Of a stretch of 64,000 nucleotides of DNA, positions 1 to 64,000 are shown piece after piece. Source of the stretch: a virus (taxonomy: Duplodnaviria; Heunggongvirae; Uroviricota; Caudoviricetes). Where the stretch lies: the IMG/VR virus record IMGVR_UViG_3300028833_002727. One strand, given 5' to 3'. The notes under the pieces were generated by a model that was given only the letters and a program-made list of their open reading frames with translations, did not search any database and had not been told where the DNA came from. Numbering within the stretch: position 1 is the first letter of the stretch; each line of letters begins with the position of its first letter. The position numbers were made by a program, and so were the translations under genes.

Positions 1-1
1 T

Positions 2-994
2 CCTACACAATACCATATCACCAGCAATAGGCTCATTTGGTGAAACATCGTAGCGTATTTCACCTTCAATTGCATCATCTTTTGCAACGATGTTGTCCGA
101 GAATTGTTTTGCTAATTCAACGATTTTTTTAGGACAACGATATGAAATTGGCAAGGTATATTGTTTGGTATGTGGGTATTTTAGGAAATTGTCAATTGCG
201 TCCATTGTACTTCCACACCATATGTTGATTTGTTGGTGCTCGTCCATTACAGCCGCGAAACGCGTGCCGCGTTTGAAACACTTGTCAACTAACTTTTCTT
301 CAACAATAGACGTATCTTGTGCTTCGTCAATGAATATCCAGTTAAACAAGTATCGCTTGGTTGTTAGATTTAACACGTTTGGTAGCCACAACATATCAGT
401 GTAGTCAATGAAATTAAGATTTTCTTTTCCCCATAACAATGCTTTGCGACATACTTCAACCTCATCCAATATAGGAATGATTCCGTACAATTCAGCAACT
501 CGTTCAATTTCCTTAATTGACATCGCCAAATAGTAACGCGAATACTCAATTAACTTAACAATGTTATTGATATATAAGGATTTATTTCTACCAATTTCAG
601 AATACCTATCTGTTAAATGTTGAAGGTTTTCCTTAACATAATTTTTGTATTTATACTCAACAACTATATCTTTTCCTTTGTTTTCAATGACATTATTTTC
701 AACTAACATACAATATCCAAGAGAGTGAAACGTTAATACTGTTGCACCATCGTGAGTAACTGTATGTCTGATCTTATTAACAATGTCCTTGTTAAATGCT
801 ATGAATAGTATTTTTTTTGCATCGGGAATAAAGCGAATGGCGTTTACTATAGTTGTCGTTTTCGCGGAACCTGAAGCGGCATTGATAATTAGATTACCAA
901 CACCAGATGATATTGTCTGGAAAATTTTGTCTTGATACTCGGACGCATCAAATTCCTCTCCGTTTATTCGTATTTTGTAATGTTCATTTTGCAT
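2..994 (-). CDS. UvrD/REP-like SF1 helicase, N-terminal part (runs off the window start; absent from the ORF track)
   Basis: Manual translation from ATG at 994: MQNEHYKIRINGEEFDASEYQDKIF...NLIINAASGSAKTTT (Walker A variant), FIAFNK, TFHSLG, WIFIDEAQD (Walker B), LPISYRCP (motif IV). Confidence 0.9.
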   Translation of the reverse strand, partial: MQNEHYKIRINGEEFDASEYQDKIFQTISSGVGNLIINAASGSAKTTTIVNAIRFIPDAKKILFIAFNKDIVNKIRHTVTHDGATVLTFHSLGYCMLVENNVIENKGKDIVVEYKYKNYVKENLQHLTDRYSEIGRNKSLYINNIVKLIEYSRYYLAMSIKEIERVAELYGIIPILDEVEVCRKALLWGKENLNFIDYTDMLWLPNVLNLTTKRYLFNWIFIDEAQDTSIVEEKLVDKCFKRGTRFAAVMDEHQQINIWCGSTMDAIDNFLKYPHTKQYTLPISYRCPKKIVELAKQFSDNIVAKDDAIEGEIRYDVSPNEPIAGDMVLCR

Positions 995-1097
995 AACGTT
1001 TTAAATATACGTTTTTTTTTTGAATACACATCATTTTCAGCCTGTGCCATGTATTTATTGTATAATGAAATAATTAAGTAAAAAATATTATTAAAAC

Positions 1098-1445
1098 ATG
1101 AATCAATTTGTTGAAAATATACTGATTGGTGTACGTCAGTGGGTAAATGAAAAAATTGCTGACGTGAACGAAGCCATAAATGACAAACAAGACATGTTAA
1201 CTGCTGGTGAAAATATCGAAATTACTAGTGGCGGTACAATTAGTGCAACTGATACAACTTATGAGGCATCAGATTTCGACATTAAAGATTTAGCCGATTC
1301 TACTGGCTTACGTGAAGAGTGGAGCAGCAAACAAGACGCTTCTGATAACAATCTTAATACTACAGATAAAACATTGGTTGGTGCAATCAATGAATTACTT
1401 GCTAGAATAGAAGCATTGGAAACACAACTTAATAATCAAGCATGA
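1098..1445 (+). CDS. Virion fibre/appendage-like protein with a KQD.LTAG.NIEI module
   Basis: KQDMLTAGENIEITSGGTISA and LNTTDKTLVGAINEL motifs are typical of phage fibre proteins; TATTTAT motif at 1052. Confidence 0.6.
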   Translation: MNQFVENILIGVRQWVNEKIADVNEAINDKQDMLTAGENIEITSGGTISATDTTYEASDFDIKDLADSTGLREEWSSKQDASDNNLNTTDKTLVGAINELLARIEALETQLNNQA

Positions 1446-1620
1446 TAAATAACTAAACAAATTAAATTAAATTATGGAACAATTTATTCAAAACATGTTG
1501 ATTGGTATTCGCCAGTGGGTAAATGAAAAAATTGCTGGCGTTAATGAAGCCATAGACAACAAACAAGACATTTTAACCGCAGGTGATAACATTGAAATCA
1601 CTAGCGGTGGTACTATTAGT
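1098..1620 (+). repeat. Direct repeat (~145 bp) of the 5' ends of the two fibre-like genes (1098-1244 vs 1474-1620)
   Basis: Near-identical DNA (cagtgggtaaatgaaaaaattgctg...gaagccata...aaacaagacat) and protein. Confidence 0.85.
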
Positions 1621-2166
1621 GTAACTGGGATTATTAACGATTCTGTAGCAGGTAATAACTCTACGTATTCATCAAATAAAATTGATAATCTAATTAGCAT
1701 GATTGCTCAATTAAGTATCGAGGTTGTTGATGAATTACCTGCGAGTGGTAATACACACACCATCTATTTGGTTCCGGCACAAGAAAGTGGTGAAACAAAT
1801 TCAAGAGATGAGTATCTTTGGATTGTCGACGCTAGCACAGGAGTAGGTACTTGGGAACTAATTGGTACAACAAAAATTGATTTATCTAATTACTATACTG
1901 TAACTGAAGTTAATATGTTATTAGATGACAAACAAGACACTTTAACCGCTGGAGATAACATCGAAATCACTAGCGGGGGTACTAGCGGAATTACTATCAG
2001 TGCAACTGGAACTACAAGTGCTACTGAGCAGGCATTAGAAGATATGTCTTTTGTTATTTCAAGCCATATCAATGAATTAAACACTAAAGTTGATAGTAAA
2101 CAAGATGAAGTAAATGTAACTGTTGAAGAGGTGTTGGACGTATTAAATAGTTCTGACGATGAATAA
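1474..2166 (+). CDS. Virion fibre/appendage-like protein, paralogue of 1098..1445
   Basis: Two KQD.LTAGDNIEITSGGT modules, STYSSNKI, and VVDELP...IYLVP...DEYLW...WELIG...DLSNYYT fibre-type motifs. Confidence 0.65.
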   Translation: MEQFIQNMLIGIRQWVNEKIAGVNEAIDNKQDILTAGDNIEITSGGTISVTGIINDSVAGNNSTYSSNKIDNLISMIAQLSIEVVDELPASGNTHTIYLVPAQESGETNSRDEYLWIVDASTGVGTWELIGTTKIDLSNYYTVTEVNMLLDDKQDTLTAGDNIEITSGGTSGITISATGTTSATEQALEDMSFVISSHINELNTKVDSKQDEVNVTVEEVLDVLNSSDDE

Positions 2167-2197
2167 ATAACGCCAAGAAATAAAACACAAATAAACA

Positions 2198-3820
2198 ATG
2201 AAAGAATATATTAAAAAATTTGAATCTGCTACAAGTGCGGATAATTATTCAATTGTAGACATACCGTTTACTACTTCAATTGCACCAAGTTCTGATTATC
2301 CTTCGATAAACTATATTCAGAATTTGGTATGTAATCAAACAGGTAAAAAATTGGTTAATAATGATGGTATTGTTTCAATTTATAATGACGAGCCAGTTAT
2401 TCATAATGATGAAATTTGGTACACCAGTTCAGATGGAAATATTGTAACACCTAATGATTCATCCGTATTACCAGAAATTGATGCTAATACATATAGTGAT
2501 GGTAAAGGTGTAATTAAATTTAAAACAGATGTTACAAGAATTGGACGGAATGCTTTCGAAGATTGCAGCGGTTTGACTTCTGTGACGATTCCCAATAGCG
2601 TCACCAGCATTGGAGATGCAGCTTTCTCTGGTTGTAGCAGTTTAACTTCGGTTACTATTCCTAATAGCGTCACAAACATTGGGCCTGAGGCTTTCGCTGA
2701 TTGTAGAAGTTTAACTTCTGTGACGATTGGCAATAGCGTCACAAGCATCGGATGGGGTGCTTTCCAAAATTGCAGCGGTTTGACTTCTGTGACGATTCCC
2801 AATAGCTTCACCAGCATTGTAGATGCAGCTTTCTCTGGTTGTAGCAGTTTAACTTCGGTTACTATTCCCAATAGCGTCACCAGCATTGGAAGTCATGCTT
2901 TCGAGGGTTGCAGCGGTTTAACATCTGTTAAAATTCCTAACAGTGTCACCAGCATTGAAGATTGGGCTTTCGAGGGTTGTAGCAGTTTAACTTCTGTAAC
3001 GATTCCTAACAGTGTCACCAGCATCGGACATTGGGCTTTCGAATATTGCAGCAGTTTGACCTCTGTAACGATTGGCAATAGCGTCACAAGCATTGGAAGT
3101 GAGGCTTTCCGTAATTGCAAAGGTCTGACGAGCATCACCATTCCCAACAGCGTCACAAGCATTGGAGGAGGTGCTTTCGAGGGTTGCAGCGGTTTAACAT
3201 CTGTGACATGTGAAGCGACAACTCCACCAACATTAACTGGATATAATACATTTTATGAAACGAATAACTGTCCAATCTATGTACCATTCCGATCTGTTAT
3301 CGCATATAAATATGCTCAATATTGGTGGGAATATGCATCCAGAATTGTAGGCCAAGCTGGTATAGCACGAGTTACAATTGAGCGTGTAATCGGTACTTCG
3401 GAAACTATAACATTGTCTGATGGTGAAACCTATGCTGAACAAGGTTATAGTGGATACTATAGTCAAAGCTATTATGATTCTAGTATGGCAGAAACACCTG
3501 AACAGTTCTCAGTTAATGACAATTATCCTGTAGATGGTGAAACTATCTATGATTATTGTGATGATATTTATGAACCAACAGACGTAGAAGTTACAATTGA
3601 GCATGAAGATGGGACTTCAGAAACTATAACATTGTCTGATGGTGAAACCTATGCTGACCAAGGTTATAGTGGATACTATAGTCAAGATACATATGATTCT
3701 AATGTAGAAACTGCTGAAGATTACTTAGTTAATGACGATTATCCATATGACGGTCAGATTATCTATGATTATTGTAGTGATGATGCAGATCCAGAACCTG
3801 AAGATCCAGATGAACTTTAA
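2198..3820 (+). CDS. BspA-type (LRR_5/TpLRR) leucine-rich repeat protein with a duplicated acidic C-terminal module
   Basis: About ten 23-aa repeats LTSVTIPNSVTSIGxxAFxxCSx; N-terminal NDEIWYTSSDG...NTYSDGKGVIKF; C-cap ATTPPTL...IYVP..SV.AYK.A..W. Confidence 0.92.
   Translation: MKEYIKKFESATSADNYSIVDIPFTTSIAPSSDYPSINYIQNLVCNQTGKKLVNNDGIVSIYNDEPVIHNDEIWYTSSDGNIVTPNDSSVLPEIDANTYSDGKGVIKFKTDVTRIGRNAFEDCSGLTSVTIPNSVTSIGDAAFSGCSSLTSVTIPNSVTNIGPEAFADCRSLTSVTIGNSVTSIGWGAFQNCSGLTSVTIPNSFTSIVDAAFSGCSSLTSVTIPNSVTSIGSHAFEGCSGLTSVKIPNSVTSIEDWAFEGCSSLTSVTIPNSVTSIGHWAFEYCSSLTSVTIGNSVTSIGSEAFRNCKGLTSITIPNSVTSIGGGAFEGCSGLTSVTCEATTPPTLTGYNTFYETNNCPIYVPFRSVIAYKYAQYWWEYASRIVGQAGIARVTIERVIGTSETITLSDGETYAEQGYSGYYSQSYYDSSMAETPEQFSVNDNYPVDGETIYDYCDDIYEPTDVEVTIEHEDGTSETITLSDGETYADQGYSGYYSQDTYDSNVETAEDYLVNDDYPYDGQIIYDYCSDDADPEPEDPDEL
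2530..3210 (+). repeat. Tandem 69-bp LRR-coding repeats
   Basis: Recurrent ttaacttc(t/g)gt(g/t)ac(g/t)attcc(c/t)aa(t/c)ag(c/t)gtcac(c/a)agcattgg with 69-bp periodicity. Confidence 0.95.
3370..3783 (+). repeat. Tandem duplication of a ~70-aa module (VTIE...TSETITLSDGETYA.QGYSGYYSQ...YDYC.D)
   Basis: gaaactataacattgtctgatggtgaaacctatgctga is identical at 3401 and 3620. Confidence 0.95.
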
Positions 3821-3856
3821 AAAACTTGGGAAGAGATTATAAATGATGAATCTTAT

Positions 3857-4177
3857 GTGTTTGATGCAGGAACAATAGCAGTTGGACAAACTAAACCTGT
3901 TACTATTAATGGTAATGTTGCTAAATTCAGTTTTATACCAGAAAACAATGGTAATTATAGAATTTATTCAACTGGAGATGAAGACACTGTTGGCGCGATT
4001 TTTAATTCAAATGGTAATATGATTACATCCAATGATGATGGTTCAGGACATAATTTTATGATAAATACTGATTTAACTGGTGGCGAAACTTATTACATTC
4101 ATACAACACTTTATGGTTATGAAAATAGTGGCAATTTTAATTTAGTAGTTGAGGAAATGTATGATGATGAACCATAA
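3857..4177 (+). CDS. PPC-like beta-sandwich domain; in-frame continuation of the LRR gene past one TAA
   Basis: YRIYSTG..DT.G.IF...G..I..NDDGSG.NF.I...L..GETYY pattern; same frame as 2198..3820 and open from 3821. Confidence 0.6.
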   Translation: MFDAGTIAVGQTKPVTINGNVAKFSFIPENNGNYRIYSTGDEDTVGAIFNSNGNMITSNDDGSGHNFMINTDLTGGETYYIHTTLYGYENSGNFNLVVEEMYDDEP

Positions 4178-4271
4178 TATAGATGAACCAACAACATAAA
4201 TGATTTATGAAAACCCGCATTTTTACAGTAATAAATTATTTTTCCAAAATTCGTTTCCGCAAACGAATTAT

Positions 4272-4305
4272 AAAAAAATTCGCCTCGAAAAGCGAATTTT
4301 TTTTT
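4272..4305. terminator. Bidirectional intrinsic terminator
   Basis: A-run, aattcgc-ctcgaaaa-gcgaatt, T-run, between convergent genes. Confidence 0.8.
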
Positions 4306-4322
4306 ATCCTTAGAAACACAAG

Positions 4323-4757
4323 TTATATCTCTTGTTCTCTATTTAGTTCATTTTTAATTTGAGCAAACTTATTATATTGAAATTCTGAATATTTCTTTGC
4401 AATTTTTTCTGCAAATTTCTTATGCCCATCGTCTTTCAAAATATGCCCAGGATCACCATGTTGCGTAATTGCAAACAACAGTTTCAACAAGTATTTCTGT
4501 TCTTTGTTATCACACATGAACGTAACGTAATATTCTTTACTGTATTTCTCGTTACTAGTTGCGCCTTCAAATTTACTTATTGCTAAGGATGAGATGTATA
4601 TGTCTTCCTCATCCCACCCTGTTTCATTTTCTTTATCAAAGTCCAAACGAAAAAGTACACCTTTCCTGGGTGTAGTAAAATACTTCAATATCTGGTAGAT
4701 AGTTGTTTTCTCAATATCTCCGTAGGAAGTGTATTTTATAGTCATTCTACTCTGCAT
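4323..4757 (-). CDS. Hypothetical protein (likely start ATG 4757)
   Basis: ORF track 4323..4802; the first ATG after the upstream stop gives MQSRMTIKY. Confidence 0.55.
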   Translation of the reverse strand: MQSRMTIKYTSYGDIEKTTIYQILKYFTTPRKGVLFRLDFDKENETGWDEEDIYISSLAISKFEGATSNEKYSKEYYVTFMCDNKEQKYLLKLLFAITQHGDPGHILKDDGHKKFAEKIAKKYSEFQYNKFAQIKNELNREQEI

Positions 4758-4764
4758 ATTCAAA

Positions 4765-5358
4765 TTACTTAAATAATTTATCAAAAATAAAGCGATTATC
4801 ATTTTTTGGTATAAGATTTAAAAATTCTTCTGGTAACACATCCGTGTACACAACCCATGGAAATGAACTTTTGTCTATTGTTTCAAAATTAGTTCTATTC
4901 CAACGATTGAAGAATTTCATATATGTATCGTGACACTCACTGCGAAGTTTATCATAAAACAGAATGTTGCCATTATTATATAAAACCCATGGAGCTGATT
5001 CAACATTGAGATATTCAAAAGGTATAGTTTTATGCGCCCAAGCATTTGGAGCGTCCATATATATGTCAAACAATTTCTTATTTTCTGGTGTATAATCGAG
5101 TGAAACAATAAATAAATTGTGTTCTTTATAAAATGGTTCATTTACCCAAAACCATATACAACTACCAACTTCACCATTATCAAAACACTCTAAGCCATTA
5201 CGATACACCATTCGACATAAATCAATAGCATTACCGCCTTGAGGTAGCCGTTTACCAGTAATTACGTGAATCAATTTTATATTGTTCAAATATTTTTCAA
5301 TACTTTCTCGTATCATTTTTGATAAACGCGATTTATTTATTTTAATTGCATTGCTCAT
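4765..5358 (-). CDS. Hypothetical protein carrying the shared leader; weak ART/Tpt1-like pattern
   Basis: N-terminus IKINKSRLSKMIRESIE, then LIHV...RNGL...CIWF. Confidence 0.7.
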   Translation of the reverse strand: MSNAIKINKSRLSKMIRESIEKYLNNIKLIHVITGKRLPQGGNAIDLCRMVYRNGLECFDNGEVGSCIWFWVNEPFYKEHNLFIVSLDYTPENKKLFDIYMDAPNAWAHKTIPFEYLNVESAPWVLYNNGNILFYDKLRSECHDTYMKFFNRWNRTNFETIDKSSFPWVVYTDVLPEEFLNLIPKNDNRFIFDKLFK

Positions 5359-6186
5359 TTAGTATGTGTTTTTACTTAATAATCCTTCGTTGGATATTTT
5401 TTTATTATACCAGTCTATCATGGTTTGTTTAATCAAAGCATTTCTTTTTACTTTATCACCGTAAATGCCTTTAAATTTATCTTGTAGTAGATAGAAAAGT
5501 TGTTTTGCTGTCATGTTCCTTGCTACCTCACCATCGGCACCTTTCATACCAACGATATGTACATTTTTCGGATAACCATCATCACCAATTATCGGCATAC
5601 TTGCACGAACAAAATTATCATCAAGATATTTTTTAATTAGGAGAACCTTATTTGGGTTTACAAAGTTACTGTTTTCATCCAATTTATCTTTGATGTAATT
5701 GATTTGTTCCTCCGTGAAGAATGCTTTCTTTGTTTCTGGTTGTTCAGATTCTTGTATCGCTTTCACTTGTTGTTCTGTGAAGAACACTTTTTTGCTAAAT
5801 AATGACTCATACAGCCTATCATCATTCTCATCGTCAAACTGTATTTGTGTTTGTGTATCTGGTTGTTTTTTAGTAATTTTGTAACCAGGAACTTTTTTTA
5901 CTTTATCTGTATCTCGCATACTAATTTCAATATCTTTACGTAGCATATCGTTTTTCCATTTGTGAAAACCAGCAATAATACTTAAATCGTTTAACCCGTC
6001 TAAATCTCTATATTGATATAATGGTACACCATATTGGTTCTTGTCAATAGGTTTAATACCGTTATTGGCAAGAATAGCATAGATAACATTCATTTTTGGT
6101 TTATTAAGTGTACCAACGTTGTTAATGCCGAGCACACGAATGAACTTTCTAATATATGGTTTAACGTATGTTGCTTTACTATACAT
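5359..6186 (-). CDS. Hypothetical protein with two internal copies of the leader motif
   Basis: KKVFFTEQQVKAIQE and KKAFFTEEQINYIKDKLDE; TATTTAT motif at 6207-6213 (-); first ATG at 6186. Confidence 0.75.
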   Translation of the reverse strand: MYSKATYVKPYIRKFIRVLGINNVGTLNKPKMNVIYAILANNGIKPIDKNQYGVPLYQYRDLDGLNDLSIIAGFHKWKNDMLRKDIEISMRDTDKVKKVPGYKITKKQPDTQTQIQFDDENDDRLYESLFSKKVFFTEQQVKAIQESEQPETKKAFFTEEQINYIKDKLDENSNFVNPNKVLLIKKYLDDNFVRASMPIIGDDGYPKNVHIVGMKGADGEVARNMTAKQLFYLLQDKFKGIYGDKVKRNALIKQTMIDWYNKKISNEGLLSKNTY

Positions 6187-6283
6187 AATTTTCAAATTAT
6201 TTTACTATAAATACTTTCTTTTGTATCATTTGTCAGTATTTATTACTAAAATAATGTTTTTATTCCAAAAGAAAATAGATAAG

Positions 6284-6667
6284 ATGAAACAGTTAAAAGA
6301 ACAAACAATTAGTTTTTTAAGTAATATAGAGGGCTATCATCAAACATTAAAGGAGTTACATTGGAGTGCTACGCATCACGCGTTACACATTTTAACAGAT
6401 GATATGGATGAAGAAGTATTAAAAGTCGAAGACTCAATTGCTGAATGTGTTATGGGTATTCTTGACACAAAATTTGGTATAAGAGACTTAAAAACAATGT
6501 TGCCAGAAGCAAAAACACTTGATGGCTTATTAAAAGAAATGAAAAAGGATTTAATAGAGTTTAAGGATTTTGTCGGCGATGACGCGGAATGCGCTGGATT
6601 ACAGAATATCTTGGACGACTATATGCAAAATATAAATAAATGGAATTATTTAAGAACATTAGTGTAA
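6284..6667 (+). CDS. Ferritin/Dps-like four-helix protein (DUF5856-like)
   Basis: LKELHWSATHHALHILTD...DSIAECVMG...LQNILDD...INKWNYL pattern; start moved to ATG 6284, downstream of the promoter motif at 6237. Confidence 0.75.
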   Translation: MKQLKEQTISFLSNIEGYHQTLKELHWSATHHALHILTDDMDEEVLKVEDSIAECVMGILDTKFGIRDLKTMLPEAKTLDGLLKEMKKDLIEFKDFVGDDAECAGLQNILDDYMQNINKWNYLRTLV

Positions 6668-6668
6668 C

Positions 6669-7448
6669 ATGAAAAAGCAAACAATCAAACTAAATGAATC
6701 TCGATTGAGACAAATGATACGAGAAATGCTATTGAAAGAGACATCATACAGGGATTTGGCAAAAATATATGGTTATGATCCTGATGATTACGGTGCAGAT
6801 AAATCTATTTTATCAATGGATGATGATTATTATTATAATGGCGAAATACCTTTTGAAGATGACATAGAAAAAGAGATTAATAACATTACTTATGATAAGT
6901 TTGTTGATATGGTGGATAAAATGCGCGGTTCTAATAAATGGGACACTTTAGAGGCGTTAATTCATTCAAATCCAATATTCAAAAAATGGTATGAAAAAAT
7001 GACTAAAGACGCCGAAAAAGATGTTTCATGGCGTGCTTTTGAAAGAAATAAAAAAGAACAACTACATGACTTCAAAAGAGATGTTGATTATTTTGCACGA
7101 CATGATGCTAATTTGAATGTTCACAATTATCCATACTATGATGATCAGCCTCACATTGATTGGGCTGGACATGAAAATCCAAAGATAACCGAATCTAAAT
7201 TGAGAAAGATTATTAAAGAAAGCATTAAAAAGACATTAAAAGAAAGTGTAATTAAATCCAGGGAATTTTTAGATGCTAGCAAAAATGTATGCTATGGTGA
7301 AGACGAGATGAGTTTTTTTGCTGCAAATTATTTAAGGAAAGAATTCAGACGTTTTCCTAATATTGCCCAAGCAAAAGCGTGTGCTCAAGAAATGCTTCAA
7401 CGAGAAAAACAACGAAGGGCAGAAGAAATGTCTGGGATAAGATATTAA
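6669..7448 (+). CDS. Hypothetical protein with two leader motifs (putative internal head protein)
   Basis: MKKQTIKLNESRLRQMIREMLLKE and internal KITESKLRKIIKESIKKTLKE. Confidence 0.75.
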   Translation: MKKQTIKLNESRLRQMIREMLLKETSYRDLAKIYGYDPDDYGADKSILSMDDDYYYNGEIPFEDDIEKEINNITYDKFVDMVDKMRGSNKWDTLEALIHSNPIFKKWYEKMTKDAEKDVSWRAFERNKKEQLHDFKRDVDYFARHDANLNVHNYPYYDDQPHIDWAGHENPKITESKLRKIIKESIKKTLKESVIKSREFLDASKNVCYGEDEMSFFAANYLRKEFRRFPNIAQAKACAQEMLQREKQRRAEEMSGIRY

Positions 7449-7480
7449 AGAGAGGTTAAAAACTTCTCTTTTTTCTTTTT
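7449..7480 (+). terminator. Intrinsic terminator
   Basis: agagaggtt-aaa-aacttctct followed by a T-rich tract. Confidence 0.75.
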
Positions 7481-7586
7481 AATTCTATATTTATTGTAAA
7501 TAGGTTAAACAAATGAAAAAACTAAATTTATTACCAGATATTAAAAAGAAAGAACAAATTGAATTATATAAACAAGGAGAAGCCCG

Positions 7587-8978
7587 ATGATACATTGGAA
7601 TGATTTTACACCAGGTGATTTTGATGGCGAGATAGAAGATAACAGCCAACAACTCATACAGCATTTATTGCCACCAGAGCAAAAACATAAAATAACAGAG
7701 CCATATAGACGTGCAAGAGGGGAAATACAAGGTAAAAAACTAGGAAATATGACACAAGCAGAGTGGAACAATATGAAATACGGATATATTGATGAAAATA
7801 GATTGATTAACGAGGCTGGTATTACGGAATTAGTAAATCTACCAAAAAAATATTTTGAATGTGTATCGAAATATTACAATAATGGTGAGTTAACAACAAG
7901 CAATGATAATTTTATACCAAGTACATGTCAACATTTAAACGAAATACTAAAATATGTATCAATAACAGGTGAAGACGTTAGTGATTTAACTTTGAGGGAG
8001 TTGTTTAAAAAATACGGTAAACTTATTGAAAGATATAAAACCGATAAACATGTGTTGAAAGAAAATATTGGGCATAATTTTGACGCTGCTGCTCGTACAC
8101 ACTACTCAATTAGCGGAGAAAAACTAGACAAATATTGTCATGTTATCGATGAAGTAATTGATGAGATGAGTAATAGTTTTAATACCAGCAAAGTATTAAC
8201 AAAGGAGTCATTAGATGAATTATGTAGTGATGTTGAAGTTAAGGATGTGATGACTTCATTTGACGTACAGAAACATTTGAATGAAAAATTCTGGGATGAG
8301 AATAATCATCTTAACTCTCGCGTTAGATTAAGACTGTTAGATATTGCTGATAAATTCTATGAAACGCTTGAAACTTCGTGGGTTGAGCCAATTGACGTTA
8401 TTTTTACTGGTAGCCTTTGCAATTACAATTGGAGTAAATATTCTGATGTAGATTTACATATTGTTGTGAATTTTGATGATGTTGATAAACGAACCAATTT
8501 CGTTAAAGACTATTTTGATACAAAGAAAAAAATTTGGAATAGCGAGCACGAGGAATTAACAATATATGGTTTCCCAGTTGAATTATATGTTCAAGACGTT
8601 AATGAAGAACACACAGCATCTGGTGTTTATTCATTATTCAAAAATGAATGGATTGTTGAGCCAAACCCAGATAATTTCAGCGCAGAAGATTTAGATAGAA
8701 AAACTATTGCAAGCAAAGTTATGAAATGCGCTGATAAAATTGATGAATTAGAAGCTGCGGCAGAGAATGAAACGGATCAGCACAAAGTAGAAATTATTGG
8801 CTTACAAGCAAAGAAATTGTTCACTAAAATTAAGAGTATCAGAAAGAACGCTTTGAAAAATGGTGGTGAATATGCACCAGGTAATATTTTCTTCAAAGCA
8901 TTAAAAAGGTGTGGTTATTTAAAAAAACTAATACAACTAAAGGCTAAAACATTTGATTCGTCGCACTCAATAAAATAA
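7587..8978 (+). CDS. Pol-beta superfamily nucleotidyltransferase-domain protein
   Basis: VIFTGSLCNYNWSKYSDVDLHIV (GS...DxD) and VELYVQD; N-terminal region rich in L/I-x-E sites. Confidence 0.8.
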   Translation: MIHWNDFTPGDFDGEIEDNSQQLIQHLLPPEQKHKITEPYRRARGEIQGKKLGNMTQAEWNNMKYGYIDENRLINEAGITELVNLPKKYFECVSKYYNNGELTTSNDNFIPSTCQHLNEILKYVSITGEDVSDLTLRELFKKYGKLIERYKTDKHVLKENIGHNFDAAARTHYSISGEKLDKYCHVIDEVIDEMSNSFNTSKVLTKESLDELCSDVEVKDVMTSFDVQKHLNEKFWDENNHLNSRVRLRLLDIADKFYETLETSWVEPIDVIFTGSLCNYNWSKYSDVDLHIVVNFDDVDKRTNFVKDYFDTKKKIWNSEHEELTIYGFPVELYVQDVNEEHTASGVYSLFKNEWIVEPNPDNFSAEDLDRKTIASKVMKCADKIDELEAAAENETDQHKVEIIGLQAKKLFTKIKSIRKNALKNGGEYAPGNIFFKALKRCGYLKKLIQLKAKTFDSSHSIK

Positions 8979-9083
8979 AATAAAATAACGAATAATTAAG
9001 TAAAAAAATTTATAAATCATACACTTTTTGAATTATATGGAGTATTTATAGAAAAATAATGTTTGAAAAAACAATCTTATAAT

Positions 9084-10703
9084 ATGGCAAATAGTAAAAT
9101 AGACAATCAAATGGAGAGAATGCAATTCCTCATGGAATACAAAACAACTCCAAAAGTTGACACTAAGGCTGGTATTGAATACACAATTAACACTGCTGAT
9201 GGTAAAACATATGGTATCATTCGTGAGAACAACATGTACTATATTAAAACAACAACTCCTGATAAAGCAAACATCAAGGAGTCTTACGAGTATATAGGTG
9301 GATATAACTATCGTAATGAGCATGGTTACAAGTCATTCAACGAGGCTACAAAACACCTTGAATTGGAACTTATGTGCATCAATGAGGCTATGGGTAAGCA
9401 CGAGGATGTTTCTGTTGTTTTGAATCCTAACAAAGGTAAAGAGGATATGAAAACGTTAACAGAGGCTGCTCGTACAGAGTTGGATAGAATGCACCAAATC
9501 TTTGAAAACTCATTCAAGAGTTCAGGTAAAGTAGGTTACAAAAACCCATTCAAAGACGCGGAAAGTAAGGGCACTGCAAGTGCTGAAAATACGGAGAAAA
9601 ACAACGCTCCTTTCGAAGATAAAGCAGAAGCGACTTTAGATAAAGATCCTAAATTTAACGGTACTGTTGATGGTGCTACACCAGACAACAAAAAAGTTGC
9701 TGATGGTACTGTAGATAGTGATTTACAATCTGATAAAATGAAAAGTGCCAATAGTGGTTCAGAAAAAGATTTCAAGGATACACACGACGATTTAGAGGGT
9801 GAAGGTGTTGCTGATAAAAAACCAAGTGGCGCTAAAGCCGTTAAAATGAACGAAGGTATTTTGGAAGAACCAATTGATGAACCTCATGAACCTTTGGCTG
9901 GTTTTGATGATGAGCCTGTTGGTGAACCAATTGATGAACCAACATTTACACCTGAAGATTTTGAAACTGGCGAAGAAACCACAGAAGAAACCCCAGAAGG
10001 CTTCATTAACGATTTCGATTTCGGAGAGGAAAGTAATATGTTAGAATCATTGTTAGAGGAATTTGCTGATGATTTAAACGTTGGTGATAGTGAACCCGCT
10101 CCAATTGCTGAAGAAGTTGAAAACGGTGGTGAAGATATTCTTAAAGGTGAAGGCGAAGGTGAAAAAGGTGGTAACAGTGTACATGGTGAGGAAACTATGG
10201 ATAAAATTGATGAGAACGCTGAAAACACTGAACCTGAAGGTGCTGGTGAAAAAGAAAGTAAAATCGTAGGCCCTGATGATGTAATGGATAGTGAAAAAGG
10301 CGCTGGTTCATTAGATGCTCAAAGTTGGAATAAATTACAAGAATCAATTGATAGAATTACTGACAGCATCTATGCTAGATTAAGCGAAGGTAAGAAAGTA
10401 AAGAGTGAAGAGAAAAGATTAGAGGAAAGATTACAAAAAGTTCTTGATAGAATTGTTGCTGAAGAAGTTCAGAAATTGGACGCATGGGGTAAACACCCAC
10501 GTTACCAAAAACCTGCTTTCGAAACTCCTGATAATAAAGAGGTAAGCGTAAATGGTTCTGAAGACTGGAACGACGACTCAACAAAGGGTTCAGAAGCATA
10601 TGGTAAGAAAGTTGGTAGTAGCGCTCCTTTTGATAAAACAGTTGACATGTTAACTGACGCGGTTGTAAACTACATCAAGGAGAATTACTTAAAAAAAAAG
10701 TAA
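9084..10703 (+). CDS. Acidic head-associated/scaffold-like protein (likely start ATG 9084)
   Basis: Glu/Asp-rich, many L/I/M-x-E sites, TATTTAT at 9043; ends at an A-AAA-AAG-TAA slippery site. Confidence 0.75.
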   Translation: MANSKIDNQMERMQFLMEYKTTPKVDTKAGIEYTINTADGKTYGIIRENNMYYIKTTTPDKANIKESYEYIGGYNYRNEHGYKSFNEATKHLELELMCINEAMGKHEDVSVVLNPNKGKEDMKTLTEAARTELDRMHQIFENSFKSSGKVGYKNPFKDAESKGTASAENTEKNNAPFEDKAEATLDKDPKFNGTVDGATPDNKKVADGTVDSDLQSDKMKSANSGSEKDFKDTHDDLEGEGVADKKPSGAKAVKMNEGILEEPIDEPHEPLAGFDDEPVGEPIDEPTFTPEDFETGEETTEETPEGFINDFDFGEESNMLESLLEEFADDLNVGDSEPAPIAEEVENGGEDILKGEGEGEKGGNSVHGEETMDKIDENAENTEPEGAGEKESKIVGPDDVMDSEKGAGSLDAQSWNKLQESIDRITDSIYARLSEGKKVKSEEKRLEERLQKVLDRIVAEEVQKLDAWGKHPRYQKPAFETPDNKEVSVNGSEDWNDDSTKGSEAYGKKVGSSAPFDKTVDMLTDAVVNYIKENYLKKK

Positions 10704-11305
10704 ATGAGGGTAGAACCTTATTGAAAGTTGGAAATGGACAGCCACAAGGTGGCGGAATGGATGCAATGTCACGACCACCTATGGATGCCGCTCCAATGCC
10801 ACAAGACGATATGATGGGCGGTGGAGCACCAATGGATAACAGTATGCCACCTGTTGGAGGCTCAGATGCTGGTGGTGCAATGCCACCAATGGACAATGGA
10901 CAAAGCGAGTTTGATACGAACTTTGACGCTGGCGTAGAGGCTGACGAGGATACTGATCCAGAAAAATACATCCAACAATTAACTGGTAAATTATCAACCA
11001 CATTAAACTCATTCAATAGTGAAAATGGTGATAATAGTGGATTAAACAAGTATGTTGCAAAAATGATTATTAAAGCGGCAACTAAGAATATGGATGATGC
11101 ATCTAAAAAAGAGATAATCAAAGCAATCAATACTTCTGAAAACCCAGAACCAACAGAAGAACCTGAAGGTGAACCAATGAATGATATGGGTAACGATGCT
11201 CCAGATATGCAGGGACAAGATATGCAAGGTATGGAGACACCAATGCAAGAAAGAGTAATTTCTAAAAAACAACTAGCAGAAATGGCTAAACGCCGTAAAA
11301 AATAG
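10700..11305 (+). CDS. Met/Pro/Gly-rich ORF in the -1 frame; probable frameshift extension of 9084..10703
   Basis: The -1 frame is open from the A9G run: KKK-VNEGRTLLKVGNGQ...; conserved-looking core FDAGVEADEDTDPEKYIQQLTGKLS. Confidence 0.75.
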   Translation, partial: VNEGRTLLKVGNGQPQGGGMDAMSRPPMDAAPMPQDDMMGGGAPMDNSMPPVGGSDAGGAMPPMDNGQSEFDTNFDAGVEADEDTDPEKYIQQLTGKLSTTLNSFNSENGDNSGLNKYVAKMIIKAATKNMDDASKKEIIKAINTSENPEPTEEPEGEPMNDMGNDAPDMQGQDMQGMETPMQERVISKKQLAEMAKRRKK

Positions 11306-11324
11306 TTAGTTGTTTGCATATAGG

Positions 11325-11362
11325 AAAAAAATGGCGATAGTTGCGAAACTATTGCCATTTTT
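11325..11362 (+). terminator. Intrinsic terminator
   Basis: aaaaatggcgatagtt-gcga-aactattgccattttt. Confidence 0.85.
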
Positions 11363-11401
11363 CATTTATAAACAATATTTATTATAAAAACATATAGTAT
11401 T

Positions 11402-11737
11402 ATGAGTAGAAAAGTACATTTAACAGAATCTCAAGTAGAAGAGATTGTAAATAAATTGAATGAGGATAACATTGAAGAGGGTAATGAACTCAATGTAAAT
11501 TATCAAAAACCGCCAACTGGCGTTGCAAACGTTCAAGATATGACAAATCAAATGACTGCTGCTAAAAAAGCCGCTCCTGGCGCTAAAGTAAATATGGTTG
11601 TTTCAGGCGAGGATTTGAATGTGATGGAAAGTTGTTACACTAAAAAACAAATTAAAGAGGCAAAATTGCGCTATTTGACTGAACATTCAACTTCATACAG
11701 TAAAAAAGATTTCAAGAACAGATTTATTAAGAAGTAA
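11402..11737 (+). CDS. Small leader-bearing protein
   Basis: MSRKVHLTESQVEEIVNKLNE; TATTTAT at 11376. Confidence 0.8.
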   Translation: MSRKVHLTESQVEEIVNKLNEDNIEEGNELNVNYQKPPTGVANVQDMTNQMTAAKKAAPGAKVNMVVSGEDLNVMESCYTKKQIKEAKLRYLTEHSTSYSKKDFKNRFIKK

Positions 11738-12912
11738 TGCGAAACATTATCATAAATAAAGAACAAGAACGCATACTTCTAGAAGCAAACCAACAGGATT
11801 ACGTATTATCTAAGGTTTCAAATAAAATCAAAAATGATATTGCAACAGATAATACGCCGCTTTCTTGTTTACCAATACCCCATAATGTGAATAAAAAGGT
11901 TATTGCCACTATTCTCACTAACGCTTATTTTAATGCACGTGATAATTTCAGCGATGACATTGAATCATTCCCTATAGATAAAGTTATTAACAAGTTAGAC
12001 AAGTTGGTTGCTATTTGTCAAAAGAAAGAAGAGAAGATACATAACGAACTGGAAAAGTTATGTGTCGATATTGCTACGTCTTATTTTAACTCAGATGAGT
12101 TAGCTGATTTAACTGTTGAATGTCGATTAGTCATGGACTTGTCACAAGATGATTTTCATATCGAGCCAACTAATGGTGTTGATGATGAGATTTCTAATCT
12201 TGATGAATATGATAAAAACGATATTGCAATTACTAATAGAAAAATCGCTAATACTATTGTTATGGGAGGCGCGCTATCCTTGTATGATAAATTACAAGAA
12301 ACGTTTATTTCTGAACTATTCAAATTAGACGAAGACTTACCACATTTGTATAGTAAGATATTAAAAATAAATGAATACCTTACATATGTTAGTGATGAAA
12401 CGATTACAGATAGAGATAACAAACAAAGTGGTTGTGTTAAAATAACGCTTGGTGGTGAAGAAGGCGATGAGATTGTTGCTGTTGGTACAATATTCCCATT
12501 CTTACTAATTGAGACTTTCCGTGGTTATTTAGAATTGATGTCTGATAATATGCTACCAAATAACGATTTTGAATTAGATAACATTACCGATAAGGCGGAT
12601 ATTCTAATGGATGAACCATGGTATATGATGTTAGGTAGAACAATATGGGATAAGATTGTTAGAAATGAAGATGATGATTTGACAATCATTAGTGAATTAT
12701 TTAAAATGGATGATAAATCATTCAATAAACTATTAACAAATATAATTGTTGGTACACATGACGCTGAGTCAATGATAGATAAGTTACATCGAATGGCAAG
12801 ATATAATTATGATTATGCTGATTTCGAAAAGGATTTAGCAAGAAGAAGAGAAGAAAATAATTTAATGATTGATGGTGGTGGTTTTATAGATAACGAAGAA
12901 TATAATAAATAA
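11737..12912 (+). CDS. Hypothetical protein with a leader-like N-terminus
   Basis: MRNIIINKEQERILLE; TAATG coupling to the upstream gene. Confidence 0.8.
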   Translation: MRNIIINKEQERILLEANQQDYVLSKVSNKIKNDIATDNTPLSCLPIPHNVNKKVIATILTNAYFNARDNFSDDIESFPIDKVINKLDKLVAICQKKEEKIHNELEKLCVDIATSYFNSDELADLTVECRLVMDLSQDDFHIEPTNGVDDEISNLDEYDKNDIAITNRKIANTIVMGGALSLYDKLQETFISELFKLDEDLPHLYSKILKINEYLTYVSDETITDRDNKQSGCVKITLGGEEGDEIVAVGTIFPFLLIETFRGYLELMSDNMLPNNDFELDNITDKADILMDEPWYMMLGRTIWDKIVRNEDDDLTIISELFKMDDKSFNKLLTNIIVGTHDAESMIDKLHRMARYNYDYADFEKDLARRREENNLMIDGGGFIDNEEYNK

Positions 12913-12923
12913 TTGACAGTTAT

Positions 12924-15900
12924 ATGGAAAAATTAAATAATATTACAATATCTGAAATCATAGCGCACTCACCAAACCGAGGCGTTTTTAAATTTAAAGA
13001 TCGTGAAACTGACTTATATTGGGGCAATCAACTTATGTTACCAGTAAATCAAACAAAAACGGCGTTATGTGCAATAGCTAAAAATGAAAATCGGTATATC
13101 CGTGAATGGATAGAACATTACAAGAATCTTGGAATAAAACACATATATCTTTATGACAACAATGAACTCGACGGTGAGCACTTTGAAGATGTAATTGGTG
13201 ACTATATCGATTCTGATTTTATAACTGTAATTGATGTGCGAGGTGTTCAAAAAGGTTTAGTATATGATAAAAATGGACTTAATTTACAGCCAAGATGTTA
13301 TAAAGAATGTTACGAAAAATACGGATATTCATATGACTATATGTGTTTTTTTGATATTGACGAGTTTCTAGAATTAAAAAATGGAATAACACTATCAGAT
13401 TATCTTACAAGTGAAAAAATAAAAGCATATGATACTATCCTTGTACCATGGGAAATTTATGACGATAACGGACAAATATTTTATGAAAACAGGCCTGTTC
13501 AAGAGAGGTTTACCACTGTTTCTACTATTAACAAATCACACCCGGTTAAATCAATATTGAAGACGTGTAAAAAATTATATAGTAACATAAGTGTAGATAA
13601 ATCACATTTTATGCTCACTAACGGACTGTCTGTTTGTTGGTCAGATGGAACGCTAGGCCCTGATTTTACAAAACATACATGGTATAGTATGCCAGAAGAA
13701 AATTTTAAAAAGTCAGTTATTAAACTAAAACACTATAGAACGAAAAGTTTTGAAGAATTTTATATTCGCCACTATAACGAATATTGGGGAACCAAGTGCG
13801 GTAATTTTAATAGTACTTCACAGAAATATTTTTGTGTTGATGATATAATTGAAAATTATTACCATGACAACGAAAGAAACAAAGAAAAAGATACTAACAT
13901 AAATAGTTTTTTACAAACAAAAAAAGGAAACGAAACTAATGATGTAACGTTTATAATACCCAATCGAGGGGGAGAACATGTTAATTATGTAATTAAAAAT
14001 TTTACCAACACATTTAAAAAATATTTTAACAAAATTAATTTCATTGTAATCAATCAAGTAGATGAAACAAGTTTTAAACGTGGACAATTATTTAATATTG
14101 CTTTTAGATATGTCAATACAAAATGGTTAGGCTTGATTGATAACGATATAGTAAATTTAAATAGTTTTAACCCTATAAAAAAATATGAGGAAAATGGATG
14201 CCCAATTGCTTGTTTCGATCATATTTCACAAGTTCATTTAGAAAACAATAAGACTATTGTTGACAGCACTAGAAAAAGTATTACTGGTTTTGGTGCTTTT
14301 AATTTTATGAAAAAGGAGGATTTTGGACACATTAATGGTTTCAGTAATTTAACCTTTGGCTGGGGAGCAGAAGACAACATATTTGCAGAAAAACTTCAGA
14401 TGGTAAGAATATCAAACACAATCGGGCATATCAGTCACCAACCAAGATATAACATAAATCCTATACTTTTATGCCTTAACAGAGATGTGAGACAAAAATA
14501 TAGAGACAAAAAAATGAACTATAAACTTGATGGAATGGTACAAACTACTTATGATATTGCAAAAATTAATCAAACAAATAATGTACTGTTTCTCGATGTT
14601 ACAAATATAGGCGTTCCAGATAATTTTAAATATAAAGAAATATTTTTAGAATTGAAAAAATATGAGGACTGTACAAATACAGCCATTCCAGGAATTAGTA
14701 TTTGTGTAACGGCATACAAAGCTGAAAAATACATAAAAGAAACACTTGATTCCATATATAGGCAAACATGGTTTAAAAATCATGATAACTGGGAAATAAT
14801 TATAGGTGTTGACGATTGTAAAGATACGTTGCAATATCTTCAGTTAATAAGACATGATTATGATGAACATTTACGCATATTTATGATGAGTTCTAACAAG
14901 GGTACATACGTAACAACAAATACAATTATGTGCTTAGCCAAATATGATGCTTTATTTAGATTCGATTCTGATGATATTATGTTGCCACAGTGTATAGAAA
15001 CTGTAATGAACAATCTAACAGATGTTGATTTTTTGCGTTTTAATATGGAAAATTTTACTGATTTTAAATCTGATATTAATCATAAACAAGTACAAATAAC
15101 ATTTGGGGTGCATGTAATTAAAAAAAATATATTCTTAAAATACGGTGGTTACAAACCTTGGCCTTGTTCAGCTGACACAGAAATAATTGAACGTTTGAAA
15201 AATGTAGCGAATTTTAAAATATTAACTGATGTTTTATTAAAAAGGCGCATACATAACGATAGCCTAACTCATAAGCCTGGCCCTAACCAACTGTATGGTG
15301 GAATAGGTTCAGAACGACAGAAATATTTGAATTACTGTTATAATATGAATGTGACGTCTGAAAAAGACGCAACCATTATATGTGTTACAAATACATTTAC
15401 GGAAATAGACAAAAACTATGAAATTAATGATTTTTGTACAAACAGTTATTCTAATTTGATTGTGACATTAACATCATGGAAAAAACGCATCATGAATATA
15501 CCAACTGTTTTGAGTACTGTATTAAATCAAACAAAGTCTATTAACAAAATAGTACTAAATTTATCAGTAGAAGAATTCCCAAATAAAGACAATGATTTGC
15601 CTGAAAATGTTTTAAAATTTATAAAAACACATAATATTATAGAAATCAACTGGATTAATGGAAAAAACACAAAACAATGGAAGAAAATTATACCAACCAT
15701 GCAGAAATATCCAAACGATTGGATAATATGTATTGATGATGATAAACTATATCCGAAAGAATTCATTGAAACACTTTGGAGTACTCATCTATTATATCCT
15801 AATAATCCAATTACATTGAATAAAACATATAAAATACATGGATGTTTGCAACATTCAGGTGTGGGTACTTTAGAATGCGCTAAATTTTATAACAATTTCG

Positions 15901-16277
15901 AAAATGTAGACATTGAATATATACAAAATAATACGGAGTCAAGTGATACGGTTTTTACATACCTGTTAAACCGAAATGGATATGAATTAAAACCTATATC
16001 TAGCCAATTGTTATTAACTTCTTATAATGAAATTGATCCATTGTCTGAAAAATTACACACTTGCAATGCGATAACACACAACACAACATGGGACTTGTTA
16101 TCACATAGATATGGGCAAATAAATACACAAGAATATTTATCAAATAAAAGGGTTAATGTGTGCCATTCCACAATAGCACAGCCTGAATTATCAAAAAAAC
16201 GTGTAAATATAGATTTGTATAATCAACATACCATGAACATCAAAAATAAACTAAAAAGAAAAACATTAAATATTTAA
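12924..16277 (+). CDS. Four-domain glycosyltransferase (GT92/GT2-like + GT7-like + GT2 + GT2-like)
   Basis: CAIAKNENRYIREWIEHY...FFDIDEF; FKRGQLFNI...INGFSNLTFGWGAED; ISICVTAYKAEKYIKETLDSI...RFDSDD; LIVTLTSWKKRI...CIDDD. Confidence 0.9.
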   Translation: MEKLNNITISEIIAHSPNRGVFKFKDRETDLYWGNQLMLPVNQTKTALCAIAKNENRYIREWIEHYKNLGIKHIYLYDNNELDGEHFEDVIGDYIDSDFITVIDVRGVQKGLVYDKNGLNLQPRCYKECYEKYGYSYDYMCFFDIDEFLELKNGITLSDYLTSEKIKAYDTILVPWEIYDDNGQIFYENRPVQERFTTVSTINKSHPVKSILKTCKKLYSNISVDKSHFMLTNGLSVCWSDGTLGPDFTKHTWYSMPEENFKKSVIKLKHYRTKSFEEFYIRHYNEYWGTKCGNFNSTSQKYFCVDDIIENYYHDNERNKEKDTNINSFLQTKKGNETNDVTFIIPNRGGEHVNYVIKNFTNTFKKYFNKINFIVINQVDETSFKRGQLFNIAFRYVNTKWLGLIDNDIVNLNSFNPIKKYEENGCPIACFDHISQVHLENNKTIVDSTRKSITGFGAFNFMKKEDFGHINGFSNLTFGWGAEDNIFAEKLQMVRISNTIGHISHQPRYNINPILLCLNRDVRQKYRDKKMNYKLDGMVQTTYDIAKINQTNNVLFLDVTNIGVPDNFKYKEIFLELKKYEDCTNTAIPGISICVTAYKAEKYIKETLDSIYRQTWFKNHDNWEIIIGVDDCKDTLQYLQLIRHDYDEHLRIFMMSSNKGTYVTTNTIMCLAKYDALFRFDSDDIMLPQCIETVMNNLTDVDFLRFNMENFTDFKSDINHKQVQITFGVHVIKKNIFLKYGGYKPWPCSADTEIIERLKNVANFKILTDVLLKRRIHNDSLTHKPGPNQLYGGIGSERQKYLNYCYNMNVTSEKDATIICVTNTFTEIDKNYEINDFCTNSYSNLIVTLTSWKKRIMNIPTVLSTVLNQTKSINKIVLNLSVEEFPNKDNDLPENVLKFIKTHNIIEINWINGKNTKQWKKIIPTMQKYPNDWIICIDDDKLYPKEFIETLWSTHLLYPNNPITLNKTYKIHGCLQHSGVGTLECAKFYNNFENVDIEYIQNNTESSDTVFTYLLNRNGYELKPISSQLLLTSYNEIDPLSEKLHTCNAITHNTTWDLLSHRYGQINTQEYLSNKRVNVCHSTIAQPELSKKRVNIDLYNQHTMNIKNKLKRKTLNI

Positions 16278-16286
16278 CCATTAGTT

Positions 16287-16781
16287 ATGACACCGTGTAC
16301 TGGAAATAAAGATGCGATGGTAAGAGCTGGAGCTAGACTTGGAAAAAATGTTTCAATTATTGGTGATGTACATTATTCTAGCGAGCCATATCTTATCAAA
16401 ATTGGAGATAATACAACAATATCATTTGAATGTGCATTTATAACACATGACGCAGCAACTCGCGTTATTCGTAATTTACCAGATGGAAATAAAGAAACGG
16501 TTATTTATGGAACGATAGAAGTTGGTAAAAATTGTTTCATTGGATGTAGGACAACAGTATTACCAAATGTAAAAATCGGTGATAATACTATCATTGGTGC
16601 ATGTAGTTTGGTATGCTCAGACATACCTTCTGGCGTTGTAGCGGCTGGAAATCCATGTAAAGTAATATGTACATTGGATGAGTACAGGGAAAAACATAAA
16701 GACGATTTTTTATATATGGTTTCATTACCACCAGATAAGAAGAAAACATATTTAATGAAACATTTTAAGATAAATGGATAA
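16287..16781 (+). CDS. Left-handed beta-helix (hexapeptide) sugar O-acetyltransferase
   Basis: EPYLIKIGDN...FITHD...IEVGKNCFIG...VLPNVKIGDNTIIGACSLV..DIP..VVAAGNPCKVI. Confidence 0.92.
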   Translation: MTPCTGNKDAMVRAGARLGKNVSIIGDVHYSSEPYLIKIGDNTTISFECAFITHDAATRVIRNLPDGNKETVIYGTIEVGKNCFIGCRTTVLPNVKIGDNTIIGACSLVCSDIPSGVVAAGNPCKVICTLDEYREKHKDDFLYMVSLPPDKKKTYLMKHFKING

Positions 16782-19530
16782 GAACAATTTTAACATACTA
16801 ATAGTACATTATAATACACCAAAGTTAACCGAGTGTTTAGTTAAAAGTATCAACAAATTTGTTGGTACCGATTGTACTATATACATATTTGATAATAGCG
16901 ACAAAAAACCATTCACATATAAACAAAGTAATTTAACGATTTTGGATAATACACATGGCGAAATAATCAATTTCGACAAATGGTTAGAAAAATATCCACA
17001 GCGTTTTCAGACAAAGGCTAAAATGAACAACTTTGGTAGTGCAAAACACGCATATACAATTGAAAAATGTTTTGATTTAATCCCGGGTAATTTTGTTTTA
17101 ATGGATTCTGATATTCTATTGAAACAAGACATATCAAAATTTGTTAATGACAACTATGTTTCTTGTGGTGAAATATTCAAAACAACAGTAGTAAAATCAC
17201 GTGTTTTACCATTCATTTGTTATATCAATGTTGAATTATGTAAAAAATACGGTATACACTTTTTCGACGAAAAAAGAATGAATGGTTTATATACTGGTAA
17301 ATATCCTGAGTCGTATGATACAGGTGCATCTTTCCTTGAAGATATAACAAATACAAAAGCACCATTTTTAAATATTAAATTAGATTCTTATATCGAACAT
17401 TTTAAGGCCGGAAGTTGGCTTAGTGAATCTAATGCATTACATAAAGCAAAAAGAACAGAGGAAGAATGGCTTGAGACAAACAAAAAATACTATTTCAATT
17501 CTGACATTGTTGTATCTCTTACAACGCATGGCGAACGTGTTAAATATATTCAACCAACACTAGAATCATTATTGAAACAGACAATTAAACCATACAAAAT
17601 TATAGTTGCATTGTCAGATGCTGATTATGCAAAAATTCCAAGTAATATCATTTCGTTTATGAACGAACATAAAATTGAAACAATTACTTGTGAAAAAGAT
17701 TTAGGCCCACATACAAAATACTATTTTGCAATGCAAAAATATAGGAACAATCCTATTGTAACTGTTGATGACGATATTGCGTATGATAATAATCTATTGG
17801 AATTATTATTAAAAGGTTACAATAAATTTCCAAACTGTGTAAGTGCAAATAGGGTTCACAAAATTAGATACAACACAGATGGCACGCCAATTGATTATAT
17901 GAAGTGGCAAATTCAATACAAAGATGAATATATGAAACCTTCATTTGATTTATTTGCTACTGGTGTTGGTGGTGTGTTATATCCGCCAAACATATTGGAT
18001 ATTGATGGCGTGCTCATAAAAGATATTGATAAAAGTTTCTTTGCTGATGATGTTTATTTGAAGTGGAGAGAAAACGAGTTGGGTGTACAAGTTGTTTATA
18101 CTGGTAATGGTAAATCATTAAACGGTAAAGAAGTTTCAAACGCAACCGTTAAATCGACTGGTTTAGCATTGGTGAACAATTTGAAAAACCGTAATGATGC
18201 TTATATTGAACAACTTGGTTTACGCAAGACAATTGTAAAAAATAAACGCGTTATCTATACATGTATTACCGGTAACTATGAAGCATTAGTACCTCTTACA
18301 AATCGTCAAAGTGATTTTGATTATGTATGTTTTACTGACAACAGTGGATTAACATCAGATTTCTGGGAGTTGCGCCCAGTTCCACAAGAACTATTAAAAT
18401 TGTCATGTGTTAAACAGCAAAGAATGATAAAAATTTGCCCGCATAGATATTTACCAGATTATGATGAATCAATATGGATTGATGGAGCAGTAGATGTGCT
18501 TTCTGATCCAAATAAATTCATTGAAAAATTCTGTTCTGATAGTAATAAATCAGTGTTTATTCGTAAGCACCCAAATAGAAACTGTATCTATACAGAGGGG
18601 CTGACATGTATAAAACTGAGAAAAGATAAAGCGGCAATTGTAAATCCACAGTTAGATAAATACAGAAAAGAGAATTTCCCTAGAAATTTTGGTTTGGCGG
18701 AAACTAATATTATATATAGGAAACACAAAAACCCATATTGTGTTAAACTAATGGATTTATGGGCTATTGAACTGTTGAATGGTTCACATAGGGATCAGTT
18801 ATCATTCAATTATGCATTATGGAAAGTCGGAAGTGATGGATTTAAATACTTATATATGCGTTTGACACATAACCCATATTTCAAATGGTATACATCGCAT
18901 AACAGAGGAAGGGTTGCCGCCGCTTCATCTAAAAAAAAAAAATTACAACAGTCGACAGTACCAAAATGCAACACTTCATTTGGGGTTAAAAAGGACGAAA
19001 ATAAGAAAACCGTCCAGGTAAAAAAACACGTTCCAGAACAGAAAAAAGTAAAAGTTTCAGCACAAAGACATACGATTGGGCCTAAAGAAATATCACAAAC
19101 TGTTGATAAACCGAAAAAAATCGAAATTAAAACTAAACCTGTTGTAAAAAAACAAGTGCAACATGAAAAGGCTATTGTATCAAAACCAGTTGTGCGTGCT
19201 AATCCAATTGTATTCAAAAAACCAACAGAATTGGTAATGAGTGGTTTGGGTAGTAAATATGTTCCATTAACAAAACCTATTGAAGCACCTAAACCAGTTG
19301 AGAAACCTAAGTCAGTTGCAATAAAAACAACACAGCCGCAAAACAAAAAGAACAAACCAGTTAATGTTATAGTGCCAAAGAATGAGAATGTGAATGAGAT
19401 TAAAAAAACACAGGTTATTTTAAAACAAGGTACGCGCGTGTTGTCAAGAAGAGTTGATAATATTTCTGGAAAGAAAATGGAAAGAGTTAATAAACGAAAT
19501 AGTAGCAGTAGAAGTGGTTTTTTCAGATAA
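16774..19530 (+). CDS. Three-domain glycosyltransferase (GT2-like + GT2-like + DUF616-like) with a Lys/Pro-rich tail
   Basis: IVHYNTP...LMDSD; IVVSLTTHGER...TVDDD...TGVGGVLYPP; VIYTCITGNYE...IWIDG...RDQLSFNY. Confidence 0.88.
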   Translation: MDKNNFNILIVHYNTPKLTECLVKSINKFVGTDCTIYIFDNSDKKPFTYKQSNLTILDNTHGEIINFDKWLEKYPQRFQTKAKMNNFGSAKHAYTIEKCFDLIPGNFVLMDSDILLKQDISKFVNDNYVSCGEIFKTTVVKSRVLPFICYINVELCKKYGIHFFDEKRMNGLYTGKYPESYDTGASFLEDITNTKAPFLNIKLDSYIEHFKAGSWLSESNALHKAKRTEEEWLETNKKYYFNSDIVVSLTTHGERVKYIQPTLESLLKQTIKPYKIIVALSDADYAKIPSNIISFMNEHKIETITCEKDLGPHTKYYFAMQKYRNNPIVTVDDDIAYDNNLLELLLKGYNKFPNCVSANRVHKIRYNTDGTPIDYMKWQIQYKDEYMKPSFDLFATGVGGVLYPPNILDIDGVLIKDIDKSFFADDVYLKWRENELGVQVVYTGNGKSLNGKEVSNATVKSTGLALVNNLKNRNDAYIEQLGLRKTIVKNKRVIYTCITGNYEALVPLTNRQSDFDYVCFTDNSGLTSDFWELRPVPQELLKLSCVKQQRMIKICPHRYLPDYDESIWIDGAVDVLSDPNKFIEKFCSDSNKSVFIRKHPNRNCIYTEGLTCIKLRKDKAAIVNPQLDKYRKENFPRNFGLAETNIIYRKHKNPYCVKLMDLWAIELLNGSHRDQLSFNYALWKVGSDGFKYLYMRLTHNPYFKWYTSHNRGRVAAASSKKKKLQQSTVPKCNTSFGVKKDENKKTVQVKKHVPEQKKVKVSAQRHTIGPKEISQTVDKPKKIEIKTKPVVKKQVQHEKAIVSKPVVRANPIVFKKPTELVMSGLGSKYVPLTKPIEAPKPVEKPKSVAIKTTQPQNKKNKPVNVIVPKNENVNEIKKTQVILKQGTRVLSRRVDNISGKKMERVNKRNSSSRSGFFR

Positions 19531-19564
19531 ACAAGTATTTATTATAAAGAATATTACGTGAGAT

Positions 19565-20287
19565 ATGGATAGTAAAAAACAAATAGTAGAAATAAAAAAA
19601 GGGAACGTCGGTTCTGGCTTATTATTAGAAAATGACGGATATATGTCATTGGATATGCCAGAAAACAAAATGCTGAAAGAATCAGTTGAGGCATTCCAGG
19701 GTGGTATGGCACATGAGTTGCCACGTCCTTTTGTTGTTTCTGCCGTATTCCAAAAATACGGTATTCAAAACGCTAACGGACGTATATATCCAGAAAAGAT
19801 ATTGAAAAGAGAAGTTGAGAAATATCAACAGGCAATTAAAGAAAGACGCGCTTTCGGTTGTTTAAATCACCCGGATTCAAGTGATTTGGATTTGGAAAGA
19901 ATATGTCTTTTAATTACTGAACTTCATTGGGTAGGGCATACATTGGTTGGTAAAATGGAAATTCCTATTACTGAAGGTTTCCGCAGAGATGGTATTTGTT
20001 CTAATCTTGCGGATACTTTAGCACAATGGTTAATTAGTGGCTTGCGTGTTGGTGTATCAAGTAGAGCATTAGGCGGCGTACAGCAAATCGGCGGTACATT
20101 GGTTGTTGATGATACCCTTGAACTAATTTGTTGGGATGCTGTTGGACAACCATCAACTCCAGGTGCATACATTGATACAAACGACGATGCTTTAACACCA
20201 TTCATTGAATCAAAAGAAGCACCTGATGGTAAACAGGTTATTAAAGAGGACAAATTTAGTAAATTCGATGGGTGGTTAAACGATTAA
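19565..20287 (+). CDS. gp21: Prohead core protease (T4 gp21-like)
   Basis: NANGRIYP, G.LNHP (catalytic His), VGVSSRALG (catalytic Ser), WDAVGQPSTPGA. Confidence 0.95.
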   Translation: MDSKKQIVEIKKGNVGSGLLLENDGYMSLDMPENKMLKESVEAFQGGMAHELPRPFVVSAVFQKYGIQNANGRIYPEKILKREVEKYQQAIKERRAFGCLNHPDSSDLDLERICLLITELHWVGHTLVGKMEIPITEGFRRDGICSNLADTLAQWLISGLRVGVSSRALGGVQQIGGTLVVDDTLELICWDAVGQPSTPGAYIDTNDDALTPFIESKEAPDGKQVIKEDKFSKFDGWLND

Positions 20288-20294
20288 ATACTAT

Positions 20295-20324
20295 AAAAGA
20301 GTCGCAGGAATGTGGCTCTTTTTT
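20295..20324 (+). terminator. Intrinsic terminator
   Basis: aaaagagtcgca-ggaa-tgtggctctttttt. Confidence 0.8.
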
Positions 20325-20349
20325 GTTTTAATGTAGTATTTATATGTAT

Positions 20350-20880
20350 ATGGATAATAAAAAATTAAAAAATATAATAAAAGAAAGTATCCTAGCAGAA
20401 CTTGGTGAGGATGGTAGCAAGTTTAAAGCAACTATTGAATGGGTACAAGATAGGTATAATAAAGCTAATCAAGAACTATTCAATGGGCGACTTGGCGCTT
20501 GTAATTTCAAGATTGCTGATTTAGGTGTTAGAACAAATGGAAGATTTACACTAGATACACCATCAAACTATCTTTATTACGATCCAAAAGCAAACAATCA
20601 TTTATACGTTGTCCCATATATTGGTGCTAGTAGAATTTACATCAATAAAGAGAATTTTGTTAAATATTGTAATCCAACCATTTTGCTGAATTCAAATCGT
20701 TCTGCTACTGAAGAATCAAGATATACAACATTGGTTCACGAAATGTGTCATTATTATACTTACATGTTCGGGTTTGTTCCAAAGCAAGCACATGGTAGAG
20801 AATTTAGAGATATTGCATCAATCATAGCATATAGAAGTAATGGCGCAATAACAGTGCAACGGCTTGCAAGCGCAGAATAA
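20350..20880 (+). CDS. SprT-like zinc metalloprotease with leader (5' part of an apparently split gene)
   Basis: YNKANQELFNGRL, LVHEMCHYY (HExxH), HGREF; leader KKLKNIIKESILAE. Confidence 0.85.
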   Translation: MDNKKLKNIIKESILAELGEDGSKFKATIEWVQDRYNKANQELFNGRLGACNFKIADLGVRTNGRFTLDTPSNYLYYDPKANNHLYVVPYIGASRIYINKENFVKYCNPTILLNSNRSATEESRYTTLVHEMCHYYTYMFGFVPKQAHGREFRDIASIIAYRSNGAITVQRLASAE

Positions 20881-21237
20881 ATGGCGGGTTATGAACTTGA
20901 TGCTGATGTTAAAGCAAAGGAAGCCAGGTTAGATGCTAAGAAAAAAATGAGAAGAGAAATGCAGTCAGTAGCAACAAACTATTACATTTCTCTATCTCCA
21001 AATAATACTATAAGGTTATTCAAAGTTGACAATGCTAAATTGTTATCTGAAATAGTTGAAGGTGAAACCGATAGAGGATGTGAAATGTTTCATATAACAG
21101 ATGGTGTTATATCCCATGAATTATATATAAATGGATATAAAGCCGTCAGTCGTAAATATAGATTTTGGACAATACCGTTTAACAATAAACTCATACAGAA
21201 AGCATTAAACTCATCATCAACTGAGGCTATAAATTAG
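20881..21237 (+). CDS. In-frame continuation of the SprT-like ORF after a single TAA
   Basis: gcagaaTAAatggcg, same frame, no intergenic space. Confidence 0.6.
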   Translation: MAGYELDADVKAKEARLDAKKKMRREMQSVATNYYISLSPNNTIRLFKVDNAKLLSEIVEGETDRGCEMFHITDGVISHELYINGYKAVSRKYRFWTIPFNNKLIQKALNSSSTEAIN

Positions 21238-21254
21238 TAAAAGAAATTAAAACA

Positions 21255-23036
21255 ATGAACAAAGGTTTTGAAATAAATGGTACTATGGATTTAGGACACA
21301 TGAGTCCATTAGAACAACAAGAAAATGTTATGGAAAAGAAGATAAATGAACAAACGTTAAGACAAATAGTTCGTGAAAGTTTAAAAGAACTATCTAACCA
21401 AACAATTGGTAGTTATATGCGTGCAACAAAAAACCAAAGAAGGGATAGACAATATGATGCAGGCAAATGGCACGCGATAAAAACTGTTAACGACAAATAT
21501 AGTTTTTGTGTCACATTGGATCTTGGCGAGGAAGTATTATTCACCTTGGGTATGGACAATGAGGAATTCTTCATTCTTGTTGATGTAGATGAACATATGG
21601 AAAATAAAGAACCATATACTTTGAAGTTAATGCCTAACAATCCAAGACGTATGTTAGATGGTACTCCAATAACTGAAACAACGGTTGGGTATGTTATTGA
21701 TAACCTACGCGCAGGTGAAAGGATGAAACTTAAAGGCTTATGCCAATCCGCTATAGAATTGAATCAAGCATTAAGAGGTAAACAAGCACAAATTGCTGAA
21801 TCTGTTAAAGAGAAAGCGGTAAGTAAATCACAACAACGTTTTTTCGGCATGGTTGATGCATATAAAAAAGGTGAGTTGGATAATCCTTCAAAATCTGTTA
21901 AAGATGCAGCTGATGGTATGTCAATGAAACAGGTAAAAGATTTTGCGAAAACAAAACACAAAGGTTTACCAAACCATGTAGATGAATCTGTCCTTCGTAG
22001 TATAATTAGAGAAACATTAGAACAAACATGGGCTGACAGAGAACCAAAAGATAAAATGGATAACATACGTCTTCAACGTTACCAGGGGTTAGTTGAAATC
22101 GTTGAATACTATCTAAATCAATGCGAAGCTGGAAATGGTGTTGAATTGTCTGATAAACAACGTGAGCAACTTGAAGATGCTTGTAATAAACTATGTGTGT
22201 TTGGTGAAATTGGTGAAAAGTGGGCAAATCTTGGCAGAAGTATTTTGAGTGGAGATGAAGATGTTGCAGAAGAGAAACCATTTACTGATGAAAATGTTTA
22301 CACAATGGATGACTGGAGGCGTGATGGTTCACTCAAAGTACAGATAGGGCAGTTAATAGCACCTGAAGTATATTGGCAATTAAGAGATAGTGTACCGCCA
22401 ATGTCAGACGGAGGTTGTTTCCAACCTGGTGAAGCATACGACCATGACTGGAGAACTGGAAAAGCACTTTATCAAACATTCACGCGCGAGGGCGATAATT
22501 ATTATAGATACAAAGGATTACAGCCAGCAAGTAGGTGGGGATTAGAAGAAAGTGAATTAAAAAAAACAATAAGAGAAACAGTACAAATGCATTTAGTAAA
22601 CGTACTTGGTAAATATACACAAGGAAAAACATCAAGCAAAGAGGCAAACAAGGCTATCATGGATTTAGCAAATAGTTCAAATAAAAAAAAAGTGAATGAA
22701 GATGTTGATGCTCGTACTGCCGCATATTTCGACAAAATTAGAAATGGAGAATATGAGACTTTAGAGTTTGAAGGAAAAATATTTAGTGTCCCTCCACAGT
22801 TAAAACAAATAGCACAGAAAACTGCCGACAAATTTGGGGTTAGGGTATCAACATATGTAGGAGAAGACGAAAGAAAACTTTATTATGGCTTATTAGTTGA
22901 TGTTCCAGAAAATTGTGTTTTTCCAACATTATCCAATAACATTAGGTTATTTTTATTAGATTATGATATACATTATATAGGTTGGTACAAGAGAGGCATC
23001 TTTTTTTACCAGCAAATAATGAAAAAACCATACTAA
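21255..23036 (+). CDS. Modular protein with three leader motifs and a DUF3008-like module
   Basis: INEQTLRQIVRESLKE, VDESVLRSIIRETLE, LEESELKKTIRETV; KAVSKSQQRFFGMV..YKKGE...VKDFAKTKHKGLP. Confidence 0.8.
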   Translation: MNKGFEINGTMDLGHMSPLEQQENVMEKKINEQTLRQIVRESLKELSNQTIGSYMRATKNQRRDRQYDAGKWHAIKTVNDKYSFCVTLDLGEEVLFTLGMDNEEFFILVDVDEHMENKEPYTLKLMPNNPRRMLDGTPITETTVGYVIDNLRAGERMKLKGLCQSAIELNQALRGKQAQIAESVKEKAVSKSQQRFFGMVDAYKKGELDNPSKSVKDAADGMSMKQVKDFAKTKHKGLPNHVDESVLRSIIRETLEQTWADREPKDKMDNIRLQRYQGLVEIVEYYLNQCEAGNGVELSDKQREQLEDACNKLCVFGEIGEKWANLGRSILSGDEDVAEEKPFTDENVYTMDDWRRDGSLKVQIGQLIAPEVYWQLRDSVPPMSDGGCFQPGEAYDHDWRTGKALYQTFTREGDNYYRYKGLQPASRWGLEESELKKTIRETVQMHLVNVLGKYTQGKTSSKEANKAIMDLANSSNKKKVNEDVDARTAAYFDKIRNGEYETLEFEGKIFSVPPQLKQIAQKTADKFGVRVSTYVGEDERKLYYGLLVDVPENCVFPTLSNNIRLFLLDYDIHYIGWYKRGIFFYQQIMKKPY

Positions 23037-23220
23037 AAACATTAAATAATAAAAAAAAAACACTTTTTTTTGCAAAAATATGCATTTTTTTTACATTGAT
23101 GTGTATTTTTCAAAATTGCATTGTATTTATAGGTAAAGAATTTCACAAATGTTGTAATTGATATTTATTATAACAATAAACAACGGTAAATAATAATCGA
23201 AAAAAGATTAGAACAATAAT

Positions 23221-24753
23221 ATGAGTAAGAAAAACAATACGGCACAAAAATCTGCTCTTGAAATTGAACAACTTTCAAAGGCTTTGAGAGAAGGTACTGA
23301 AAAAACTTTACGTAATCTTCTCAAAGAAGCAATTGAAGACATCGTTGACAACGATGAGGAATCACAAGATGCAGAACCTATCGAAGATGATAGTTATGAG
23401 GTACAAGATGTCGAAACTGACGAAACTCCAAGTGATGCACCTGAAGAAGGTGAACCAGAGACATCTGGCGAAGGCGAGGAAGCATCTTCAGATGACGAAG
23501 GTGGAGCCGACGAATGGGGTGATTACGACGAGTTCAAGGTAGGAGATAATGAATATGATTTCACTGGCGTGGATGGAGATTTAGCTCTCAAGATTTATCA
23601 AGCACTATCAGATGACGACCAAATCAGTGTTAAGAAAGATGATGAAGGTAACATCAAGGTTAGTGATGGTGAAACTGGCGCAGGAGTAGTGATCGAACTA
23701 ACACCTGAAGATGGTGGTGCAGAGAATGGCGAAGAAGGTATTTCTGATAAACTTCCTGGTGACGAAGGTGCAGAAGGTGATGCTGATGGCGACATTGACA
23801 TTCAACTTGAACCAGACGCAGAAGGTGGTGCAGATGATGAAATCGAAATCGACTTAGGTGACGGTTTAGATGATGAACCATCTGATGATGAACTTAACGA
23901 AGATTTAGGTTACACTGACAGTTATCAGAAAGATGTTATGCCAGGTTTAAAAATGAACGAACCAGCAGATAAAAAAGCAACTTACAGTATGGATGATGGT
24001 GCTCCAGAAGGTAACAAAAAACCTTGGGCTGGTAAGCACACTGAAAAAGACTACAAAGAGACACATACTGATTTAGCAGAAGGTTGTGAAGGTGGTGCTT
24101 GCGAAAAAGAACTTGAGGAAGGTGCTATGAGCACATCAAGTCAATCAGTAGCAAAAGAAACACACACTCCAACATCTGAACCACGTGCTAACAACGCACG
24201 TCAAGTTGCAAAATTAGTTCACAATGGTGGTAAACAGTTAGACGAGGCAAAAGCATTAAAAATCCTTGAAGCAGCAAAGGCCATTCAAGCAGAAAATAAA
24301 CAAATTAAAGCCTTAGCAGGTAAGTTAAGAAAAAGTCTTATGGAGGCTGCAACTCTTAACATGAACTATGGTAAAATTGTTACTTTGTTAGTTAACGAAA
24401 GTACTACAAAGGCTGAGAAACAATCAATCATTGAACGTTTCAATAAAGTTACCACAGTTAAAGAAGGTGCAATTCTATTTGAATCAATCAAACGTGAATT
24501 GAACGAAAGTCACAAGAGTGATGCTGCAAACGTTCTAAACGAACAAATTTCAGCAGAGTCTTCAAGACAAATCAACGAAACTACATTCTATCAAACAAGT
24601 GCTAACAACAAGAGTATTTCTTTAATGGAAAGAATGGATAACCTAGGTAGAAACTACTCAAAAGGTGGCTACAAACCAATTAACGAAAATACTAGTAAAG
24701 GGCTTGACTTAATGAATAGAATTAGTGGACTCCAAACAAAAAGACAAGTATAA
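23221..24753 (+). CDS. Prohead core scaffolding protein (gp22-like by position)
   Basis: Very acidic middle region, coiled-coil C-terminus, many L/I-x-E sites, immediately upstream of the MCP. Confidence 0.75.
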   Translation: MSKKNNTAQKSALEIEQLSKALREGTEKTLRNLLKEAIEDIVDNDEESQDAEPIEDDSYEVQDVETDETPSDAPEEGEPETSGEGEEASSDDEGGADEWGDYDEFKVGDNEYDFTGVDGDLALKIYQALSDDDQISVKKDDEGNIKVSDGETGAGVVIELTPEDGGAENGEEGISDKLPGDEGAEGDADGDIDIQLEPDAEGGADDEIEIDLGDGLDDEPSDDELNEDLGYTDSYQKDVMPGLKMNEPADKKATYSMDDGAPEGNKKPWAGKHTEKDYKETHTDLAEGCEGGACEKELEEGAMSTSSQSVAKETHTPTSEPRANNARQVAKLVHNGGKQLDEAKALKILEAAKAIQAENKQIKALAGKLRKSLMEAATLNMNYGKIVTLLVNESTTKAEKQSIIERFNKVTTVKEGAILFESIKRELNESHKSDAANVLNEQISAESSRQINETTFYQTSANNKSISLMERMDNLGRNYSKGGYKPINENTSKGLDLMNRISGLQTKRQV

Positions 24754-24791
24754 AAAAGAATAATCATTAAATTAAAAAACAATAAACAATT

Positions 24792-26672
24792 ATGCAATCA
24801 CAATTCTTATTAGAAAATCATTTAGGTGAAGCAGCGCTTCAACAACAAAAACAAGCTCGCGAACTTATTAGAGAACGTTGGAGTAACCTTGGTTTTACTA
24901 GAGGTTTAGAGGGTTATATGGAAGATAACATGGCAACTCTTTTCGAAAACGAGGCTCAAATGATGCTTTCAGAATCAACTGACGCACAAAACAGTGGTTC
25001 ATTCGAAACAGTTGTATTCCCATTAGTACGTCGTGTATTCTCACGTCTATTGGCTAACGACATCGTATCTGTTCAAGCAATGAACATGCCTATTGGTAAA
25101 TTGTTCTTCATCCTTCCTGTTACTAGCGAAAGACAATGGGATTTCGACGACATCGCACAAGCACTTTCTGCTTTGATGAGCGGACAAACTGTAGCAGGTA
25201 AACACGTTGGTTTGATGGGTTACCAAAGAACTAACCGTAACGAATGGGACGAAAACGGTGAAGGTACAAAACAAAACCGTTATTACTTACCAGACGAAGT
25301 AGTTAAACCTACTAGCAATGTTGAACCAAAAGTAACAGAGTACTTCAAGAAATCTCTTTACGATATGTTCTATAACGATGGTTTGTTCGACCAATCAAAA
25401 GGCCAAATCCATCTAAGAGCAGGTGAATTAGAGGAAATCGACAGAATCGAATTCGACGGTTCAGAAGTTGCACACGTAAGTGGCGCTCCACGTGCATTAG
25501 CATTCGATGGTACTGTTCGTAGTATCAAAGTTAAATTATCAGGTTTCAGCCCAGTAAACGCTGGTAGACTTATCGGTCCTGACGGTAACGAAATGGACAC
25601 TGAGGCTTTCTTGGCATCATTGAAAATTGTTACTAAAACTGAAATCGCAGCAGCTACAGGCGAAACAACAACAACTTCATTCAAGGAGTTAGAACCAGTT
25701 CACTTCCGCGTTGTAACACAACAATATGGCCGTGCAATGGTTCAATACGATAGCATCTGCAATGCTAAAGGCGAAATCTTACTTGAAATCGACTTAACAA
25801 AACCAACTGTACAAATGGGTAAAACTATTGACGGTTACATTGGTGTTGACGCAGACGCAATCGGTGATGTAAACGAAACATTCTTAGCAGTTTGGGCAGA
25901 ATACGACAGCCTTGAACTTGAAACTGAAATCGGTGAAGTTTCATTCAAACTTACAGACGTAACAGTTTCTGTTGAGGAAAGAAAACTTCGTGCAACCTGG
26001 TCACCAGAATTAGCACAAGACGTTGCTGCATTCCACAACATCGACGCTGAAGCAGAGTTAACTGCTATCCTTTCAGAGCAAATCGCTGCTGAAATCGACC
26101 GTGAAATCCTCCGTGACTTGCGTAAAGCATCTCCATGGACAATCAAATGGGATTACAATGGCTGGCGCCGTCAAGCAGGTTTCTCAACAAACTACACTCA
26201 GAAAGACTGGAACCAAACTCTTATGACTAAGATTAACCAACTTTCTGCTCAAATCCATAAAGCAACTTTACGTGGTGGTGCAAACTTCATCGTAGTTTCT
26301 ACTGAAATTTCAGCCGTTCTTAACGACTTAGAGTACTTCCATGTAACAGACGCTAACGCTGAAGCAGTTCAATATTCAATGGGTATTGAAAAAGTTGGTG
26401 CTCTTCAAGGACGTTATGAGGTATTCGTAGATCCATACAGTCCAGCACAATCATTGATTATGGGTCACAAGGGTGATAGTTTGTTAGACACTGGTTACAT
26501 CTACGCTCCATATGTACCAATGCAATTAACTCCAACTATCTATAATCCATTCAACTTCGCACCAGTAAAGGGTATCATCACTCGTTACGCTAAGAAGATG
26601 GTTAACAACAGATATTATGGTTCATTGGTAGTTAATGGACTTCAAACTTGGGACATCAACGAACTCCGTTAA
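24792..26672 (+). CDS. gp23: Major capsid protein (T4 gp23-like)
   Basis: PLVRRVF...DIVSVQAM..P.G; RKLRATWSPELAQD...H.IDAEAEL..ILSEQIAAEIDREI; GYIYAPYVP; GIITRYA; codon usage of a highly expressed gene. Confidence 0.98.
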   Translation: MQSQFLLENHLGEAALQQQKQARELIRERWSNLGFTRGLEGYMEDNMATLFENEAQMMLSESTDAQNSGSFETVVFPLVRRVFSRLLANDIVSVQAMNMPIGKLFFILPVTSERQWDFDDIAQALSALMSGQTVAGKHVGLMGYQRTNRNEWDENGEGTKQNRYYLPDEVVKPTSNVEPKVTEYFKKSLYDMFYNDGLFDQSKGQIHLRAGELEEIDRIEFDGSEVAHVSGAPRALAFDGTVRSIKVKLSGFSPVNAGRLIGPDGNEMDTEAFLASLKIVTKTEIAAATGETTTTSFKELEPVHFRVVTQQYGRAMVQYDSICNAKGEILLEIDLTKPTVQMGKTIDGYIGVDADAIGDVNETFLAVWAEYDSLELETEIGEVSFKLTDVTVSVEERKLRATWSPELAQDVAAFHNIDAEAELTAILSEQIAAEIDREILRDLRKASPWTIKWDYNGWRRQAGFSTNYTQKDWNQTLMTKINQLSAQIHKATLRGGANFIVVSTEISAVLNDLEYFHVTDANAEAVQYSMGIEKVGALQGRYEVFVDPYSPAQSLIMGHKGDSLLDTGYIYAPYVPMQLTPTIYNPFNFAPVKGIITRYAKKMVNNRYYGSLVVNGLQTWDINELR

Positions 26673-26703
26673 TCTTCGGATTAGAAGTTTGTTAAATAAA
26701 ATG

Positions 26704-26737
26704 ATAAAGCATCGAGGTATCGGTGCTTTATTTTTTT
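26704..26737 (+). terminator. Intrinsic terminator after the MCP (preceded by a cUUCGg hairpin at 26670-26683)
   Basis: ataaagcatcga-ggta-tcggtgctttattttttt. Confidence 0.85.
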
Positions 26738-26750
26738 GTATATGGGCAAC

Positions 26751-26779
26751 AAAAAAACGCTATTCGGAAATAGCGTTTT
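26751..26779 (-). terminator. Intrinsic terminator for the small minus-strand genes
   Basis: aaaacgctatt-cgga-aatagcgtttt with an A-run on the left. Confidence 0.8.
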
Positions 26780-26800
26780 AATTTTATGTGAATGTGTTTA

Positions 26801-26995
26801 TTATGAGAATATAACAGGGAATTTATCACCAAATACCCATTGTACTGGTGTAACTGGTCCACCACCCCCGCCTTCACTATCTGACTTCAAGGCTAAAGAT
26901 GCGGTATTTTGTTTTTTCTTCGTATTAGGATATTGTATTCCAGTATAAATTGTATAAATACCCGGACTATTATGTCTTCCTCTAATTTTTCCCAT
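26801..26995 (-). CDS. 64-aa protein with a tail-sheath-like N-terminal SPGIYT motif
   Basis: MGKIRGRHNSPGIYT...GGGGG...WVFGDKFPVIFS; lies between a promoter-driven small gene and a terminator. Confidence 0.65.
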   Translation of the reverse strand: MGKIRGRHNSPGIYTIYTGIQYPNTKKKQNTASLALKSDSEGGGGGPVTPVQWVFGDKFPVIFS

Positions 26996-26996
26996 T

Positions 26997-27134
26997 TTAA
27001 TATCTTTCTAATACTCGTCTTATTGTTTTTTTAGCACCAGGTGATTTGTGTACCACATGTGTTACAGGTTTTTGATTTCTTCTTGGTTGTGAACCAGAAC
27101 TTGTTTTAACACCTTTATTACATGAACATCCCAT
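26997..27134 (-). CDS. 45-aa basic CxC protein (not in the ORF track)
   Basis: Manual translation MGCSCNKGVKTSSGSQPRRNQKPVTHVVHKSPGAKKTIRRVLERY; TATTTAT motif at 27175-27181 (-). Confidence 0.7.
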   Translation of the reverse strand: MGCSCNKGVKTSSGSQPRRNQKPVTHVVHKSPGAKKTIRRVLERY

Positions 27135-27203
27135 AATTTTTTCAGGTTATTTAGTCTATATTATTTCTCTTATAATAAATACTTGCTACATTGCAAAAAT
27201 CAA

Positions 27204-29123
27204 TTAAAAATATCTAGGTTTTTTTGTTGATGCACCGCAGAATAGCCACATATTTGGGTTATTTTTCTTTTCAACTGTTTTATTAGTAAACATAACATCC
27301 TGAACACGTAGTTTATTTTCAACTGGAGCGTCTTCACGTTTCTCACGATTTTGTGTTTGTATAATACGACTATTAGCTCTAACCATTGCGTTAAGCATCG
27401 CCATATCACGGTTCTTTTGTTCGATTTGTTTACTAACAGAGTGTTGCATTACGAACAATCCCATCGCTAAACATGTAATGGTATCATCGTGACAACCTTC
27501 CTTGTGATCCATACCACGTGAACCTTGCACGAATACCCAAGTATCTAATTCGTTACATACACGTGAAGAACGTATCTTGAATTGATTAGTTCTAACAAGA
27601 TTAGCAAATTCACTTAACATGTTGTAACGAAGTGATGTTGTGTGATAACCTGGTAATCCCTGATCCGTTACCTTTGTTGGGGTAGCATCATTTTGGTTTG
27701 TATATTTTTTCAACATTGGGTCGTCATAGTATAGGTTTTTATAACCAAGACGTTGTAGAATCATCAATGTTGCTGCACCATAACCACCAATATCTTCAAC
27801 AACAATGAATGCGTTGTTATATTGTACACCATATGAATATGCTAATTCACCAACTATATCACCAGTAAGTTTACCATTATATTCAAGTACTTGTTCAACA
27901 CATGGCATACCATTGTCATCAATACCATCTAAGTCGATTATTTCAAGTGCTGTAGCATCATCACTAGAACCTCTTGAGTTATCTATAGACATTAGGTATC
28001 TGTGCCCTTCATAAGGCGGTTTCCATACCCATGTATCTTCAACACCAGGGTCTTTAAGATTTGGATTTGGTTCTCTTACATTTAACTCACGTTGCATTTC
28101 AATGTATTGAGGTTCAATAACAGTTGAATCAGAACCCAAGAATGAAGCATCCAACTCTTGTGCAATCTTTTGTGGGTCGTTGTTGAACTGTTGACACATT
28201 TTTACATACCAAGGTGAACGAGGTGTCCAACCGTCTTTTATTCGTTTCTCCCATTTCTCTTCGTTATATTCGATAGTTCCAGTATCATCAAGTGTCGGTT
28301 CTTTCTCAATATCATAATCACCAGTTGTATCATTCTTTTTGAGCCATTCCAGGTGTTTATTATAACGAGGGTCTTGATACCAGTGCATCTCAACCAATTC
28401 AAAACCATTCCAATCACGAGTTCCTTTTAATTTAGCACGTTTACAGGTTTCGTAGTACAACTGATCTTTACCGTTTGGTGTACTAATGAACAAACAACGT
28501 CCCTTTGTCGCACTAATTGTAGGAAGGGCGGCAGTATAAACGTCTTTTGCATTTTCAATGAAGGCTACCTCATCGAAAACTAGGAAGTGTACAGTCAAAC
28601 CACGAGATGCTTGTATATCTGATGAACGAGCATAAATTTTACAGCCGTTCTTCAAGAACATCTCTTTTTGATTTCGTTTATCGAAAATCACATTATCGTT
28701 TGCTGGTGGTTTTGAAATATCATATCCAGCGTTAATAAACTCTTCTGTGTGTCCCCACATCCATAATGGTATTTGCATTAAGAAGTCGTAAACTTTTAAG
28801 AACATTTGTTGTGCAATTTCCAATGTATTACCAATAATAAGCGTGTTTTTTGGTGAACCATCATCTGCCATTACAGCTTCACAGCATGTATAAGCAGCAG
28901 CAACTGTTGAAATACCGCTCTGACGGCTCTTTGTTGTTACAACTGAGTGTTGTCCATCACCAAGTGCTTTGCATAATAATTGTTGACGAGGGAAAAGCCC
29001 AAAATCAACTTCTTTACCTTGTGTGCCATCGTATGTTTTTAGATAATGCGTAATCATATAGATGCGGCTTTTATCAATATAACATTTGATATATTCTTCA
29101 GAAAGTGTTTGTGCGTCTAACAT
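27204..29123 (-). CDS. gp17: Terminase large subunit (T4 gp17-like)
   Basis: KSRQSGIST (Walker A), LVFDEVAF (Walker B), ISTPNG, QELDASF, nuclease motifs IDNSRG..DD and HDD. Confidence 0.96.
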   Translation of the reverse strand: MLDAQTLSEEYIKCYIDKSRIYMITHYLKTYDGTQGKEVDFGLFPRQQLLCKALGDGQHSVVTTKSRQSGISTVAAAYTCCEAVMADDGSPKNTLIIGNTLEIAQQMFLKVYDFLMQIPLWMWGHTEEFINAGYDISKPPANDNVIFDKRNQKEMFLKNGCKIYARSSDIQASRGLTVHFLVFDEVAFIENAKDVYTAALPTISATKGRCLFISTPNGKDQLYYETCKRAKLKGTRDWNGFELVEMHWYQDPRYNKHLEWLKKNDTTGDYDIEKEPTLDDTGTIEYNEEKWEKRIKDGWTPRSPWYVKMCQQFNNDPQKIAQELDASFLGSDSTVIEPQYIEMQRELNVREPNPNLKDPGVEDTWVWKPPYEGHRYLMSIDNSRGSSDDATALEIIDLDGIDDNGMPCVEQVLEYNGKLTGDIVGELAYSYGVQYNNAFIVVEDIGGYGAATLMILQRLGYKNLYYDDPMLKKYTNQNDATPTKVTDQGLPGYHTTSLRYNMLSEFANLVRTNQFKIRSSRVCNELDTWVFVQGSRGMDHKEGCHDDTITCLAMGLFVMQHSVSKQIEQKNRDMAMLNAMVRANSRIIQTQNREKREDAPVENKLRVQDVMFTNKTVEKKNNPNMWLFCGASTKKPRYF

Positions 29124-29314
29124 AATTTTTTCATTTTTGTAAATTTGTTATTATTCCCTTCATATTTCACTATGAAGTAATAAATACCCCTTTATTATAA
29201 AATATCACAATATAAATGAAAAAAACCATATTTTTCTCTATAAAAGTGTGTATTTTTACATGTTTTTAGGCGTTTCAAGGTATTTATTGTTAAGAATTAG
29301 TATTTATAAACACT

Positions 29315-30343
29315 ATGTTAACAGAGAAATTAAAGAAACATATAACAGATTTAATATATAACTTATTATCTGAAGGTATTCAGGATGCGAGTGATGAAGA
29401 ATTACTTGCAAAAATAACTTCAGGTGAAAAAGTTTTCCACCGCCCAAAAGACGCTTATGGTTCTGACCCGTTGGCTACCATAAAAAGTTTGTTCAGACGT
29501 GGTTTCTCGCGTGAATATACAGGTAGTAACGGTGGGAATATGTATGGTACAGGCGTTTATAACGTTTACAATTTGAGAAGTAGTAATGAAAAAGCGCGTG
29601 GATATGGTAGATACATATTACAATCATACGTAGTAGATGGTTATAAGAACTTCTTAATATTCAATAGCGACATCGCTAAAAAATATTACGGAGAAAACTG
29701 GTGGATTGGTAATCAAATTAAATTGTTAATGCCACCACAAATGGCGAGTAGAGTGTTACGAATGGTTGGGCATAATTTGTATATGAACGATTTCAAATCA
29801 CTCGATAAAAAAACTGCATCTATTGCTTATCAGATTTTCTCAATTGTTGGTGAATCTGGTATGAGGCAAACAAAAATACGTGGCATTATATATGACGGTG
29901 GACATGATGGTTCATGTGCGTTCGTTAGGGATTTTAGTGATGTTTGCCCTTATGCTTATAGTGACGATAACGGTAAAACCTGGAAAAAAGGTATAACAAG
30001 AGAATTGATGCAACATGTGATGGGTAACATTGATACGGAATTTGAATTGAAAAACAGAATTGACTCTGCTGGCAATCGTAAATTCGATGATGTTGCGAAG
30101 AAATCAATTAACGGTTTTGCTATTGTTTACAAACATAACAAAGTTAATTATTATTCTGTTGAGACACGTAGTTTAATATCAAACGTTTGGTTTGATGAGG
30201 GTATGAACTTTGATGAAGATGGATACGCTGAAGTGGTTTACCAAGGCTCTCCATTGTGTGTTCACAATGATGGTGGCGGTGAGTATTCAATCACTGACAT
30301 GGACGGCGCATACTTATGCAAAATAAGTGATTTAGAAATGTAA
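29315..30343 (+). CDS. ADP-ribosyltransferase-like domain plus a WG-repeat-like C-terminus, with leader
   Basis: VFH...GF.....G.GGNMYGTGVY......A.GYG.YIL (PARP/ART-like); NGFAIV...VNY....LISNVWFD....F..DGYAEV. Confidence 0.6.
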   Translation: MLTEKLKKHITDLIYNLLSEGIQDASDEELLAKITSGEKVFHRPKDAYGSDPLATIKSLFRRGFSREYTGSNGGNMYGTGVYNVYNLRSSNEKARGYGRYILQSYVVDGYKNFLIFNSDIAKKYYGENWWIGNQIKLLMPPQMASRVLRMVGHNLYMNDFKSLDKKTASIAYQIFSIVGESGMRQTKIRGIIYDGGHDGSCAFVRDFSDVCPYAYSDDNGKTWKKGITRELMQHVMGNIDTEFELKNRIDSAGNRKFDDVAKKSINGFAIVYKHNKVNYYSVETRSLISNVWFDEGMNFDEDGYAEVVYQGSPLCVHNDGGGEYSITDMDGAYLCKISDLEM

Positions 30344-30354
30344 GAAATAAATAT

Positions 30355-31869
30355 ATGCAAGAGGCTTTTAGATTTAATAACGCACAAGCAAGAAACGACT
30401 ACTTCCGTAAACAAGCTGGAGGTGATGCTGCATCTGAAAATAAACCAGATGAGTTAGGACGTTTAAAAATATCATACAGTGAAGGTACTGTACCAGTTGT
30501 TGCTGGCGGTAAAGTTACACAATTACCTGTACACAATATCTTTCTTTATAATTTACAACCAAATGATGTACAAGAAATTATACGTGAATTAACAGCACAA
30601 AAGAAAGAAACCAGAACACAAAATGCTTTTGTTCCTAGAAGAAACGTAAGGGATTGTGTACAAATCCGTGTTGGTGAAAACGATATGGAACAATGGTTGC
30701 AAACTGGTATGCATGTAGTTCAAAACATTCTACGCCAATCAGGTGTTTATGATGAACAAGAAATCAATGACATGCCGGGTTACATTTCAAACGTTGCTGT
30801 TAGTAAGGCACAAATGAGACAAGAATATCAAAATGCTGAAAATAAAGCAATTGATGTATGGTTGGCATATTTAAAAGATATTAACAACCCTGAAGTTGTT
30901 TCTAAATTACAGGCTTATCAACGTGTATATCGTTATTTAGATGTTCAATATGGACATGTAAAAAGTGCAAAGAATGTTGCTGCTATTTTAGCAACAGATT
31001 CTAATGCAACATTTATTTTAACAGCCGCAGAATGGAGAGATTTCAACAGATACGTTAAACCGAACGCTAAACGTTTCTATGTATTAGTCCCATTGATTGA
31101 TAACGTTGATAAAAGTAAATTGGATGCGGTAATTGATAAATGTGGATGGGGCGGCACAGCATATTGTGATTTACCATTCCAAGTTCAACAGTTAGTTGAT
31201 ATGAAATGTCAGGAATTAGATATTGCTCCCCCATTTGCACATTACATTGAATTTGATATTTCAGACACTGAAGTTATTCCTGGAAAAGAGGATATATTCA
31301 ATACACAAATTGGTTTAGCAAATAACTTGACTGGAGAATTAAACGACAAAGCCAAAGAAGATTACGCTAAAAAACACGGTAATGAGGATATGCCTGAGGA
31401 TCAGGAAATGATGCAAAGAACGAAACAAGCAGCAGAATTTATTGTAAACTTCTGTCAAAAACAACATATTCCTTTCAAATATAATGAAACTGATAGCCCA
31501 TCTACAATTTTAGTTAATGGCTTAGTGGCTTATTATAAATCAGTTGCTGAAGCAGATGCTAACATTGATAAAGATACAAACAAAGAGATATTTGCAAAGA
31601 ACGCAACATTGTTTACATTGATTATAACTAATTTAGCGTTAGATAAAATTTCAAACTTCGGACATCCGGTTGAATATACAAAACAAGAGGCTGCTGAATT
31701 CCTAAAAAGTGTTACATATGTATTGAATAGATTAGAGCCAGCACTTGCTCTTCAACCACAGGCTGTTGAGGTTAATGAATCCGCAATGCCAAAATCAATA
31801 CGAAGTAAAGATGAAATTTTACAGCAGTTCCGCAAATTCTGTAAACAAATTGGTATAAGAATTATATAA
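30355..31869 (+). CDS. Protein with an ArdC-N-like (ssDNA-binding/antirestriction) domain
   Basis: SAKNVAAIL....ATFILTAAEWRDFNRYVKPNAKRFYVLVP...FDISDT matches the S..N..LI..Q...AT.V....W...R.V..G.K...I..P...FDISQT pattern. Confidence 0.65.
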   Translation: MQEAFRFNNAQARNDYFRKQAGGDAASENKPDELGRLKISYSEGTVPVVAGGKVTQLPVHNIFLYNLQPNDVQEIIRELTAQKKETRTQNAFVPRRNVRDCVQIRVGENDMEQWLQTGMHVVQNILRQSGVYDEQEINDMPGYISNVAVSKAQMRQEYQNAENKAIDVWLAYLKDINNPEVVSKLQAYQRVYRYLDVQYGHVKSAKNVAAILATDSNATFILTAAEWRDFNRYVKPNAKRFYVLVPLIDNVDKSKLDAVIDKCGWGGTAYCDLPFQVQQLVDMKCQELDIAPPFAHYIEFDISDTEVIPGKEDIFNTQIGLANNLTGELNDKAKEDYAKKHGNEDMPEDQEMMQRTKQAAEFIVNFCQKQHIPFKYNETDSPSTILVNGLVAYYKSVAEADANIDKDTNKEIFAKNATLFTLIITNLALDKISNFGHPVEYTKQEAAEFLKSVTYVLNRLEPALALQPQAVEVNESAMPKSIRSKDEILQQFRKFCKQIGIRII

Positions 31870-31885
31870 AAAACAATATAAAGAT

Positions 31886-33007
31886 ATGGCAGTAACAGAA
31901 GAAGTTGCAACATTATTCAGACGTTTTAAAAGTGAAATGGGTGCCCCAATCCTTGAAGTTGAATTAACCGACGAACAATTATGTGATTTATTAGCGATGG
32001 CTGTTGAAGACTACGCTGAAAAGGTACAAAACTGGGTTATTGAAACTAACTGGGCTAACTTTTCAAATAAGAATTTGTCAAATATGGATTTGGCATATGC
32101 TTTGTCTGTGCGTACTTTCGATATGACAAGGGACTTTAGTTACTGGTTTTCAAAAGAAGCGGGACTACAACAAAGAGGTCCTTGGGAATTAAAGAAAGAT
32201 TACATTACTATTGAACAAGGCAAACAAAATTATATCATACCAGCAGGTAGAGAGATAAACAGTGTTATGTGGTGTAACCCAAGCACATCTCAGGCGGCAT
32301 TATATGCAAACTACGGCGGATTAGATATGTTAGGTTTTGCTGGTGGTTATGGACAAGCTGGTGGTGGCTCATTCGGACCAATTGGTGGTTTCTATATTGC
32401 ACAAAGTTATGATATTGCGTATATGGCAACTGACTTACAATACAAAAACAGATTACTTAGGGGTGATTTAACCTACAAAGTAACTGCGGGTCCTGAAGGT
32501 ACAAGAATACTACACTTGTATTCAACACCGGGTTCAAAACTAACGTTTGGTAATACGTATAATCCTATGGGTGGTATTAGTCTTGTAGGTTGTGAAGTTT
32601 GGTATACATATTACGATACAAACGGTGATGCTGATGAATGTAGACGCCAAAATCCGGATGTTATTATATCTCCAGACCAGGTGCCTTTGAATAAAATGGA
32701 ATTGGCATACATGAATGAACCTACTAAAGTCACAGTTCGTAAGATATTCTTTGCAAAGGCTAAACGCGCTTTGGCTAATGTACGTGGTAAATTTAGTGGC
32801 GTTATTAAGATACATGATGCAGAGGCTAATCTTGATTATATGATGTTAATGAATCAAGCCGATAAAGAGTATGATGCTGTAATGAAAGAACTTGAAGAGA
32901 GACTTGATAGAATGGCGCCATGGAACATGTTGGCAAAACAAGCAGAGATGGTGGAAAACACAAAGAAAGTTTTGAGTGGAACACCAATGAAAATGAAAGC
33001 AATATAA
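31886..33007 (+). CDS. Neck/head-tail adaptor protein (T4 gp13-like)
   Basis: MGAPILEVELTDEQL...AVEDY; AKAKRALANVRGKFSG...LDY..L..A..E...L.E.L. Confidence 0.85.
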   Translation: MAVTEEVATLFRRFKSEMGAPILEVELTDEQLCDLLAMAVEDYAEKVQNWVIETNWANFSNKNLSNMDLAYALSVRTFDMTRDFSYWFSKEAGLQQRGPWELKKDYITIEQGKQNYIIPAGREINSVMWCNPSTSQAALYANYGGLDMLGFAGGYGQAGGGSFGPIGGFYIAQSYDIAYMATDLQYKNRLLRGDLTYKVTAGPEGTRILHLYSTPGSKLTFGNTYNPMGGISLVGCEVWYTYYDTNGDADECRRQNPDVIISPDQVPLNKMELAYMNEPTKVTVRKIFFAKAKRALANVRGKFSGVIKIHDAEANLDYMMLMNQADKEYDAVMKELEERLDRMAPWNMLAKQAEMVENTKKVLSGTPMKMKAI

Positions 33008-33073
33008 TCTTTTAAGATTAAACAAGTATTTATTAGTAAGAAAATAATAAGAAACAAAACACGTGTTATAATT

Positions 33074-33460
33074 ATGGCAAAAGAAGTTATTAAACTAAAA
33101 GAATCAGAATTAAGACAAATGGTTAGTGAGGTAATTCGCGAATCACTCGATGAAGGTTTCTGGAACCAAACAAAAAGCGCGGCAGGTACATTATTCGGAA
33201 AAGGAAACGGCAACCTTAAAACCAGACTTAGTGGCGCTAGAAAAAACTGGAGTTCACAAGGTGAATTAGATGATATTAACGGTTTACGTGCTCAATTAAC
33301 AAAGTTGTTAGATGACCGTAAAATCACTCCAGAAACAACAGTTGGACAATTAGTTGGTGGTAAATACAACAACAACAAATTTGGTACAATGTCAGGTATT
33401 GCAGCAAACAGACAAGCGCAAATCAAGCGTAGAGGTGGACAAAGTTACGAAGAAGAATAA
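33074..33460 (+). CDS. Small leader-bearing protein
   Basis: MAKEVIKLKESELRQMVSEVIRESLDEG; TATTTAT at 33027. Confidence 0.8.
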   Translation: MAKEVIKLKESELRQMVSEVIRESLDEGFWNQTKSAAGTLFGKGNGNLKTRLSGARKNWSSQGELDDINGLRAQLTKLLDDRKITPETTVGQLVGGKYNNNKFGTMSGIAANRQAQIKRRGGQSYEEE

Positions 33461-33461
33461 T

Positions 33462-33914
33462 TTATCTATCTATTAACCATAAAACTACTCTTTCCCACAT
33501 TTTGGGGAAGAGTTTTTTATTTATGTATTCAAACTTTGGATGTACCTCTATTTTTAATCCATAATCTTTCAATAAACGTCTACAGTGTTTTCTGAAATGT
33601 CTGCCATGCCCTAAAACACCATCAATACGTACACCTTCAATAGTTCTAACATACATGTGTATCATTTCATGTACTAATATTAAACGAAGAGTTTCATCAG
33701 TCCATCTTACACATCTTCCAATTCTGATTATACTGTATAAATTACCTTTACTATCACGTTGAGGTGTGTATGAACCGTAATCGCTGTTATTGACACCAAT
33801 TATATAAAAACGGCATTTATCAAGTTTACCACAAAAGTATTGCTTGTTATAAATGTCGAAGCGTCTCTTCAGTTCATCTTTAGTTAATGTAATATATTCT
33901 TGTTTGTCCGCCAT
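33462..33914 (-). CDS. SprT-like zinc metalloprotease (no leader)
   Basis: FDIYNKQYFCGKL, LVHEMIH, GHGRHF. Confidence 0.88.
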   Translation of the reverse strand: MADKQEYITLTKDELKRRFDIYNKQYFCGKLDKCRFYIIGVNNSDYGSYTPQRDSKGNLYSIIRIGRCVRWTDETLRLILVHEMIHMYVRTIEGVRIDGVLGHGRHFRKHCRRLLKDYGLKIEVHPKFEYINKKLFPKMWERVVLWLIDR

Positions 33915-33928
33915 ATCAAATTTTTTTG

Positions 33929-33960
33929 CAAAGATAATAATAATTTTTCAAATAACCAAA
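33929..33960 (-). promoter_or_regulatory. Canonical Bacteroidota primary-sigma promoter (-33 TTTG / -7 TAnnTTTG)
   Basis: Minus strand TTTG (33960-33957), 20-nt spacer, TATCTTTG (33936-33929), 14 nt upstream of the ATG at 33914. Confidence 0.85.
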
Positions 33961-34053
33961 ATCATGTGCGCCTTTTATTGACTTTTCGGGAAAATAGTAT
34001 AGTTTTTAAGTAAAGGAAGTATTTATTATTAAGAAAAATAATGCATTTAGAAT

Positions 34054-36084
34054 ATGGCACAAACTACAGATACAAGAACAAGTTTTCAAAAGTTAACTGA
34101 TGTAATTATTGGTTTGAATACCAACTCAAAACCATCAGTAACAACACAGAGCGTTACTTACAATATGACGCCTGGTAATGCCGTTCTATACACGTTCGAC
34201 AATAAACATGACAGAGACACTAAATTAGCGTACTTAAAACATCAACGTTTATTATCTTATCAATGGAAAAAGAGTGGCTACGAGACATCTATGGAACAAT
34301 TACCTGGCGCTCAACAAGTAAAGGTAATGTACCGCGATGCTGATTTAATGGCACAATGGCCTGAAATTGCTAGAGCACTTGAGATTATTTCAGAAGAATC
34401 AACAACAATTAAAAAAGGTAAAATGTTGAACATTTACTCTAAGTCACCACGTATTAAATCAATTCTTGAGGACTTATTTGTAAATCGTTTGAACATTCAT
34501 ACAATTCTGCCTGAAATCTTTTTCGACACATGTAAATATGGTAACGATTTCCGTTTATTGAACATTAACGGAGAAGAAGGCGTATTGGGTTGGAGAAAGT
34601 TACCTACTCACCAAATGAGACGTTTAGAGAATGGTTTACAAAACATTTATGGTGGCGCAACAATTAACGCTAATCTATATAATTTAAAACCAGATGAAAC
34701 AAAATTCGTTTGGGAAGGACATAATGAGCAAATACCATTCTTAAACTGGCAGGTTGCTCACTTCAGATTGATACGTGACTCTATTTTCTTACCTTATGGT
34801 GTAAGTGTTATGAACTCAGCAAGACGTTTCTGGCGTATTCTAAGTATGATGGAAGATGCTATGTTACTTCATAGAGTTGAAAAGAGTATTGAACGTCGTA
34901 TCTATAAAGTTAATGTAGGTGCAATGGATCAGGATGACGTTTCAACATTCTTAGATGAATTTGCTAATACATTCAAGCGTGCTCCTATTGTCGACCCAAA
35001 AACTGGACAAATTGATTTAAGAAAAAACTTCCTAGATGTTAACGCTGATTATTTCATTCCTGTAAGAGATGGGCAGGATCCTACTAACATTGAAGTATTA
35101 CAAGGTTTGAATAGTCAACTTCAAATGGAAGATGTACAGTACATGCAGAACAAATTATTGACTGCAATGGGCGTACCTAAAAACTTCTTAAACTATCAAG
35201 ATTCAACAGGTAAACAACAAAACTTATCAATACAAGATATTCGTTTCTGCCGTTCAGTTAACTATTATCAACAAGTTATCTTAATGGAGTTGAATAAAAT
35301 TGCAATTATTCACTTGTATTTGTTAGGCTTCTATGAAGATTTAACAAACTTCACATTGTCACTTAACAACCCATCAAATCAAATTGAAATGATGGAGTTG
35401 GATAACATGGCAAAACGTTTAACAAATGCTGCTACAGCATTGGCTGAACAAGGTGGTGGTATTCCTTTAATGTCATGGCACCAAGTGCAAAAAGAAATTA
35501 TGGGTAGAACTGATGCTGAAATAGCTACTACACTTGATGAAATCAGATTAGAAAAGGCTATTGCTGCTGAGTTAATGTTGACAAGTCAAATTATTAAGAA
35601 GACAAATATCTTTGATAAAGTTGATAGAATCTATGGTGAGCCTGGAGCACAATACGATTTCAGTGCATTGCAACCTGACGGTGGTGGTGCATTAGGAGGC
35701 GGCGGAGGCGCTGCACCACCACTTGGTGGAGGCGGCTTCGGAGATGATTTAGGCGATTTAGGAGCACCAGGCGGTGAAGATATGGGTGATTTAGGCGGTG
35801 AAGAAGGAATGTCTGATTTGGGTGATGTTGCTGAAACAGACAACACACAAGAAAATCTCATGGAAACCGTTAAAAAACGTGGTGGAAGAATATTCGTAAA
35901 CGAGCGTTTGAATAGAATGGTGGACGATTACATAAAGAAATTAGTCGAAGCAGAAGATGGTGGAACAATTAAACCTGGCGGTTTAAACCATAATTTTATT
36001 GTTAATGAAGGTTTTAAAACCACTATCGACGAATTAGAGAAATTCAGCAAAAACAGAAGCGAATTGGATGATTTATTAGACTAA
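34054..36084 (+). CDS. gp20: Portal protein (T4 gp20-like)
   Basis: PEIARALEIISEE, VAHFRL...PYG.S....ARR.WR.L.MMEDAML.HR....ERRIYKVNVG, DYFIPVR, VPKNFL, DIRF.R. Confidence 0.96.
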   Translation: MAQTTDTRTSFQKLTDVIIGLNTNSKPSVTTQSVTYNMTPGNAVLYTFDNKHDRDTKLAYLKHQRLLSYQWKKSGYETSMEQLPGAQQVKVMYRDADLMAQWPEIARALEIISEESTTIKKGKMLNIYSKSPRIKSILEDLFVNRLNIHTILPEIFFDTCKYGNDFRLLNINGEEGVLGWRKLPTHQMRRLENGLQNIYGGATINANLYNLKPDETKFVWEGHNEQIPFLNWQVAHFRLIRDSIFLPYGVSVMNSARRFWRILSMMEDAMLLHRVEKSIERRIYKVNVGAMDQDDVSTFLDEFANTFKRAPIVDPKTGQIDLRKNFLDVNADYFIPVRDGQDPTNIEVLQGLNSQLQMEDVQYMQNKLLTAMGVPKNFLNYQDSTGKQQNLSIQDIRFCRSVNYYQQVILMELNKIAIIHLYLLGFYEDLTNFTLSLNNPSNQIEMMELDNMAKRLTNAATALAEQGGGIPLMSWHQVQKEIMGRTDAEIATTLDEIRLEKAIAAELMLTSQIIKKTNIFDKVDRIYGEPGAQYDFSALQPDGGGALGGGGGAAPPLGGGGFGDDLGDLGAPGGEDMGDLGGEEGMSDLGDVAETDNTQENLMETVKKRGGRIFVNERLNRMVDDYIKKLVEAEDGGTIKPGGLNHNFIVNEGFKTTIDELEKFSKNRSELDDLLD

Positions 36085-36115
36085 AGAAGTATTTATAGTT
36101 AAAGAATTATTGAAT

Positions 36116-37033
36116 ATGAAACAAATAGATATAAATAAAAGCAAAGATTTAATCGCTCTCAAAGAGAGTTTAAACAATGTCATAGATAAAAAAATCGCAC
36201 AACAACGTTTATCTGAAAAACTTAACGAAATGAAAAATTTATCTTTCGGCGAGTATAAATCATTGTATGATGACATTATCAATGATTTGAGTGATATTAA
36301 CCTTAATGAGAGTATGAAGAGTCTTGCTTCATATGTTAAATTGCTTAAAGAGAACAAGGCGATTAGAAGCGTATATAAAATTATCGACCATGTTGGCTTA
36401 GATACCACATCTGATCCAACCATTACAGCATATGCATGGGCAACTATCTTGGAGAGTGTTGATAAGAAACAACTAAAAGAAGGTGAACAAAAAATGTATA
36501 ACATATACAAACGCGCTTGCGGTATGGTTAATAATGTTACACCTGAACGCATTGATAACATATTAGCAGAATCCAAGTCAGTGAACGACGCTGTAAAATA
36601 TCTTACACATCACAGCAATAGTTCAAATATCAATAAATTGAATGAGCGTGTGAATAGTATCAACGTTTTGAGTAACCTTATAAAAGAAAACGCCACAATT
36701 GAAAAACCACAAATAGAAGTTAACAAAGAAAATTCTGATTTAATTTCAGAATTAAATAATGTTTTTGTTAATGAATATACTGAATGGGAAAACAAGGTAC
36801 TAAAAGATTTGTCAGTTTGTTATGCTTCTGGCGGTGATACAAGAGAATTGTTTGAACAATATAAAACAAGTTGCATTGAAGCTATTGATTCTATTGATGA
36901 TGAGGATTTAACAACGAAGTCAAGACTTCATGGTATGAAGCAACAGTTAATGGAAAAAGAATATAATAAAGAAACATTACAAGAGGATTTATTTAAACTC
37001 GCTGAATTAAAAGAAACTATCTTGGGTGAATAA
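36116..37033 (+). CDS. Hypothetical helical protein downstream of the portal
   Basis: Long ORF, TATTTAT at 36090, numerous L/I-x-E sites. Confidence 0.8.
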   Translation: MKQIDINKSKDLIALKESLNNVIDKKIAQQRLSEKLNEMKNLSFGEYKSLYDDIINDLSDINLNESMKSLASYVKLLKENKAIRSVYKIIDHVGLDTTSDPTITAYAWATILESVDKKQLKEGEQKMYNIYKRACGMVNNVTPERIDNILAESKSVNDAVKYLTHHSNSSNINKLNERVNSINVLSNLIKENATIEKPQIEVNKENSDLISELNNVFVNEYTEWENKVLKDLSVCYASGGDTRELFEQYKTSCIEAIDSIDDEDLTTKSRLHGMKQQLMEKEYNKETLQEDLFKLAELKETILGE

Positions 37034-37554
37034 TGAAAAAGGTTTTACTAACAGAGTCACAGATAAGACTAATCAATGAAGAAATAGATAGAAATGATTC
37101 TATTCAAAAATTGATTTTTGCTGAACCATCTGAAATTGAATTTGAGGAGGATGACAGTGTTGTACCTGCTGGCGTCCCTGTTAGTCGTGGTTATTGCCGT
37201 TTAATACCAATTATCGACGGTAAAAAAATAGATGAGAAATACGTAAAATTCACTGCTGAAGAAATCCGCGTAAAAAATCATGCTATTTATCAACTACACA
37301 TATACGTAGATTACAATATTAGACGTCTTGGTATTGCTGAAAAACTTTATACGGCATTTATATTGCAAGGCTACCCAGCGTGTTCATTATATTGTAATCG
37401 CGCATCATCATTCTACAGAGACAATGGCAGTGAAATAAAATCTGACGAGGCAATTGATAATTTGTGGAATAAATTGGCACAGAATCCGCAAATATCTGTA
37501 AAACCCATGAAATATAACGGAGAACAAATTGGTGTGATTGGATTACGCAAATGA
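37033..37554 (+). CDS. GNAT-family acetyltransferase-like protein with leader
   Basis: MKKVLLTESQIRLINEE; HIYVDYNIRRLGIAEKLY (acetyl-CoA binding motif A); A..LWNKL. Confidence 0.75.
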   Translation: MKKVLLTESQIRLINEEIDRNDSIQKLIFAEPSEIEFEEDDSVVPAGVPVSRGYCRLIPIIDGKKIDEKYVKFTAEEIRVKNHAIYQLHIYVDYNIRRLGIAEKLYTAFILQGYPACSLYCNRASSFYRDNGSEIKSDEAIDNLWNKLAQNPQISVKPMKYNGEQIGVIGLRK

Positions 37555-38237
37555 AAAAGGTTTATTTAACAGAACAGCAGTTCAATTATATTCTTGAACA
37601 ACAAATGTTGAATGAGGGTATAATGAAATATTTATACCAACGTTTCTTCGGTAAATGTCAAAATACTGGTGAATTAGTACAACGAGTGTTTTACTGGATT
37701 GGCGCTGGTATTATAAGTTTTGCAATTGCTGTTGATATAATACAAAACGGTAGAGATACTGGTGTTTTATCAAATCAAGACGCTATTGAAGTTATTGATG
37801 CAATTGCACAAAAAGCCCCAGTCGAAGAATGGAAACCAATTTGTAACGACGCCGTTGTTACAGTATACAATGCAAAACCAGAACAATGTAACAAAGATGT
37901 AGAACATACAGCATCAATGTTTAACTTAAATCTTGATAGCGTTGGTGGACATAGAATTGTAGCACTTGAAAGAAGTTTTATGAAAGAATTTGGTTTGAAA
38001 TTCGGTGATGTAATTAAAATTGTTGGAACGCATAAAGGTTTACAGGATGGTGTATATCAAATACAAGATGTGATGAACAAAAGATTTGCTGGACAGCACA
38101 AAATTGATGTACTGGTTCCAGATAGTATAACTCACGGAGGAACATGGCCTGAACAATATGCAACAATATATGTGCTCAATGATAAAAACAATACACAGCA
38201 ATATTTGGATTTAATGGCTCCAGAATACAAAAGATGA
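37551..38237 (+). CDS. 3D-domain (MltA-like cell-wall hydrolase) protein with leader and a hydrophobic segment
   Basis: MKKVYLTEQQFNYILE; VTVYN...QC..D..HTAS...IVALER...FGDVIKI...IQDVMNKRF...KIDVLV. Confidence 0.75.
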   Translation: MKKVYLTEQQFNYILEQQMLNEGIMKYLYQRFFGKCQNTGELVQRVFYWIGAGIISFAIAVDIIQNGRDTGVLSNQDAIEVIDAIAQKAPVEEWKPICNDAVVTVYNAKPEQCNKDVEHTASMFNLNLDSVGGHRIVALERSFMKEFGLKFGDVIKIVGTHKGLQDGVYQIQDVMNKRFAGQHKIDVLVPDSITHGGTWPEQYATIYVLNDKNNTQQYLDLMAPEYKR

Positions 38238-38319
38238 TAAATTATACTAAATAATATAGAAAGTCGTTAGAAATGGCTAAAAACAGGCAATAAATAAACG
38301 TTAATAAATAATAAAGCAT

Positions 38320-38538
38320 ATGAAAGTAAAAGTATCAAAAGAAGAATTAAGAGAATGCGTAGAAGGCGCTATGTTACGTCTTGTTAAAGAAGGTAAATCT
38401 TTACGTAAATTCAAAGATAACGAAGATAAATTCGGCGGCAAGCAACCAAAGCACGGTAAATTAGATGGTAGAAAACCAGGTGATAGAAAACCAAAAGGTG
38501 GCGCCAACAGTAAACGCTGGGAAAATTATGAAGATTAA
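38320..38538 (+). CDS. Small basic protein with a leader-like N-terminus
   Basis: MKVKVSKEELRECVEGAMLRLVKEG followed by a K/R/G-rich tail. Confidence 0.7.
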   Translation: MKVKVSKEELRECVEGAMLRLVKEGKSLRKFKDNEDKFGGKQPKHGKLDGRKPGDRKPKGGANSKRWENYED

Positions 38539-38562
38539 GTAGGAAAAACTACATACCCCCAC

Positions 38563-38590
38563 TTGACTTTTCGAAAAAATTAGCTATATT
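38563..38590 (+). promoter_or_regulatory. Sigma70-like promoter TTGACT-N16-TATATT
   Basis: ttgacttttcgaaaaaattagctatatt; the first 11 bp are shared with 33978-33988. Confidence 0.55.
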
Positions 38591-38616
38591 AGGGATATAG
38601 TTAATTTTTTTTTATT

Positions 38617-39069
38617 ATGGAAGAACAAAAGAGAAAAAGGTTGACAAGTGAAAAGTCACTTCAACACGACACGTTTAAGTTAAAACTAGGTACAACAGAC
38701 AAGACTAATCCATTGGTTGTATACCTTGAAGGTGGTGTTTTTATTACACCTAATGAAGAAAAAGATAGTTATGTAAATGACGTAAAGGCAATTAAATATG
38801 GTTTAAAGAAAACAATCCGAGAGAATCTTTCTAACAATAATTTCTTTGTTAATGATTATATTTTGGAATTTCAGATTGCCGACAAGGGAATAAAAACGAA
38901 TAAAAAGAGTTTTCTAACGTTCGATTTGATGTTGAAACAGCCAGCAGGTAGAATTTTAAAACTGAATGATGTGAAGAAACATACCGAGCAAAATATATAC
39001 GAAATAGTTAATTCATTGGAGCAAAACATCGTGGAACACAACTTTTCTTTGTCAAAAACGAAGAAATAA
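38617..39069 (+). CDS. Hypothetical protein
   Basis: Clean ORF with its own promoter-like element. Confidence 0.8.
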   Translation: MEEQKRKRLTSEKSLQHDTFKLKLGTTDKTNPLVVYLEGGVFITPNEEKDSYVNDVKAIKYGLKKTIRENLSNNNFFVNDYILEFQIADKGIKTNKKSFLTFDLMLKQPAGRILKLNDVKKHTEQNIYEIVNSLEQNIVEHNFSLSKTKK

Positions 39070-39100
39070 GAGTATTTATAGTAAATAAATATGCTAGAAT

Positions 39101-39493
39101 ATGATTGATAACTTTTTCATAAAGAAAGATGCTACGCTTCCAACACTACGTTTGGAATTAGTATTAGATGGTAAATATGATTTCTTGAAAATATCACATT
39201 TTAACAACGCAATACAAAACGCGAATGTAACATTTTCAATGACAGATGAACACGATGTATTAAAAATTGCTGATGCACCATGTAGATTAGTACTTGTGGA
39301 TCAGGATACTTGTGATGAGAAATACATCATCGAGTATCTTTGGAAACCAAGAGATACTAAAAAAACTGGGCATTTTACTGGTAAGATTAAGATTGAGTTT
39401 ATGAGTGATATATATCAGGCTGGAGAGACGTACGAAGAAGGTACATACATCGGCCCAATATATGAGAAACTTGATATATTTGTTACTGATTAA
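39101..39493 (+). CDS. BppU-like (baseplate upper/Ig-like) structural protein
   Basis: FFIKKDATLPTLRLEL...NANVTFSM...Y.W...DT...G.F.G.I.IEF. Confidence 0.6.
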   Translation: MIDNFFIKKDATLPTLRLELVLDGKYDFLKISHFNNAIQNANVTFSMTDEHDVLKIADAPCRLVLVDQDTCDEKYIIEYLWKPRDTKKTGHFTGKIKIEFMSDIYQAGETYEEGTYIGPIYEKLDIFVTD

Positions 39494-39848
39494 CTAATTC
39501 ACTGATCTCCTTTCTTCGGTAAGGTATTCCGGCTTTAGTTACATAATCGAACAAATTATCTAAATCTTTCTTATTGGAATCAAAATAGATGATGGCATCT
39601 GCTTCGGCTATCATATCTCTATTGCGAACAGCAAGCGCTGAGGTTCCGTGTTTACGCCAATCACAAGTAAACGTTTTAGTTTCGATACCAAAAGTTGATG
39701 CAAATTTATCAACATAAGAGTCACCAACAGTTAAAATTCTTATACGCTCACCGCTTTTGGCTTTATCACGAAGATAATAAGCACACTCCTTTTGAAAGAT
39801 TTCGTAATCTGGTATATTTTCGCCACCAATTATGATAACATTAAACAT
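39483..39848 (-). CDS. SLOG-family (YspA/DUF2493-like) protein
   Basis: VIIIGG....DY..F...F.CDWRKHG.SA..VRNRDMIAEADAIIYFD. Confidence 0.8.
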   Translation of the reverse strand: MFNVIIIGGENIPDYEIFQKECAYYLRDKAKSGERIRILTVGDSYVDKFASTFGIETKTFTCDWRKHGTSALAVRNRDMIAEADAIIYFDSNKKDLDNLFDYVTKAGIPYRRKEISELVNQ

Positions 39849-39907
39849 AAACTATTATTGCTTTAAAAATTATTACTCTAAATTTGAGTTAAATATACAC
39901 AAAATAT

Positions 39908-40504
39908 ATGGAACAAATATTTACAATACCTGAAGGTTTTGAGATTAAAAAAATAAGCGACAACCAATTTAGTATAGTTGAGAAAGATGAAACTAAAGAT
40001 AGCGCTAATACCAAAGGTAATTTACAAGAAATTCACGACAAACAAATGCATGATGCTGTTAAGCGCCATGAAAACAGTTTTTTCAGACAAATAACCGAAG
40101 ACAGAAATGACTATGATTTCGGTTACTATAACCCTATGCCGAAACCTTATGATAGAGAGTTGATGGAGAGTAAGGACAGGGATGCATTATTTGATGCTCG
40201 TTTTGCTAATCCATACAATGTAGATGGCGATTTGGATTATTCAATGATTCAAAGAACTAATAACCGTTTACATGATATGTATGCTAATGGGCAGATTAAG
40301 AAACTAAACGAGGAAGAAATGAAACTACTTAGGTTCTGTCATGGTATTGATGTTAAGAAATTCATCAAAGAAGAGTTTGAAAGAAATCCTATTATTATCA
40401 AGAGAGATGAAAATGGTTACATCTATGCTGAAACACCTAATAGGAAACAACCAGACAATGATAGCAAACCGCCAAAACCAAGTATTTACGATATAAATCT
40501 ATAA
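39908..40504 (+). CDS. Hypothetical protein
   Basis: Clean ORF; TAAATTTG (-7-like) at 39879-39886; terminator downstream. Confidence 0.75.
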   Translation: MEQIFTIPEGFEIKKISDNQFSIVEKDETKDSANTKGNLQEIHDKQMHDAVKRHENSFFRQITEDRNDYDFGYYNPMPKPYDRELMESKDRDALFDARFANPYNVDGDLDYSMIQRTNNRLHDMYANGQIKKLNEEEMKLLRFCHGIDVKKFIKEEFERNPIIIKRDENGYIYAETPNRKQPDNDSKPPKPSIYDINL

Positions 40505-40548
40505 AAAAAAATGGAGGAGCCTACTAATAATGTAAGGCTCCCTTTTTT
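40503..40548. terminator. Bidirectional intrinsic terminator
   Basis: A-run, ggagcctac-taataat-gtaaggctcc, T-run. Confidence 0.8.
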
Positions 40549-40592
40549 ATACATAAGTTCTGACCGTACAGTCGTACGATTTTACCTTTTAC
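40503..40592 (-). ncRNA. Candidate ~90-nt small RNA
   Basis: Promoter motif at 40597-40603 (-), hairpin CGTAC-GACT-GTACG, terminator with a U-run, no credible ORF. Confidence 0.35.
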
Positions 40593-40716
40593 ACCAATAA
40601 ATACTTTTAGAAAAAACAAAAAATACACAAGTTCCAGAATAATTTACAAAAATTTTATTTAGGTATATAAATGAAAAATAACAGGTATTTATTGTTAAGA
40701 AATAGTGTATATAATT

Positions 40717-42180
40717 ATGATAACAAGAACGTTTTTAGATAAAACAACAACAATTAAAAGAGGTACGTTAGATAACTTTGGTTTACATCCAATTTCATTT
40801 ATTGGATATGGCTCTGGCATCTATCGTTCTTTAATTCATTTTGATGTTGAGAATATCAAAAGATTGATTGAAGATAAAACATATGCTGACATTAGTAAAG
40901 TTACACACCATTTGATAATGAAAAATTGTGGATCAGTTGATACGCATGGTTTCTTTACAAAGGATGCGGCTCCAGAAATGCCAGGTATTAAAGAACGCGC
41001 TACATCATTTGATGTTATTTTGTTTAAAGTTAATAAACATTGGGATGAAGGTGTTGGTTTCGATAATATCAACGATTTTTGGGATACTGGTAAAGGCGTT
41101 GTATCAACTGACGGTGCAACATGGTATAACGCAACAACCGATACACAATGGGATGATGAAGGTATCTACCCATTAGATTTCATTGAATATGAATATGAAA
41201 AATACTTATGGTTAAAAGAACATCCAGATTATAGTGGTTCTACTTCAGGTGATACGAGTGGTATTACTGAAACTATAATTGTTGGAGCACAACATTTCGA
41301 CCATGGCAACGAGAATTTAGATGTTGATATTACTGATTATGTAAATAGTTTGATTTACGGTGAAGAAAACTATGGTTTATGTTTGGCATTTATTCCAGAC
41401 TTGGAAGCAACAAACAGGAAAATGACAGAATACGTTGGGTTCTTTAATAATAAGACAAATACCGTATTTGAACCTGTCGTTGAAACACGCTACAATTGTA
41501 AGATTTCAGATGATAGAATGACTTTCTATTTGGGAAAAAACAATAAACTATATTTGTATTCTTATATTGGTGGAAAACTTGAGAATTTAGACAACATACC
41601 TGAATGTGTTGTTGATGATTATACTTTACCTGTCGAACAAGAGAGTAAAGGTATATATGCTGCATATATTAACTTATCATCAAAAGATTACAAGAAAGAT
41701 ATGATTGTATATGATACGTGGAGTAAACTATCTTATAATGGAGAAGAACTAGATGATGTGGAACTTGAATTTGTTACGAAGCCAAAAGAAAATTTCTTCT
41801 CAGTATCAAGCGAAGTTTCAAAACCAAGAATATTGAATCCATTGATTTCTGGTATCAACGCAAATGAACAGTTAAATCGTGGCGAACAACGTGTAATAAA
41901 ATTGTATTTCAGAGAACCATACACTGGTAAGGATTACAATTTGGTTGATAATTGTCAATATCGTATCTACGTAAAAGATGGTGAGAGAGAAGTTACTATT
42001 GTTGATTGGGATGAAATTAACAAAATGAACACATGTAATTTGTTTACAATTAAAACAGATGAATTTGTGCCAGCAGATTATCATGTTGATGTACGCGCAC
42101 AATTTGGTGGCAGCATCAAGATATATAAAGATGAATTAAATTTCACTATCGTAAGTGATGTAAAGGAGATAAAATTATGA
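40717..42180 (+). CDS. Virion structural protein (DNRLRE/beta-sandwich-like)
   Basis: YRSLIHFD...WDEG.G...ATWYNA....W...G...QHFDHGNENLDVDIT..VN; tandem SGSTSGDTSGIT; TATTTAT at 40686. Confidence 0.65.
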   Translation: MITRTFLDKTTTIKRGTLDNFGLHPISFIGYGSGIYRSLIHFDVENIKRLIEDKTYADISKVTHHLIMKNCGSVDTHGFFTKDAAPEMPGIKERATSFDVILFKVNKHWDEGVGFDNINDFWDTGKGVVSTDGATWYNATTDTQWDDEGIYPLDFIEYEYEKYLWLKEHPDYSGSTSGDTSGITETIIVGAQHFDHGNENLDVDITDYVNSLIYGEENYGLCLAFIPDLEATNRKMTEYVGFFNNKTNTVFEPVVETRYNCKISDDRMTFYLGKNNKLYLYSYIGGKLENLDNIPECVVDDYTLPVEQESKGIYAAYINLSSKDYKKDMIVYDTWSKLSYNGEELDDVELEFVTKPKENFFSVSSEVSKPRILNPLISGINANEQLNRGEQRVIKLYFREPYTGKDYNLVDNCQYRIYVKDGEREVTIVDWDEINKMNTCNLFTIKTDEFVPADYHVDVRAQFGGSIKIYKDELNFTIVSDVKEIKL

Positions 42181-43046
42181 GAAAAATTATATTAACAGAA
42201 GGGCAATTAAAATATATTCTCAATAGCGGTTCAAAAACTCCTTTAAATGAACACGTAAATGAGATTTATAATGTTAATGCTGGTATTAAATTGATTGATG
42301 CACAGTGGGAAAGTCCAGATGATTTCTGGTATATCTATATCACTCAAAGAAAAAAGGATAATAGAGACACTTTTGTGAAGAACCATAACGCTAGCGGTAG
42401 TAAAACTTTTGGGGATAATTATATTGCATATGGTATAGTTCAAGGTAATACGAAAGAAGAAGCCATTGAATGTTTGAAAAACATTAAAATGAACATCAAC
42501 AGAGAATATTACAATAAAATTTCAAACAAAGGGAACACCGTAACATCTGTTGAGTCTACATCATTCCCAATTCAAGCAATTGTAATGTTATGTAATAGAT
42601 TTAACGCAAGATGCTACATGGCAGTAAACAAACGTTCTATGTCAGAAACTACAGGTTATGCTGATTCATTGAAACGTAGAGGTATGGAAAGAGGAAGAGA
42701 ATTCCAATTCGCTGCTGGTAGAAAAATGGTAAATAACGACCCAACAAGTGACTGGAAGAAGAAACGTCCATATGGTTTAATTGATTGCGACATAGACGAC
42801 CCACAAGCACAAAAAGAATTAGAAACTTTATTAGCACAAAACAATATACCTATTTTCGATAAATATCCATCACATGATGGTATGCACTACGTTCTAAATA
42901 GTAGAGATGCTGAACGTCTTGATTTTACGAGATTTGACACAGTATATAGGAAAGGAAATGCGGCACCAGGGCGAAGAAATAGCGACCCAATGGTACTATT
43001 CAAAGGTGACGCTTGTATTCTACTATATTCGGCTTGCGGATATTAA
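42177..43046 (+). CDS. Leader-bearing protein with AEP/prim-pol-like catalytic motifs
   Basis: MRKIILTEGQLKYIL...LNE; LIDCD and SHDGMHYV resemble AEP motifs I and II. Confidence 0.55.
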   Translation: MRKIILTEGQLKYILNSGSKTPLNEHVNEIYNVNAGIKLIDAQWESPDDFWYIYITQRKKDNRDTFVKNHNASGSKTFGDNYIAYGIVQGNTKEEAIECLKNIKMNINREYYNKISNKGNTVTSVESTSFPIQAIVMLCNRFNARCYMAVNKRSMSETTGYADSLKRRGMERGREFQFAAGRKMVNNDPTSDWKKKRPYGLIDCDIDDPQAQKELETLLAQNNIPIFDKYPSHDGMHYVLNSRDAERLDFTRFDTVYRKGNAAPGRRNSDPMVLFKGDACILLYSACGY

Positions 43047-43078
43047 AAAAAAGCACTGATTGGTTTCAGTGCTTTTTT
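43045..43078. terminator. Bidirectional intrinsic terminator
   Basis: aaaaaagcactga-ttggtt-tcagtgctttttt between convergent genes. Confidence 0.88.
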
Positions 43079-44069
43079 AATTTATACGTACGTTCTTACT
43101 TAACAATTTATCATACAATCCGTTGAATGTGTTACCAACCATTTCAACTTTTACACCATTTGTTTTTGTCAAGTAATCGTTTGCTTGATTTTGGTTTTTC
43201 TTCTCTCTTGTTCCTCTACCAAACTTCAAATCTAATGCTTTTGCATAATCATCTTCAACAGGGGTATCATTATTGTAATTATGAGTATGTGATTTGAACA
43301 TTTGTAAGAACGCCATTAAGAAATCTACTAATGTGTCGCCGTAAGGTAATACATGTGCTTCATTTATGATTTTCTGTAAATTTTCATCAGTAATTTGTTC
43401 ATCAGTATTAACAAGTTCATTCCCACCAAACAAAGGATCCTTTGATTTATGTGATAACAATGCGATTTCATCTGCAACGATTGTTGCTGTAGACATTGAA
43501 TCTGGCGTTCTTGGTTGTAAGGTGTTAGTTAATGGTGTTTCGTGATATTTTAACTTAATAAAGGCTGGATTTTTCTTATTAAACTCAATGTTACTACTAT
43601 CCGAATTACCACGTACTGGTGTCAATAATCGTGAACCACATCTAATACGAACATCATTATCACTTAGAACAACATCTGCATTTCGTCTACTGTAAATCGC
43701 AACTTCATCTGGTTTCGCAAGTGCGCCAGCAGCAGTTGCATCCTGAGCAACGCTTTGCTTTGGTTTCGCGATACTTCTCTTTAATAAAGCAGTCGCACCG
43801 AATTGGCTGTCATCATAATGCATATCTTGTGGTTGTGAAATAATTGGGCCTATATAGTATCTTTGTGTCGCTTGTATTCCATCAACTGCACATATTACTA
43901 ATACAGACTCTCCAACCTTTGGTTTAACGTGTAGGTGTTTTGGTAATAGAGGGAATGCATAATCCACTTCCTCATTTTTTTTCCATAAATCACTTGGCTT
44001 TAAACGTACCTTAATTCTATCACCACCTTGTGGGTCTTCAATATCTATAACTTCACCAATATAAATCAT
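43077..44069 (-). CDS. Baseplate hub/spike-like protein (gp5/gpV N-terminal OB fold)
   Basis: GEVIDIEDPQGGDRIKVRL...AFPLLP.....PKVGESVLV; C-terminal HTH metal-binding tip motif (SHTHNY). Confidence 0.75.
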   Translation of the reverse strand: MIYIGEVIDIEDPQGGDRIKVRLKPSDLWKKNEEVDYAFPLLPKHLHVKPKVGESVLVICAVDGIQATQRYYIGPIISQPQDMHYDDSQFGATALLKRSIAKPKQSVAQDATAAGALAKPDEVAIYSRRNADVVLSDNDVRIRCGSRLLTPVRGNSDSSNIEFNKKNPAFIKLKYHETPLTNTLQPRTPDSMSTATIVADEIALLSHKSKDPLFGGNELVNTDEQITDENLQKIINEAHVLPYGDTLVDFLMAFLQMFKSHTHNYNNDTPVEDDYAKALDLKFGRGTREKKNQNQANDYLTKTNGVKVEMVGNTFNGLYDKLLSKNVRIN

Positions 44070-44071
44070 AA

Positions 44072-44467
44072 TTAACCAACAATTCCATCGCCGTGTGCGG
44101 CGTTTATATTAAAACCTGTTATTTGTACTGGTCCACCAGCATTTGAACCAGTTCCAGTAATTTGTATACCACCGATAGGTATACCTATTTGTACACGAGC
44201 ATCCATTTTTAATGCTTTAACCATTTCCTCAACACGAATACGTTCCATAGCCTCTGATACATTTGCGCTACCATCTGCTGCTGGGCCGAATGGAGCACCA
44301 GCCTCGCTTTGTCTACGTATAATGTTAGATGCAATAATCATTGCAGACAAACCAGGTCGTTGAACGGCACTACATACCAACAGAATTGCTGGTATATATG
44401 TCAGTGGTACTCTACAATACTGTATTGCTTTTTCAATACCATCACAAATTTTTTGTATTCCGTACAT
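44072..44467 (-). CDS. Hypothetical baseplate-region protein
   Basis: Clean ORF in the late operon; Gly-rich beta C-terminus (GSNAGGPV). Confidence 0.75.
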   Translation of the reverse strand: MYGIQKICDGIEKAIQYCRVPLTYIPAILLVCSAVQRPGLSAMIIASNIIRRQSEAGAPFGPAADGSANVSEAMERIRVEEMVKALKMDARVQIGIPIGGIQITGTGSNAGGPVQITGFNINAAHGDGIVG

Positions 44468-44486
44468 ATCTATCTATTTCTTTTTA

Positions 44487-46373
44487 TTAACATGGTAATT
44501 CTGGTTCTGTTTGTTCCTTCTCACCACCAGTATTAGCAATAATATCAGCGTAATTAACATTATCTATTTGAGTATTTAGAGCATCACCACCACCAAATCT
44601 CAATAATGGGATACAGTTCAAGATTAAGTTTTGTATCAATTCTTTATAGTACTTAATTGTTTCTAGTGCTAATTTACTGATTAACAATTCCAATAGTGGT
44701 TTTAATTGTTGCATCATAAAATTATACAACTCTTTAACAATAATATCTTTTACACTTTCAATAATATTTGTTATTAAATTATCAAAGTGTTTCAAGAAAT
44801 TCTCCCAGTCATTTAAATCACCAACATCACCCAATATTTGTGAGTTAATTGCGAATAAGATACCAACTTTAGGGCTTAACACTTGTAGAACTATTTGAAC
44901 CACTGTTTGTTTAACGAAATCCATTATGAAATCAGCACCAATTTTGTGGTTCATTATGATTTCAACACCACCAGTAATGCCAGAAGTACCTTGTGCTTGG
45001 TATGCAGTTGTTTCTATTACACGTTTTAATAGTGCTGATTGCCCAACCTTTTCTGGATTATCACCAATTGCACCGAGTGCATCATAAATATCATCATATT
45101 TGTCATTTTTTGGTGACGTTGGGTCTAAATAAGAACCAGTATATGATTGCGTTACTTCATCAATCATTTGTTGATATGCTGAGTTATCAAATTTATAGTA
45201 ACAATCATCAGCAACCTCTGTGTCTGATTGAACCATTATCTTCTCAACAATATCTTCAACTTTTTTCTGTGCTTGTTTTTGTTCGATTGAGAATGAGTAG
45301 GAGAATGATGATGCTAAACCAAGTAGTGAATTAACAATGTTTGCTAACAATGTTTTGGTATCAAACAATTTCAAACTATATATGTAGTCATAGTTAAACT
45401 CAAATATAGTTTTGTTAATTGCAAATTCGTGATACTCTCCTCCTCCAACTGGTGTCTTAAATTTTCGTGTTCTATAATATCTATCAGCGTTCAACCATAC
45501 ATTTAGTACATTCGCATATGCTTGGCTGCTACCTTTTTCGGTATATTGGCAAATAATATATTGTTCTTTTTCGCAAACTGTAGTACCATTAACTTTGATT
45601 GGTACTCTTGGTTTATTTGCGTCTGGATATTGAAGTGTCTCAAAGAATTTAGCCTCCGCACCAGAAACATCTTTGTATTTTTTATACGCTTTATTTCTGT
45701 TATCCCAAGTGTTTTTTTGCCTCTCGGTATTGTTGCCAATGTTACCCTTATTTATTACGTACCACAAAAACGCATTAAAGTCACGAGATTTGTATAAATC
45801 ATTTGGTATGTAATGCGGTCCTTCAACTGGTATATTATCAACATTTGTTGTAATTGTTTTTGGGTCGTAAGCATCAAAGTAAAACACACCACCTTTCTTA
45901 TTTGACGGACAGTTAGCCAATAATCCAAACAAGTCAATTGATTGAATATTTATTTCGATTTTATTTTTCCTTGTTGGATCGGATGGTAATGGAAAATCAG
46001 CACTTGGGTCTTGTCTTGGTGTACCATTATCAATAGCATATTTCATCAAATTATCTGGTAGTATCGGATTGAAATTACATGAGAATATACCTTTAAGGTT
46101 AAGTAGAAGAATACCTTTAATAGTCCATTCTATTGCATCTAAAACGCCATCATTCTCATCACCTACAATTTTACAAATCCAGTTAATAATGTCTGCTTGA
46201 GACACACCGAAAATTTCTAACAAACTTAGTAGAAAACCAATAGATGTGTTTACACTAAAATTTGTTAGCATTGAATCGGTTGTTGTTAAAACTGGGTATC
46301 TATCCAGTAAAGTGTTTATCGCTGCTATTTTAGCGAAAACTTCCGATTGTCTACCGTTTAAATGACTAGCCAT
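44487..46373 (-). CDS. Hypothetical (probably structural) protein
   Basis: 628-aa ORF in the operon downstream of TATTTAT at 46801. Confidence 0.8.
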   Translation of the reverse strand: MASHLNGRQSEVFAKIAAINTLLDRYPVLTTTDSMLTNFSVNTSIGFLLSLLEIFGVSQADIINWICKIVGDENDGVLDAIEWTIKGILLLNLKGIFSCNFNPILPDNLMKYAIDNGTPRQDPSADFPLPSDPTRKNKIEINIQSIDLFGLLANCPSNKKGGVFYFDAYDPKTITTNVDNIPVEGPHYIPNDLYKSRDFNAFLWYVINKGNIGNNTERQKNTWDNRNKAYKKYKDVSGAEAKFFETLQYPDANKPRVPIKVNGTTVCEKEQYIICQYTEKGSSQAYANVLNVWLNADRYYRTRKFKTPVGGGEYHEFAINKTIFEFNYDYIYSLKLFDTKTLLANIVNSLLGLASSFSYSFSIEQKQAQKKVEDIVEKIMVQSDTEVADDCYYKFDNSAYQQMIDEVTQSYTGSYLDPTSPKNDKYDDIYDALGAIGDNPEKVGQSALLKRVIETTAYQAQGTSGITGGVEIIMNHKIGADFIMDFVKQTVVQIVLQVLSPKVGILFAINSQILGDVGDLNDWENFLKHFDNLITNIIESVKDIIVKELYNFMMQQLKPLLELLISKLALETIKYYKELIQNLILNCIPLLRFGGGDALNTQIDNVNYADIIANTGGEKEQTEPELPC

Positions 46374-46783
46374 TAGTGAATATTGTAGTTGTTAGTTTTA
46401 GTATTATCACCTTGTGTATTTATATCTTTAGCCAATTCCTTCAATTTAGCAATATCGAATGTTGATGGAATTGCCTTTGTATCTTCAAGAGCACCTTTAA
46501 CGTCGCCACCATGTTTCAATACTTCAGCCATCAATTTAGCAATATCATATTTTTGCCCAATAGATTTTTGTTGTAAAGCAATATAGTTATTCATAATCTT
46601 ACCATATTTTTCTTTACCATCAATATCTAAATCGTTGATTTCTGTCGTATTAGCAATCTTATTGATTTCATTTTGAATTTGTGTTGCCTGTAAGCACGCA
46701 AGGTTATAAGTTTCTTGTAACAATTGCTCAATTTTCTCAACACTATTGAGTTTTACTGTGTATTTCTTTTTTGTTGCATCCAT
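46373..46783 (-). CDS. Hypothetical coiled-coil protein
   Basis: First gene after the promoter motif at 46801-46807 (-). Confidence 0.8.
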   Translation of the reverse strand: MDATKKKYTVKLNSVEKIEQLLQETYNLACLQATQIQNEINKIANTTEINDLDIDGKEKYGKIMNNYIALQQKSIGQKYDIAKLMAEVLKHGGDVKGALEDTKAIPSTFDIAKLKELAKDINTQGDNTKTNNYNIH

Positions 46784-46830
46784 TGTTTTACTCTTTTCTA
46801 ATAAATACCAAAAATTATAGTTTTCTACCG

Positions 46831-47961
46831 TTAATTGATAATAAAATCCTTAATGATAAGGAACTCTTTTTTGAATTTTTTTAGGTTATCTCTCACACCT
46901 TTTGTATCGAGTCCTGTGTGTTCTCTTAAAAACAACAACACAACACTTTTATTTAGTTTACTACTGTTGTCGGTTGATAAAACATAATCCCAGTTTTTGA
47001 ATAGGGTTATAAGGGCTTTACCAATTTTTACTTCATTATCTTTCAAACCGTACTGATCCGGAAATGAAATCATTTCGTTTATACGCTTTGTTAAAAGATT
47101 TACTTCTTCTTCCGCAATCCTTTTGCTTTTATCATTGTTTCCGGTAGAGTAACTAATATCATTCGAGAAGTCAAGTTCAAGCGCATCATATGACGGATTT
47201 CGAATTAACATTTTTTGTGTCTTTTCGCGTTTACCTATCAAGTAATTTTTACAGATATTACTATAATATGAGTATGCCCTTTTACCTTTTGATGCGTCGA
47301 ATTTATCAGCTTTACTTAAAAGGTGAGATAGTGTATCTGTATACGTATCTAAAAATTCTTCGTTTGGAATGTACAGTTCTTGTCCCCTAATTATGGCTTC
47401 AACCATTTTCTTAAATGCTGGTTTCAATTTCTCATTGAAAATCGCATCCTTTTTAACTTGTAGTTCACTTATTTCATTTTCCCAATCACTAACTTTATTT
47501 TTGTCATCTTCATTAGTTAATGTAATTAGTTTTGACTCTTGGATTAAATCGTATAACTGCAAGTCTTTGTTTTCAGCAAATAACTTGTCAAACCATTCTT
47601 CAGTCCAACCGAATTTTAGTAATATTATCTGCTTTACTAACGCAGAAATGGTTCTTGAATACTCTATGTACTCAATAACCGCTAATTCCTGCTCTTCGCC
47701 AAAATAAATCCTGTCTTTTGGCTTACGCCCTCTTTTTGACTTTGGTTTGTCTTCTGTTGTAACTTCCTCTACCTCAATGTCATCACAATCTTCATATAGT
47801 TTATCTTCGTCGACATTTTCAAAATCATCATCGTCATCATCATCGTTTAATATCTTATTAACAGAATCTTCATCATATAAATAATCATATTCGTTGATAG
47901 AATATTTGTAGTCTTTTTTAATGTCGTCTTCTGGATAAAATTCATCTAAAATTTCCCTCAT
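46831..47961 (-). CDS. Phage RNA polymerase sigma factor (T4 gp55-like late sigma)
   Basis: YFGEEQELAVIEY...AFKKMVEAII...DTLSHLLSKADKFDASKGKRAYSYYSNICKNYLI matches the sigma region 2 pattern (KFDP.KG..AFSYF..I.KN). Confidence 0.8.
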   Translation of the reverse strand: MREILDEFYPEDDIKKDYKYSINEYDYLYDEDSVNKILNDDDDDDDFENVDEDKLYEDCDDIEVEEVTTEDKPKSKRGRKPKDRIYFGEEQELAVIEYIEYSRTISALVKQIILLKFGWTEEWFDKLFAENKDLQLYDLIQESKLITLTNEDDKNKVSDWENEISELQVKKDAIFNEKLKPAFKKMVEAIIRGQELYIPNEEFLDTYTDTLSHLLSKADKFDASKGKRAYSYYSNICKNYLIGKREKTQKMLIRNPSYDALELDFSNDISYSTGNNDKSKRIAEEEVNLLTKRINEMISFPDQYGLKDNEVKIGKALITLFKNWDYVLSTDNSSKLNKSVVLLFLREHTGLDTKGVRDNLKKFKKEFLIIKDFIIN

Positions 47962-48101
47962 TATGTTAACATGTTGTATTTAATATCCATGTTAATAACT
48001 ATCTCCACAAAATAACATTGTGCTTTCGCATTTTATGCCATACAGCATCTTACCTTAGATAACATAGACAGACGTGTGGGCACATACCCACACGTTGTTT
48101 A

Positions 48102-48899
48102 TTATTCATTGTCTTCTGTGAAACTTTCTTCTGGTAATGGGTACTTATCAATAACATCTTGAATAAGTTGTCTACCTTCTTCTATCGGCAACTCTCTTGC
48201 CATTGTTGATAAGTATGAACTTTCTCTTAAAACAGTGTGTTTGTACCCAATACGTGGAGCGACAAATATCTTCTTACCTGATGTTACAGTATTTAATAGA
48301 TACTCATACCAAGCAGCAATTTTATATTCTGGTTTTAAACCACCTAATTCTTTAAAATCGGCTGTTCTAATATAACCGCCACTTGTTAAGAAATCTTTGA
48401 AAATAAACAAATCGTGATGTTCCACAAAACCAATTGTTCCTTTGTCGATAAATGCAACATCCCAAACGAGTTCGTTTGCTAAACCAGCAATTTCATCTTT
48501 TGGTGTTACAATTTCTGCCATTGGTAAAATAATACTGTAATCTTTGTCTGTATATCGTTGTGCTACTTCATTCCAATATGGATAGAAAGCATCATCTAAC
48601 TCAAGAATACAGAAATATGGCGTTTTACATTTAGAAACCGCAAGATTGATTTTTGCAAACAAATCTTTTTCATCGGTTGGAACTAATGTTACAATCTGTG
48701 TATTTTCATCACCAGCAACTTGATTGAATAGTTCATGTGCTTTTGTAATAATTTCAAGTTCACCAACTAAAAATAGTTCAGCCTTTTCAGCGCCTTTCAA
48801 TTGCGTGAAACTTGTAAATGCTTTTTCCAAAAAGCCTTTAACTTCGTCATCAAATACGTGGACTGGTACAATATATGTTACTTTCTTCATATTATTCAT
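48102..48899 (-). CDS. GT-A fold (GT2-like) glycosyltransferase
   Basis: VTYIVPVH...INLAVSKCKTPYFCILELDD...F.ELGGLK...YEYLL. Confidence 0.75.
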   Translation of the reverse strand: MNNMKKVTYIVPVHVFDDEVKGFLEKAFTSFTQLKGAEKAELFLVGELEIITKAHELFNQVAGDENTQIVTLVPTDEKDLFAKINLAVSKCKTPYFCILELDDAFYPYWNEVAQRYTDKDYSIILPMAEIVTPKDEIAGLANELVWDVAFIDKGTIGFVEHHDLFIFKDFLTSGGYIRTADFKELGGLKPEYKIAAWYEYLLNTVTSGKKIFVAPRIGYKHTVLRESSYLSTMARELPIEEGRQLIQDVIDKYPLPEESFTEDNE

Positions 48900-50004
48900 C
48901 TTCTGCTTTATCTAAATTATTTTTGAATGTTTGCTTAGCAATTGTTAATTCGTTTACACGTCCAGGAATAATTCCCTTTTCAAATGTTTCAAGAATGTCT
49001 GTATTTTGTCTTTCTTGTGTATATACAGCAAGTGTTTTTTCCATCTCTTCGTAAATTTCTTGAGGAACGGACTCGTGTAGTACAGCATTTAATACGTTTG
49101 CTAAAATGTCTGGTAATTCCCTCATATTGTAGAACCAAACACCATTGTTGCGTAGTTTACCTTGTTCATCTACCATCCATGCTGGAATATTTTCAGGAAT
49201 TTTACCAATTACGATGTTCTTACATGCCATTGCTTCCAATGCTGAATACCCAAAATCTGTATCAGGATCAATCCAAACTGTTACTTCTCCCTTTGCTACA
49301 TATTTAGCATATTCTTCTTTCGGCCTACCGTTAATATATCTAAATGATACAAAACCATATTCTGGGTGACGCCATTTGAATGGTTTGGTAACGCTATTGA
49401 TACATTTCGCGTCTTTACTTAAAATGTTTACAATCAATTCCTTTGGCTCATCAGTGTTCGCCTTTTCAAATAATTCATCAATAACAGGATGAATAACATA
49501 AACCTTTACATGTGGGAAAACCTCAAGTAAACGTTCCTTCAACTCTTCAGACGTTGTGATACAGTCGTGAACTCTTAATGTTTCCCAAGATGAACCCAAT
49601 GGTATTAACTCTGTTAGATAATCAAAGTTTTCAAGAATTGCAACTTTCTTACAATGCAACTCTTTTGTTTTTGACATTACGGAACTAAATAGTTCTGGAA
49701 TAAACAATATATCACTTGGTGATACATCAATAATATCGCTTGCGGCATTATAGTGTGGTAGTGCTGCATATTTTTCACCCAACCAACTACCAACACCAAC
49801 GAAATCTTTTTCTGAATACAACATTTGCACATTGTATCCCATCTCTTTTAATTGGTATGCCAATGGATAAATGTATGATAGTGAACCAATCGGCGCACCT
49901 TTAGAATCAGCCACAAAGAAGAATAGTTTATTGTTCTTGTCTGCTAATTGTTTAATTGATACTTCTAAATCCTTAATTACTTTCTTAATTTCAGTTTTGT
50001 TCAT
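48892..50004 (-). CDS. GT-B fold (GT4-like) glycosyltransferase
   Basis: DILFIPE; VWID..TDFGYSALEAMAC..IVIG. Confidence 0.8.
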   Translation of the reverse strand: MNKTEIKKVIKDLEVSIKQLADKNNKLFFFVADSKGAPIGSLSYIYPLAYQLKEMGYNVQMLYSEKDFVGVGSWLGEKYAALPHYNAASDIIDVSPSDILFIPELFSSVMSKTKELHCKKVAILENFDYLTELIPLGSSWETLRVHDCITTSEELKERLLEVFPHVKVYVIHPVIDELFEKANTDEPKELIVNILSKDAKCINSVTKPFKWRHPEYGFVSFRYINGRPKEEYAKYVAKGEVTVWIDPDTDFGYSALEAMACKNIVIGKIPENIPAWMVDEQGKLRNNGVWFYNMRELPDILANVLNAVLHESVPQEIYEEMEKTLAVYTQERQNTDILETFEKGIIPGRVNELTIAKQTFKNNLDKAEDE

Positions 50005-50016
50005 ATTTTTGTCTAT

Positions 50017-50412
50017 TTATTCTTCTGTTGTTATTTTCTTAATAAAACCATATTCCATAAATGTTTGTAACGCCATAAGAGATTGTAAACTAATCAATGG
50101 TTTGTCATTATCGTTTGCTACTGGCTTTTCTGTTAAAATAGTCGTAAGCAACATTTTTACTAAATCCAATTTAAAATCATCATACAAAGGTGTTTCTTGT
50201 GGCGTTATAACCTCATGTACTATCTTCTCAGCCAACACCATTTCCTGTTCTTCATTTAATTGGTAACTGTTGCTAATCTCTTGTTGCCTAAACTCGTTTT
50301 CTTTTTTGGTTGGATTGTTTTTCGGCTGATTACTTTTAATTTGACAATATGCTGTTATTGCATCCAAATCAAGTGAATATTCCATAAATTGCAATTTTTC
50401 CATATTAGTCAT
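50017..50412 (-). CDS. Hypothetical protein
   Basis: Clean ORF inside the GT operon. Confidence 0.75.
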   Translation of the reverse strand: MTNMEKLQFMEYSLDLDAITAYCQIKSNQPKNNPTKKENEFRQQEISNSYQLNEEQEMVLAEKIVHEVITPQETPLYDDFKLDLVKMLLTTILTEKPVANDNDKPLISLQSLMALQTFMEYGFIKKITTEE

Positions 50413-51007
50413 ATTTTTTATCTAATGTTAAGATTATTTCTTTGTCAAGTAAAAATTCAGATAGACTACTATACGAATAATCTGCTTCACAGTCTTTATT
50501 GTAATCGTTTTCGATTCTGATTGATGTTTTGCCTTCTGGTTTATTATTCAATAAATTTGGATCAGCAGTAATTAGAACATCACATCTATCCCAAATTTCA
50601 GAAGAGTCTGCTGGGAAGAAAATGTTTCTAATTCTAGTAGCCATTTTTGATAAGAAGAAACATGTGCAACCAATTGAAGCATTAAATTCCTTCGGATTAC
50701 TCAATGAGACTTCTAATTTACGCTTTAACTCATCATTGTTTTCTTGTTCTAATAGCCATAAATTTAACCTCTTATCAAGTGTTTTTTCGCACGCAGTTGC
50801 TTCCCCAAAAACTTCAAACACATAATCTTCATATAAAAATTTATTAAATTCCTTTTTACTTTTGAATTCAAAAATATCCTCATAATTGTTTGTTGAAAAG
50901 TCCAGTGTCTCTAAATCAATACTCGGTTTAATGTATTTCTTGTAAATTTTACCCAACTGGACTGTCTTATTTCTTAATACATCATCAAGCGTTAAGCAAA
51001 GTCTCAT
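50405..51007 (-). CDS. HAD-fold 5'(3')-deoxyribonucleotidase-like protein, possibly inactive
   Basis: MRLCLTLDDVLRN (DxD position reads TxD), CDVLITADP, NDYN; likely start ATG 51007. Confidence 0.6.
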   Translation of the reverse strand: MRLCLTLDDVLRNKTVQLGKIYKKYIKPSIDLETLDFSTNNYEDIFEFKSKKEFNKFLYEDYVFEVFGEATACEKTLDKRLNLWLLEQENNDELKRKLEVSLSNPKEFNASIGCTCFFLSKMATRIRNIFFPADSSEIWDRCDVLITADPNLLNNKPEGKTSIRIENDYNKDCEADYSYSSLSEFLLDKEIILTLDKKYD

Positions 51008-52289
51008 ATTTTTTATCAATTTGTTTTTGTATTATTATCTCTTTGTAAAATTTCTCACGTTGTTTTGTAACAGTTGCTAAATCATATTTTTCATGGAAAT
51101 CTCTGTACAGATTATCTTGTAACATTTTCACATACTCAGGATGTTTTACAAGTTTTTCAATTGCCTTAACCCAGTCTTTTGGCGAACGTCTATTATCAAT
51201 CAAAATTGCATTACCATCTGGGTCGATTTCGCCACCCTTTTTGAAAAAATTCTTTAATCCAATTGTATACGGTCCAAAATTGCTTCCAATAAACGCTGTA
51301 TGTGAGAAACAACATTCAACTGGTTTTAATTCACTCTTTACAAGGTTAAACTCATTTTCTTTCAAAGGGGCTAACAAAACGTCAATTTCTCTATAGTGTT
51401 GATAATAATTGTTCATATCCTTTGTCCAACATCTTTTATAACCCTCTTGTTCTGCATTTGGATATACACTATTTGGTACGAATTGTTCAAGGAATTGTTT
51501 GTATTGTGGTGAGACAATTTTGTAATTGTCAGTAACCATTTTCTCGTATCTATACCATACACCTTCCTGTGGAGTCATTGGACGTATTTGCTTTGTGCCA
51601 TCTGGAGCATAATATGTCATAGTGCCTCTATTATCGAATCCACACAAGACAATTTCAATTTTATCTAATATATCTTTTGGAAGTGCTCCAACAAATCCAC
51701 CCATTGTTTGTAAATCAGGTTCATGTGTTGAACCCATAATAAAACCAATTCTAAGTTTACTGCATTGTGGCTTCTCAACCACAAATCGTTTATCCGTAGG
51801 GTCTATTGCATTTGGAAAAACAATAACGTTTTTATTAAATGGACGTATCATTTTAGCAAAAAACTCGGTGGTTGTTGTAACATAATCAACAAGTTTTAAA
51901 TTGGTTTTGATAGCATCTTCCTGATTAAATTCGTCACCTGTTTTTCTTGAAAACAATTGCATTTTATATTGTGGGTGTTCACTACCAAGTTTCCAGTGGT
52001 CGTCAATATCCATAATTGTAACAATTCCATTTTCTTTGAAAAAATTCAAGGCTCTAACAAAGTTTGCTTGTTTCTCGTTTGTGTCAAAAAATAAACCCCT
52101 GTGAAAATGTATAATTTGAAATTGTTTAAATGCTTCGAGATTACTAAAATCAGGTTTAGACATTGATGCAATTTCAAATTCATCAGGATACATAGATAAC
52201 AACTTTTGATGTGGTTGTACACTTCTATAAAAACCAATACCGCCAATTGTGTCGGTATAAATTATCAATACACGTATTTTATCGCTCAT
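50985..52289 (-). CDS. GT-B fold glycosyltransferase
   Basis: GIGFYRSVQPH, MDIDDHW, VTTTT, PNAID, IGFIMGSTH..DL, DVLLAPL..NEFN..KSELK.VE. Confidence 0.88.
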   Translation of the reverse strand: MSDKIRVLIIYTDTIGGIGFYRSVQPHQKLLSMYPDEFEIASMSKPDFSNLEAFKQFQIIHFHRGLFFDTNEKQANFVRALNFFKENGIVTIMDIDDHWKLGSEHPQYKMQLFSRKTGDEFNQEDAIKTNLKLVDYVTTTTEFFAKMIRPFNKNVIVFPNAIDPTDKRFVVEKPQCSKLRIGFIMGSTHEPDLQTMGGFVGALPKDILDKIEIVLCGFDNRGTMTYYAPDGTKQIRPMTPQEGVWYRYEKMVTDNYKIVSPQYKQFLEQFVPNSVYPNAEQEGYKRCWTKDMNNYYQHYREIDVLLAPLKENEFNLVKSELKPVECCFSHTAFIGSNFGPYTIGLKNFFKKGGEIDPDGNAILIDNRRSPKDWVKAIEKLVKHPEYVKMLQDNLYRDFHEKYDLATVTKQREKFYKEIIIQKQIDKKYETLLNA

Positions 52290-52339
52290 TACAAATTATC
52301 TTTTTATCTTAATCTAGTGTTTTAAAATAAAAAGTAAAT

Positions 52340-52368
52340 AAAAAAACCACCTGAAAAGATGGTTTTTT
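52340..52368 (-). terminator. Intrinsic terminator
   Basis: aaaaaaccacct-gaaa-agatggtttttt. Confidence 0.75.
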
Positions 52369-52387
52369 CAAAATATTCGTTAAAAAC

Positions 52388-53026
52388 TTATTGTTTTTTC
52401 TTTTTTAAGACTAATTGTCCTTCGTAAACATTACCTTTTGAATCTAAGAATTGTATCTTATTTCCACCAGGCATTCTGATACCAGCAACAGCACCTTCGT
52501 TTAACATACCTTGTTTAATTGCCGCCATATTCTCTTTGATAGCTTCACTAACTAAGTATTTAATCATATTGTAATCAATACCACCAGTTTGCTGTGGTTG
52601 ATACTGTGGTTGATATACTTGTTGAGGTTGTTGAACATATTGTTGTTGTCCTCTTTGTTCTGTTAATAAACTTGCCCCTGGTTGGTATCCACTTTGTGAC
52701 ATACTCATTGACTCTGCGCCAGGAAAACTGTAACCGCTAATTGGTGGTTGTTGTGCAAATGACTCCTGTAAAACACTACTACTAAACTGATGTTGTGGTA
52801 CGTTTTCTTGAATTTGTTGTTGGGGTACATATGAACTAGGTTTTGATGAAGAACGTCCAAATACTTGCTGGTCCAAATATGCTAGATCATTGCCACCTTT
52901 TCTTCTGCCTCCACCTTTTTTACCTCCGTTAGTCATAGCGCTAATTCCATCCAAATAAGCCATGTAATCCTCATTCATTAGACGTGAGGCTTTTGAAATT
53001 GCTGAATCTACTTGTGCTATATTCAT
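52388..53026 (-). CDS. Gln-rich hypothetical protein
   Basis: Clean ORF with L-x-E sites (LMNE, LQE, LTE, LNE). Confidence 0.8.
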   Translation of the reverse strand: MNIAQVDSAISKASRLMNEDYMAYLDGISAMTNGGKKGGGRRKGGNDLAYLDQQVFGRSSSKPSSYVPQQQIQENVPQHQFSSSVLQESFAQQPPISGYSFPGAESMSMSQSGYQPGASLLTEQRGQQQYVQQPQQVYQPQYQPQQTGGIDYNMIKYLVSEAIKENMAAIKQGMLNEGAVAGIRMPGGNKIQFLDSKGNVYEGQLVLKKKKQ

Positions 53027-53028
53027 TT

Positions 53029-53847
53029 TTATACGTTATTTTCGTTATCTTTGTTATTTTCTTCTGTATTATCTTGTTTTAATTCTTCATCACCTTTATT
53101 CACTGGGCCGTTTAATGCTATGTTCTGATATGTTTGTTGTCTTTGTTGTGTATTATCAGTTTTTCCTGTCGTTATTGTAGCATTATCTGGATTTTGTTTA
53201 CTTATTGGTTTATCTGTTTGAACGTAGTTGTTATCACCAAAGTCAGTTGTTCTTGACATTTCTTCTGCTGATGCACCGTTTAACCAGTTTGCCATAGCAG
53301 GATTTCTTTGCCAGTTAGCAACGTTTCTAGCAACATAATCAGGTGTTGGTACACGTCTACTACGTTCAATATTTTTTTGTAAATCGTAGTATGGATTTTG
53401 TGCAACCTTTTGTGCGTGACGTTCTTGGTTATATTTCGACAAACCACCAGTTTCATATCTACGTTTTGCACCCGCATAATCAGCATTGATGTAAACAGTT
53501 GACATGGATTTATCTCCGTCAGGATTATATTCATCTAACGGAGGCTGTGGGATGTTTGTTTTTTTATTTATCGGCTTCCATGTTTCGAACTTATCCGTTC
53601 TAAATAATTTCCAATGCGGAACTTTCGTTTTTGTGTCACCAAATGGTTGATACGCACGAATTACTGGATTTCCTGCTTTTGATAAACCATACGCTACTGG
53701 CTGAATAATTCTCCAACCGCTTCCAGTTTCTTTTTCGTTCTCATCCGCAATGTAATTTACTTTTACTGGTTTCCTTTTTTTAATTGCAAGTTCGATACTT
53801 GAGACATCAACATCCTCAAATAATATTTGTTTTTGCGTATTTGCCAT
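53029..53847 (-). CDS. WYL-domain protein
   Basis: AIKKRKPVKVNY...WRIIQPVAYG.....VIRAYQ...WKLFRTDK. Confidence 0.8.
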   Translation of the reverse strand: MANTQKQILFEDVDVSSIELAIKKRKPVKVNYIADENEKETGSGWRIIQPVAYGLSKAGNPVIRAYQPFGDTKTKVPHWKLFRTDKFETWKPINKKTNIPQPPLDEYNPDGDKSMSTVYINADYAGAKRRYETGGLSKYNQERHAQKVAQNPYYDLQKNIERSRRVPTPDYVARNVANWQRNPAMANWLNGASAEEMSRTTDFGDNNYVQTDKPISKQNPDNATITTGKTDNTQQRQQTYQNIALNGPVNKGDEELKQDNTEENNKDNENNV

Positions 53848-53852
53848 TACAG

Positions 53853-54278
53853 TCAGTCAACCCAATATTGTCCTGGTACGCTTGTTGATGTGTCAACTGA
53901 GCCTGGTCCATATTCATTACCAGCATTATAAGGGTTCATACCACCAAACACTAAATAGTTACGCCCAGCGTCACCTTGAAATGCTTTGTCAACACCTTTT
54001 GTACCATCAATATCATATACGTTACCTGCACCACTATTGATGTCAGTGTTAACTGTTGTACCCATCATTGTTGATGTTGCATGTGTACCTTTCTTTGTTG
54101 GAATAGATAAATGTGATAAAGATGTACCAGTACCTTTACCTTTATTATCGCCATCTGCCAATGCATCTGGGTGTGCTGCTGAGTATGGAGTTGCCTCATC
54201 ATATGTGTAAGGGCTTTTAATGAATTCACTCGTTCTCTCATCTATCGCAATTCTTTCAAGTTCAGATTGTTTTGCCAT
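53853..54278 (-). CDS. Hypothetical Gly/Thr-rich protein
   Basis: Clean ORF; YSAAHPDALADGDNKGKGTG. Confidence 0.8.
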   Translation of the reverse strand: MAKQSELERIAIDERTSEFIKSPYTYDEATPYSAAHPDALADGDNKGKGTGTSLSHLSIPTKKGTHATSTMMGTTVNTDINSGAGNVYDIDGTKGVDKAFQGDAGRNYLVFGGMNPYNAGNEYGPGSVDTSTSVPGQYWVD

Positions 54279-54334
54279 TTCTAAAAATGTATTTATTTGT
54301 AAATTAGTTATTTTTTTTATTTTGTCAAGACTTA

Positions 54335-55099
54335 TTAGTTATTTTCATAATAAATCTTTGTATTTCCTTCTTTTCTATGCCCTTTTCCTGGGATTGCTGA
54401 TTTAGGCTGTTCTATACCAGTATTTGTATTACTATGCACATTACGCAACGAATCGCCTTGCATTTGCGCGCGTTTGATAAGGGAGTTGATAGCACCAGTT
54501 ATTTTTGTATTGGAACTATTCCCTAATTCATTGCGTAAACGATAAAGTGATGGTAAATCCATTTGTTCACCACTTCTTAAACGTTTCATTATATCATCAT
54601 GTTCACCATCTGGTGTTGCAAATGCTCTAACTTCATTAGGTAATGAATATAATTTTTTACCATCAAGTTCAGCATTACGTTCATTCAAGTGTTTTTGAAA
54701 TGGTTTAGTGCCAAAATATTTATTACAATTTTTATTTGAACACAAATACACTGGTTCACCTTTAATATACAAACCTACTTTGCTTCCACATTCAGGACAT
54801 ATTTCAGGAACTATTCCACCCTCATCATTTTTTACTATTTTTTTTTTATTGTTTTCATATAATGAGTAACCAGCACCACGTCTAGTCCATTGATTGTTTG
54901 CTATTTTGTTTTTAGCATAAGCATCTGCTGTTCTAGTGTCACCACCTGGTTCTGTTGGAATTACTTCACCGTCAGTTGCTGGAATTGAATCCACAGGGTA
55001 TTCACTACCAGTACTCGTGTTACTTAGGTAACCACCCATGGCGTCTTCACCAATGATGTGTTTTAATTGTTCACTTGTAAAATATACTTTCTTGCTCAT
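54335..55099 (-). CDS. Leader-bearing protein with a zinc-ribbon module
   Basis: MSKKVYFTSEQLKHIIGED; CPECG...YLCSNKNC flanked by LYE and LNE. Confidence 0.8.
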   Translation of the reverse strand: MSKKVYFTSEQLKHIIGEDAMGGYLSNTSTGSEYPVDSIPATDGEVIPTEPGGDTRTADAYAKNKIANNQWTRRGAGYSLYENNKKKIVKNDEGGIVPEICPECGSKVGLYIKGEPVYLCSNKNCNKYFGTKPFQKHLNERNAELDGKKLYSLPNEVRAFATPDGEHDDIMKRLRSGEQMDLPSLYRLRNELGNSSNTKITGAINSLIKRAQMQGDSLRNVHSNTNTGIEQPKSAIPGKGHRKEGNTKIYYENN

Positions 55100-55192
55100 T
55101 TTACTTCATTTTTCTTTAACAATAAATACATGATTATCTCCATTTTTTACTTCAAAATGGTATTTATAGTAAAAATAAACTTATTATTAAGA

Positions 55193-56782
55193 ATGGCGAT
55201 ACTTAACAAATATAAAAAAAAATGGAAAACATTACTGTTACTACGAAAAGATAGGTATGATGATTTTGTGCTATCGCTAGATAACACAAAGGCAGTACCG
55301 CTTGACGGTAAACTAACAGAAAATTGTTTGATTAGTTATATTGACACCAATAATCCGAATTGTATTATTGATAATTCTTTATTGTTTTCAGATTCAAAAT
55401 ACAGTTATGAAAACGCAATAAATAATAATGTGTCATTAAGTAACATTGGTTTTACAGGTATTGACACTTCAATTGTTCCGTTTGATAAAGACAATGTTGA
55501 TATGGATGAGTTTATTGACATTGTTCAAATGAGTACTTTAGATATTACAAGTGGTGATACAAGATTACAATTGTTACCTGTGTCTGGAAACACAAAATTG
55601 TATGATTATCCTTGCGAAATAGTTTCAGAAAGTGGCGACACATATTATAAATTAAATGGTGGATTTTTACAAGGATTCTACAAAACATGTGATGGTAAAT
55701 ATGAAGTATTACCTCAATACATAAACAACACTTGGAATTTAGAGTTTGTTATTCGCCCAAGAAGTGACTATCAAGAAAGTGGTGAGACGAGCGCAAATAC
55801 TTTGAATACGATGTACCCTGATAATAGCGGAATATTCTTCTATATGGGTACAAGAGCGGAGAATAAATTTGTTGAATATTTCGGTTGCAAAGACATTGAC
55901 AAATATCCACTTCGAGAAGTTTCTGGTGAGACATCAAGTAAAACATGGGAAAATATACCATTGTTAGTGACATCTGAAGGACATATAGCAGAGTCTGGTA
56001 TAGAATACGATATAGCAACTGACAATGGTTATTTAATTTATGACAGAACATGTGAAGGATATACAACTGATACGTGGACTCGTGGAAATACTTTACGTTT
56101 AACACTTAAACACCGTGATATTGAGGATAATCTATATACGCTGTTGAACAGAACTTGTACTGGTTTTACAACAGATACATTAGCAAAATATCTAGAAGAA
56201 CATCCAGAAAAATACACTAAAAATAAATGTAATATTATTGGTGATTTAATTGGTAATGCATTTGCTTTGAAAGTTAATAGAGATGACTCTATTGGTTACA
56301 AATATCTAATTAGAGATTGTAACAATGAGGATAAATTTTCAATCGCGGAAGAAAACGGTTTCCCTGGATTGATTAAAGACGGTGAATGGAATGTCATCAA
56401 TGTTATGTTTAAAATTTTAAACGGTGAAGTTGACAAATGTGGTGTTCCATTGGGTGAACGAAGAATGAAAATATACATCTATGTAAATGGTTACTTGAAA
56501 TTTGTTTCAAAAGAATTACCTGAGTTTAATTTCAGAGAGTTGAACAATTTCTGTGATGAACAGGAAGGTGTAGCATTTAATTTGTCACTTGGAGGTGGAA
56601 CACAAGGTTTAATGGAAAGCGTTTGGTTTAATAAAATGACTGGTTCAAAACATATTTTCCCTTTGGAAAGCAATTTTGCTGGAAGTTTTATTGGTGATAT
56701 ACGCTCATTCAAGTTCTATAATTGTCAACTACAGTACAATCAAATCAAAAATAATTACATATACGAAATAAATAAAAACTAA
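55193..56782 (+). CDS. Virion structural protein with a LamG/concanavalin-like C-terminus (likely start ATG 55193)
   Basis: IYIYVNGYL...LSLGGG...NFAGSFIGDIRSFKFY...L...QIKNNY; five SGxT motifs; TATTTAT at 55161. Confidence 0.7.
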   Translation: MAILNKYKKKWKTLLLLRKDRYDDFVLSLDNTKAVPLDGKLTENCLISYIDTNNPNCIIDNSLLFSDSKYSYENAINNNVSLSNIGFTGIDTSIVPFDKDNVDMDEFIDIVQMSTLDITSGDTRLQLLPVSGNTKLYDYPCEIVSESGDTYYKLNGGFLQGFYKTCDGKYEVLPQYINNTWNLEFVIRPRSDYQESGETSANTLNTMYPDNSGIFFYMGTRAENKFVEYFGCKDIDKYPLREVSGETSSKTWENIPLLVTSEGHIAESGIEYDIATDNGYLIYDRTCEGYTTDTWTRGNTLRLTLKHRDIEDNLYTLLNRTCTGFTTDTLAKYLEEHPEKYTKNKCNIIGDLIGNAFALKVNRDDSIGYKYLIRDCNNEDKFSIAEENGFPGLIKDGEWNVINVMFKILNGEVDKCGVPLGERRMKIYIYVNGYLKFVSKELPEFNFRELNNFCDEQEGVAFNLSLGGGTQGLMESVWFNKMTGSKHIFPLESNFAGSFIGDIRSFKFYNCQLQYNQIKNNYIYEINKN

Positions 56783-56784
56783 TT

Positions 56785-57261
56785 ATGGCACAGACAAAAA
56801 GATATAGAGATGGGGACAGATTACATGCTGGTGTTTTTAACGCATTACTAAACACAGTTGAAAAACTTGAATATGACGTTGATGAACTAAAAAAGAAAAA
56901 AGACAACAACACATGGCGCTCTATTAAGGTGAACAATAAAGAGATTTTAGGTAATGGAACAAATACAAACCCGTTAAATTTATTACCTGGAGATGGAGTG
57001 ACTATTTCACATGATAATAATGGTAATGTTACTATTGCTAGCACTGGTGGCGGAGGAGGTGGTACTTCATATATTGCAGGTGACAACATTAAAATTAATG
57101 GTAATGTTATTAGTGCTATAGATACCAAATATATATCTTCTGATTTTGATATTAAAGATTTAGCGGATTCAGAAGGTTTACGTGAAGAATGGAGCAGTAA
57201 ACAAGATCCTATTTCTGTTGATGTAGAGGATGTTATTGATGTCTTAAACGATGAAGATTAA
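56785..57261 (+). CDS. Fibre-like protein sharing modules with 1098 and 1474
   Basis: YIAGDNIKINGNVISA, SDFDIKDLADSEGLREEWSSKQD, VDVEDVIDVLNDED. Confidence 0.7.
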   Translation: MAQTKRYRDGDRLHAGVFNALLNTVEKLEYDVDELKKKKDNNTWRSIKVNNKEILGNGTNTNPLNLLPGDGVTISHDNNGNVTIASTGGGGGGTSYIAGDNIKINGNVISAIDTKYISSDFDIKDLADSEGLREEWSSKQDPISVDVEDVIDVLNDED

Positions 57262-57263
57262 CT

Positions 57264-57304
57264 AAAAAAATAGCAAGCTATGCAACGCTTGCTATTTCTT
57301 TTTC
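57264..57304 (+). terminator. Hairpin terminator overlapping the polymerase stop
   Basis: aaatagcaagc-tatgcaac-gcttgctatttctttt. Confidence 0.75.
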
Positions 57305-60300
57305 TGTTTCAACTTCAGCAGCCTCATTTAACTGTTTCTCTTTTTCTTCGAGTAAATCAACCAAGTTCGCTAAAGTTGCAAGTACAACGTCAGGATATTC
57401 TTTACAAACGAAATCACCGTTTACTGGGTTAATATCTGCAATCTTTGTTAGTGATTCTGGTATTTCACCTTCTTCTAACAAATCATCAATTTCACCTATA
57501 GACAATTTGTTCAATTCTTTTTCGAATTTCTCACGCGTAGCATCAACGCCAAGACGTTTTTCCTCAGCCTTACGATGAATGTAATCTTGTTGAATACCTT
57601 CCCAAGTGCCCATTCCACATTCTTCAATAAATGGTGGTACTAATCCATATTCCATCCAGAATTTTATTTCCTTGTCTTCCATTGTCATAAGTTGTTCATA
57701 TGTATCCTGGTCGCTTGTCTTATAAGGTTGTCCAGAACTCATCTGACACTCTTCTTCCGTAAAATATTGTCTATTTTCCGGATTTGTAACAACTATTCTA
57801 TCACGAATAGACTTATCGAAACATACAAGTAATGGTTTAATACGTTTATTGAACATATCTATGTATTTTGCAACATTGTATTCAATTCCATTGTCATCAT
57901 CACACAAGACATCACTTTCACTTTCAACAATTTCTCTTGGTACAAGAATACAATTCATTATAACCTCTTCTGTCGTGTAGTAACCAGGATATTCCGTGGC
58001 AATCCATTTTTGTTTGTCAAGAACTGGAGCACCGATTTTCATACCGCATTCTTTCTTGTATTTTTTGTAGCCACTATCTATTTTGTTGGAGAATTCAATT
58101 TCATTTCCATCAAAATCTTTATAGTAGTAATGTGTTACTTTTTTGACATCAGAATGTGACTTACTCTTACCAGTATTTACATAGTATATGGTATCACCAT
58201 TATCAACATGCAAATCGTTGGCAATAGCTAATTCATACCATGCCTGTCTTGATTTTGGGCGCCCAGCCTTGGTTACCTGTTTTATATCTTCTAAGTATTC
58301 CTTAACACTTTTCTTAATTTTTCCCTTTGTTGCAATGTCACGAATAGGAATTTGGTAATTATAAATCTTCGCCAAATATTCGTAGTAGAACTCAATGAAT
58401 TGAGCACCTTCACCACGTAGCAACTGTCTAATTGCTGTATCAAGGAAAATCTCGATATATTGAGGCATCTTCTTCGATTTGATGGTATTGCCTACAAGTT
58501 TTACATCTTCAGGATATGTCTTGTCTGGGAAATAGTCCGCATAGTTCTTACGGGAGAAGTTAATAGTTGAACTAACAACGTCATCAATACCTAAACCCAT
58601 TTTGTTTACTGCACTTGGCGAGTAGTGGAAATCTTTCATGTACATATCGTTGAACTCAGCAACATCAGCAGCAAATCCTGTATATGCTTTACCTTCTTTT
58701 ACCTCACGGTTTAACCCTTTACCGATGTAAGGGTTCTCTTCGGTATATCTATACGTTTTAGGTATTTGGAAGTTGAAACCATCAGTATCACCTACAATTG
58801 GTTCATATCCCAAATCATGGAAATGACTAATCATTAAACGTAGGCATTGACGCCCAGTACAAGTTGTTTGTTCAGCACATTTTTTGGATTTCCACGGGAA
58901 TACAGCGCCATTGTTAGAACCATAACTACCGAAGAACGAGTTACCAAGTTTTTTAACAACCGCTTGGTTATTATCATTAACTTTGAAATCATTTTTAGCA
59001 GCCTCATATTCAGCCAATTGTTCTTTGAGTAATTGAATACCATGAGTTAATTGTTTCTCATACTCATCAACAATATTTTCTGCCGCTTTCTTGAGTTTCT
59101 TGTATTTCTCACGGTTAGTCAATACGTATTCAAGCATATGTAACATTGCTTGCATCAAGTCAGTATCATCAGAAATACCCCAAGTTAAAATAATAGACGG
59201 ATAAAGTGAGTTGTAGTCCAATTTTACTACATCTCTAACATAGCCTACTCGCAAAAGACGTGATAAACCACCTGTAAAAGCACCTGTATTTGCTGCTAAT
59301 GGGATTGCTAAGTCGTTTTCATAACTCCACGCCAACATAATAGCCTTCCATTGTCCAGCCGTACCCATTGTTGTACACTTTGAGAATGGTTCAGGAATAA
59401 TTTTTGCTAACATGAAGTCAGTACCATTGTAACTATATTCAACTCTGTCACATTCCCAAATATCATCCAAAAGGTAGCGGTTAATGATATATTCACCTGT
59501 TACAACTTCATAACCATCTGCAAGATAGTTACGCTTGTACATAACAAATGGTTTATCACTAACTTTACCTTTCTTAAATTCAGTCTCTTTACTATCTGGT
59601 AATGTTTCATCATACAAATACCAGTCACCATCCGTATCATTGAAAGCATATTTATTGACGGTATCCGTCAATATTTTATCAATATCTTGTCCTGGAGTAT
59701 ACACACGGTTATCTTTCTTGATACCGAGGAAGCCACTAATATACTTCAAATCAGCACGTTTAATAGAACTGTTGGTTGCTTGTGCCCTACGTACAGCGTG
59801 CATTGAATCAGTTACCGTTGTATCTGGAACAATGGTACGATAGAATTTCTCTACCTCACCACCAAGTTTCAATGTGCTCTCGCGTGTTTCCTTATGTATA
59901 AACTCATCATGGAAATATTTTTTGGACATTTCCTCGATACTTGTACCTAACATTTCACAACGAACAATAATAAAGTTCCAGTCGAAGTTTTCACCGTTAT
60001 GTGCGGTGATGATGTCAGGTTTGAATGTGTATATAAGTTTCAAGAATAAATCAATAACTTCCAATTCCGATTTATTCTTTTCTTCTTCTGTATTACCACT
60101 GATTTTGAAAATTCTACCCCAATTCTTATATGTTTTACCATTGATGGTAACAGGACGATTTAAACGGACACCGTTAAGTTTCAAACGATGTCTTTTCGGG
60201 TCGAGTCCTTCCGTTTCCAAGTCGAATGCCATACGTAACAACTGGTCGTAGTCCGTATAACCCTTGAAAAAACGTTTACCTGTTGAAATTAGAAATTGTT

Positions 60301-60784
60301 CTTGGGGTGTTACTGTTAAGTATTGACGGTTTTTATCTCTATTCACAAGAGATTTATCGTCATCTTTCTTATCTGAATATACTGGGTTTCCTGCCCATTT
60401 GAAGAAACGAAGAAAGTCACTATACGACATCCTATTTTTGGCATAGAACAAAAACAAATATCCATCGTCAAACTCATGGCGAACCTCACCAAGACTATTT
60501 GTGTTATTTAAACGTTTAACACCTATTTGGAATTTATTGAGAAGTTTTTTTACCTCATTTCTATTACCACCACATAGTTTGTTACATGCCTCGTATGTAG
60601 CCCAAAGGAACGGGAAAAATGGTTCGTCTTTTACACATTTTCTATCCTGCTCATCTCTGTAGAATACGCTGATGAAATCATTTTTATAAGAATAGGATAG
60701 ATTTACTATTCGTTCTTGAGGGTCTCTACCCTCCATAAATTTAGCAATGTCCTCTTGCGAGATTTTAAGTTTTCTTTCTTCCAT
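57278..60784 (-). CDS. polB: Family B DNA polymerase with 3'-5' exonuclease
   Basis: FDLETEG (ExoI), HNGENFD (ExoII), YLLDD (ExoIII), LDYNSLYPSI, KKLGNSFFG, GDTDG. Confidence 0.97.
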   Translation of the reverse strand: MEERKLKISQEDIAKFMEGRDPQERIVNLSYSYKNDFISVFYRDEQDRKCVKDEPFFPFLWATYEACNKLCGGNRNEVKKLLNKFQIGVKRLNNTNSLGEVRHEFDDGYLFLFYAKNRMSYSDFLRFFKWAGNPVYSDKKDDDKSLVNRDKNRQYLTVTPQEQFLISTGKRFFKGYTDYDQLLRMAFDLETEGLDPKRHRLKLNGVRLNRPVTINGKTYKNWGRIFKISGNTEEEKNKSELEVIDLFLKLIYTFKPDIITAHNGENFDWNFIIVRCEMLGTSIEEMSKKYFHDEFIHKETRESTLKLGGEVEKFYRTIVPDTTVTDSMHAVRRAQATNSSIKRADLKYISGFLGIKKDNRVYTPGQDIDKILTDTVNKYAFNDTDGDWYLYDETLPDSKETEFKKGKVSDKPFVMYKRNYLADGYEVVTGEYIINRYLLDDIWECDRVEYSYNGTDFMLAKIIPEPFSKCTTMGTAGQWKAIMLAWSYENDLAIPLAANTGAFTGGLSRLLRVGYVRDVVKLDYNSLYPSIILTWGISDDTDLMQAMLHMLEYVLTNREKYKKLKKAAENIVDEYEKQLTHGIQLLKEQLAEYEAAKNDFKVNDNNQAVVKKLGNSFFGSYGSNNGAVFPWKSKKCAEQTTCTGRQCLRLMISHFHDLGYEPIVGDTDGFNFQIPKTYRYTEENPYIGKGLNREVKEGKAYTGFAADVAEFNDMYMKDFHYSPSAVNKMGLGIDDVVSSTINFSRKNYADYFPDKTYPEDVKLVGNTIKSKKMPQYIEIFLDTAIRQLLRGEGAQFIEFYYEYLAKIYNYQIPIRDIATKGKIKKSVKEYLEDIKQVTKAGRPKSRQAWYELAIANDLHVDNGDTIYYVNTGKSKSHSDVKKVTHYYYKDFDGNEIEFSNKIDSGYKKYKKECGMKIGAPVLDKQKWIATEYPGYYTTEEVIMNCILVPREIVESESDVLCDDDNGIEYNVAKYIDMFNKRIKPLLVCFDKSIRDRIVVTNPENRQYFTEEECQMSSGQPYKTSDQDTYEQLMTMEDKEIKFWMEYGLVPPFIEECGMGTWEGIQQDYIHRKAEEKRLGVDATREKFEKELNKLSIGEIDDLLEEGEIPESLTKIADINPVNGDFVCKEYPDVVLATLANLVDLLEEKEKQLNEAAEVETEKEIASVA

Positions 60785-60834
60785 ATTTTATCGTTTTTAC
60801 TAAACCGCATTCCACGGTTATTATTCTTCAACAA

Positions 60835-60866
60835 TAAATATACACAAAATAATCATTAAAAACAAA
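60835..60866 (-). promoter_or_regulatory. Promoter-like TTTG-N20-TATATTTA upstream of the polymerase
   Basis: Host-type spacing with a G-to-A change in the -7 box; overlaps TATTTAT at 60834-60840. Confidence 0.55.
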
Positions 60867-60895
60867 AAAGCGAAGAAAAAATCTTCGCCTTATTG

Positions 60896-61438
60896 TTAAA
60901 AGTTTAAATCCAACGGATACCTATCATCTTCCCAATCATCATCAGAATTGTCGTCGCCATTTTCATCATAATTACCTTCTTCATCAAATCCTTCTTCGTC
61001 TTTATCTTCCTCATTTTCGGGTTTTTCTGGCGGTACATAACCTGGTTTATCTTCCTCAAAATCTAAACCAAGAATATGTAACTGATCCACAACATCACTA
61101 TATTTTTCACCAAACGGAACAATAAACCTATGTTCAGGGTAATCATCCAATCCGTTAATATCTTGAAAACACAACGCAATACATCCGTCAATACAATCTT
61201 GCATTGAGAAACACGTATTCTCTTGCGCACATATTAACCTCATATCAGTTTTCAAGTGACGTATTTCGGAATAACTTGATTCTTCTGGCGTTACATCACC
61301 GCACGCTGCTGGACACATAACATACCAATAATCACCAAATGTTACTTCCGGCGTCTCTGAAAAGAAAAACTCATACTCATATACATCTTGTGAATTATGC
61401 CCTACAGGATATACATATACTAAACTTAACTCTTTCAT
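60896..61438 (-). CDS. Hypothetical protein with an acidic tail
   Basis: Clean ORF; FSMQDCIDGCIAL motif. Confidence 0.8.
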   Translation of the reverse strand: MKELSLVYVYPVGHNSQDVYEYEFFFSETPEVTFGDYWYVMCPAACGDVTPEESSYSEIRHLKTDMRLICAQENTCFSMQDCIDGCIALCFQDINGLDDYPEHRFIVPFGEKYSDVVDQLHILGLDFEEDKPGYVPPEKPENEEDKDEEGFDEEGNYDENGDDNSDDDWEDDRYPLDLNF

Positions 61439-61743
61439 CTTGGTTTTCTTGCGTTTTTAAGTTGCTCTTCAAACCACTTTTTGTGATTTTGAAAAGACTC
61501 TCTTATAATTTCATCTCTATGTTCTTTAATGTATTCTAAACCCTCTTCTTTAGTTAAAAAAACATACTTTTCTGGTTTATCGTAAATACCATATGTATCA
61601 GTTCCAGAACCATGATAATAGCCATTTTCAATCTTTGTTATTTGAAACGGTAATAGATACGGTTCGTTAACTGGTTCATTTGCTTTACCATATACGCTAT
61701 GTTCTAAACACCAACAAACGTCATCAATTTTTATGTCTTTCAT
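61435..61743 (-). CDS. Hypothetical protein
   Basis: Clean ORF overlapping both neighbours. Confidence 0.7.
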   Translation of the reverse strand: MKDIKIDDVCWCLEHSVYGKANEPVNEPYLLPFQITKIENGYYHGSGTDTYGIYDKPEKYVFLTKEEGLEYIKEHRDEIIRESFQNHKKWFEEQLKNARKPR

Positions 61744-62254
61744 ATTTACACATTTGTTTTCTTTTCTTTTTATTTTTCTTTACCCTTTTAGTAATTACTT
61801 GACAAAGCAATGCTGTTACTTCTGCTTCAGCATCAATTTTCTCCCCACTTTCAAGCATTCTTTCGCATTTCCTCCAGATTGATGGGAATAATTTTTTATA
61901 TAGTTTATGTAGACGTTTTGGTTCTAACACAACACCACGGCTATATAATCTCCTGATTGTTGGGAATACAATTGTATCGAAATATTTATCATCCTCACAA
62001 TATGTGCTGCTGCCACTCCACACAAGTTGAGCATCACTTATATCAACTTTAGTATTTTCCTTATAGTTAAGTAAATATCGAACCATAGCATCAAAAGCAT
62101 TTGAGCATATGATTTCACCATCATCTGATAAACCTCGTGTAAATCCTAAATCATACCATAAATTTAACACTACTGAATTTGGTGTGTTTAATTCATCCGA
62201 ATCAATAATGTTGTATGTATAATCTTGTGATATATATTCAATTAAATTCGTCAT
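61724..62254 (-). CDS. Miniature paralogue of the major capsid protein
   Basis: W..LGFTRGL, DAQ...SGS, F.T.VFP..RR..SR and IDAEAE.TA.L are shared in order with the MCP at 24792. Confidence 0.85.
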   Translation of the reverse strand: MTNLIEYISQDYTYNIIDSDELNTPNSVVLNLWYDLGFTRGLSDDGEIICSNAFDAMVRYLLNYKENTKVDISDAQLVWSGSSTYCEDDKYFDTIVFPTIRRLYSRGVVLEPKRLHKLYKKLFPSIWRKCERMLESGEKIDAEAEVTALLCQVITKRVKKNKKKRKQMCKYERHKN

Positions 62255-64000
62255 TTTTCGTTTTCTGTCTTGATTACTTTGTCAATTATCAATTGTTTTC
62301 GTAGAACAATATCCCACATGTGTTGATATTGTGTGTTTCTAAATATCTGATAATATATGTCAACTTCTTTTGTTTGCCCTATTCTGTGTATTCTATCTTC
62401 CATTTGCCTATTATCACCTGCGACAAATGACATATTATTGAATATAAGTGATTTAGCAACTACAAGGGTTAGTCCCACCCCGCAAGCGTCCATATTTCCG
62501 ATAAGTACTTTTATTTCAGGATTATCAATGAATGCGTATTTATTTTTCTCTTTTTCTTTTGGTGTACATTTACCATTGATAATTACCGCCTGTTTACCAT
62601 AGTATTCTTTTAAAGTATACAATTCTTCATCATAGCAAGTAGCAATAATCACTTTATCTTCAGTTTCAAGTATCTTATCTGCAAGTTTAATGGTGTTGCT
62701 AACCATTTCATTAGATAAATACTTTCTATATATACCACCTTCAAGCAAATCTTTATTTAACTCTTTTTCAGGATCAGCGGTTAACTGCGCTTCCTCATAT
62801 TCATCCCAGAGTTTGTTGTATTCAGATAATTGTTGTGGCGATAAATCATAGAATACTTCATGTACGTTTTTACCAGGTAACGTTAGTACATCATCTTTTA
62901 CACGACGTAAATATAAATGTGAAATACATTCCTTCAATTCATCAAGGTTTGATGCTCCATTTGCCTTTAATAATTTATCAGCATGGTCGTTTATATATGT
63001 ACGCATTTCATCATATTCATCGGACGTTAGTTCACGCACCAATTGTTTCGCATTTTCGTTAACATATTTCATTAACTCCTTCTGATCAGCAAGTGGTTTT
63101 TCCTTCAATTGTTTCCCAAATAAGAAATCAATCTTCCATTTATCGTATTCACCTGGTTTGTATATAAGTTCTGCTTCACAATATCTATATTTGTAAGCAT
63201 CCATATCACATGTAACTTGGTTCTCAATTAAATGTAGAATATAGAACAAATTCAATGGATTATTTGTAATAGGTGTACCTGTTGCAAGGAATACAGAGTC
63301 TGGGTTTGCCTTTTTAATTAACCCTTGTATTACCTTGTAACGTTGCGATTTATTGTTTGATAATCTGTGTGCCTCATCAACGATTAAACACGATTTCTTT
63401 TTGTGAATATATTTCAAAATTGGGCTATTATCTAACACACGTTTTTTTGATTCTTCGGTGTAAGCACGGGAGAAATCATAGAACTCATCCAAAATATCAT
63501 AGTTTACAATAACGAAGCGGTTTTCACGCCATTTACCCTTCTCTTTAGCCTCTTTAATGAGTTCAGTTTTTTTCATTTTTGTTTTACCAACAGGGTATCC
63601 GAGAAAAGTTTCAAGTTCATCTTTCTTCATTTTCTCGAAACCACCCTCAACAATTGTAATATCTCTTTCTGGTACATACCACATCAACTCTCTTTTCCAA
63701 TCGTTTTTCAATGTGGCTGGACAAATGATTAACACAGAGTCAAAATTACCCTCAATTGCCGCTACGGATAGTTCACAGGTGTTATGAGTTACAACATAAT
63801 TTTTTGATGTCAAATAGGTATTATCACATGAGTTCACCATTAAACATGTTGCATCTTCGTTTCTATTATATTCAACAGATTTAATACGTTTTGTACAATA
63901 TTTTTTAAATGTTGGTTTATATCTATCTCTTTTTCTTTTTAAATAAAATGGGTTATCTTTTATTTGTATTAAAACTTGATATTCTAAACCTTTATTTATG
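62251..64000 (-). CDS. SNF2-family helicase (C-extein), interrupted by an intein; 5' part lies outside the window
   Basis: LIICPATLKNDW..E, IVDEAH, ATGTPITN, GVGLTL, QMEDRIHRIGQ; the frame is open to the window end. Confidence 0.93.
   Translation of the reverse strand, partial: INKGLEYQVLIQIKDNPFYLKRKRDRYKPTFKKYCTKRIKSVEYNRNEDATCLMVNSCDNTYLTSKNYVVTHNTCELSVAAIEGNFDSVLIICPATLKNDWKRELMWYVPERDITIVEGGFEKMKKDELETFLGYPVGKTKMKKTELIKEAKEKGKWRENRFVIVNYDILDEFYDFSRAYTEESKKRVLDNSPILKYIHKKKSCLIVDEAHRLSNNKSQRYKVIQGLIKKANPDSVFLATGTPITNNPLNLFYILHLIENQVTCDMDAYKYRYCEAELIYKPGEYDKWKIDFLFGKQLKEKPLADQKELMKYVNENAKQLVRELTSDEYDEMRTYINDHADKLLKANGASNLDELKECISHLYLRRVKDDVLTLPGKNVHEVFYDLSPQQLSEYNKLWDEYEEAQLTADPEKELNKDLLEGGIYRKYLSNEMVSNTIKLADKILETEDKVIIATCYDEELYTLKEYYGKQAVIINGKCTPKEKEKNKYAFIDNPEIKVLIGNMDACGVGLTLVVAKSLIFNNMSFVAGDNRQMEDRIHRIGQTKEVDIYYQIFRNTQYQHMWDIVLRKQLIIDKVIKTENEK
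63781..64000 (-). mobile_element. Intein, C-terminal end
   Basis: KRIKSVEY...EDATCLMV...DNTYL...YVVTHN followed by Thr (+1), which fits the Walker A GK/T insertion site. Confidence 0.92.

Follow-up and report, generated by a model that had tools for sequence, protein, structure and literature searches.

A short amphipathic leader on unrelated proteins of an uncultured T4-type phage: a candidate capsid-targeting propeptide

The locus described here raises the question of why one kind of short peptide recurs ahead of many otherwise unrelated phage proteins. The window, which is the whole stretch of DNA that was analysed, comprises 64,000 nucleotides of the IMG/VR record IMGVR_UViG_3300028833_002727 (Caudoviricetes) and belongs to a 118.8-kb contig. 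A preliminary description, made from the DNA letters alone, had read the peptide as a portable tag that loads proteins into the prohead and is then removed by the prohead protease, and had suggested scanning this and related genomes with an HMM of the leader. The leader is an amphipathic helix of 19 to 24 residues, N-terminal on about one in seven proteins of the contig, and consists of a short h-h-K-L-T/N-E start (h, hydrophobic), hydrophobic pairs every three to four residues, and a hydrophobic-x-Glu end. Its conservation is at the protein level, at the N-terminus, and ahead of sequences that are otherwise unrelated. A literature search gave no paper on this leader, the motif letters matching only unrelated RiPP papers.

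A first profile of 20 positions, seeded with 15 copies, recovered six extra copies outside the seed set at 7.1 to 15.5 bits, the control maxima being 6.9 bits in 20 shuffled proteomes and 3.7 bits in the reversed proteome, and 12 of the 15 seeds retained at least 6.9 bits on leave-one-out. With a second, clade-wide profile, 23 leader copies were located in 19 of the 133 ORFs of the contig, and the leader was found both across this contig and in related genomes. An external-only model, built solely from other contigs and having a shuffle maximum of 8.2 bits, gave 16 to 20 bits for five copies and 7 to 8.4 bits, near that maximum, for another five; the copies at 21255, 5358(-), 38320 and 55099(-) were not significant with it. 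Because the external-only scores are split in this way, the single shared leader first proposed is better regarded as a common family with two related subtypes. A ClpX-like ATPase reaches 8.1 bits with the same model through a generic match, so weak leader copies are not diagnostic. Codons agree at 54 % of identical leader residues (46 % expected), with 41 % identity at third positions; with codon identity this close to usage expectation, a DNA-level repeat was rejected as the source of the similarity. Four data sets together gave 112 leader copies, of which 78 begin no later than residue 8, 16 follow an internal Met and 18 are internal.

Within the window (coordinates are on the plus strand unless marked), 11 of the 13 N-terminal sites listed in the preliminary description are real, and those at 11737 (-2.5 bits) and 29315 (-3.1 bits) were rejected. 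On the minus strand, a leader occupies residues 4 to 27 of the 197-aa ORF 4765-5358 (5278..5349; 16.6 bits with the clade profile, 17.0 bits on leave-one-out, only 3.0 bits with the external-only model), and ORF 5359-6195 contains the two internal leaders previously reported for it, both genuine, from residues 136 and 157 (5656..5790; 10.5 and 15.2 bits). The C-terminal domain that follows these internal copies occurs as a stand-alone leader-plus-domain ORF in locus L208. ORF 6669-7448 has an N-terminal leader (6681..6752; 20.7 bits, 17.2 external-only) and, from residue 170, a previously unlisted internal one between two modules (7176..7247), which at 25.0 bits is the highest-scoring copy of the genome; the homologue P0128 shares module 1, and the module behind its internal leader is another one. 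Further N-terminal leaders were located on ORFs 11402-11737 (11411..11482; 22.2 bits, 16.6 external-only), 33074-33460 (33086..33157; 23.8 bits, 16.2 external-only), 37033-37554, which is GNAT-like (37039..37110; 18.7 bits), 37551-38237 (37557..37628; 19.4 bits), 38320-38538, a basic ORF of 72 aa (38323..38394; 15.1 bits, only 6.5 on leave-one-out), 42177-43046 (42183..42254; 15.8 bits), and, on the minus strand, 54335-55099 (55019..55090; 13.6 bits). The orthologues of ORFs 11402-11737 and 38320-38538 in the relative G001 retain a leader, as do all 33 homologues of the GNAT-like protein that have a full N-terminus. Two of the confirmed sites are qualified: the copy in the SprT-like protein 20344-20880 is partial, with the second half only (20344..20403; 9.9 bits), and that in ORF 21255-23036 follows Met26 (21333..21404; 16.6 bits), so that the copy is internal unless translation starts at Met26. 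Eight further tagged genes lie on the contig outside the window.

The proteins that carry the leader are 72 to 704 aa long and have one to three modules. With leaders masked, one related pair was found among 171 cargo pairs, which bears out the earlier statement that the carriers are unrelated, and profile scans of the contig also agreed with it that the leader is missing from polymerase, helicase and glycosyltransferase ORFs. What comes after the leader is, in many tagged proteins, unrelated or low-complexity sequence, and in ORF 54335-55099 it is a Gly/Ser/Thr/Pro-rich stretch. Of 20 tagged or neighbouring proteins compared with PHROGs, 17 had no match. The cargo domains named at the outset were recovered in part: Pfam supports a SprT-like domain, a weak GNAT and a zinc ribbon in the window, the "3D" and "ART-like" domains were not recovered there, and the "AEP-like" domain, on ORF 42177-43046, is an Atlas lead only. 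The SprT-like domain of 20344-20880 begins at residue 35 (Pfam 1.6e-10), and in the leaderless paralogue 33462-33914(-) the domain begins about 19 residues earlier. ORF 21255-23036 contains DUF3008 (Pfam 2.5e-07), and the zinc ribbon of ORF 54335-55099, at residues 101 to 125, matches Pfam DNA_ligase_ZBD at 9.5e-05, under the cut-off of that family. In the AlphaFold model of the GNAT-like protein a helix at residues 8 to 29 precedes the domain, for which Foldseek returned only weak GNAT matches (TM 0.3 to 0.4). ART-PolyVal occurs on tagged genes outside the window and InPase is also among the cargo families; tagged ADP-ribosyltransferases and a pyrophosphatase are visible, and one relative has a tagged SAM lyase. 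Not all tagged proteins need belong to the head; one of 594 aa, for example, is encoded beside tail genes.

The head genes of the window are of the T4 type. The prohead protease gene (19565..20287) encodes a member of the T4 gp21 family, as had been proposed (Pfam Peptidase_S77, PF03420, 6.2e-20; phrog_207), and its alignment with T4 gp21 keeps L-N-H-P and G-V-S-S-R, the motifs that contain the catalytic His and Ser of the T4 enzyme; an I-V-E site stands where T4 gp21 has L-I-E9. The major capsid protein (24792..26672; phrog_138, 1.7e-66) is of the gp23 type with a predicted propeptide of residues 1 to 61 (24792-24974), in which M-L-S-E61 is aligned with T4 F-L-T-E65, and the LSE previously noted at residues 59 to 61 corresponds exactly to the L-T-E65 of T4 gp23. 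Glu61 is invariant across five related capsid proteins, and this phage and four relatives all have [LIV]-x-E followed by A or S at the T4 gp23 cleavage position. The gene next upstream of that for the capsid protein encodes a scaffold-like acidic protein (23221..24753) with a leader-like helix at residues 22 to 45, which scores 7.3 bits here and 11.3 bits in the G001 orthologue; the second half of the leader motif was found in 46 of 74 clade scaffolds compared with 0.9 % of other ORFs. The portal gene (34054..36084; phrog_213, 2.7e-48) has leader genes immediately downstream, and tagged genes directly flank protease, scaffold and portal.

The cutting specificity of the protease at 19565 we infer from that of T4. 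A hydrophobic-x-Glu is present within columns 13 to 26 in 98 of 109 leader copies (90 %) compared with 31 % expected, in agreement with the earlier claim that the tags carry such a site, and this enrichment is partly circular, since Glu-rich amphipathic helices yield sites easily and the profile selects for them. The site ends at profile columns 14/15 (41 %), 19 (39 %) or 23 (16 % of copies). The L-T-E at columns 4 to 6 likewise obeys the cutting rule, so that more than one cut position is conceivable.

A promoter-like box, G-TATTTAT-[TA], precedes the units of the protease, scaffold, terminase and portal genes. An example lies at 19535..19543; further boxes start at 6236, 11375, 20336, 23123, 33026, 34019, 36089 and 40685 on the plus strand, and others are at 6206-6214 and 55121-55129 on the minus strand. 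Half of the 40 genome copies of GTATTTAT (20) stand in sense orientation no more than 70 nt upstream of a start codon, a space that makes up 3.9 % of the strands. The TATTTAT motif earlier associated with leader operons is found upstream in sense of 31 genes compared with 5.8 expected, which is not chance. Eighteen of 20 tagged genes and 54 of 113 other genes are behind the head-gene box (p=4e-4), and a 19th tagged gene comes after a mis-called one that is itself preceded by the box. The box is also found upstream of non-virion genes such as that for DNA polymerase, which counts against the capsid-tag reading. The tagged genes, which share the box with the head genes, may be expressed late.

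Worldwide, 1,215 protein clusters matched the leader, repeated tag-plus-domain cassettes being frequent among them, and the same peptide is found in other phages with 42 to 70 % capsid-protein identity. The phages that bear it are 280 to 412 kb in size and include complete relatives of 312 to 363 kb. Co-occurrence with the protease family was assessed by an exact DNA-pattern scan of IMG/VR combined with a search for S77; the protease is encoded by seven of eight near-complete tag-carrying records, and no S77 was found in one tag-carrying record that is 95 % complete. The leader profile gave no copy in T4, crAss001 or the Microcystis T4-like phage Mel-JY01. No cultured carrier of the canonical tag was found when two tag proteins of the clade were compared by tblastn with 50,697 GenBank phages, and residues 1 to 40 of the 6669 protein, too short for significance, retrieved only that protein from a set of 5.8 billion proteins.

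Taken with the T4 precedent, the sequence evidence points to a leader that is probably (about 0.6) a propeptide targeting proteins to the capsid, by way of the prohead core. The indirect predictions of the capsid-tag reading that were tested all agree with it, and the statement that any domain can be recruited is an extrapolation. Late in infection, the helix, perhaps as a mimic of the one at the scaffold N-terminus, would dock its protein onto the scaffold core during assembly; the gp23-type shell would close round the core, and the S77 protease would cut after Glu and free the cargo inside the head, also separating polyproteins at leaders that lie between modules. The cargo would then leave with the DNA and act in the next host, and the proposed injected proteins include the ADP-ribosyltransferase, pyrophosphatase, SprT-like protease and acetyltransferase-like domains, together with the SAM lyase of the relative.

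By analogy, the leader would most likely be an enlarged version of the T4 tag by which proteins are loaded into the head and then clipped, and it is judged to be a novel variant of the T4 capsid-targeting sequence (CTS). Like the CTS, it is a short N-terminal peptide on unrelated proteins with a hydrophobic-x-Glu end. The phage, like T4, encodes an S77 protease, and the cleavage site of its gp23-type capsid protein is conserved in position. Tagged genes adjoin those for portal, protease and scaffold, as gp67 and gp68 do in T4, and the scaffold N-terminus resembles the tag. In T4 itself, short peptides with an h-x-E end stand at the N-termini of the head-core proteins; ipII and ipIII are identical over their first ten residues, and by eye the T4 gp24 propeptide resembles a shortened leader. 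The CTS has already been proposed as a general loading route for varied proteins in T4-like phages (PMC9026906, PMC3012670), and T4 Alt is a packaged ADP-ribosyltransferase (PMC9026906), which the ART-PolyVal and InPase domains of the cargo echo here. The likeness is one of plan only, as leader profiles gave no match in the T4 genome. The leader is also longer (19 to 24 residues compared with 10), at least 19 proteins are tagged in one third of the genome compared with a handful in T4, and its frequent internal copies, giving tag-plus-domain cassettes and polyproteins, are without counterpart in the T4 internal proteins.

The jumbo phages phiKZ, 201phi2-1 and SPN3US likewise have a gp21-related protease, which cuts many inner-head proteins at x-x-Glu; their paralogues can have identical N-termini and their propeptides can hold several cut sites (PMC5694885, PMC10052503). 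They differ in that the propeptides are mostly longer than 100 residues, the motif is A/S/G-x-E and the capsid lineage is another one, and their processing is shown by mass spectrometry. The cargo also shares ART-PolyVal, InPase and zincin/SprT-like domains with polyvalent proteins, a likeness limited to domain families. These proteins of phages and conjugative elements, reportedly the source of Pfam ART-PolyVal and InPase in the work of Iyer et al. in 2017, have effector domains that are proposed to enter the host with the DNA. A polyvalent protein is one very long multidomain chain, in contrast to the leader-bearing single or double modules found here, and we know of no comparable leader described for such proteins. 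Bacterial microcompartment encapsulation peptides and encapsulin cargo-loading peptides are short portable helices that direct shell loading. Like the leader they are amphipathic and portable between unrelated cargo; they differ in serving unrelated shells, in staying on the cargo, which no maturation protease frees of them, and in that nothing is delivered to another cell.

An unlikely alternative, though the best placed, is that the helix has a role outside the virion, as a handle for a chaperone, a modifying enzyme, a host target or nucleic acid, in a fast-evolving late family. Several tagged genes are far from the head module (contig 5.3-8.4, 16.7 and 28-32 kb), helices of the generic L-T-E-x-x-L kind are also seen in ClpX-like ATPases and other unrelated proteins, and the tie of the tagged proteins to heads is one of sequence, not of physical association. 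The distant genes, however, sit in opposite-strand islands that bear the head-gene box, with the dispersed ip genes of T4 as a precedent; the tag accompanies S77 phages and is missing from T4, crAss001 and Mel-JY01, and the leader resembles scaffold and T4 propeptides.

Slightly less probable is a docking or oligomerisation element for the scaffold core or another late assembly that is never removed, the h-x-E being a by-product of an acidic amphipathic helix. In its favour, the leader of the GNAT-like family is, with the residues after it, strongly conserved as one long unbroken helix, so that here the leader could be part of the fold; the Glu positions also vary among columns 15, 19 and 23, and the scaffold has a similar helix. 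Against it are the h-x-E conserved in the capsid protein at the T4-equivalent position, the N-termini of T4 head-core proteins, which share this plan and are cut (PMC9026906), and the many leaders that precede unrelated or low-complexity sequence. Chance, gene-start codon bias or a repeated recombination or regulatory DNA element in the 5' coding region is very improbable: the genome is AT-rich, many genes begin with M-K-K, and the 11737 and 29315 matches are indeed chance, but scores unreached by shuffled and reversed proteomes, codon identity close to usage expectation and the persistence of the peptide across divergent capsids and so many clusters refute it for the core set, and it holds only for the weakest copies.

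Under the capsid-targeting reading, the leader and a domain of about 100 residues would form a cassette that is shuffled, duplicated and fused in an uncultured clade of T4-type phages of 280 to 412 kb, and the 1,200 or more clusters would be a catalogue of proteins loaded by scaffold mimicry, cut at the leader and injected; this wider proposal is held tentatively, at slightly under even odds. If it is true, the injected effectors of phages that have never been grown could be listed by scanning for a single motif. If the tag acts like the T4 CTS, its profile would list the proteins that giant phages deliver before any gene expression, and the tagged proteins would be the likeliest source of new anti-restriction and host-takeover enzymes. 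The T4 trick would then be seen to work on a larger scale, with dozens of cargo proteins and with polyproteins, and a second, longer tag would be available for loading foreign proteins into phage heads. The likeness to the scaffold N-terminal helix offers a testable idea of the loading mechanism.

The window corresponds to positions 40101-104100 of a single viral contig of 118,756 bp with a G+C content of about 33 %, the completeness of which was estimated at 34 % with CheckV. The 6669 protein (ORF 6669-7448) is encoded in identical form on a 317,841-bp contig, a 389,201-bp contig encodes an 81 %-identical copy of the GNAT-like 37033 protein (37033-37554), and the source is therefore a jumbo-phage fragment. 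The head genes are of the T4 type and include those for the major capsid protein (24792-26672, +; phrog_138, 1.7e-66), portal (34054-36084, +), large terminase (27204-29123, -) and head maturation protease (19565-20287, +; Pfam Peptidase_S77, 6.2e-20). The closest GenBank capsid proteins are 39-42 % identical and belong to an uncultured 484-kb phage, Flavobacterium phage immuto and Microcystis phage Mel-JY01. Genes of early appearance have TAnnTTTG boxes, of a type familiar from Bacteroidota promoters, which suggest a Bacteroidota host.

The leader is an amphipathic N-terminal helix of about 20 residues with the consensus K-[IV]-K-[LI]-[TNS]-E-[SE]-[QDE]-L-x-x-[ILM]-[IVL]-[KR]-[EK]-[IV]-[IL]-x-E. 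A first profile of 20 positions, built from 15 copies chosen by coordinates, recovered six extra copies outside its training set at 7.1-15.5 bits, compared with maxima of 6.9 bits in 20 shuffled proteomes and 3.7 bits in the reversed proteome, and 12 of the 15 seeds retained at least 6.9 bits in leave-one-out scoring. A second profile (28 positions, 74 copies from this phage and related phages) identified 23 copies in 19 of the 133 ORFs of the contig. The window copies listed in the preliminary description match the profile, except those at 11737 and 29315, both with scores below zero; the 6669 protein has an internal copy, at residue 170, that was not in that list. The leader was said to be missing from the polymerase, helicase and glycosyltransferase ORFs, and the profile likewise finds none there. 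A model trained exclusively on other contigs (shuffle maximum 8.2 bits) gave 16-20 bits for both copies in the 6669 protein, for 11402, 33074 and one gene outside the window, 7-8.4 bits for five further copies, and no significant score for 21255 (21255-23036), 5358(-), 38320 and 55099(-). The copies are thus related, as first described, but these scores divide them in the window into two subtypes in place of one shared leader, and for the weakest putative members support comes from within-genome similarity alone. With the same model a ClpX-like ATPase just upstream of the window (contig 38219-39313, -) scored 8.1 bits at residue 258; this match is to a generic L-T-E-x-x-L helix and marks the limit of meaningful weak matches. 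Separately, two neighbouring ORFs (1098-1445 and 1474-2166, both +) are nearly alike over their first ~50 residues and divergent after, and this common N-terminus may be a tail-fibre-type attachment domain distinct from the leader.

A reading of the leader as a DNA repeat was ruled out by the third codon positions, which are 41 % identical between copies, and by identical residues, which have the same codon 54 % of the time where codon usage predicts 46 %. Among 112 copies in four data sets, 78 begin within residues 1-8 and 16 come after an internal Met, leaving 18 that are truly internal. When the leaders of the 19 tagged proteins were masked, the single related pair was formed by two ART-PolyVal proteins. 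Pfam assigned SprT-like (20344), DUF3008 (21255), weak GNAT (37033) and weak zinc ribbon (54335) domains to window cargo, ART-PolyVal (twice), InPase and GP88 to tagged genes outside the window, and InPase and a SAM-lyase family domain to tagged proteins of relatives. The SprT label given earlier was therefore recovered, as were, weakly, the GNAT and zinc ribbon labels; AEP-like is an Atlas lead only (42177 protein), 3D was not recovered, and ART-like was not recovered within the window, the two ART-PolyVal proteins being encoded outside it. The SAM-lyase family domain (PF23780, 3.8e-07) is on leader-tagged locus L118 (199-876, -) of a complete 363-kb relative; SAM lyases of phages are anti-restriction enzymes. 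A second SprT-like gene (33462-33914, -) lies on the opposite strand within the head module, with a host-type TATCTTTG box located 22 nt before it; it is leaderless and offers a natural control for its tagged paralogue (20344).

The TATTTAT motif that had been noted with the tagged genes was confirmed upstream, in sense, at 31 genes against 5.8 expected, and of the 40 copies of GTATTTAT half are in the 70 nt preceding a start codon, a region that makes up 3.9 % of strand space. The extended box is approximately G-TATTTAT-[TA]-n-T-[TA]-A-A-G-A-A, is distinct from the T4 late promoter TATAAATA if both are read in the same sense, and is located 15-50 nt ahead of start codons at about 25 window sites (for example 19535, 33026, 34019, 36089 and 40685 on the plus strand, and 55121-55129 on the minus strand). 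It heads the protease, scaffold, terminase, portal and other structural genes, and also precedes the DNA polymerase gene. Box-headed units contain 18 of 20 tagged genes versus 54 of 113 others (Fisher p=4e-4). The 182-aa TTG ORF listed at 6119-6667 (+) was mis-called; its real start is near 6285, and the product of its 3' two thirds is a helical protein of ~125 aa, Dps/ferritin-like as judged by eye. Since this gene stands behind a box at 6236-6244, 6669 is the second gene of a unit and the 19th tagged gene with a box. Beyond the window, tagged genes occur in plus-strand islands that have the box and are set in a minus-strand early region. We infer that box-headed genes are late.

The preliminary description had proposed the leader as a tag for loading proteins into the prohead, to be removed by the protease at 19565. 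This protease aligns with T4 gp21, keeps the L-N-H-P and G-V-S-S-R motifs, and has I-V-E at the position of the gp21 site L-I-E9 (PMC9026906). When six capsid N-termini were locally aligned, the T4 site after L-T-E65 fell exactly on M-L-S-E61, in agreement with the LSE at residues 59-61 pointed out earlier; E61 is invariant, and [LIV]-x-E followed by Ala occupies the site in four relatives. This aligned and conserved site indicates that the specificity of the S77 protease is probably retained. Within leaders, the motif hydrophobic-x-Glu ends at columns 14/15 (41 %), 19 (39 %) or 23 (16 %) of the profile; one or more such sites at these later columns are present in 98 of 109 copies against 31 % expected, an enrichment partly inherent in the profile. 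The motif also ends at column 6 in 73 % of copies, so that candidate cut sites are several. The first 6-10 residues of T4 gp22, gp24, gp21, gp67, gp68 and two internal proteins also end in hydrophobic-x-Glu, on the same plan as the leader, and the gp24 propeptide resembles, by eye only, a leader lacking one helical turn; the leader profiles found no matches in the T4 genome. Tagged genes directly adjoin the protease, scaffold and portal genes in the window, where T4 has gp67 and gp68.

The scaffold-like protein (23221-24753), acidic, 510 residues long and encoded immediately ahead of the capsid gene, contains at residues 22-45 a helix resembling the leader (7.3 bits here, 11.3 in a relative), and a ~250-residue Asp/Glu/Gly-rich stretch separates its N- and C-terminal helical parts. 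The second half of the leader motif occurs near residue 41 in 46 of 74 clade scaffolds, orthologues that represent one conserved feature and not 46 separate events; in other ORFs the figure is 0.9 % and in tagged proteins 8 %. This likeness suggests that cargo may join the core by imitating the scaffold. A rival explanation, that the helix remains on the protein, fits the GNAT-like 37033 family, in which conservation is strong just beyond the leader; the leader is kept in every one of the 33 homologues with a full N-terminus. The predicted structure (mean pLDDT 83.5) has a single helix at residues 8-29 and an alpha/beta domain from residue 35, which fits a projecting helix, and Foldseek returned GNAT matches, all weak, together with 'helix linker' fusion proteins.

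In a search of 1.84 billion representative proteins, a 32-column profile matched 1,215 clusters at E<=0.001. Two leader copies were present in 118 of the best 149 cluster representatives and three in 9; the first copy lies within residues 1-8 in 128 of 147 of the best representatives, and the median spacing of copies is 124.5 residues. Internal copies are often preceded by N/S-K-K and N-terminal ones by M-K-K. The C-terminal module of 5359-6195 is found elsewhere alone in an ORF, immediately after an N-terminal leader; module 1 of the 6669 protein turns up paired with another second module, and a module of the gene at contig position 5312 recurs, flanked by two leaders, in another protein. From these re-paired modules, the unit of evolution seems to be leader plus domain, and, if cleaved, proteins with several leaders would be polyproteins.

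In a 90.9-kb relative, the protease of which is 69 % identical, 13 copies were found, some on orthologues and some on proteins without a counterpart here. The homologue in this relative of the leaderless nucleotidyltransferase 7587 carries a leader ~200 residues ahead of the shared domain. Copy numbers are 9-14 in each of three complete relatives (312-363 kb), and the canonical leader is present at 80 IMG/VR loci that surround related capsid genes. Contigs of this clade come from samples of rumen or gut type. Scanning IMG/VR for an exact degenerate DNA pattern of the canonical form gave 103 stretches; Peptidase_S77 was found in 14 of the 26 larger matching records and in 7 of the 8 at least 90 % complete. 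The uncultured 484-kb phage has ~25 small variant-leader genes between and beyond the portal, protease and capsid genes, immuto has a single weak copy at a gene start, and the profile found no copies in T4, crAss001, Mel-JY01 and a 595-kb uncultured phage. In LR756508 (177696-183575; loci L016, L020 and L021), some six paralogous genes (250-280 aa) in a row have a different short leader, M-R/K-L-K-x-h-L-x-E (h, hydrophobic), and Y-R-G/A-S/T motifs of ADP-ribosyltransferase-like appearance, and may represent a second tag class of that phage.

The original observation is largely right, and a capsid tag is the best available reading, agreeing with every indirect test; packaging and cutting are predicted from sequence. 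Such tags are familiar from T4, and their generality has already been proposed in reviews (PMC9026906). What is new here is a different, longer tag, the scale of the system, its putative cassette and polyprotein form, and its carriers, a clade of uncultured jumbo phages.

Follow-up and report, generated by a model that had tools for sequence, protein, structure and literature searches.

The heptamer A_AAA_AAG is the slippery site of E. coli dnaX, where it is read by tRNA-Lys and allows one gene to yield two products, tau and gamma, at a set ratio. The dnaX shift leads to the shorter product and needs an upstream Shine-Dalgarno (SD) sequence together with a downstream stem-loop. In Thermus thermophilus, dnaX products with a common N-terminus arise by transcriptional slippage on a run of nine. 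Among phage structural genes, T7 gene 10A/10B and the major head protein of Lactobacillus phage A2 (the latter cited in PMC10885494) undergo a -1 shift near the end of the head gene. The shift adds a C-terminal extension to a minority of the major capsid protein (MCP) itself, and the added part remains fixed to the shell. The lambda-type G/GT shift is a widely conserved -1 event in a structural module of dsDNA phages. Flanked by the major tail and tape-measure genes, it serves tail assembly; its position and register outlast sequence divergence, and some lineages swap the shift for other gene arrangements. In retroviral and totiviral Gag-Pol, an abundant interior protein is extended by a -1 shift, and the added domain is co-packaged at fixed stoichiometry (PMC5009743) and freed by the particle's protease. 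Prohead proteins such as T4 IPIII (CTS) and SPN3US gp47 and gp53 carry an N-terminal segment that targets the prohead core; gp21-type proteases cut after Glu and remove such targeting propeptides (PMC9026906, PMC7411985). Our literature searches, which were not exhaustive, found no report of a frameshift in a gene for a prohead-core or internal protein, either in T4-like or in jumbo phages.

We analyzed a 64,000-nucleotide stretch of an uncultured tailed phage (IMG/VR record IMGVR_UViG_3300028833_002727), referred to here as the window, and its 118.7-kb contig. The open reading frame at 9063/9084..10703 (ORF1) runs into an A-rich sequence directly before its stop codon, and a second long frame (ORF2) continues from that point. 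The elements of the junction are as follows.

9084..10703, plus strand: ORF1, zero-frame product of 539 aa plus stop; relatives with a complete ORF1 have a homologous N-terminal domain upstream of the junction
10691..10699, plus strand: A9 homopolymer run, read from the sequence
10694..10700, plus strand: slippery heptamer A_AAA_AAG in the X_XXY_YYZ phase of ORF1; 68 of 74 informative distinct relatives have an orthologous site in phase
10701..10703, plus strand: zero-frame stop TAA immediately 3' of the heptamer, read from the sequence
10700..11305, plus strand: -1 frame extension (ORF2), 201 codons plus stop, supported by the open frame and protein conservation

An initial annotation of this DNA had proposed a probable programmed -1 frameshift here, and its description of the letters was borne out. 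In the frame of ORF1, positions 10689-10703 read TTA AAA AAA AAG TAA, with A-AAA-AAG before the stop. The -1 frame, described as about 200 codons with no ATG before 10757, is open from 10658 to 11305; its 201 post-shift codons occupy 10700-11302, with a TTG at 10721 and no in-frame ATG until 10757. After the shift the reading is K-K-K-V-N-E-G-R-T-L-L-K-V-G, and the transframe ORF1-ORF2 product is expected to have about 740 aa. At the base composition of the contig, about 7.5% of random codons are stops, and an open frame of 200 codons is therefore unexpected by chance. The junction peptide KKKVNE, said to be shared with another protein of the phage, is indeed encoded in frame in the 21255..23036 protein (DNA A9G, at 22683-22691) and nowhere else in the 118.7-kb contig. 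Among all A-runs of at least 8 bases in the contig, only the A9 at 10691-10699 has one long ORF ending just past it and a second long ORF carrying on in a different frame.

At least 231 IMG/VR relatives, on contigs of up to 380 kb, carry this locus, and the ORF2 frame is conserved as protein in more than 200 other phage contigs. We compared 103 IMG/VR loci, representing 76 distinct ORF2-domain sequences (61 clusters at 90% identity and 24 at 70%), of which 74 were informative. An exact -1 shift at the same junction is required in 68 of the 74, and a +1 shift in none. Most junctions use A-runs of A7, A9, A10, A11 or A12, with the -1 register kept in all three phases; 63 of 64 distinct A-run junctions have at least nine bases. 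Four distinct sequences have a non-homopolymer heptamer, A_AAT_TTT or G_GGT_TTT, mostly right before TAA: CT[A AAT TTT] TAA in L055/56/58/60/61, TT[A AAT TTT] CAA in L107 and TT[G GGT TTT] TAA in L027. All orthologous heptamers (A_AAA_AAA/G, A_AAT_TTT and G_GGT_TTT) are in phase with the upstream ORF, and the zero-frame stop of the relatives falls 4-18 nt past the run. Conservation of the site, which the initial annotation had raised as a check, thus extends over five run lengths and two non-homopolymer heptamers. A single continuous ORF, which would have spoken for an assembly artifact, is not the general state of the homologues and is seen in only a few.

We propose that most ribosomes on ORF1 would end at the TAA and release the 539-residue protein, and that some would move back by one base at A_AAA_AAG as the two tRNA-Lys re-pair with AAA AAA. 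The slipped ribosomes would read on in the -1 frame to produce an ORF1-KKK-VNE-ORF2 protein of some 740 residues, and the slip frequency would set the ratio of the short and long forms. Judged from sequence comparison, we consider it likely that ORF1 is made in two forms by such a programmed -1 ribosomal frameshift; the conserved register, the heptamer variants and the missing start codons all argue for it.

The same fusion could be made by standard translation if RNA polymerase added one A on the A9 run in some mRNAs. Bacterial RNA polymerase slips efficiently on runs of nine A or T, examples being Thermus dnaX and IS elements (PMC5009743). Nearly all A-run junctions are 9-12 bases long, beyond what a heptamer needs, and no conserved ribosomal stimulator was found. 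However, the A_AAT_TTT, G_GGT_TTT and A7 junctions cannot slip in transcription, yet they have the same -1 register and junction peptide. Both A7 junctions (L024 and L108) lie exactly in the phase demanded by ribosomal slippage, and at A_AAT_TTT and G_GGT_TTT only tandem tRNA slippage can serve. Since orthologues of the site function without a long homopolymer, the run is not the defining element, in contrast to Thermus dnaX. Tolerance of in-frame A12 (18931-18942) and A9 (22683-22691) runs in long genes of the phage also speaks against polymerase slippage, although it counts against ribosomal slipping as well. We favor ribosomal -1 frameshifting and regard programmed transcriptional slippage as an unlikely source of the fusion; polymerase slippage on the A9 run may perhaps contribute to the same long product.

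We also inspected the sequences around the site for signals that could promote or delimit the shift.

10677..10682, plus strand: AAGGAG, 11 nt 5' of the heptamer, with dnaX-like spacing; read from the sequence, not conserved
10703..10722, plus strand: weak 7-bp hairpin starting 2 nt past the heptamer, from folding; absent in the closest relatives L024 and L025
11327..11362, plus strand: terminator-like hairpin followed by a T-rich tract (z = -5.05), closing the ORF1-ORF2 unit

The window thus resembles dnaX in its heptamer and in the placement of AAGGAG. It differs in that the shift gives the longer product, a stop follows the heptamer directly and the stimulator is not conserved. Among the compared relatives, only the window has AAGGAG at -11. 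A search across the relatives for a conserved stimulator, either a 3' fold or an upstream SD-like element, found none; folds downstream of the junction are mildly stable (mean z -1.1), with the hairpin at variable distance. The adjacent stop codon is the sole recurrent feature near the slip sites. SD sequences precede 7 of the 92 genes of the phage and its real gene starts are A/T-rich, and translation of the host type seems to be SD-independent. No tRNA genes were found in the contig; to the extent that this fragment shows, no phage tRNA-Lys takes part.

Independent initiation of ORF2, with the slippery sequence incidental, would make the locus two separate genes. Gene callers place an ORF2 start at TTG 10721 (Atlas record), AAGGTGG lies 4 nt upstream of ATG 10757, and a sigma-70-like match is found at 10642-10671. 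Against this, SD sequences are not used by this phage and its promoter-like matches are no more numerous than in shuffled sequences. Protein-level conservation of the ORF2 frame begins at the slip site, ahead of any start codon: V-N-E-G-R-T-L-L-K-V-G, which precedes both candidate starts, is conserved as protein and shows synonymous changes relative to L024. Across the family the peptide just past the shift is [L/I/V]-x-E followed by an RKVLKV-like sequence. Of 64 distinct A-run junctions, 62 have an [LIVMA]-x-E motif no more than 12 residues past the run, and the Glu three residues past the shift is invariant in 36 aligned sequences that include fused and stand-alone forms. Only one of the 64 has an ATG, GTG or TTG of the ORF2 frame inside the run or ahead of it; the other 63 have no start able to make the junction peptide, and nine of the 64 lack an ATG before the conserved domain. 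An independent ORF2 start, one of the two results that the initial annotation had named as refuting its proposal, is thus lacking for the junction peptide at almost all of these sites.

The exceptions in the family serve as natural controls. Three relatives (L005, L036 and L039) have the C-terminal module of ORF1 joined to ORF2 in frame, and in L005 the fusion gene adjoins a separate full ORF1 homologue that retains its own copy of the module. Stand-alone ORF2 genes, which do exist as the two-gene reading supposes, are found in L026 and L104 and are present in two of the window's closer relatives. They begin with their own leader of about 20 residues ending in L-x-E, and this leader is absent from the window. 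Because the -1 register and junction peptide are conserved, suitable starts are lacking and these controls exist, both independent initiation and sequencing error are very unlikely. We consider two separate genes improbable. Still less probable is a homopolymer error in the metagenome assembly hiding a true A10 and one ordinary 740-residue gene: a single extra A would merge the frames and some relatives have in-frame A11 junctions (L083, L085 and L094) or the in-frame fusions, but the -1 offset is found across many samples in 68 distinct sequences, including heptamers that are not error-prone, is shared by the nearest relatives L024 (A7) and L025 (A9), and has no +1 counterpart, whereas independent errors should give +1 and -1 alike.

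We next considered what the two forms might be. Starting with an N-terminal helix or leader and a small beta/alpha domain, ORF1 continues through about 270 acidic, disordered residues to its C-terminal helices, which contain a 'GKHP...SSAPF' module. Its AlphaFold model (pLDDT 51) was too uncertain for a structure search, and its homology was obtained only through ORF2-anchored loci; ORF1 alone, as a single-protein locus query, recovered no relative. The AlphaFold model of ORF2 is a three-helix domain, and a Foldseek search against viral models returned an uncharacterized homologue as its sole match. Neither protein matched a family in Pfam, PHROGs or PDB profile searches, DNA and protein searches with the locus and with ORF2 gave no match among GenBank phages, and the ESM Atlas returned only 'hypothetical protein' clusters of viruses. 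The initial annotation called ORF1 'scaffold-like'; the protein proved to be largely disordered and acidic, with no family match to support that label. Its assignment as a head protein is plausible from its place in the late structural block and from cleavage-type motifs.

10922..11134, plus strand: three-helix domain conserved in the extension (FD.GV.A.E..DP..YIQQL.GKL...), residues ~75-145 of ORF2, from conservation and a model pLDDT of ~89
10700..10708, plus strand: junction tripeptide V-N-E, predicted target of a gp21-type prohead protease and presumably cleaved; all 36 aligned relatives keep the Glu
19565..20287, plus strand: prohead serine protease of the T4 gp21 type (Peptidase_S77), presumed to act on the junction site, from profile matches

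The late structural block holds the Peptidase_S77 protease (19565-20284; Peptidase_S77 match 6.2e-20, phrog_207 match 4.2e-32), a Gp23 homologue as MCP (24792-26672), the portal and the terminase together. The MCP search gave only distant relatives at about 40% identity, from huge uncultured phages and Flavobacterium phage immuto. MAG matches named several unrelated phyla, and the host is not identified by them. The ORF1-ORF2 unit is flanked by a nucleotidyltransferase-like gene (7587-8978) and glycosyltransferase genes (12924-19530). With such neighbors and no tape-measure gene, we rejected a tail assembly chaperone on gene context. The unit accordingly differs from G/GT in lying in a late block with head genes, although both are widely conserved -1 shifts in which register survives sequence divergence and some lineages use other arrangements. 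It differs from the T7 and A2 cases in that the shifted gene is not the MCP, ORF1 is largely disordered and the junction carries a protease-type site.

The phage encodes a gp21-type protease and the junction creates V-N-E, which suggests delivery followed by release in the manner of Gag-Pol. ORF1 would be a component of the prohead interior, the fusion would bring the three-helix domain of ORF2 into the assembling head, and the protease would cut after the Glu of V-N-E to free ORF2. The cleavage idea agrees with the strong conservation of [LIVMA]-x-E right after the shift. There is no homology to Gag-Pol, the window is from a DNA phage with a T4-type protease, and the likeness lies in the proposed logic of packaging and cleavage. 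The leaders of the stand-alone ORF2 forms resemble the propeptides of T4 and SPN3US; in the window, by contrast, the 'leader' would be the whole 539-residue protein, supplied by frameshifting. To our knowledge, T4 and phiKZ-like phages offer no described example of a whole-protein leader of this kind. We suggest only tentatively, as a reading somewhat short of probable, that the frameshift doses this delivery, with abundant ORF1 taking the three-helix cargo into the prohead and the protease freeing it at the L/V-x-E created by the shift. The cleavable-leader and duplicated-module forms would then be evolutionary equivalents, and the C-terminal helix of ORF1 would be the true targeting element.

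The ORF1-ORF2 arrangement is kept in about 90% of related phage contigs and very probably reflects a real programmed frameshift in a late gene of uncultured jumbo phages. Gene callers report the locus as two 'hypothetical proteins' unrelated to each other, so that no annotation of this large jumbo phage group contains the long form; a corrected gene model would affect at least 231 IMG/VR contigs. The site adds a conserved family of recoding sites in phage structural genes to the tail-chaperone and capsid cases, and, if the delivery reading is true, the structural modules of tailed phages would have a second widely conserved frameshift family besides the tail chaperone G/GT. Among the relatives, naturally interchangeable slippery sequences (A7 to A12, A_AAT_TTT and G_GGT_TTT) stand beside non-frameshift equivalents, a set on which the tuning of frameshift efficiency could be studied in hosts without SD use. 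If delivery and cleavage occur as proposed, ORF1 would also offer a module that targets proteins for loading into the large heads of phages.

ORF1, the upstream zero-frame gene, starts at ATG 9084 (or TTG 9063) and ends at 10703 with the codons TTA AAA AAA AAG TAA. The sequence reads there as follows.

10691-10699, + strand: run of nine A (A9)
10694-10700, + strand: heptamer A_AAA_AAG in ORF1 phase, with the stop immediately after it

The -1 frame is free of stops from 10658 to 11305, and a slip at the heptamer gives K-K-K-V-N-E-G-R-T-L-L-K-V-G... and 201 codons (ORF2). The earliest ATG in this frame lies at 10757, and there is a TTG at 10721. The initial annotation had described this in-phase heptamer with its adjacent stop and an extension of about 200 codons lacking an ATG before 10757, and bases 10689-10703 and the reading frame agree on both points. 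Across the contig, only 10691-10699 among A- or T-runs of at least 8 has a long ORF ending just past the run while another long frame continues. The junction peptide KKKVNE does, as had been noticed, have one other in-frame copy in the contig: an A9+G run at 22683-22691, within the 21255..23036 protein, encodes the peptide that frameshifting makes at 10691-10708. Its presence at both places suggests a linker or cleavage motif that can be reused, and motifs of this kind may give rise to slippery sites. Separately, an in-frame A12 run (KKKK) at 18931-18942 lies within the 918-residue glycosyltransferase gene 16774..19530; ribosomal or transcriptional slippage there would truncate the protein. 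Either this is tolerated, or the run is a further dosing site.

Searching IMG/VR with ORF2 recovered 22 loci, and a second, alignment-based search yielded 231 relatives; the 80 best were retained, and 6 further loci came from mis-binned MAG contigs. Many of the relatives lie on contigs of 215-380 kb. With the window counted there are 103 viral loci, whose ORF2 domains come in 76 distinct sequences (61 clusters at 90% identity, 24 at 70%). The junction of each locus was classified by script; contig ends cut two sequences, leaving 74 that were informative.

Junction classes among the 74 informative distinct sequences
-1 shift at A10: 41
-1 shift at A9: 16
-1 shift at A11: 5
-1 shift at A12: 1
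-1 shift at A7: 1
-1 shift at A_AAT_TTT: 3
-1 shift at G_GGT_TTT: 1
in-frame fusion: 5
stand-alone ORF2 gene: 1

The slippery site and its stop are conserved among the relatives: a -1 shift is required in 68 of the 74 sequences and a +1 shift in none, and the zero-frame stop lies 4-18 nt past the run without exception. Relative to the upstream frame, the A-run itself may start on the first, second or third base of a codon. Non-homopolymer heptamers occupy the same position as the A-runs, mostly immediately 5' of TAA (CTA AAT TTT TAA in loci L055, L056, L058, L060 and L061; TTG GGT TTT TAA in L027). The MAG loci supplied a further A_AAT_TTT (L107), an A7 preceded by G_GGT_TTT (L108), and A9, A10 and A11 sites; both A7 sites are in the exact phase required by tandem slippage. 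In the group with ORF1 ending ...ALKKK (L006-L023 and similar), the frameshift extension measures 400-730 residues and consists of a string of modules; one of them is DUF3008-like and in the window sits instead in the separate 21255..23036 protein. At L018:3320-4972, about 180 residues are inserted past the slip site, and the post-junction motif (x-I-x-E, then T-H-S-D-G-M-S-T-G-L-F) recurs after the insert.

The long form could possibly be made by RNA polymerase slipping at the A-run, which would give a protein product identical to that of ribosomal slippage. Almost all junction A-runs are at least nine long, and in bacteria slippage is efficient on runs of nine (PMC5009743). However, orthologous sites with A_AAT_TTT, G_GGT_TTT or an in-phase A7 can work only on the ribosome. 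The favoured shared mechanism is therefore a -1 shift by the ribosome, with a possible transcriptional contribution in the A9-A12 lineages, including the window.

Independent initiation of ORF2, which the initial annotation had considered, is very unlikely. Of 64 distinct A-run junctions, only 1 offers the ORF2 frame a start codon (ATG, GTG or TTG) anywhere up to the end of the run, and the junction peptide is conserved: an alignment of 36 sequences (A2) has [L/I/V]-x-E, its Glu invariant, and then an RKVLKV-like stretch immediately past the shift, common to frameshift, fused and stand-alone forms. [LIVMA]-x-E falls at most 12 residues past the run in 62 of the 64 junctions. In 9 of the 64, no ATG lies ahead of the conserved domain. 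The post-junction stretch of L024, the window's nearest relative, differs from that of the window by synonymous changes. AAGGTGG does precede ATG 10757, but it is not a credible start signal in a phage whose genes dispense with Shine-Dalgarno sequences; across the whole contig an SD-like 4-mer is found in 7 of 92 genes, versus 10% at random positions. Gene-start leaders there are A/T-rich, and such starts fit a Bacteroidota-type host. A sigma-70-like match (TTGACA, 18 nt, TAAACT) lies just 5' of the slip site at 10642-10671, and such matches in the region are no more numerous than in shuffles. A homopolymer sequencing error mimicking the shift is also very unlikely, given that the -1 register recurs in many samples, with A-runs of different lengths and with heptamers not prone to such errors, and that homologues do not generally form the single continuous ORF expected of one. 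The -1 arrangement in the sequence is confirmed, and the conserved register and junction peptide support its reading as programmed frameshifting.

The exceptional loci act as natural controls. In L005 (355-kb contig; positions 1000-4489 of the locus), an 854-residue ORF1 homologue ends in a 'GKHP...SSAPY' module and a stop, and the gene after it joins another copy of the module in frame to ORF2. At the level of the gene, this duplication stands in for the frameshift, and the same module-ORF2 gene is found in L036 and L039. L083, L085 and L094 carry ORF1-ORF2 in frame across an A11 run. ORF2 stands alone in L026 (2944-3669) and L104 (2944-3678). There it begins with a separate leader of some 20 residues, which ends L-R-E or L-L-E and is followed by NRKV[IL]K; in L104 the ORF2 start and the ORF1 stop overlap as TAATG. 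These leaders bear a faint likeness to the last ORF1 helix (V-x-D-x-x-T-x-V). From the fused, module-ORF2 and leader forms, it appears that ORF2 is never made without a segment N-terminal to the L-x-E site, and in most lineages only ORF1 could be that segment.

No conserved stimulator was found among the 68 distinct junctions, for which the 70 nt downstream have a mean fold z of -1.1 and hairpin distance varies. The window has a 7-bp hairpin beginning 2 nt past the heptamer, absent from its nearest relatives L024 and L025, and AAGGAG 11 nt upstream, in the window only. The sole recurrent feature is the nearby zero-frame stop. Sublineages have hairpins (GTGAAC...GTTCAC and CAGCCGG...CCGGCTG, up to -33 kcal/mol) about 26 nt past the run in L028, L029 and L032-L034 and about 30 nt in L043, L047 and L048, farther out than classical stimulators and without covariation.

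The source is a 118.7-kb IMG/VR contig (G+C 33%) with a CheckV completeness estimate of 34%, and therefore from a jumbo phage; this fragment has no tRNA genes. ORF1 neighbours a nucleotidyltransferase-like gene and large glycosyltransferase genes. Other features are these.

11327-11362, 3' of ORF2: strong terminator-like hairpin (z = -5)
19565-20284, same strand as ORF1: T4 gp21-type prohead protease (Peptidase_S77 6e-20; phrog_207 4e-32)
24792-26669, same strand as ORF1: Gp23-type major capsid protein
34054-36081, same strand as ORF1: portal
opposite strand to ORF1: T4-type large terminase

Because the hairpin follows ORF2, a single transcription unit appears to end with ORF1 and ORF2.

Neither ORF matched Pfam, PHROG or PDB families, and ORF2 had no homologue among GenBank phages. 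ORF1 is one family, with an N-terminal leader-like helix and small domain common to both groups of relatives and a variable middle and C-terminus. Its structural model, of low confidence throughout, places about 270 disordered acidic residues and C-terminal helices after these elements. The AlphaFold model of ORF2 has a disordered Met/Pro/Gly-rich start, a three-helix domain (75-145, pLDDT ~89), an acidic tail and a basic C-terminal helix. The ORF1 N-terminus conserved in both groups (window 9084-9180; …RMQ.LM.Y…NE) ends hydrophobic-N-E and could itself be a leader that is cleaved from ORF1.

The type of event is classical; as a frameshift of a putative prohead-interior gene it was not found in the literature searched, whose incomplete coverage held no such report for T4-like or jumbo phages. 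T4-type proteases recognise short motifs, in which they cleave after Glu, and they strip N-terminal targeting peptides; in giant phages, propeptides of 110-130 residues serve that targeting purpose (PMC9026906, PMC7411985). Within the fusion, ORF1 would carry ORF2 into the prohead, where the prohead protease would then separate them; the carry-then-cut principle that we infer here is that of Gag-Pol (PMC5009743). This single proposed model of prohead delivery fits the protease gene, the motif at the junction and the short-leader stand-alone forms alike.

Follow-up and report, generated by a model that had tools for sequence, protein, structure and literature searches.

Tandem arrays of the four-residue unit [Ser/Thr]-Gly-x-Thr ([ST]GxT) occur in loops of outward-facing or binding-type proteins of the phage analyzed here, and its enzymes carry none. 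These arrays are a genuine pattern that is selected on the protein level, exposed and gained convergently. It is plausible, and we infer it tentatively, that they are putative O-glycosylation acceptors for the soluble glycosyltransferases (GTs) of the phage, and the reading of the arrays as unmodified turns or spacers is nearly as likely.

Source contig and gene setting

The window, which is the whole stretch of DNA that was analyzed (64,000 nucleotides), covers positions 40101-104100 of a 118,756-bp contig with a GC content of 33.5%. A GT protein identical to that of the contig is also found on a contig of 317,841 bp and the relatives range from 200 to 410 kb in size, hence the contig is part of the genome of an uncultured jumbo phage. 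The features discussed below are collected in Table 1 and proteins are named by the positions of their genes.

Table 1. Positions of the arrays, their host proteins, the glycosyltransferases and the neighbouring structural genes (window numbering unless stated).
Feature	Position	Strand	Basis
Fibre-like paralogue of the 1474 protein, repeat unit with SGGT	1098..1445	+	78% identity across first 51 residues
Fibre-like protein, 230 aa, five SGxT	1474..2166	+	phrog_24103
BspA-type LRR_5 protein, four SGLT	2198..3820	+	Pfam LRR_5 (PF13306) 7.9e-91
GT polyprotein, 1117 aa: GT92/GT2_4, GT7, GT2, fourth GT2-like region	12924..16277	+	Pfam; internal similarity to 16774
Hexapeptide-repeat acyltransferase, between the two GT polyproteins	16287..16781	+	Pfam Hexapep 6e-13
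GT polyprotein: GT2-like N-terminus, GT2, TOD1/MUCI70 GT-like domain	16774..19530	+	Pfam
Prohead protease	19565		
Major capsid protein (MCP), gp23-type	24792-26672		
Large terminase	27204	-	
Portal	34054		
Array host protein: N-terminal CBM-like jelly roll, then Ig-like beta-sandwich domains	40717..42180	+	AF2 model, fold matches
Tandem SGST-SGDT-SGIT array, three [ST]GxT units	41233..41268	+	translation; lineage-specific loop insertion
Two ORFs with sub-threshold GT signals, 265 aa (GT2, E 0.015) and 370 aa (GT4, E 0.19)	48102..50004	-	
GT-B-like protein, 434 aa, core gene of the group, in structural module	50985..52289	-	phrog_7162 glycosyltransferase 1.2e-32
ConA-like lectin-fold protein with insertions, five SGxT and TGFT	55193..56782	+	model and fold matches
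Tail sheath, 1065 aa	L001:7110-10307, just beyond the window		sheath profile match

A TATTTAT box is found upstream of 30 genes, including those of ORF 40705, the sheath and 11402. With 109 occurrences in 119 kb, one of them upstream of the polymerase gene, the box was set aside as a sign of late expression.

The SGxT excess and its sources

A preliminary description of this DNA had proposed that SGxT motifs are concentrated in structural proteins. All of its counts are correct: the triplet at 41233-41268, five sites in 55193-56782, five in 1474-2166 and single sites elsewhere (1098, 44487, the MCP, with SGQT at residue 130, and the 1168-aa polymerase). It overlooked four SGLT in 2198-3820 and the one SGxT in the GT encoded at 16774-19530. 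The window holds 22 SGxT and the 119-kb contig 30, against 7.2 expected. The highest count in 2000 per-protein shuffles of the contig was 18, and among 8000 motifs of the form ABxC, SGxT ranks first by over-representation with a z of 8.5, so that a statistical enrichment is present and chance is ruled out as its cause. Most other permutations of S, G and T lie near expectation in the contig; those that are enriched (TS.G, G.TS and TSG) are in phase with the SGxT period, and the reversed control T.G[ST] is depleted (9 against 15.3 expected). A local composition rich in these residues is ruled out in turn, since other orders of the same residues are without enrichment.

A generic trait of T4-type virion proteins was ruled out by a T4 control. 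In the T4 virion proteins we counted 9 SGxT against 6.8 expected and 18 [ST]GxT against 14.4 (1.25-1.3 times), a [ST]GxT ratio equal to that of the reversed control, and we found no tandem [ST]GxT arrays among them. Equal enrichment in phages that lack GTs had been named as an outcome that would speak against an acceptor role; T4, whose only glucosyltransferases act on DNA, has no such enrichment. In a control enzyme family, the 120 homologues listed for the large GT carry 15 [ST]GxT against 21 expected.

The excess is confined to six proteins, and the remaining 121 ORFs carry 8 SGxT against 5.8 expected. It has several sources, namely the LRR_5 consensus, a fibre-like repeat, conserved GxT turns and the loop arrays. 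All four SGLT of the LRR_5 protein lie in the context AF-x-x-C-SGLT-SV-x-IP at a fixed place in the repeat; judged from this sequence context, they are the LRR_5 repeat consensus with a structural role and not independent gains of the motif. Here SGLT is part of the C-SGLT-S segment of the known BspA-type repeat in homologous copies, unlike the arrays that are inserted in loops, and a count of sequons has to leave these four out. The fibre-like proteins 1098 and 1474 have in common the repeat unit DKQDxLTAGxNIEITSGGTIS, which accounts for three SGGT, two of them in the 1474 protein; the corresponding residues of a third paralogue (56785-57261) are NGNV, and the 1474 protein also has a tandem pair, SGGTSGIT, from nt 1972. 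Together such repeat-unit copies (LRR_5 and fibre-like) make up about 7 of the 30 hits and therefore reflect homology and not convergence. To this extent the earlier claim of protein-level convergence without a DNA repeat has to be narrowed; it stands for the arrays, whose codons differ and which are kept at the protein level.

When the 1098, 1474 and 2198 proteins are dropped, 20 SGxT remain against 6.4 expected, and this excess is carried by the 40717-42180 protein (3 sites), the 55193-56782 protein (5 sites) and the tail sheath (4 sites). The MCP and the portal show no SGxT enrichment, nor do the annotated enzymes of the window show an excess. The proposed concentration in structural proteins thus applies to the arrays of outward-facing or binding-type proteins and does not extend to the MCP, the portal and most ORFs.

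One may ask if these motifs have any common cause, or if a repeat consensus, conserved turns and low-complexity loops share S, G and T by coincidence. It is true that the repeat copies count among the hits, that nothing remains without the six rich proteins and that in distant relatives SGxT is found mostly in LRR_5 and fibre proteins. What makes such a coincidence improbable is the order specificity of SGxT and [ST]GxT together with the occurrence of tandem arrays in one register across independent loops, proteins and clades. The same is seen on the DNA level, where a pattern for two tandem units has 4 matches in the 119-kb contig against 0 for the control pattern, and 28 against 3 in 35 relatives (8.9 Mb), with 22 of these relatives having none.

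The array loop of the 40717-42180 protein

The array corresponds to residues 177-188 of ORF 40705-42180, the true start of which is probably the ATG at 40717. In the AF2 model of the 40717 protein (pLDDT 84.7) it is placed inside a loop, residues 179-186, with pLDDT below 50, between a helix and a strand. Alignment of the N-terminal domain with VIA-align gave a chondroitin-sulfate CBM (8wab_B; Z 18.1, rmsd 3.4, 167 residues aligned) and an alginate CBM (7vbo_A; Z 14.7). A Foldseek search of the 40705 model against the PDB returned generic Ig-like matches only, and a search of the protein in Pfam and PHROG gave no match.

We found 403 homologues of this protein, which is encoded by a core gene of the jumbo-phage group. 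Among 40 aligned homologues the loop insertion is restricted to relatives of at least 78% identity, where it contains 1-4 units; the variants include SGSTSGDTSGIT, SGSTTGSTSGDTSGDT, SGSTSANTSGDT, TGNTSGDT and TGTT. More distant homologues have a plain x-G-x turn at the loop site. The array had been described as looking like an inserted loop, and both the predicted disorder and its absence in relatives below about 78% identity bear this out. Within 41233-41268 the codons vary, with Ser encoded by AGT, TCA and AGT and Thr by ACT, ACG and ACT.

Arrays in the tail sheath and the ConA-like protein

The 1065-aa protein was identified as a contractile tail sheath of the T4 gp18 type by phrog_23 (2e-51 over residues 9-1064) and has 7141 homologues. 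An alignment shows a conserved N- and C-terminal core and a variable middle; the arrays SGETSGET and SGVT..SGYT sit in this variable middle insert, outside the conserved core. By analogy with T4 gp18, we take the middle insert to be the outward-facing part of the sheath. In three distant relatives the sheath orthologues have arrays elsewhere in the protein, such as TGSTTGTT and TGTTSGIT. Across 150 sheath representatives we counted 457 [ST]GxT against 145 expected, with 126 for the reversed control. Tandem [ST]GxT occurs in 9 cases, spread over various positions; each of the five other cyclic orders gives 0-1 tandem and the reversed motif gives 0.

The 55193-56782 protein matches 5hon_B (Z 15.7) and the tailspike chain 9vyh_q of cyanopodophage Pan3 (Z 15.6) in its fold. 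Its SGxT sites are at nt 55550, 55583, 55631, 55778 and 55922. In the predicted model sites 4 and 5 lie in loops with pLDDT below 50 and sites 1-3 lie at beta turns, site 2 being a conserved G-N-T turn and site 3 the tip of a hairpin. The invariant positions of the family are G174-N175-T176, G331-x-T333 and G366-x-T368. Close relatives have 0-5 tandem units at three loops, for example SGETSGDTSGQTTGETSGDT, TGNTSGET and SGDTSGETTGAT, and distant relatives have a Cys-rich insert in place of the tandem units. The family as a whole contains 534 [ST]GxT across 120 homologues against 44 expected. In two close relatives the orthologue has 7-10 motifs, and about 35 neighbouring proteins (77% relative) have almost none.

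Turnover and convergence of the arrays

Among the relatives, the copy number varies from 0 to 5 at four loops. The units of an array differ at 4-6 of their 12 nucleotides, the family of the Ser codon included, which rules out a DNA repeat as the explanation; at position 1, switches between AGY and TCN Ser codons are found and Thr (ACN) is tolerated. The sheath pair is nearly identical in DNA and is the only such pair. The arrays thus gain and lose units in steps of 12 nt, new units arising by duplication and then drifting at all but the S/T, G and T positions. Since only x and synonymous sites drift after the expansion, it is the hydroxyl-Gly-x-Thr pattern itself that is under selection. In distant clades, independent arrays are carried by sheath orthologues (at shifted positions), by 55193-family orthologues and by tail-fibre proteins. 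The x residue is acidic or polar here and hydrophobic or Thr in an aquatic clade; because x differs between clades, the arrays may not be one thing.

How the arrays are used is a different question. One explanation that comes close to the acceptor role in probability sees them as unmodified loops with a structural or spacer function, which arose from 12-nt slippage in insertion-tolerant hairpins, were kept because the unit makes a good exposed turn or hairpin extension (a Gly turn and a beta-branched Thr strand) and are read by no enzyme. Several single sites are indeed conserved turns, such as the three invariant GxT of the 55193 family, and at site 3 of that protein the beta hairpin becomes longer in the relatives by steps of four residues. 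The near-identity of the sheath pair points to recent slippage, SGxT is plainly structural where it is part of the LRR_5 and fibre repeats, the whole sheath family is enriched 3.2-fold, and two relatives that are poor in GT2 domains (G020 and G024) have arrays. However, a plain linker would be expected to drift out of register, and here S/T, G and T are held while x and the codons vary. The AF2 models show no ordered element for the arrays, a single cyclic order is seen in distant clades and in at least seven loops that are independent and belong to unrelated folds, and T4 structural proteins have no such preference.

Another hypothesis is that the arrays are read by something other than a GT: a Ser/Thr kinase or other modifier, a docking partner on the virion, or the host or immune recognition that a variable epitope would divert. 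Conservation, exposure and variation in copy number would fit any reader, and in decayed units (SVET, SSET, SSKT and SANT) S and T are retained more often than G. We give this hypothesis a low probability, as no kinase or other candidate reader of the motif was found among the proteins searched, in which GTs are the one kind of modifying enzyme seen in abundance.

Glycosyltransferases of the phage

Soluble GT domains number about 7-9 in this phage, and the majority belong to genes that form an operon-like string together with the head genes. At least six GT domains supported by Pfam, together with the acyltransferase, are in this tightly packed plus-strand string, whose gaps are at most 56 nt and which continues into the protease, scaffold-region and MCP genes; between the end of 16774-19530 and the prohead protease gene there are 34 nt. 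The GT7 domain of the 1117-aa protein is Glyco_transf_7C (5.8e-8). A hydropathy search found no TM segments in the GT proteins. The preliminary description had spoken of some ten GT domains with a cluster at 48102-52289. The number is roughly right, and the place needs correction, most of the domains being at 12924-19530 and the 48102-52289 region having one GT at PHROG level and two sub-threshold signals.

The 50985-52289 gene lies within a block of conserved function-unassigned ORFs that also holds 40717-42180 and 55193-56782. It is found in 22 of 35 relatives (11 of the 13 complete ones) with 42-56% identity and, in one case, 33%, and many relatives have a nearby GT2-type ORF of about 270 aa. 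The 1117-aa GT has mosaic homologues only, with at most 56% identity across about one quarter of its length among the listed matches; these matches come from numerous huge phages, one of them a Grandevirales megaphage.

The evidence that ties the motif to the enzymes is circumstantial. It had been suggested that the two should co-occur, and across the 35 relatives the array count does correlate with the count of GT2 domains (rho 0.38, p 0.025). This support is weak and rests on one or two clades: without one of the clades rho is about 0, the 434-aa gene occurs with and without arrays, and for the 1117-aa GT no homologue is both close and full-length, nor did any of its listed homologues lie on a contig equal in length to those of the close relatives. 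In that clade, which is well supported, the GT2 cluster adjoins the array-rich 55193 orthologue. The closest IMG/VR relative (G001) has GT pieces and no arrays in its fragment of 91 kb (25% complete).

Proposed role of the arrays

If the arrays are acceptors, their loops would be tags for a cytoplasmic Ser/Thr O-glycosylation that takes place in late assembly. Candidate enzymes for it would be the soluble GTs that the phage itself encodes, either the two head-operon GT polyproteins with the acyltransferase, or the GT-B/GT-A genes at 48102-52289, or both. The tail surface and the two lectin-like proteins would then bear glycans, and the virion as a whole would not. The self-encoded virion glycan coat of the preliminary description goes too far, because enrichment is lacking in the MCP, the portal and most other ORFs.

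A wider and more speculative proposal, to which we give rather little weight, is that several jumbo and T4-like phage groups share an undescribed cytoplasmic O-glycosylation system with [Ser/Thr]-Gly-x-Thr as its acceptor signal. In such a system glycan synthesis would begin with the conserved GT-B/GT-A pair of the structural module, and the fast-shuffling multi-domain GT polyproteins would elongate the glycan into strain-specific chains. This would build a variable O-antigen-like or proteoglycan-like brush on the sheath and the lectin-like proteins, the density of which would be set by the copy number of the arrays.

If the arrays are acceptors, glycosylated virion proteins of uncultured gut jumbo phages could be recognized from sequence, and the large GT polyproteins of huge phages, which shuffle rapidly, would gain a role. 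The arrays would also suggest that the glycan layer of the tail is tunable, which could affect mucus adherence, immune recognition and host defence. Arrays that are unmodified would still be a clear case of a short peptide pattern that was convergently gained and selected in exposed loops.

Comparison with known systems

A literature search for SGXT together with glycosylation found nothing relevant. To our knowledge, virion self-glycosylation is established for a few mycobacteriophages only, and we know of no acceptor motif for any phage. The case of the mycobacteriophages resembles the present one in that GT genes of the phage lie near or within the structural genes and exposed Ser/Thr segments of virion proteins are the proposed acceptors. 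Here the GTs are likewise within or beside structural genes (12924-19530 by the head genes and the PHROG GT at 50985-52289). The present case differs in its internal loop arrays (sheath and two lectin-like proteins), its unenriched MCP and its multi-domain GT polyproteins, and in being known from sequence alone. As cited in later papers, phage-encoded virion glycosylation was reported for the mycobacteriophages Che8, Corndog and Myrna, with the glycans placed by mass spectrometry at the C-termini of capsid and tail-tube subunits (Freeman 2023, cited in PMC12363180, PMC12619734). The arrays described here are placed differently, in internal loops of the sheath and of two accessory proteins, and the MCP has only its one SGQT.

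A precedent among jumbo phages is the myovirus XacN1, which carries two GTs and whose virions were found to contain glycoproteins (PMC5852040). The GT clusters of jumbo phages are commonly interpreted as serving to modify host polysaccharide or DNA (PMC7824862, PMC12619734). The capsid of the chlorovirus PBCV-1 is glycosylated by cytosolic multi-domain viral GTs (PMC4691112; also cited in PMC5852040). Both PBCV-1 and the phage would use soluble multi-domain virus-encoded GT-A enzymes and make a virion glycan without a host secretory pathway, as is proposed here. PBCV-1, in contrast, is a eukaryotic virus with N-linkage at atypical Asn, whereas a bacteriophage with O-linkage at a Ser/Thr tetrapeptide array is proposed here.

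The motif also recalls the eukaryotic glycosaminoglycan attachment site, which consists of Ser-Gly with acidic neighbours and of which Thr at +3 is not a part. The likeness lies in the Ser-Gly core, in D or E at x in 10 of the 30 SGxT sites and in the GT7 domain (beta4-galactosyltransferase-type) of the 1117-aa GT; in addition, E precedes Ser at three sites of the 55193 protein. No GT14-type xylosyltransferase was found among about 45 proteins scanned, and about two thirds of the genome lies beyond the contig. The resemblance may be coincidental.

O-glycosylation in Bacteroidota is periplasmic, and the virions of tailed phages assemble in the cytoplasm. The Bacteroidota sequon, D-(S/T)-(A/I/L/V/M/T), does not fit the motif, as the preliminary description had also held: the residue after the Thr is S, R or Y at the three SGDT sites, and the residue before Ser is T, E, V or Y.

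Glycosyltransferase genes

The relatives retrieved in a homologue search with the glycosyltransferase (GT) polyprotein are mosaics in which GT92, GT2 and GT7 domains are fused to DUF5672, Stealth, pyruvyl-transferase, ATP-grasp and DUF4422 domains; they are found in many huge phages, one being Wendovervirus sonii (Grandevirales, 660 kb). Because the relatives are such mosaics and the search found no close full-length homologue, the comparison suggests rapid domain shuffling. The GT-B-like product is recognized by its PHROG match only (phrog_7162), a Pfam search giving no match. Its gene is a core gene, present in 22 of 35 relatives, and in most cases a GT2-type ORF of ~270 aa is located no more than a few kb away.

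Coordinates of the features discussed
Feature	Position	Length (aa)
GT polyprotein	12924-16277 (+)	1117
Loop-bearing CBM/Ig-like protein	40717-42180 (+)	
ORF downstream of it	42177-43046	289
GT-B-like protein	50985-52289 (-)	434
Lectin-fold protein	55193-56782 (+)	
Family-B DNA polymerase	57278-60784	
Tail sheath	L001:7110-10307 (contig 111210-114407)	1065

Other proteins and gene order

The N-termini of homologues match ATG codons at 40717 and 55193; the mechanical ORF starts, GTG at 40705 and TTG at 55067, are probably wrong, adding 40705-40716 and 55067-55192. In a fold comparison of the predicted structure, the loop-bearing protein's N-terminal domain (40717-41500) most resembles chondroitin sulfate- and alginate-binding CBMs, as well as an accessory subunit of Bacteroidota BAM complexes; on this modeling it may be an acidic-polysaccharide binding module. 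A 77% relative (L100) lacks the 289-aa ORF at the syntenic locus: there the orthologue of 43077 comes immediately after that of 40705.

In the tail sheath, encoded on the source contig just outside the window (L001), a variable insert of ~330 residues separates conserved N- and C-terminal parts, and the largest relatives reach 1832 aa.

The DNA polymerase is intact here and split in a 77% relative (L101:11594-18088) into ORFs of 393 and 869 aa, between which lies a 611-aa DUF723 protein whose gene looks like a mobile insertion.

What the first reader, a model, noticed from the sequence alone, without database searches (positions are those of the whole stretch)
61724..62254. Miniature major-capsid-protein paralogue among the replication genes
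Seen: the 176-aa protein matches this phage's own MCP in four ordered blocks: WYDLGFTRGL vs WSNLGFTRGL (MCP 30-39), SDAQLVWSGS vs TDAQNSGS, FDTIVFPTIRRLYSR vs FETVVFPLVRRVFSR (71-85), and KIDAEAEVTALL vs NIDAEAELTAIL (416-427). About 330 MCP residues are replaced by ~30, the LSE maturation site is absent, and a basic tail is added. It is overlap-coupled between the SNF2 helicase and polymerase-region genes with no late motif. Known: capsid proteins trigger defences; the T4 Gol peptide that activates Lit begins in the region equivalent to the VRR block, and CapRel senses capsid protein. Inference: a non-assembling mimic of the immature MCP acting as a decoy for a host sensor, or as an assembly timer or chaperone that binds scaffold or protease.
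Basis: partly seen in the sequence, partly recalled or inferred. Interest (0 to 1): 0.85.

Follow-up and report, generated by a model that had tools for sequence, protein, structure and literature searches.

The report
Stand-alone mini copy of capsid N-terminus
A jumbo T4-like phage keeps, inside its DNA-replication operon, a small folded protein copied from the removable N-terminal part and one helix of its own shell protein. It cannot build a shell, it belongs to a large unnamed family under selection, and it probably stands in for unassembled capsid protein, though its partner is untested.

Summary
ORF 61724-62254 (minus strand, 176 aa) is a real gene. It is homologous to the phage's own gp23-type major capsid protein (MCP, 24792-26672). 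Mini residues 19-107 match MCP 16-88 (hhalign 98.6%, E 9e-16). Mini 140-160 matches the start of the MCP spine helix (E about 0.003, and the best non-self match in the window). About 330 MCP residues are replaced by about 30. A basic tail is added.

The gene is not debris. About 30 close and more than 50 distant relatives exist, all 114-213 aa, none in Pfam or PHROGs. dN/dS is 0.16-0.42. AlphaFold gives a compact five-helix domain (pLDDT 84).

Distant members resemble the MCP type of their own phage lineage. Codon use argues against recent gene conversion. In three lineages the gene lies among non-structural genes, and a complete 309-kb relative lacks it.

What it binds is unknown. I favour a soluble stand-in for unassembled pro-capsid protein. 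The partner could be a host sensor, EF-Tu or GroEL, or else the scaffold. The decoy idea is plausible but untested.

The scan has found the same kind of protein in other huge phages. I found no description in the literature I searched.

The parts
61724..62254 (-). Mini-MCP gene (176 aa, P0001), stop codon included
   Evidence: ORF and translation. 30 close homologues. dN/dS 0.16-0.42. AlphaFold pLDDT 83.7, pTM 0.77.
62129..62158 (-). Block 1, residues 33-42 (W..LGFTRGL), equal to MCP 30-39 in the propeptide
   Evidence: W33 and G37 are invariant or nearly so across 61 family members.
61937..61981 (-). Block 2, residues 92-106 (F.T.VFP.IRR..SR), equal to MCP 71-85. This is the start of the N-arm, equivalent to T4 gp23 residues about 93-107.
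   Evidence: P98, R101 and R102 are nearly invariant. T4 mapping.
61775..61840 (-). Block 3, residues 139-160 (IDAEAE helix), equal to MCP 416-437, the first turns of the spine helix
   Evidence: Secondary hits on the MCP spine helix in two other genomes.
61727..61789 (-). Basic C-terminal tail, residues 156-176. Specific to this clade; its last 20 nt overlap the next gene.
24792..26672 (+). Parent gene: gp23-type major capsid protein (626 aa, P0002). Regions copied in the mini: residues 16-88 (24837-25055) and 416-437 (26037-26102).
   Evidence: Pfam PF07068, E 7e-71. T4 gp23 structures matched. hhalign.
23221..24753 (+). Likely scaffolding protein (510 aa, acidic N half, helical C half) directly upstream of the MCP
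   Evidence: Composition. Homologous C-terminal region in the gene upstream of the MCP in 47 related loci.
19565..20287 (+). Prohead protease (T4 gp21 type)
   Evidence: Pfam Peptidase_S77, E 6e-20. phrog_207.
62251..63999 (-). SNF2-family helicase (5' end beyond the window). Its stop overlaps the mini's start.
   Evidence: Pfam SNF2-rel_dom, E 7e-23. Synteny in L003-L007, L093.
60896..61743 (-). Two co-transcribed conserved genes (102 aa and 180 aa) downstream of the mini. The 180-aa protein has a long acidic tail.
60867..60891 (-). Terminator-like hairpin that closes the helicase-mini-orf102-orf180 unit, ahead of the family-B DNA polymerase gene (57278-60784)
   Evidence: Polymerase domains.

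Best explanation
The gene encodes a soluble, single-domain, all-helical protein that descends from the phage's own major capsid protein.

It keeps only three pieces of the MCP: most of the propeptide, the first part of the N-arm, and the first turns of the spine helix. A new helix of about 30 residues joins them. In T4 this region faces the inside of the immature head before cleavage.

It has lost every element that locks subunits into a shell, and it has no cleavage motif. It is transcribed with replication genes rather than with the head genes.

I think it acts as a stand-in for unassembled pro-capsid protein: it occupies a factor that reads this N-terminal module. I favour a host-side reader, because the gene is accessory, lies in non-structural gene neighbourhoods and resembles its own lineage's MCP.

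Shown: homology, selection, a compact fold, gene context and the family. Inferred: early or middle timing, binding by mimicry, and the identity of the partner.
For: Homology to MCP 16-88 and 416-437: BLASTP E 4e-8 and 0.003; hhalign 98.6%, E 9e-16; the C-terminal sub-profile finds the MCP spine helix as best non-self match.

The shared residues are kept at protein level, not by recent gene conversion. About half of the identical residues use different codons, including AGC against TCA for Ser.

The family is large and made only of small proteins: 36 representatives of 118-213 aa (plus one 38-aa fragment) in the profile search, none of them a full MCP.

Selection is purifying: dN/dS 0.16-0.42 overall and 0.14-0.43 by region.

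The model is confident and compact. All three blocks have pLDDT above 90 and the variable loop is disordered.

Minis group with the MCP type of their own lineage. The tree does not separate MCPs from minis (AU p 0.03). In 3 of 3 genomes with both genes, the mini's best MCP hit is its own, by small margins.

The context is non-structural in three lineages. The structural-gene motif is absent upstream within the window, and a terminator follows orf180.

The gene is accessory. A complete 309-kb relative, two cultured relatives and a 595-kb phage lack it.

Literature on the equivalent part of T4 gp23:
- it targets fusion proteins to GroEL (PMC3012670);
- it lies inside the unexpanded head and probably touches the scaffold, and length mutants A94V and G97S flank the block-2 equivalent (PMC9546572);
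Against: No partner was identified, so timing and binding are inferred from gene position and homology only.

The mini lacks most of the Gol-equivalent core (the conserved strand after block 2), so it is not a full copy of the one capsid epitope known to trigger a defence in T4.

Crude dN/dS shows no positive selection, which an arms-race gene might show.

Resemblance to the own MCP fits a phage-encoded partner just as well. The margins are small, and the AU test group was named after the tree had been seen.

The basic tail and the replisome neighbours in this clade could point to a nucleic-acid role instead.
Confidence: 0.4

Rival explanations
1. Head-assembly accessory. The mini presents the same inner-surface module as pro-MCP to a phage protein (scaffold core, prohead protease, or the propeptides of neighbouring MCP subunits). 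It would act as a chaperone or timer that keeps that partner from acting early. Alternatively it is a core component taken into the prohead, with the basic tail left on the DNA.
For: It keeps the part of the MCP that, in T4, lies inside the unexpanded head and is thought to contact the scaffold and set head length (PMC9546572; mapping).

Resemblance to its own lineage's MCP is expected if the partner is a fast-evolving phage scaffold. Related scaffolds are only 22-29% identical over their whole length, and about 27-33% in the conserved C-terminal region.

Some distant members keep an L/I-x-E motif at the position of the MCP cleavage site (sequences).

T4 internal proteins are also encoded away from the head cluster (my own knowledge).
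Against: The gene lies outside the head module in all three lineages examined and has no structural-gene motif here.

It is absent from a complete 309-kb relative and from cultured relatives that build similar capsids, so it is not needed for assembly as such.

It lacks the N-terminal leader shared by this phage's putative packaged proteins.

The cleavage motif is not conserved in the family or in this protein.
Confidence: 0.3
2. Co-opted domain. A helical module that happened to derive from the MCP now does something unrelated to capsids in this clade, for example binding nucleic acid or a replisome protein through its basic tail.
For: It is translationally coupled to an SNF2 helicase and followed by conserved small genes and the DNA polymerase, in conserved synteny. 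The poly-basic tail has 11 K/R in 20 residues.
Against: The tail is clade-specific. Most family members end right after the block-3 helix or carry other tails. Distant members are not next to replication genes.

The residues that stay invariant across the family are the ones shared with MCPs. That is hard to explain if the MCP-like surface no longer matters.
Confidence: 0.15
3. Decaying partial duplicate of the MCP gene with no function.
For: It is a fragmentary copy of a longer gene. The loop at residues 67-91 is variable.
Against: The frame is intact in all relatives. dN/dS is 0.16-0.42. The family reaches down to about 20% identity with the motifs kept. The fold model is confident. Synteny and start/stop overlaps are conserved.
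Confidence: 0.02

Closest known systems
N-terminal quarter of T4 gp23 (propeptide removed at Glu65, plus the start of the N-arm and Gol region)
   Same: It is homologous to the equivalent part of this phage's MCP. Block 2 maps to T4 gp23 residues about 95-107. That T4 region has known partners: GroEL targeting (PMC3012670), scaffold contact and length control (PMC9546572), and EF-Tu/Gol (PMC3014915).
   Different: It is free-standing and is not followed by an HK97 body. It has no cleavage motif. It carries a piece of the spine helix joined by a new helix, and a basic tail. It is encoded in a replication operon. The mini profile itself does not reach T4 gp23 in the PDB sequence search.
T4 gp24 head vertex protein (paralogue of gp23)
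   Same: It is a second, diverged copy of the major capsid protein kept by the phage.
   Different: gp24 has the whole HK97 fold, assembles into pentamers, is late, and lies next to gene 23 (PMC9546572). The mini has none of these features.
Truncated 'cryptic' paralogues of the prohead protease in giant phages (SPN3US and relatives; PMC5694885)
   Same: Both are cut-down, presumably inactive copies of a head-morphogenesis protein, retained in giant phages, with unknown role.
   Different: The parent protein differs. No capsid-protein counterpart is described in that paper.
HK97 gp5 delta domain and separate scaffolding proteins
   Same: Both are helical modules that sit under the procapsid shell and are removed or absent in the mature head (PMC9546572, introduction).
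   Different: The mini is not fused to a capsid protein and not encoded in the head module. This phage already has a scaffold-like gene upstream of the MCP.
T4 internal proteins with a capsid targeting sequence
   Same: Both are small, partly basic, and encoded away from the head genes.
   Different: The mini lacks the leader (MKKV.LTE..) seen on this phage's putative packaged proteins, and has no conserved cleavage motif.
Phage proteins that block sensors of virion proteins, e.g. DSAD1 against DSR2 (PMC11087589)
   Same: This is the mode of action I favour: occupy a host sensor of a structural protein without triggering it.
   Different: As far as I know, DSAD1 is not derived from the tail tube protein it competes with. 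No sensor or binding is shown here.

Membership tests
Gp23-type major capsid protein (Pfam PF07068, HK97 fold) | Match to the Pfam Gp23 model | tested here: not met
   No Pfam hit at E up to 1 for P0001 or for 36 family members. The true MCP scores E 7e-71.
Gp23-type major capsid protein (Pfam PF07068, HK97 fold) | HK97 body: E-loop, P-domain sheet, A domain (plus the insertion domain in this clade) | tested here: not met
   The protein is 176 aa. The equivalents of MCP residues 86-415 and 438-626 are absent. The model is five helices with no strands.
Gp23-type major capsid protein (Pfam PF07068, HK97 fold) | Homology to the propeptide/N-arm and spine-helix start | tested here: met
   hhalign 98.6%, E 9e-16. 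Spine-helix block E 0.003.
Gp23-type major capsid protein (Pfam PF07068, HK97 fold) | L/I-x-E maturation site for the gp21-type protease | tested here: not met
   The MCP has LSE at 59-61. The aligned mini residues are L62-N63-Y64, and the close clade has no E there. Some distant members do keep the motif.
T4-type internal / capsid-targeted proteins | Shared N-terminal leader ending in a protease site | tested here: not met
   The leaders of genes at 37033, 37551 and 38320 begin MKKV/MKVK...TE/KE. The mini begins MTNLIEY with no resemblance.
Small huge-phage proteins ending in the RxxK(I/L)xx(I/L) tag (lead from earlier scan notes) | C-terminal RxxK(I/L)xx(I/L) helix | tested here: not met
   Absent from P0001, and no ORF of the 118.8-kb record matched the pattern. 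Present in distant family members P0044, P0077, P0078, P0082 and P0084-P0086.
Scaffolding protein | Encoded in the head module, co-assembles with the MCP and is removed at maturation | not testable with these tools
   The position outside the head module argues against membership. Assembly behaviour cannot be tested in silico.
Anti-defence decoy of a virion-protein sensor | Binds a host sensor and suppresses its activation | not testable with these tools
   No host or sensor is known for this uncultured phage.

The most novel reading that the evidence does not exclude
Huge T4-like phages make, ahead of late gene expression, a soluble copy of the N-terminal module of their own pro-capsid protein. 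This copy occupies a host reader of that module without activating it. The phage thereby shields the later flood of real capsid protein. That would be a self-derived decoy, a mode of counter-defence not described for phages in the papers I could search.
Probability: 0.3. Interest if true: 0.85.

Novelty: new variant of a known kind. Interest (0 to 1): 0.62.

Why it matters
Capsid proteins are among the phage molecules that bacterial immunity senses. The N-terminal quarter of T4 gp23 is already known to engage GroEL, EF-Tu/Lit and the scaffold.

A widespread, selected family of free-standing copies of exactly that module gives a handle on two things: what reads the immature capsid protein in the cell, and how huge phages manage that reading. 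The family is confined to uncultured large phages and missing from Pfam and PHROGs.

If the partner is a host sensor, this is a new class of self-derived decoy. If it is the scaffold or the protease, it is a new regulator of giant-capsid assembly.

Either way the domain is small, predicted to fold well, and easy to express for pull-downs.

Tried and rejected
- Complex prediction of the mini with the C-terminal half of the scaffold candidate gave 'no answer' (score 0.00). That is neither support nor evidence against binding.
- The first AlphaFold run, with only close relatives, was unusable (pLDDT 52).
- Fold searches with the good model found no meaningful match: Foldseek PDB, VIA-align over 48,161 chains (best Z 4.5) and the ESM Atlas. 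BFVD gave only one likely family member, an uncharacterised 166-aa Myoviridae protein.
- tblastn of three family members against 50,697 deposited phage genomes found nothing.
- An IMG/VR scan with the close alignment found nothing. Two broad alignments were too diverse to scan with.
- The mini profile against PDB sequences gave only chance hits.
- No GroES or GroEL gene was found in the 118.8-kb record, which is only 34% complete, so this says little.
- Recent gene conversion between mini and MCP is rejected on codon usage.
- A shared C-terminal tag in this genome is rejected.
- A shared N-terminal packaging leader is rejected.
- Synteny comparison with the complete relative G001 was not informative, because its gene order differs.
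- Metagenome records behind L004 and L006 could not be searched for their MCPs, so only three mini/MCP pairs were available.
- The ESM Atlas feature search gave nothing. Cluster look-ups gave no names.

Full report
**The object.** The window's minus strand carries a 176-codon ORF at 61724-62254. Its ATG overlaps the stop of an SNF2-family helicase gene as ATGA. Its last 20 nt overlap the start of a 102-codon gene. A 180-codon gene follows, then a terminator-like hairpin (60891-60867), then the family-B DNA polymerase.

The window is part of a 118.8-kb IMG/VR virus record estimated to be 34% complete, which implies a phage of roughly 350 kb. One close relative of the ORF lies on a 357.9-kb contig.

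**The resemblance to the capsid protein is real.** The phage's major capsid protein (MCP) is at 24792-26672: 626 aa, Pfam Gp23 at E 7e-71. It matches the solved T4 gp23 structures over its C-terminal half and over the N-arm segment.

BLASTP of the small protein against this MCP gives two ordered matches: residues 33-106 against 30-85 (E 4e-8), and 140-160 against 417-437 (E 0.003).

Family-level tests strengthen this.
- A profile-profile comparison of 36 small proteins with 10 MCPs gives 98.6% probability and E 9e-16, for mini 19-107 against MCP 16-88.
- I built a profile of the C-terminal part from 33 distant relatives only. Run against all 900 six-frame ORFs of the window, it finds the MCP spine helix (residues 417-434) as its best non-self match (E 0.0027; next best 0.38).
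- The same secondary hit on the MCP appeared in two other phage genomes.

The SDAQ/TDAQ block lies in a variable, disordered loop and is not supported.

The other details hold:
- About 330 MCP residues are replaced by about 32.
- The MCP's LSE motif at 59-61 has no counterpart.
- The tail holds 11 K/R in 20 residues.

**It is a gene, not debris.** About 30 proteins at 58-82% identity occur in metagenomes, with the same helicase-mini-orf102-orf180-polymerase order.

Pairwise dN/dS among five orthologues is 0.16-0.42. By region it is 0.14-0.21 in the conserved parts and 0.43 in the loop at 67-91. The neighbouring genes are more constrained (0.03-0.30).

Nucleotide identity between two relatives drops to 61-64% inside the mini gene, while the flanks stay at 85-97%. 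So the gene is a local divergence island, though I saw no excess of non-synonymous change.

**It founds a large unnamed family.** A profile search of 1.84 billion representatives returned 36 proteins, all small: 118-213 aa plus one 38-aa fragment. None was a full-length MCP. A second search added more.

All share the same signature: W..(L/T)G(F/L).(E)G(L), a helix with FE..A.YL(L/I), (F/L)P.(I/V)RR, then about 30-40 residues and (I)D.EAE.

None matches Pfam or PHROGs, and none is found in 50,697 deposited phage genomes by tblastn. A profile search did find one diverged 114-aa member in the uncultured 484-kb phage LR756508.

The C-terminal extension varies by lineage. Many members stop just after the last helix. 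This clade has the basic tail. Another clade ends in RxxK(I/L)xx(I/L).

**Fold.** With 61 diverse sequences, AlphaFold gives a confident compact domain (pLDDT 83.7, pTM 0.77). It has five main helices and all three MCP-like blocks are above pLDDT 90. The loop that replaces the MCP cleavage region is disordered.

As far as I can judge without coordinates, that outcome did not occur.

No solved or predicted structure resembles it. That is expected, since solved T4-type capsid structures lack the propeptide.

**Relation to its own MCP.** The MCP N-termini of this phage group are very conserved and come in two types: 'LGF.EGL / VVFP.VRR' and 'TGLLEG. / VALP.VRR'.

The minis come in the same two types. 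On a tree of the shared region they group with the MCPs of their own type instead of forming one clade. Forcing the MCPs together costs 44 log-likelihood units (AU p 0.03). Two caveats apply: only 71 columns were kept, and the group was named after the tree had been seen.

In the three genomes where both genes are available, each mini's best-scoring MCP is its own, by small margins.

In this window about half of the identical residues use different codons, for example AGC against TCA for serine. So the likeness is maintained at protein level rather than by recent gene conversion.

**Context and distribution.** Three divergent lineages place the gene among non-structural genes.
- Here it sits in the replication operon.
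- In an 89-kb IMG/VR record it lies among IMPDH-like, zinc-ribbon and, about 8 kb downstream, SNF2 genes.
- In 202-kb and 57-kb contigs it lies among glycosyltransferase, phosphatase, kinase and methylase genes.

The motif RTATTTATW is enriched in the window (37 found, 13 expected) and precedes the protease and scaffold genes. It does not occur on the minus strand upstream of the mini within the window.

The gene is accessory. The profile finds only the MCP in a complete 309-kb relative, in Flavobacterium phage immuto, in Microcystis phage Mel-JY01 and in a 595-kb uncultured phage.

**What the copied region does in T4 (literature).**
- The N-terminus of gp23 targets fusion proteins to GroEL (PMC3012670).
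- Residues before L106 are inside the unexpanded head and probably touch the scaffolding core. Length mutants A66D, A94V and G97S lie there (PMC9546572).
- Block 2 of the mini maps to T4 residues about 95-107.
- A 29-residue Gol region activates Lit through EF-Tu. About 100 residues of the first quarter bind EF-Tu more stably, and Gol is the most conserved part of gp23 (PMC3014915).

The mini keeps only the beginning of the Gol-equivalent stretch.

**Interpretation.** The secure statement is this: it is a conserved, selected, folded, shell-incompetent copy of the interior-facing N-terminal module of the pro-capsid protein, made from a non-structural operon.

How it works is inference. A protein like this most simply acts by occupying something that reads that module.
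- I favour a host-side reader (an immune sensor, EF-Tu or GroEL), at about 0.4. The reasons are that the gene is accessory, lies outside the head module, is locally divergent and resembles its own MCP.
- A phage-side partner (scaffold, protease or pro-MCP) is nearly as likely, at about 0.3. It is equally consistent with the resemblance to the own MCP.
- A clade-specific nucleic-acid role of the basic tail is possible, at about 0.15.
- Decay is excluded for practical purposes.

**Novelty.** My searches of the paper library found nothing on capsid-derived mini-proteins. The nearest described thing is the truncated 'cryptic' prohead-protease paralogue of giant phages (PMC5694885).

Earlier notes of this scan report the same kind of protein in other huge phages. 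I treated those notes as leads only. Their tag lead was tested here: the tag is absent from this protein but present in distant family members.

Noticed in passing
window 60896-61438 (-): The conserved 180-aa protein downstream of the mini has a long acidic C-terminal tail ending in ...PLDLNF. That recalls the acidic tips of single-strand-binding proteins (my own knowledge). Homologues exist in G001, G002 and G005. It may be a replisome accessory protein.
   Followed up: partly
window 23221-24753 (+): A 510-aa protein with an extremely acidic N half and a helical C half sits directly upstream of the MCP. Its C-terminal region 350-476 is conserved in the gene upstream of the MCP in 47 related loci. 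It is a likely scaffolding protein with no Pfam or PHROG match.
   Followed up: partly
L006 2105-5987: In one close relative the SNF2 helicase is 1035 aa and contains a LAGLIDADG domain (an intein or homing endonuclease insertion). Two extra small ORFs (146 and 111 aa) sit between the helicase and the mini.
   Followed up: no
P0095 (255 aa, metagenomic): This protein starts with a twin-arginine-like signal (..RREILKTSG..) followed by the MCP N-terminal motifs (W.KTGLL.GL, IPVVRR, LDAEAE). On the tree it groups with the MCP of the 595-kb phage LR756511. It is either an exported capsid-N-terminus look-alike or a mis-called ORF.
   Followed up: no
P0087-P0099 (339-365 aa, Pfam PF07068): The mini profile also picked up Gp23-family proteins of only about 350 aa, one of them on a 634-kb contig. 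They may be contig-end fragments or a mid-sized class of capsid paralogues.
   Followed up: no
L109 (G001:C1:202000-220000): The complete 309-kb relative that lacks a mini has a T4-type portal gene with an intein. It also has a ClpB-like double-AAA chaperone gene near the head genes.
   Followed up: no
window, whole: RTATTTATW occurs 37 times against 13 expected. It mostly lies just upstream of structural genes, but a copy also lies 49 nt upstream of the DNA polymerase start (60833-60841, minus strand).
   Followed up: partly
L003 vs L093, mini gene: Nucleotide identity falls to 61-64% within the mini gene while the adjacent orf102 is 94-97% identical. This suggests allele exchange or locally fast divergence at this one gene.
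   Followed up: partly
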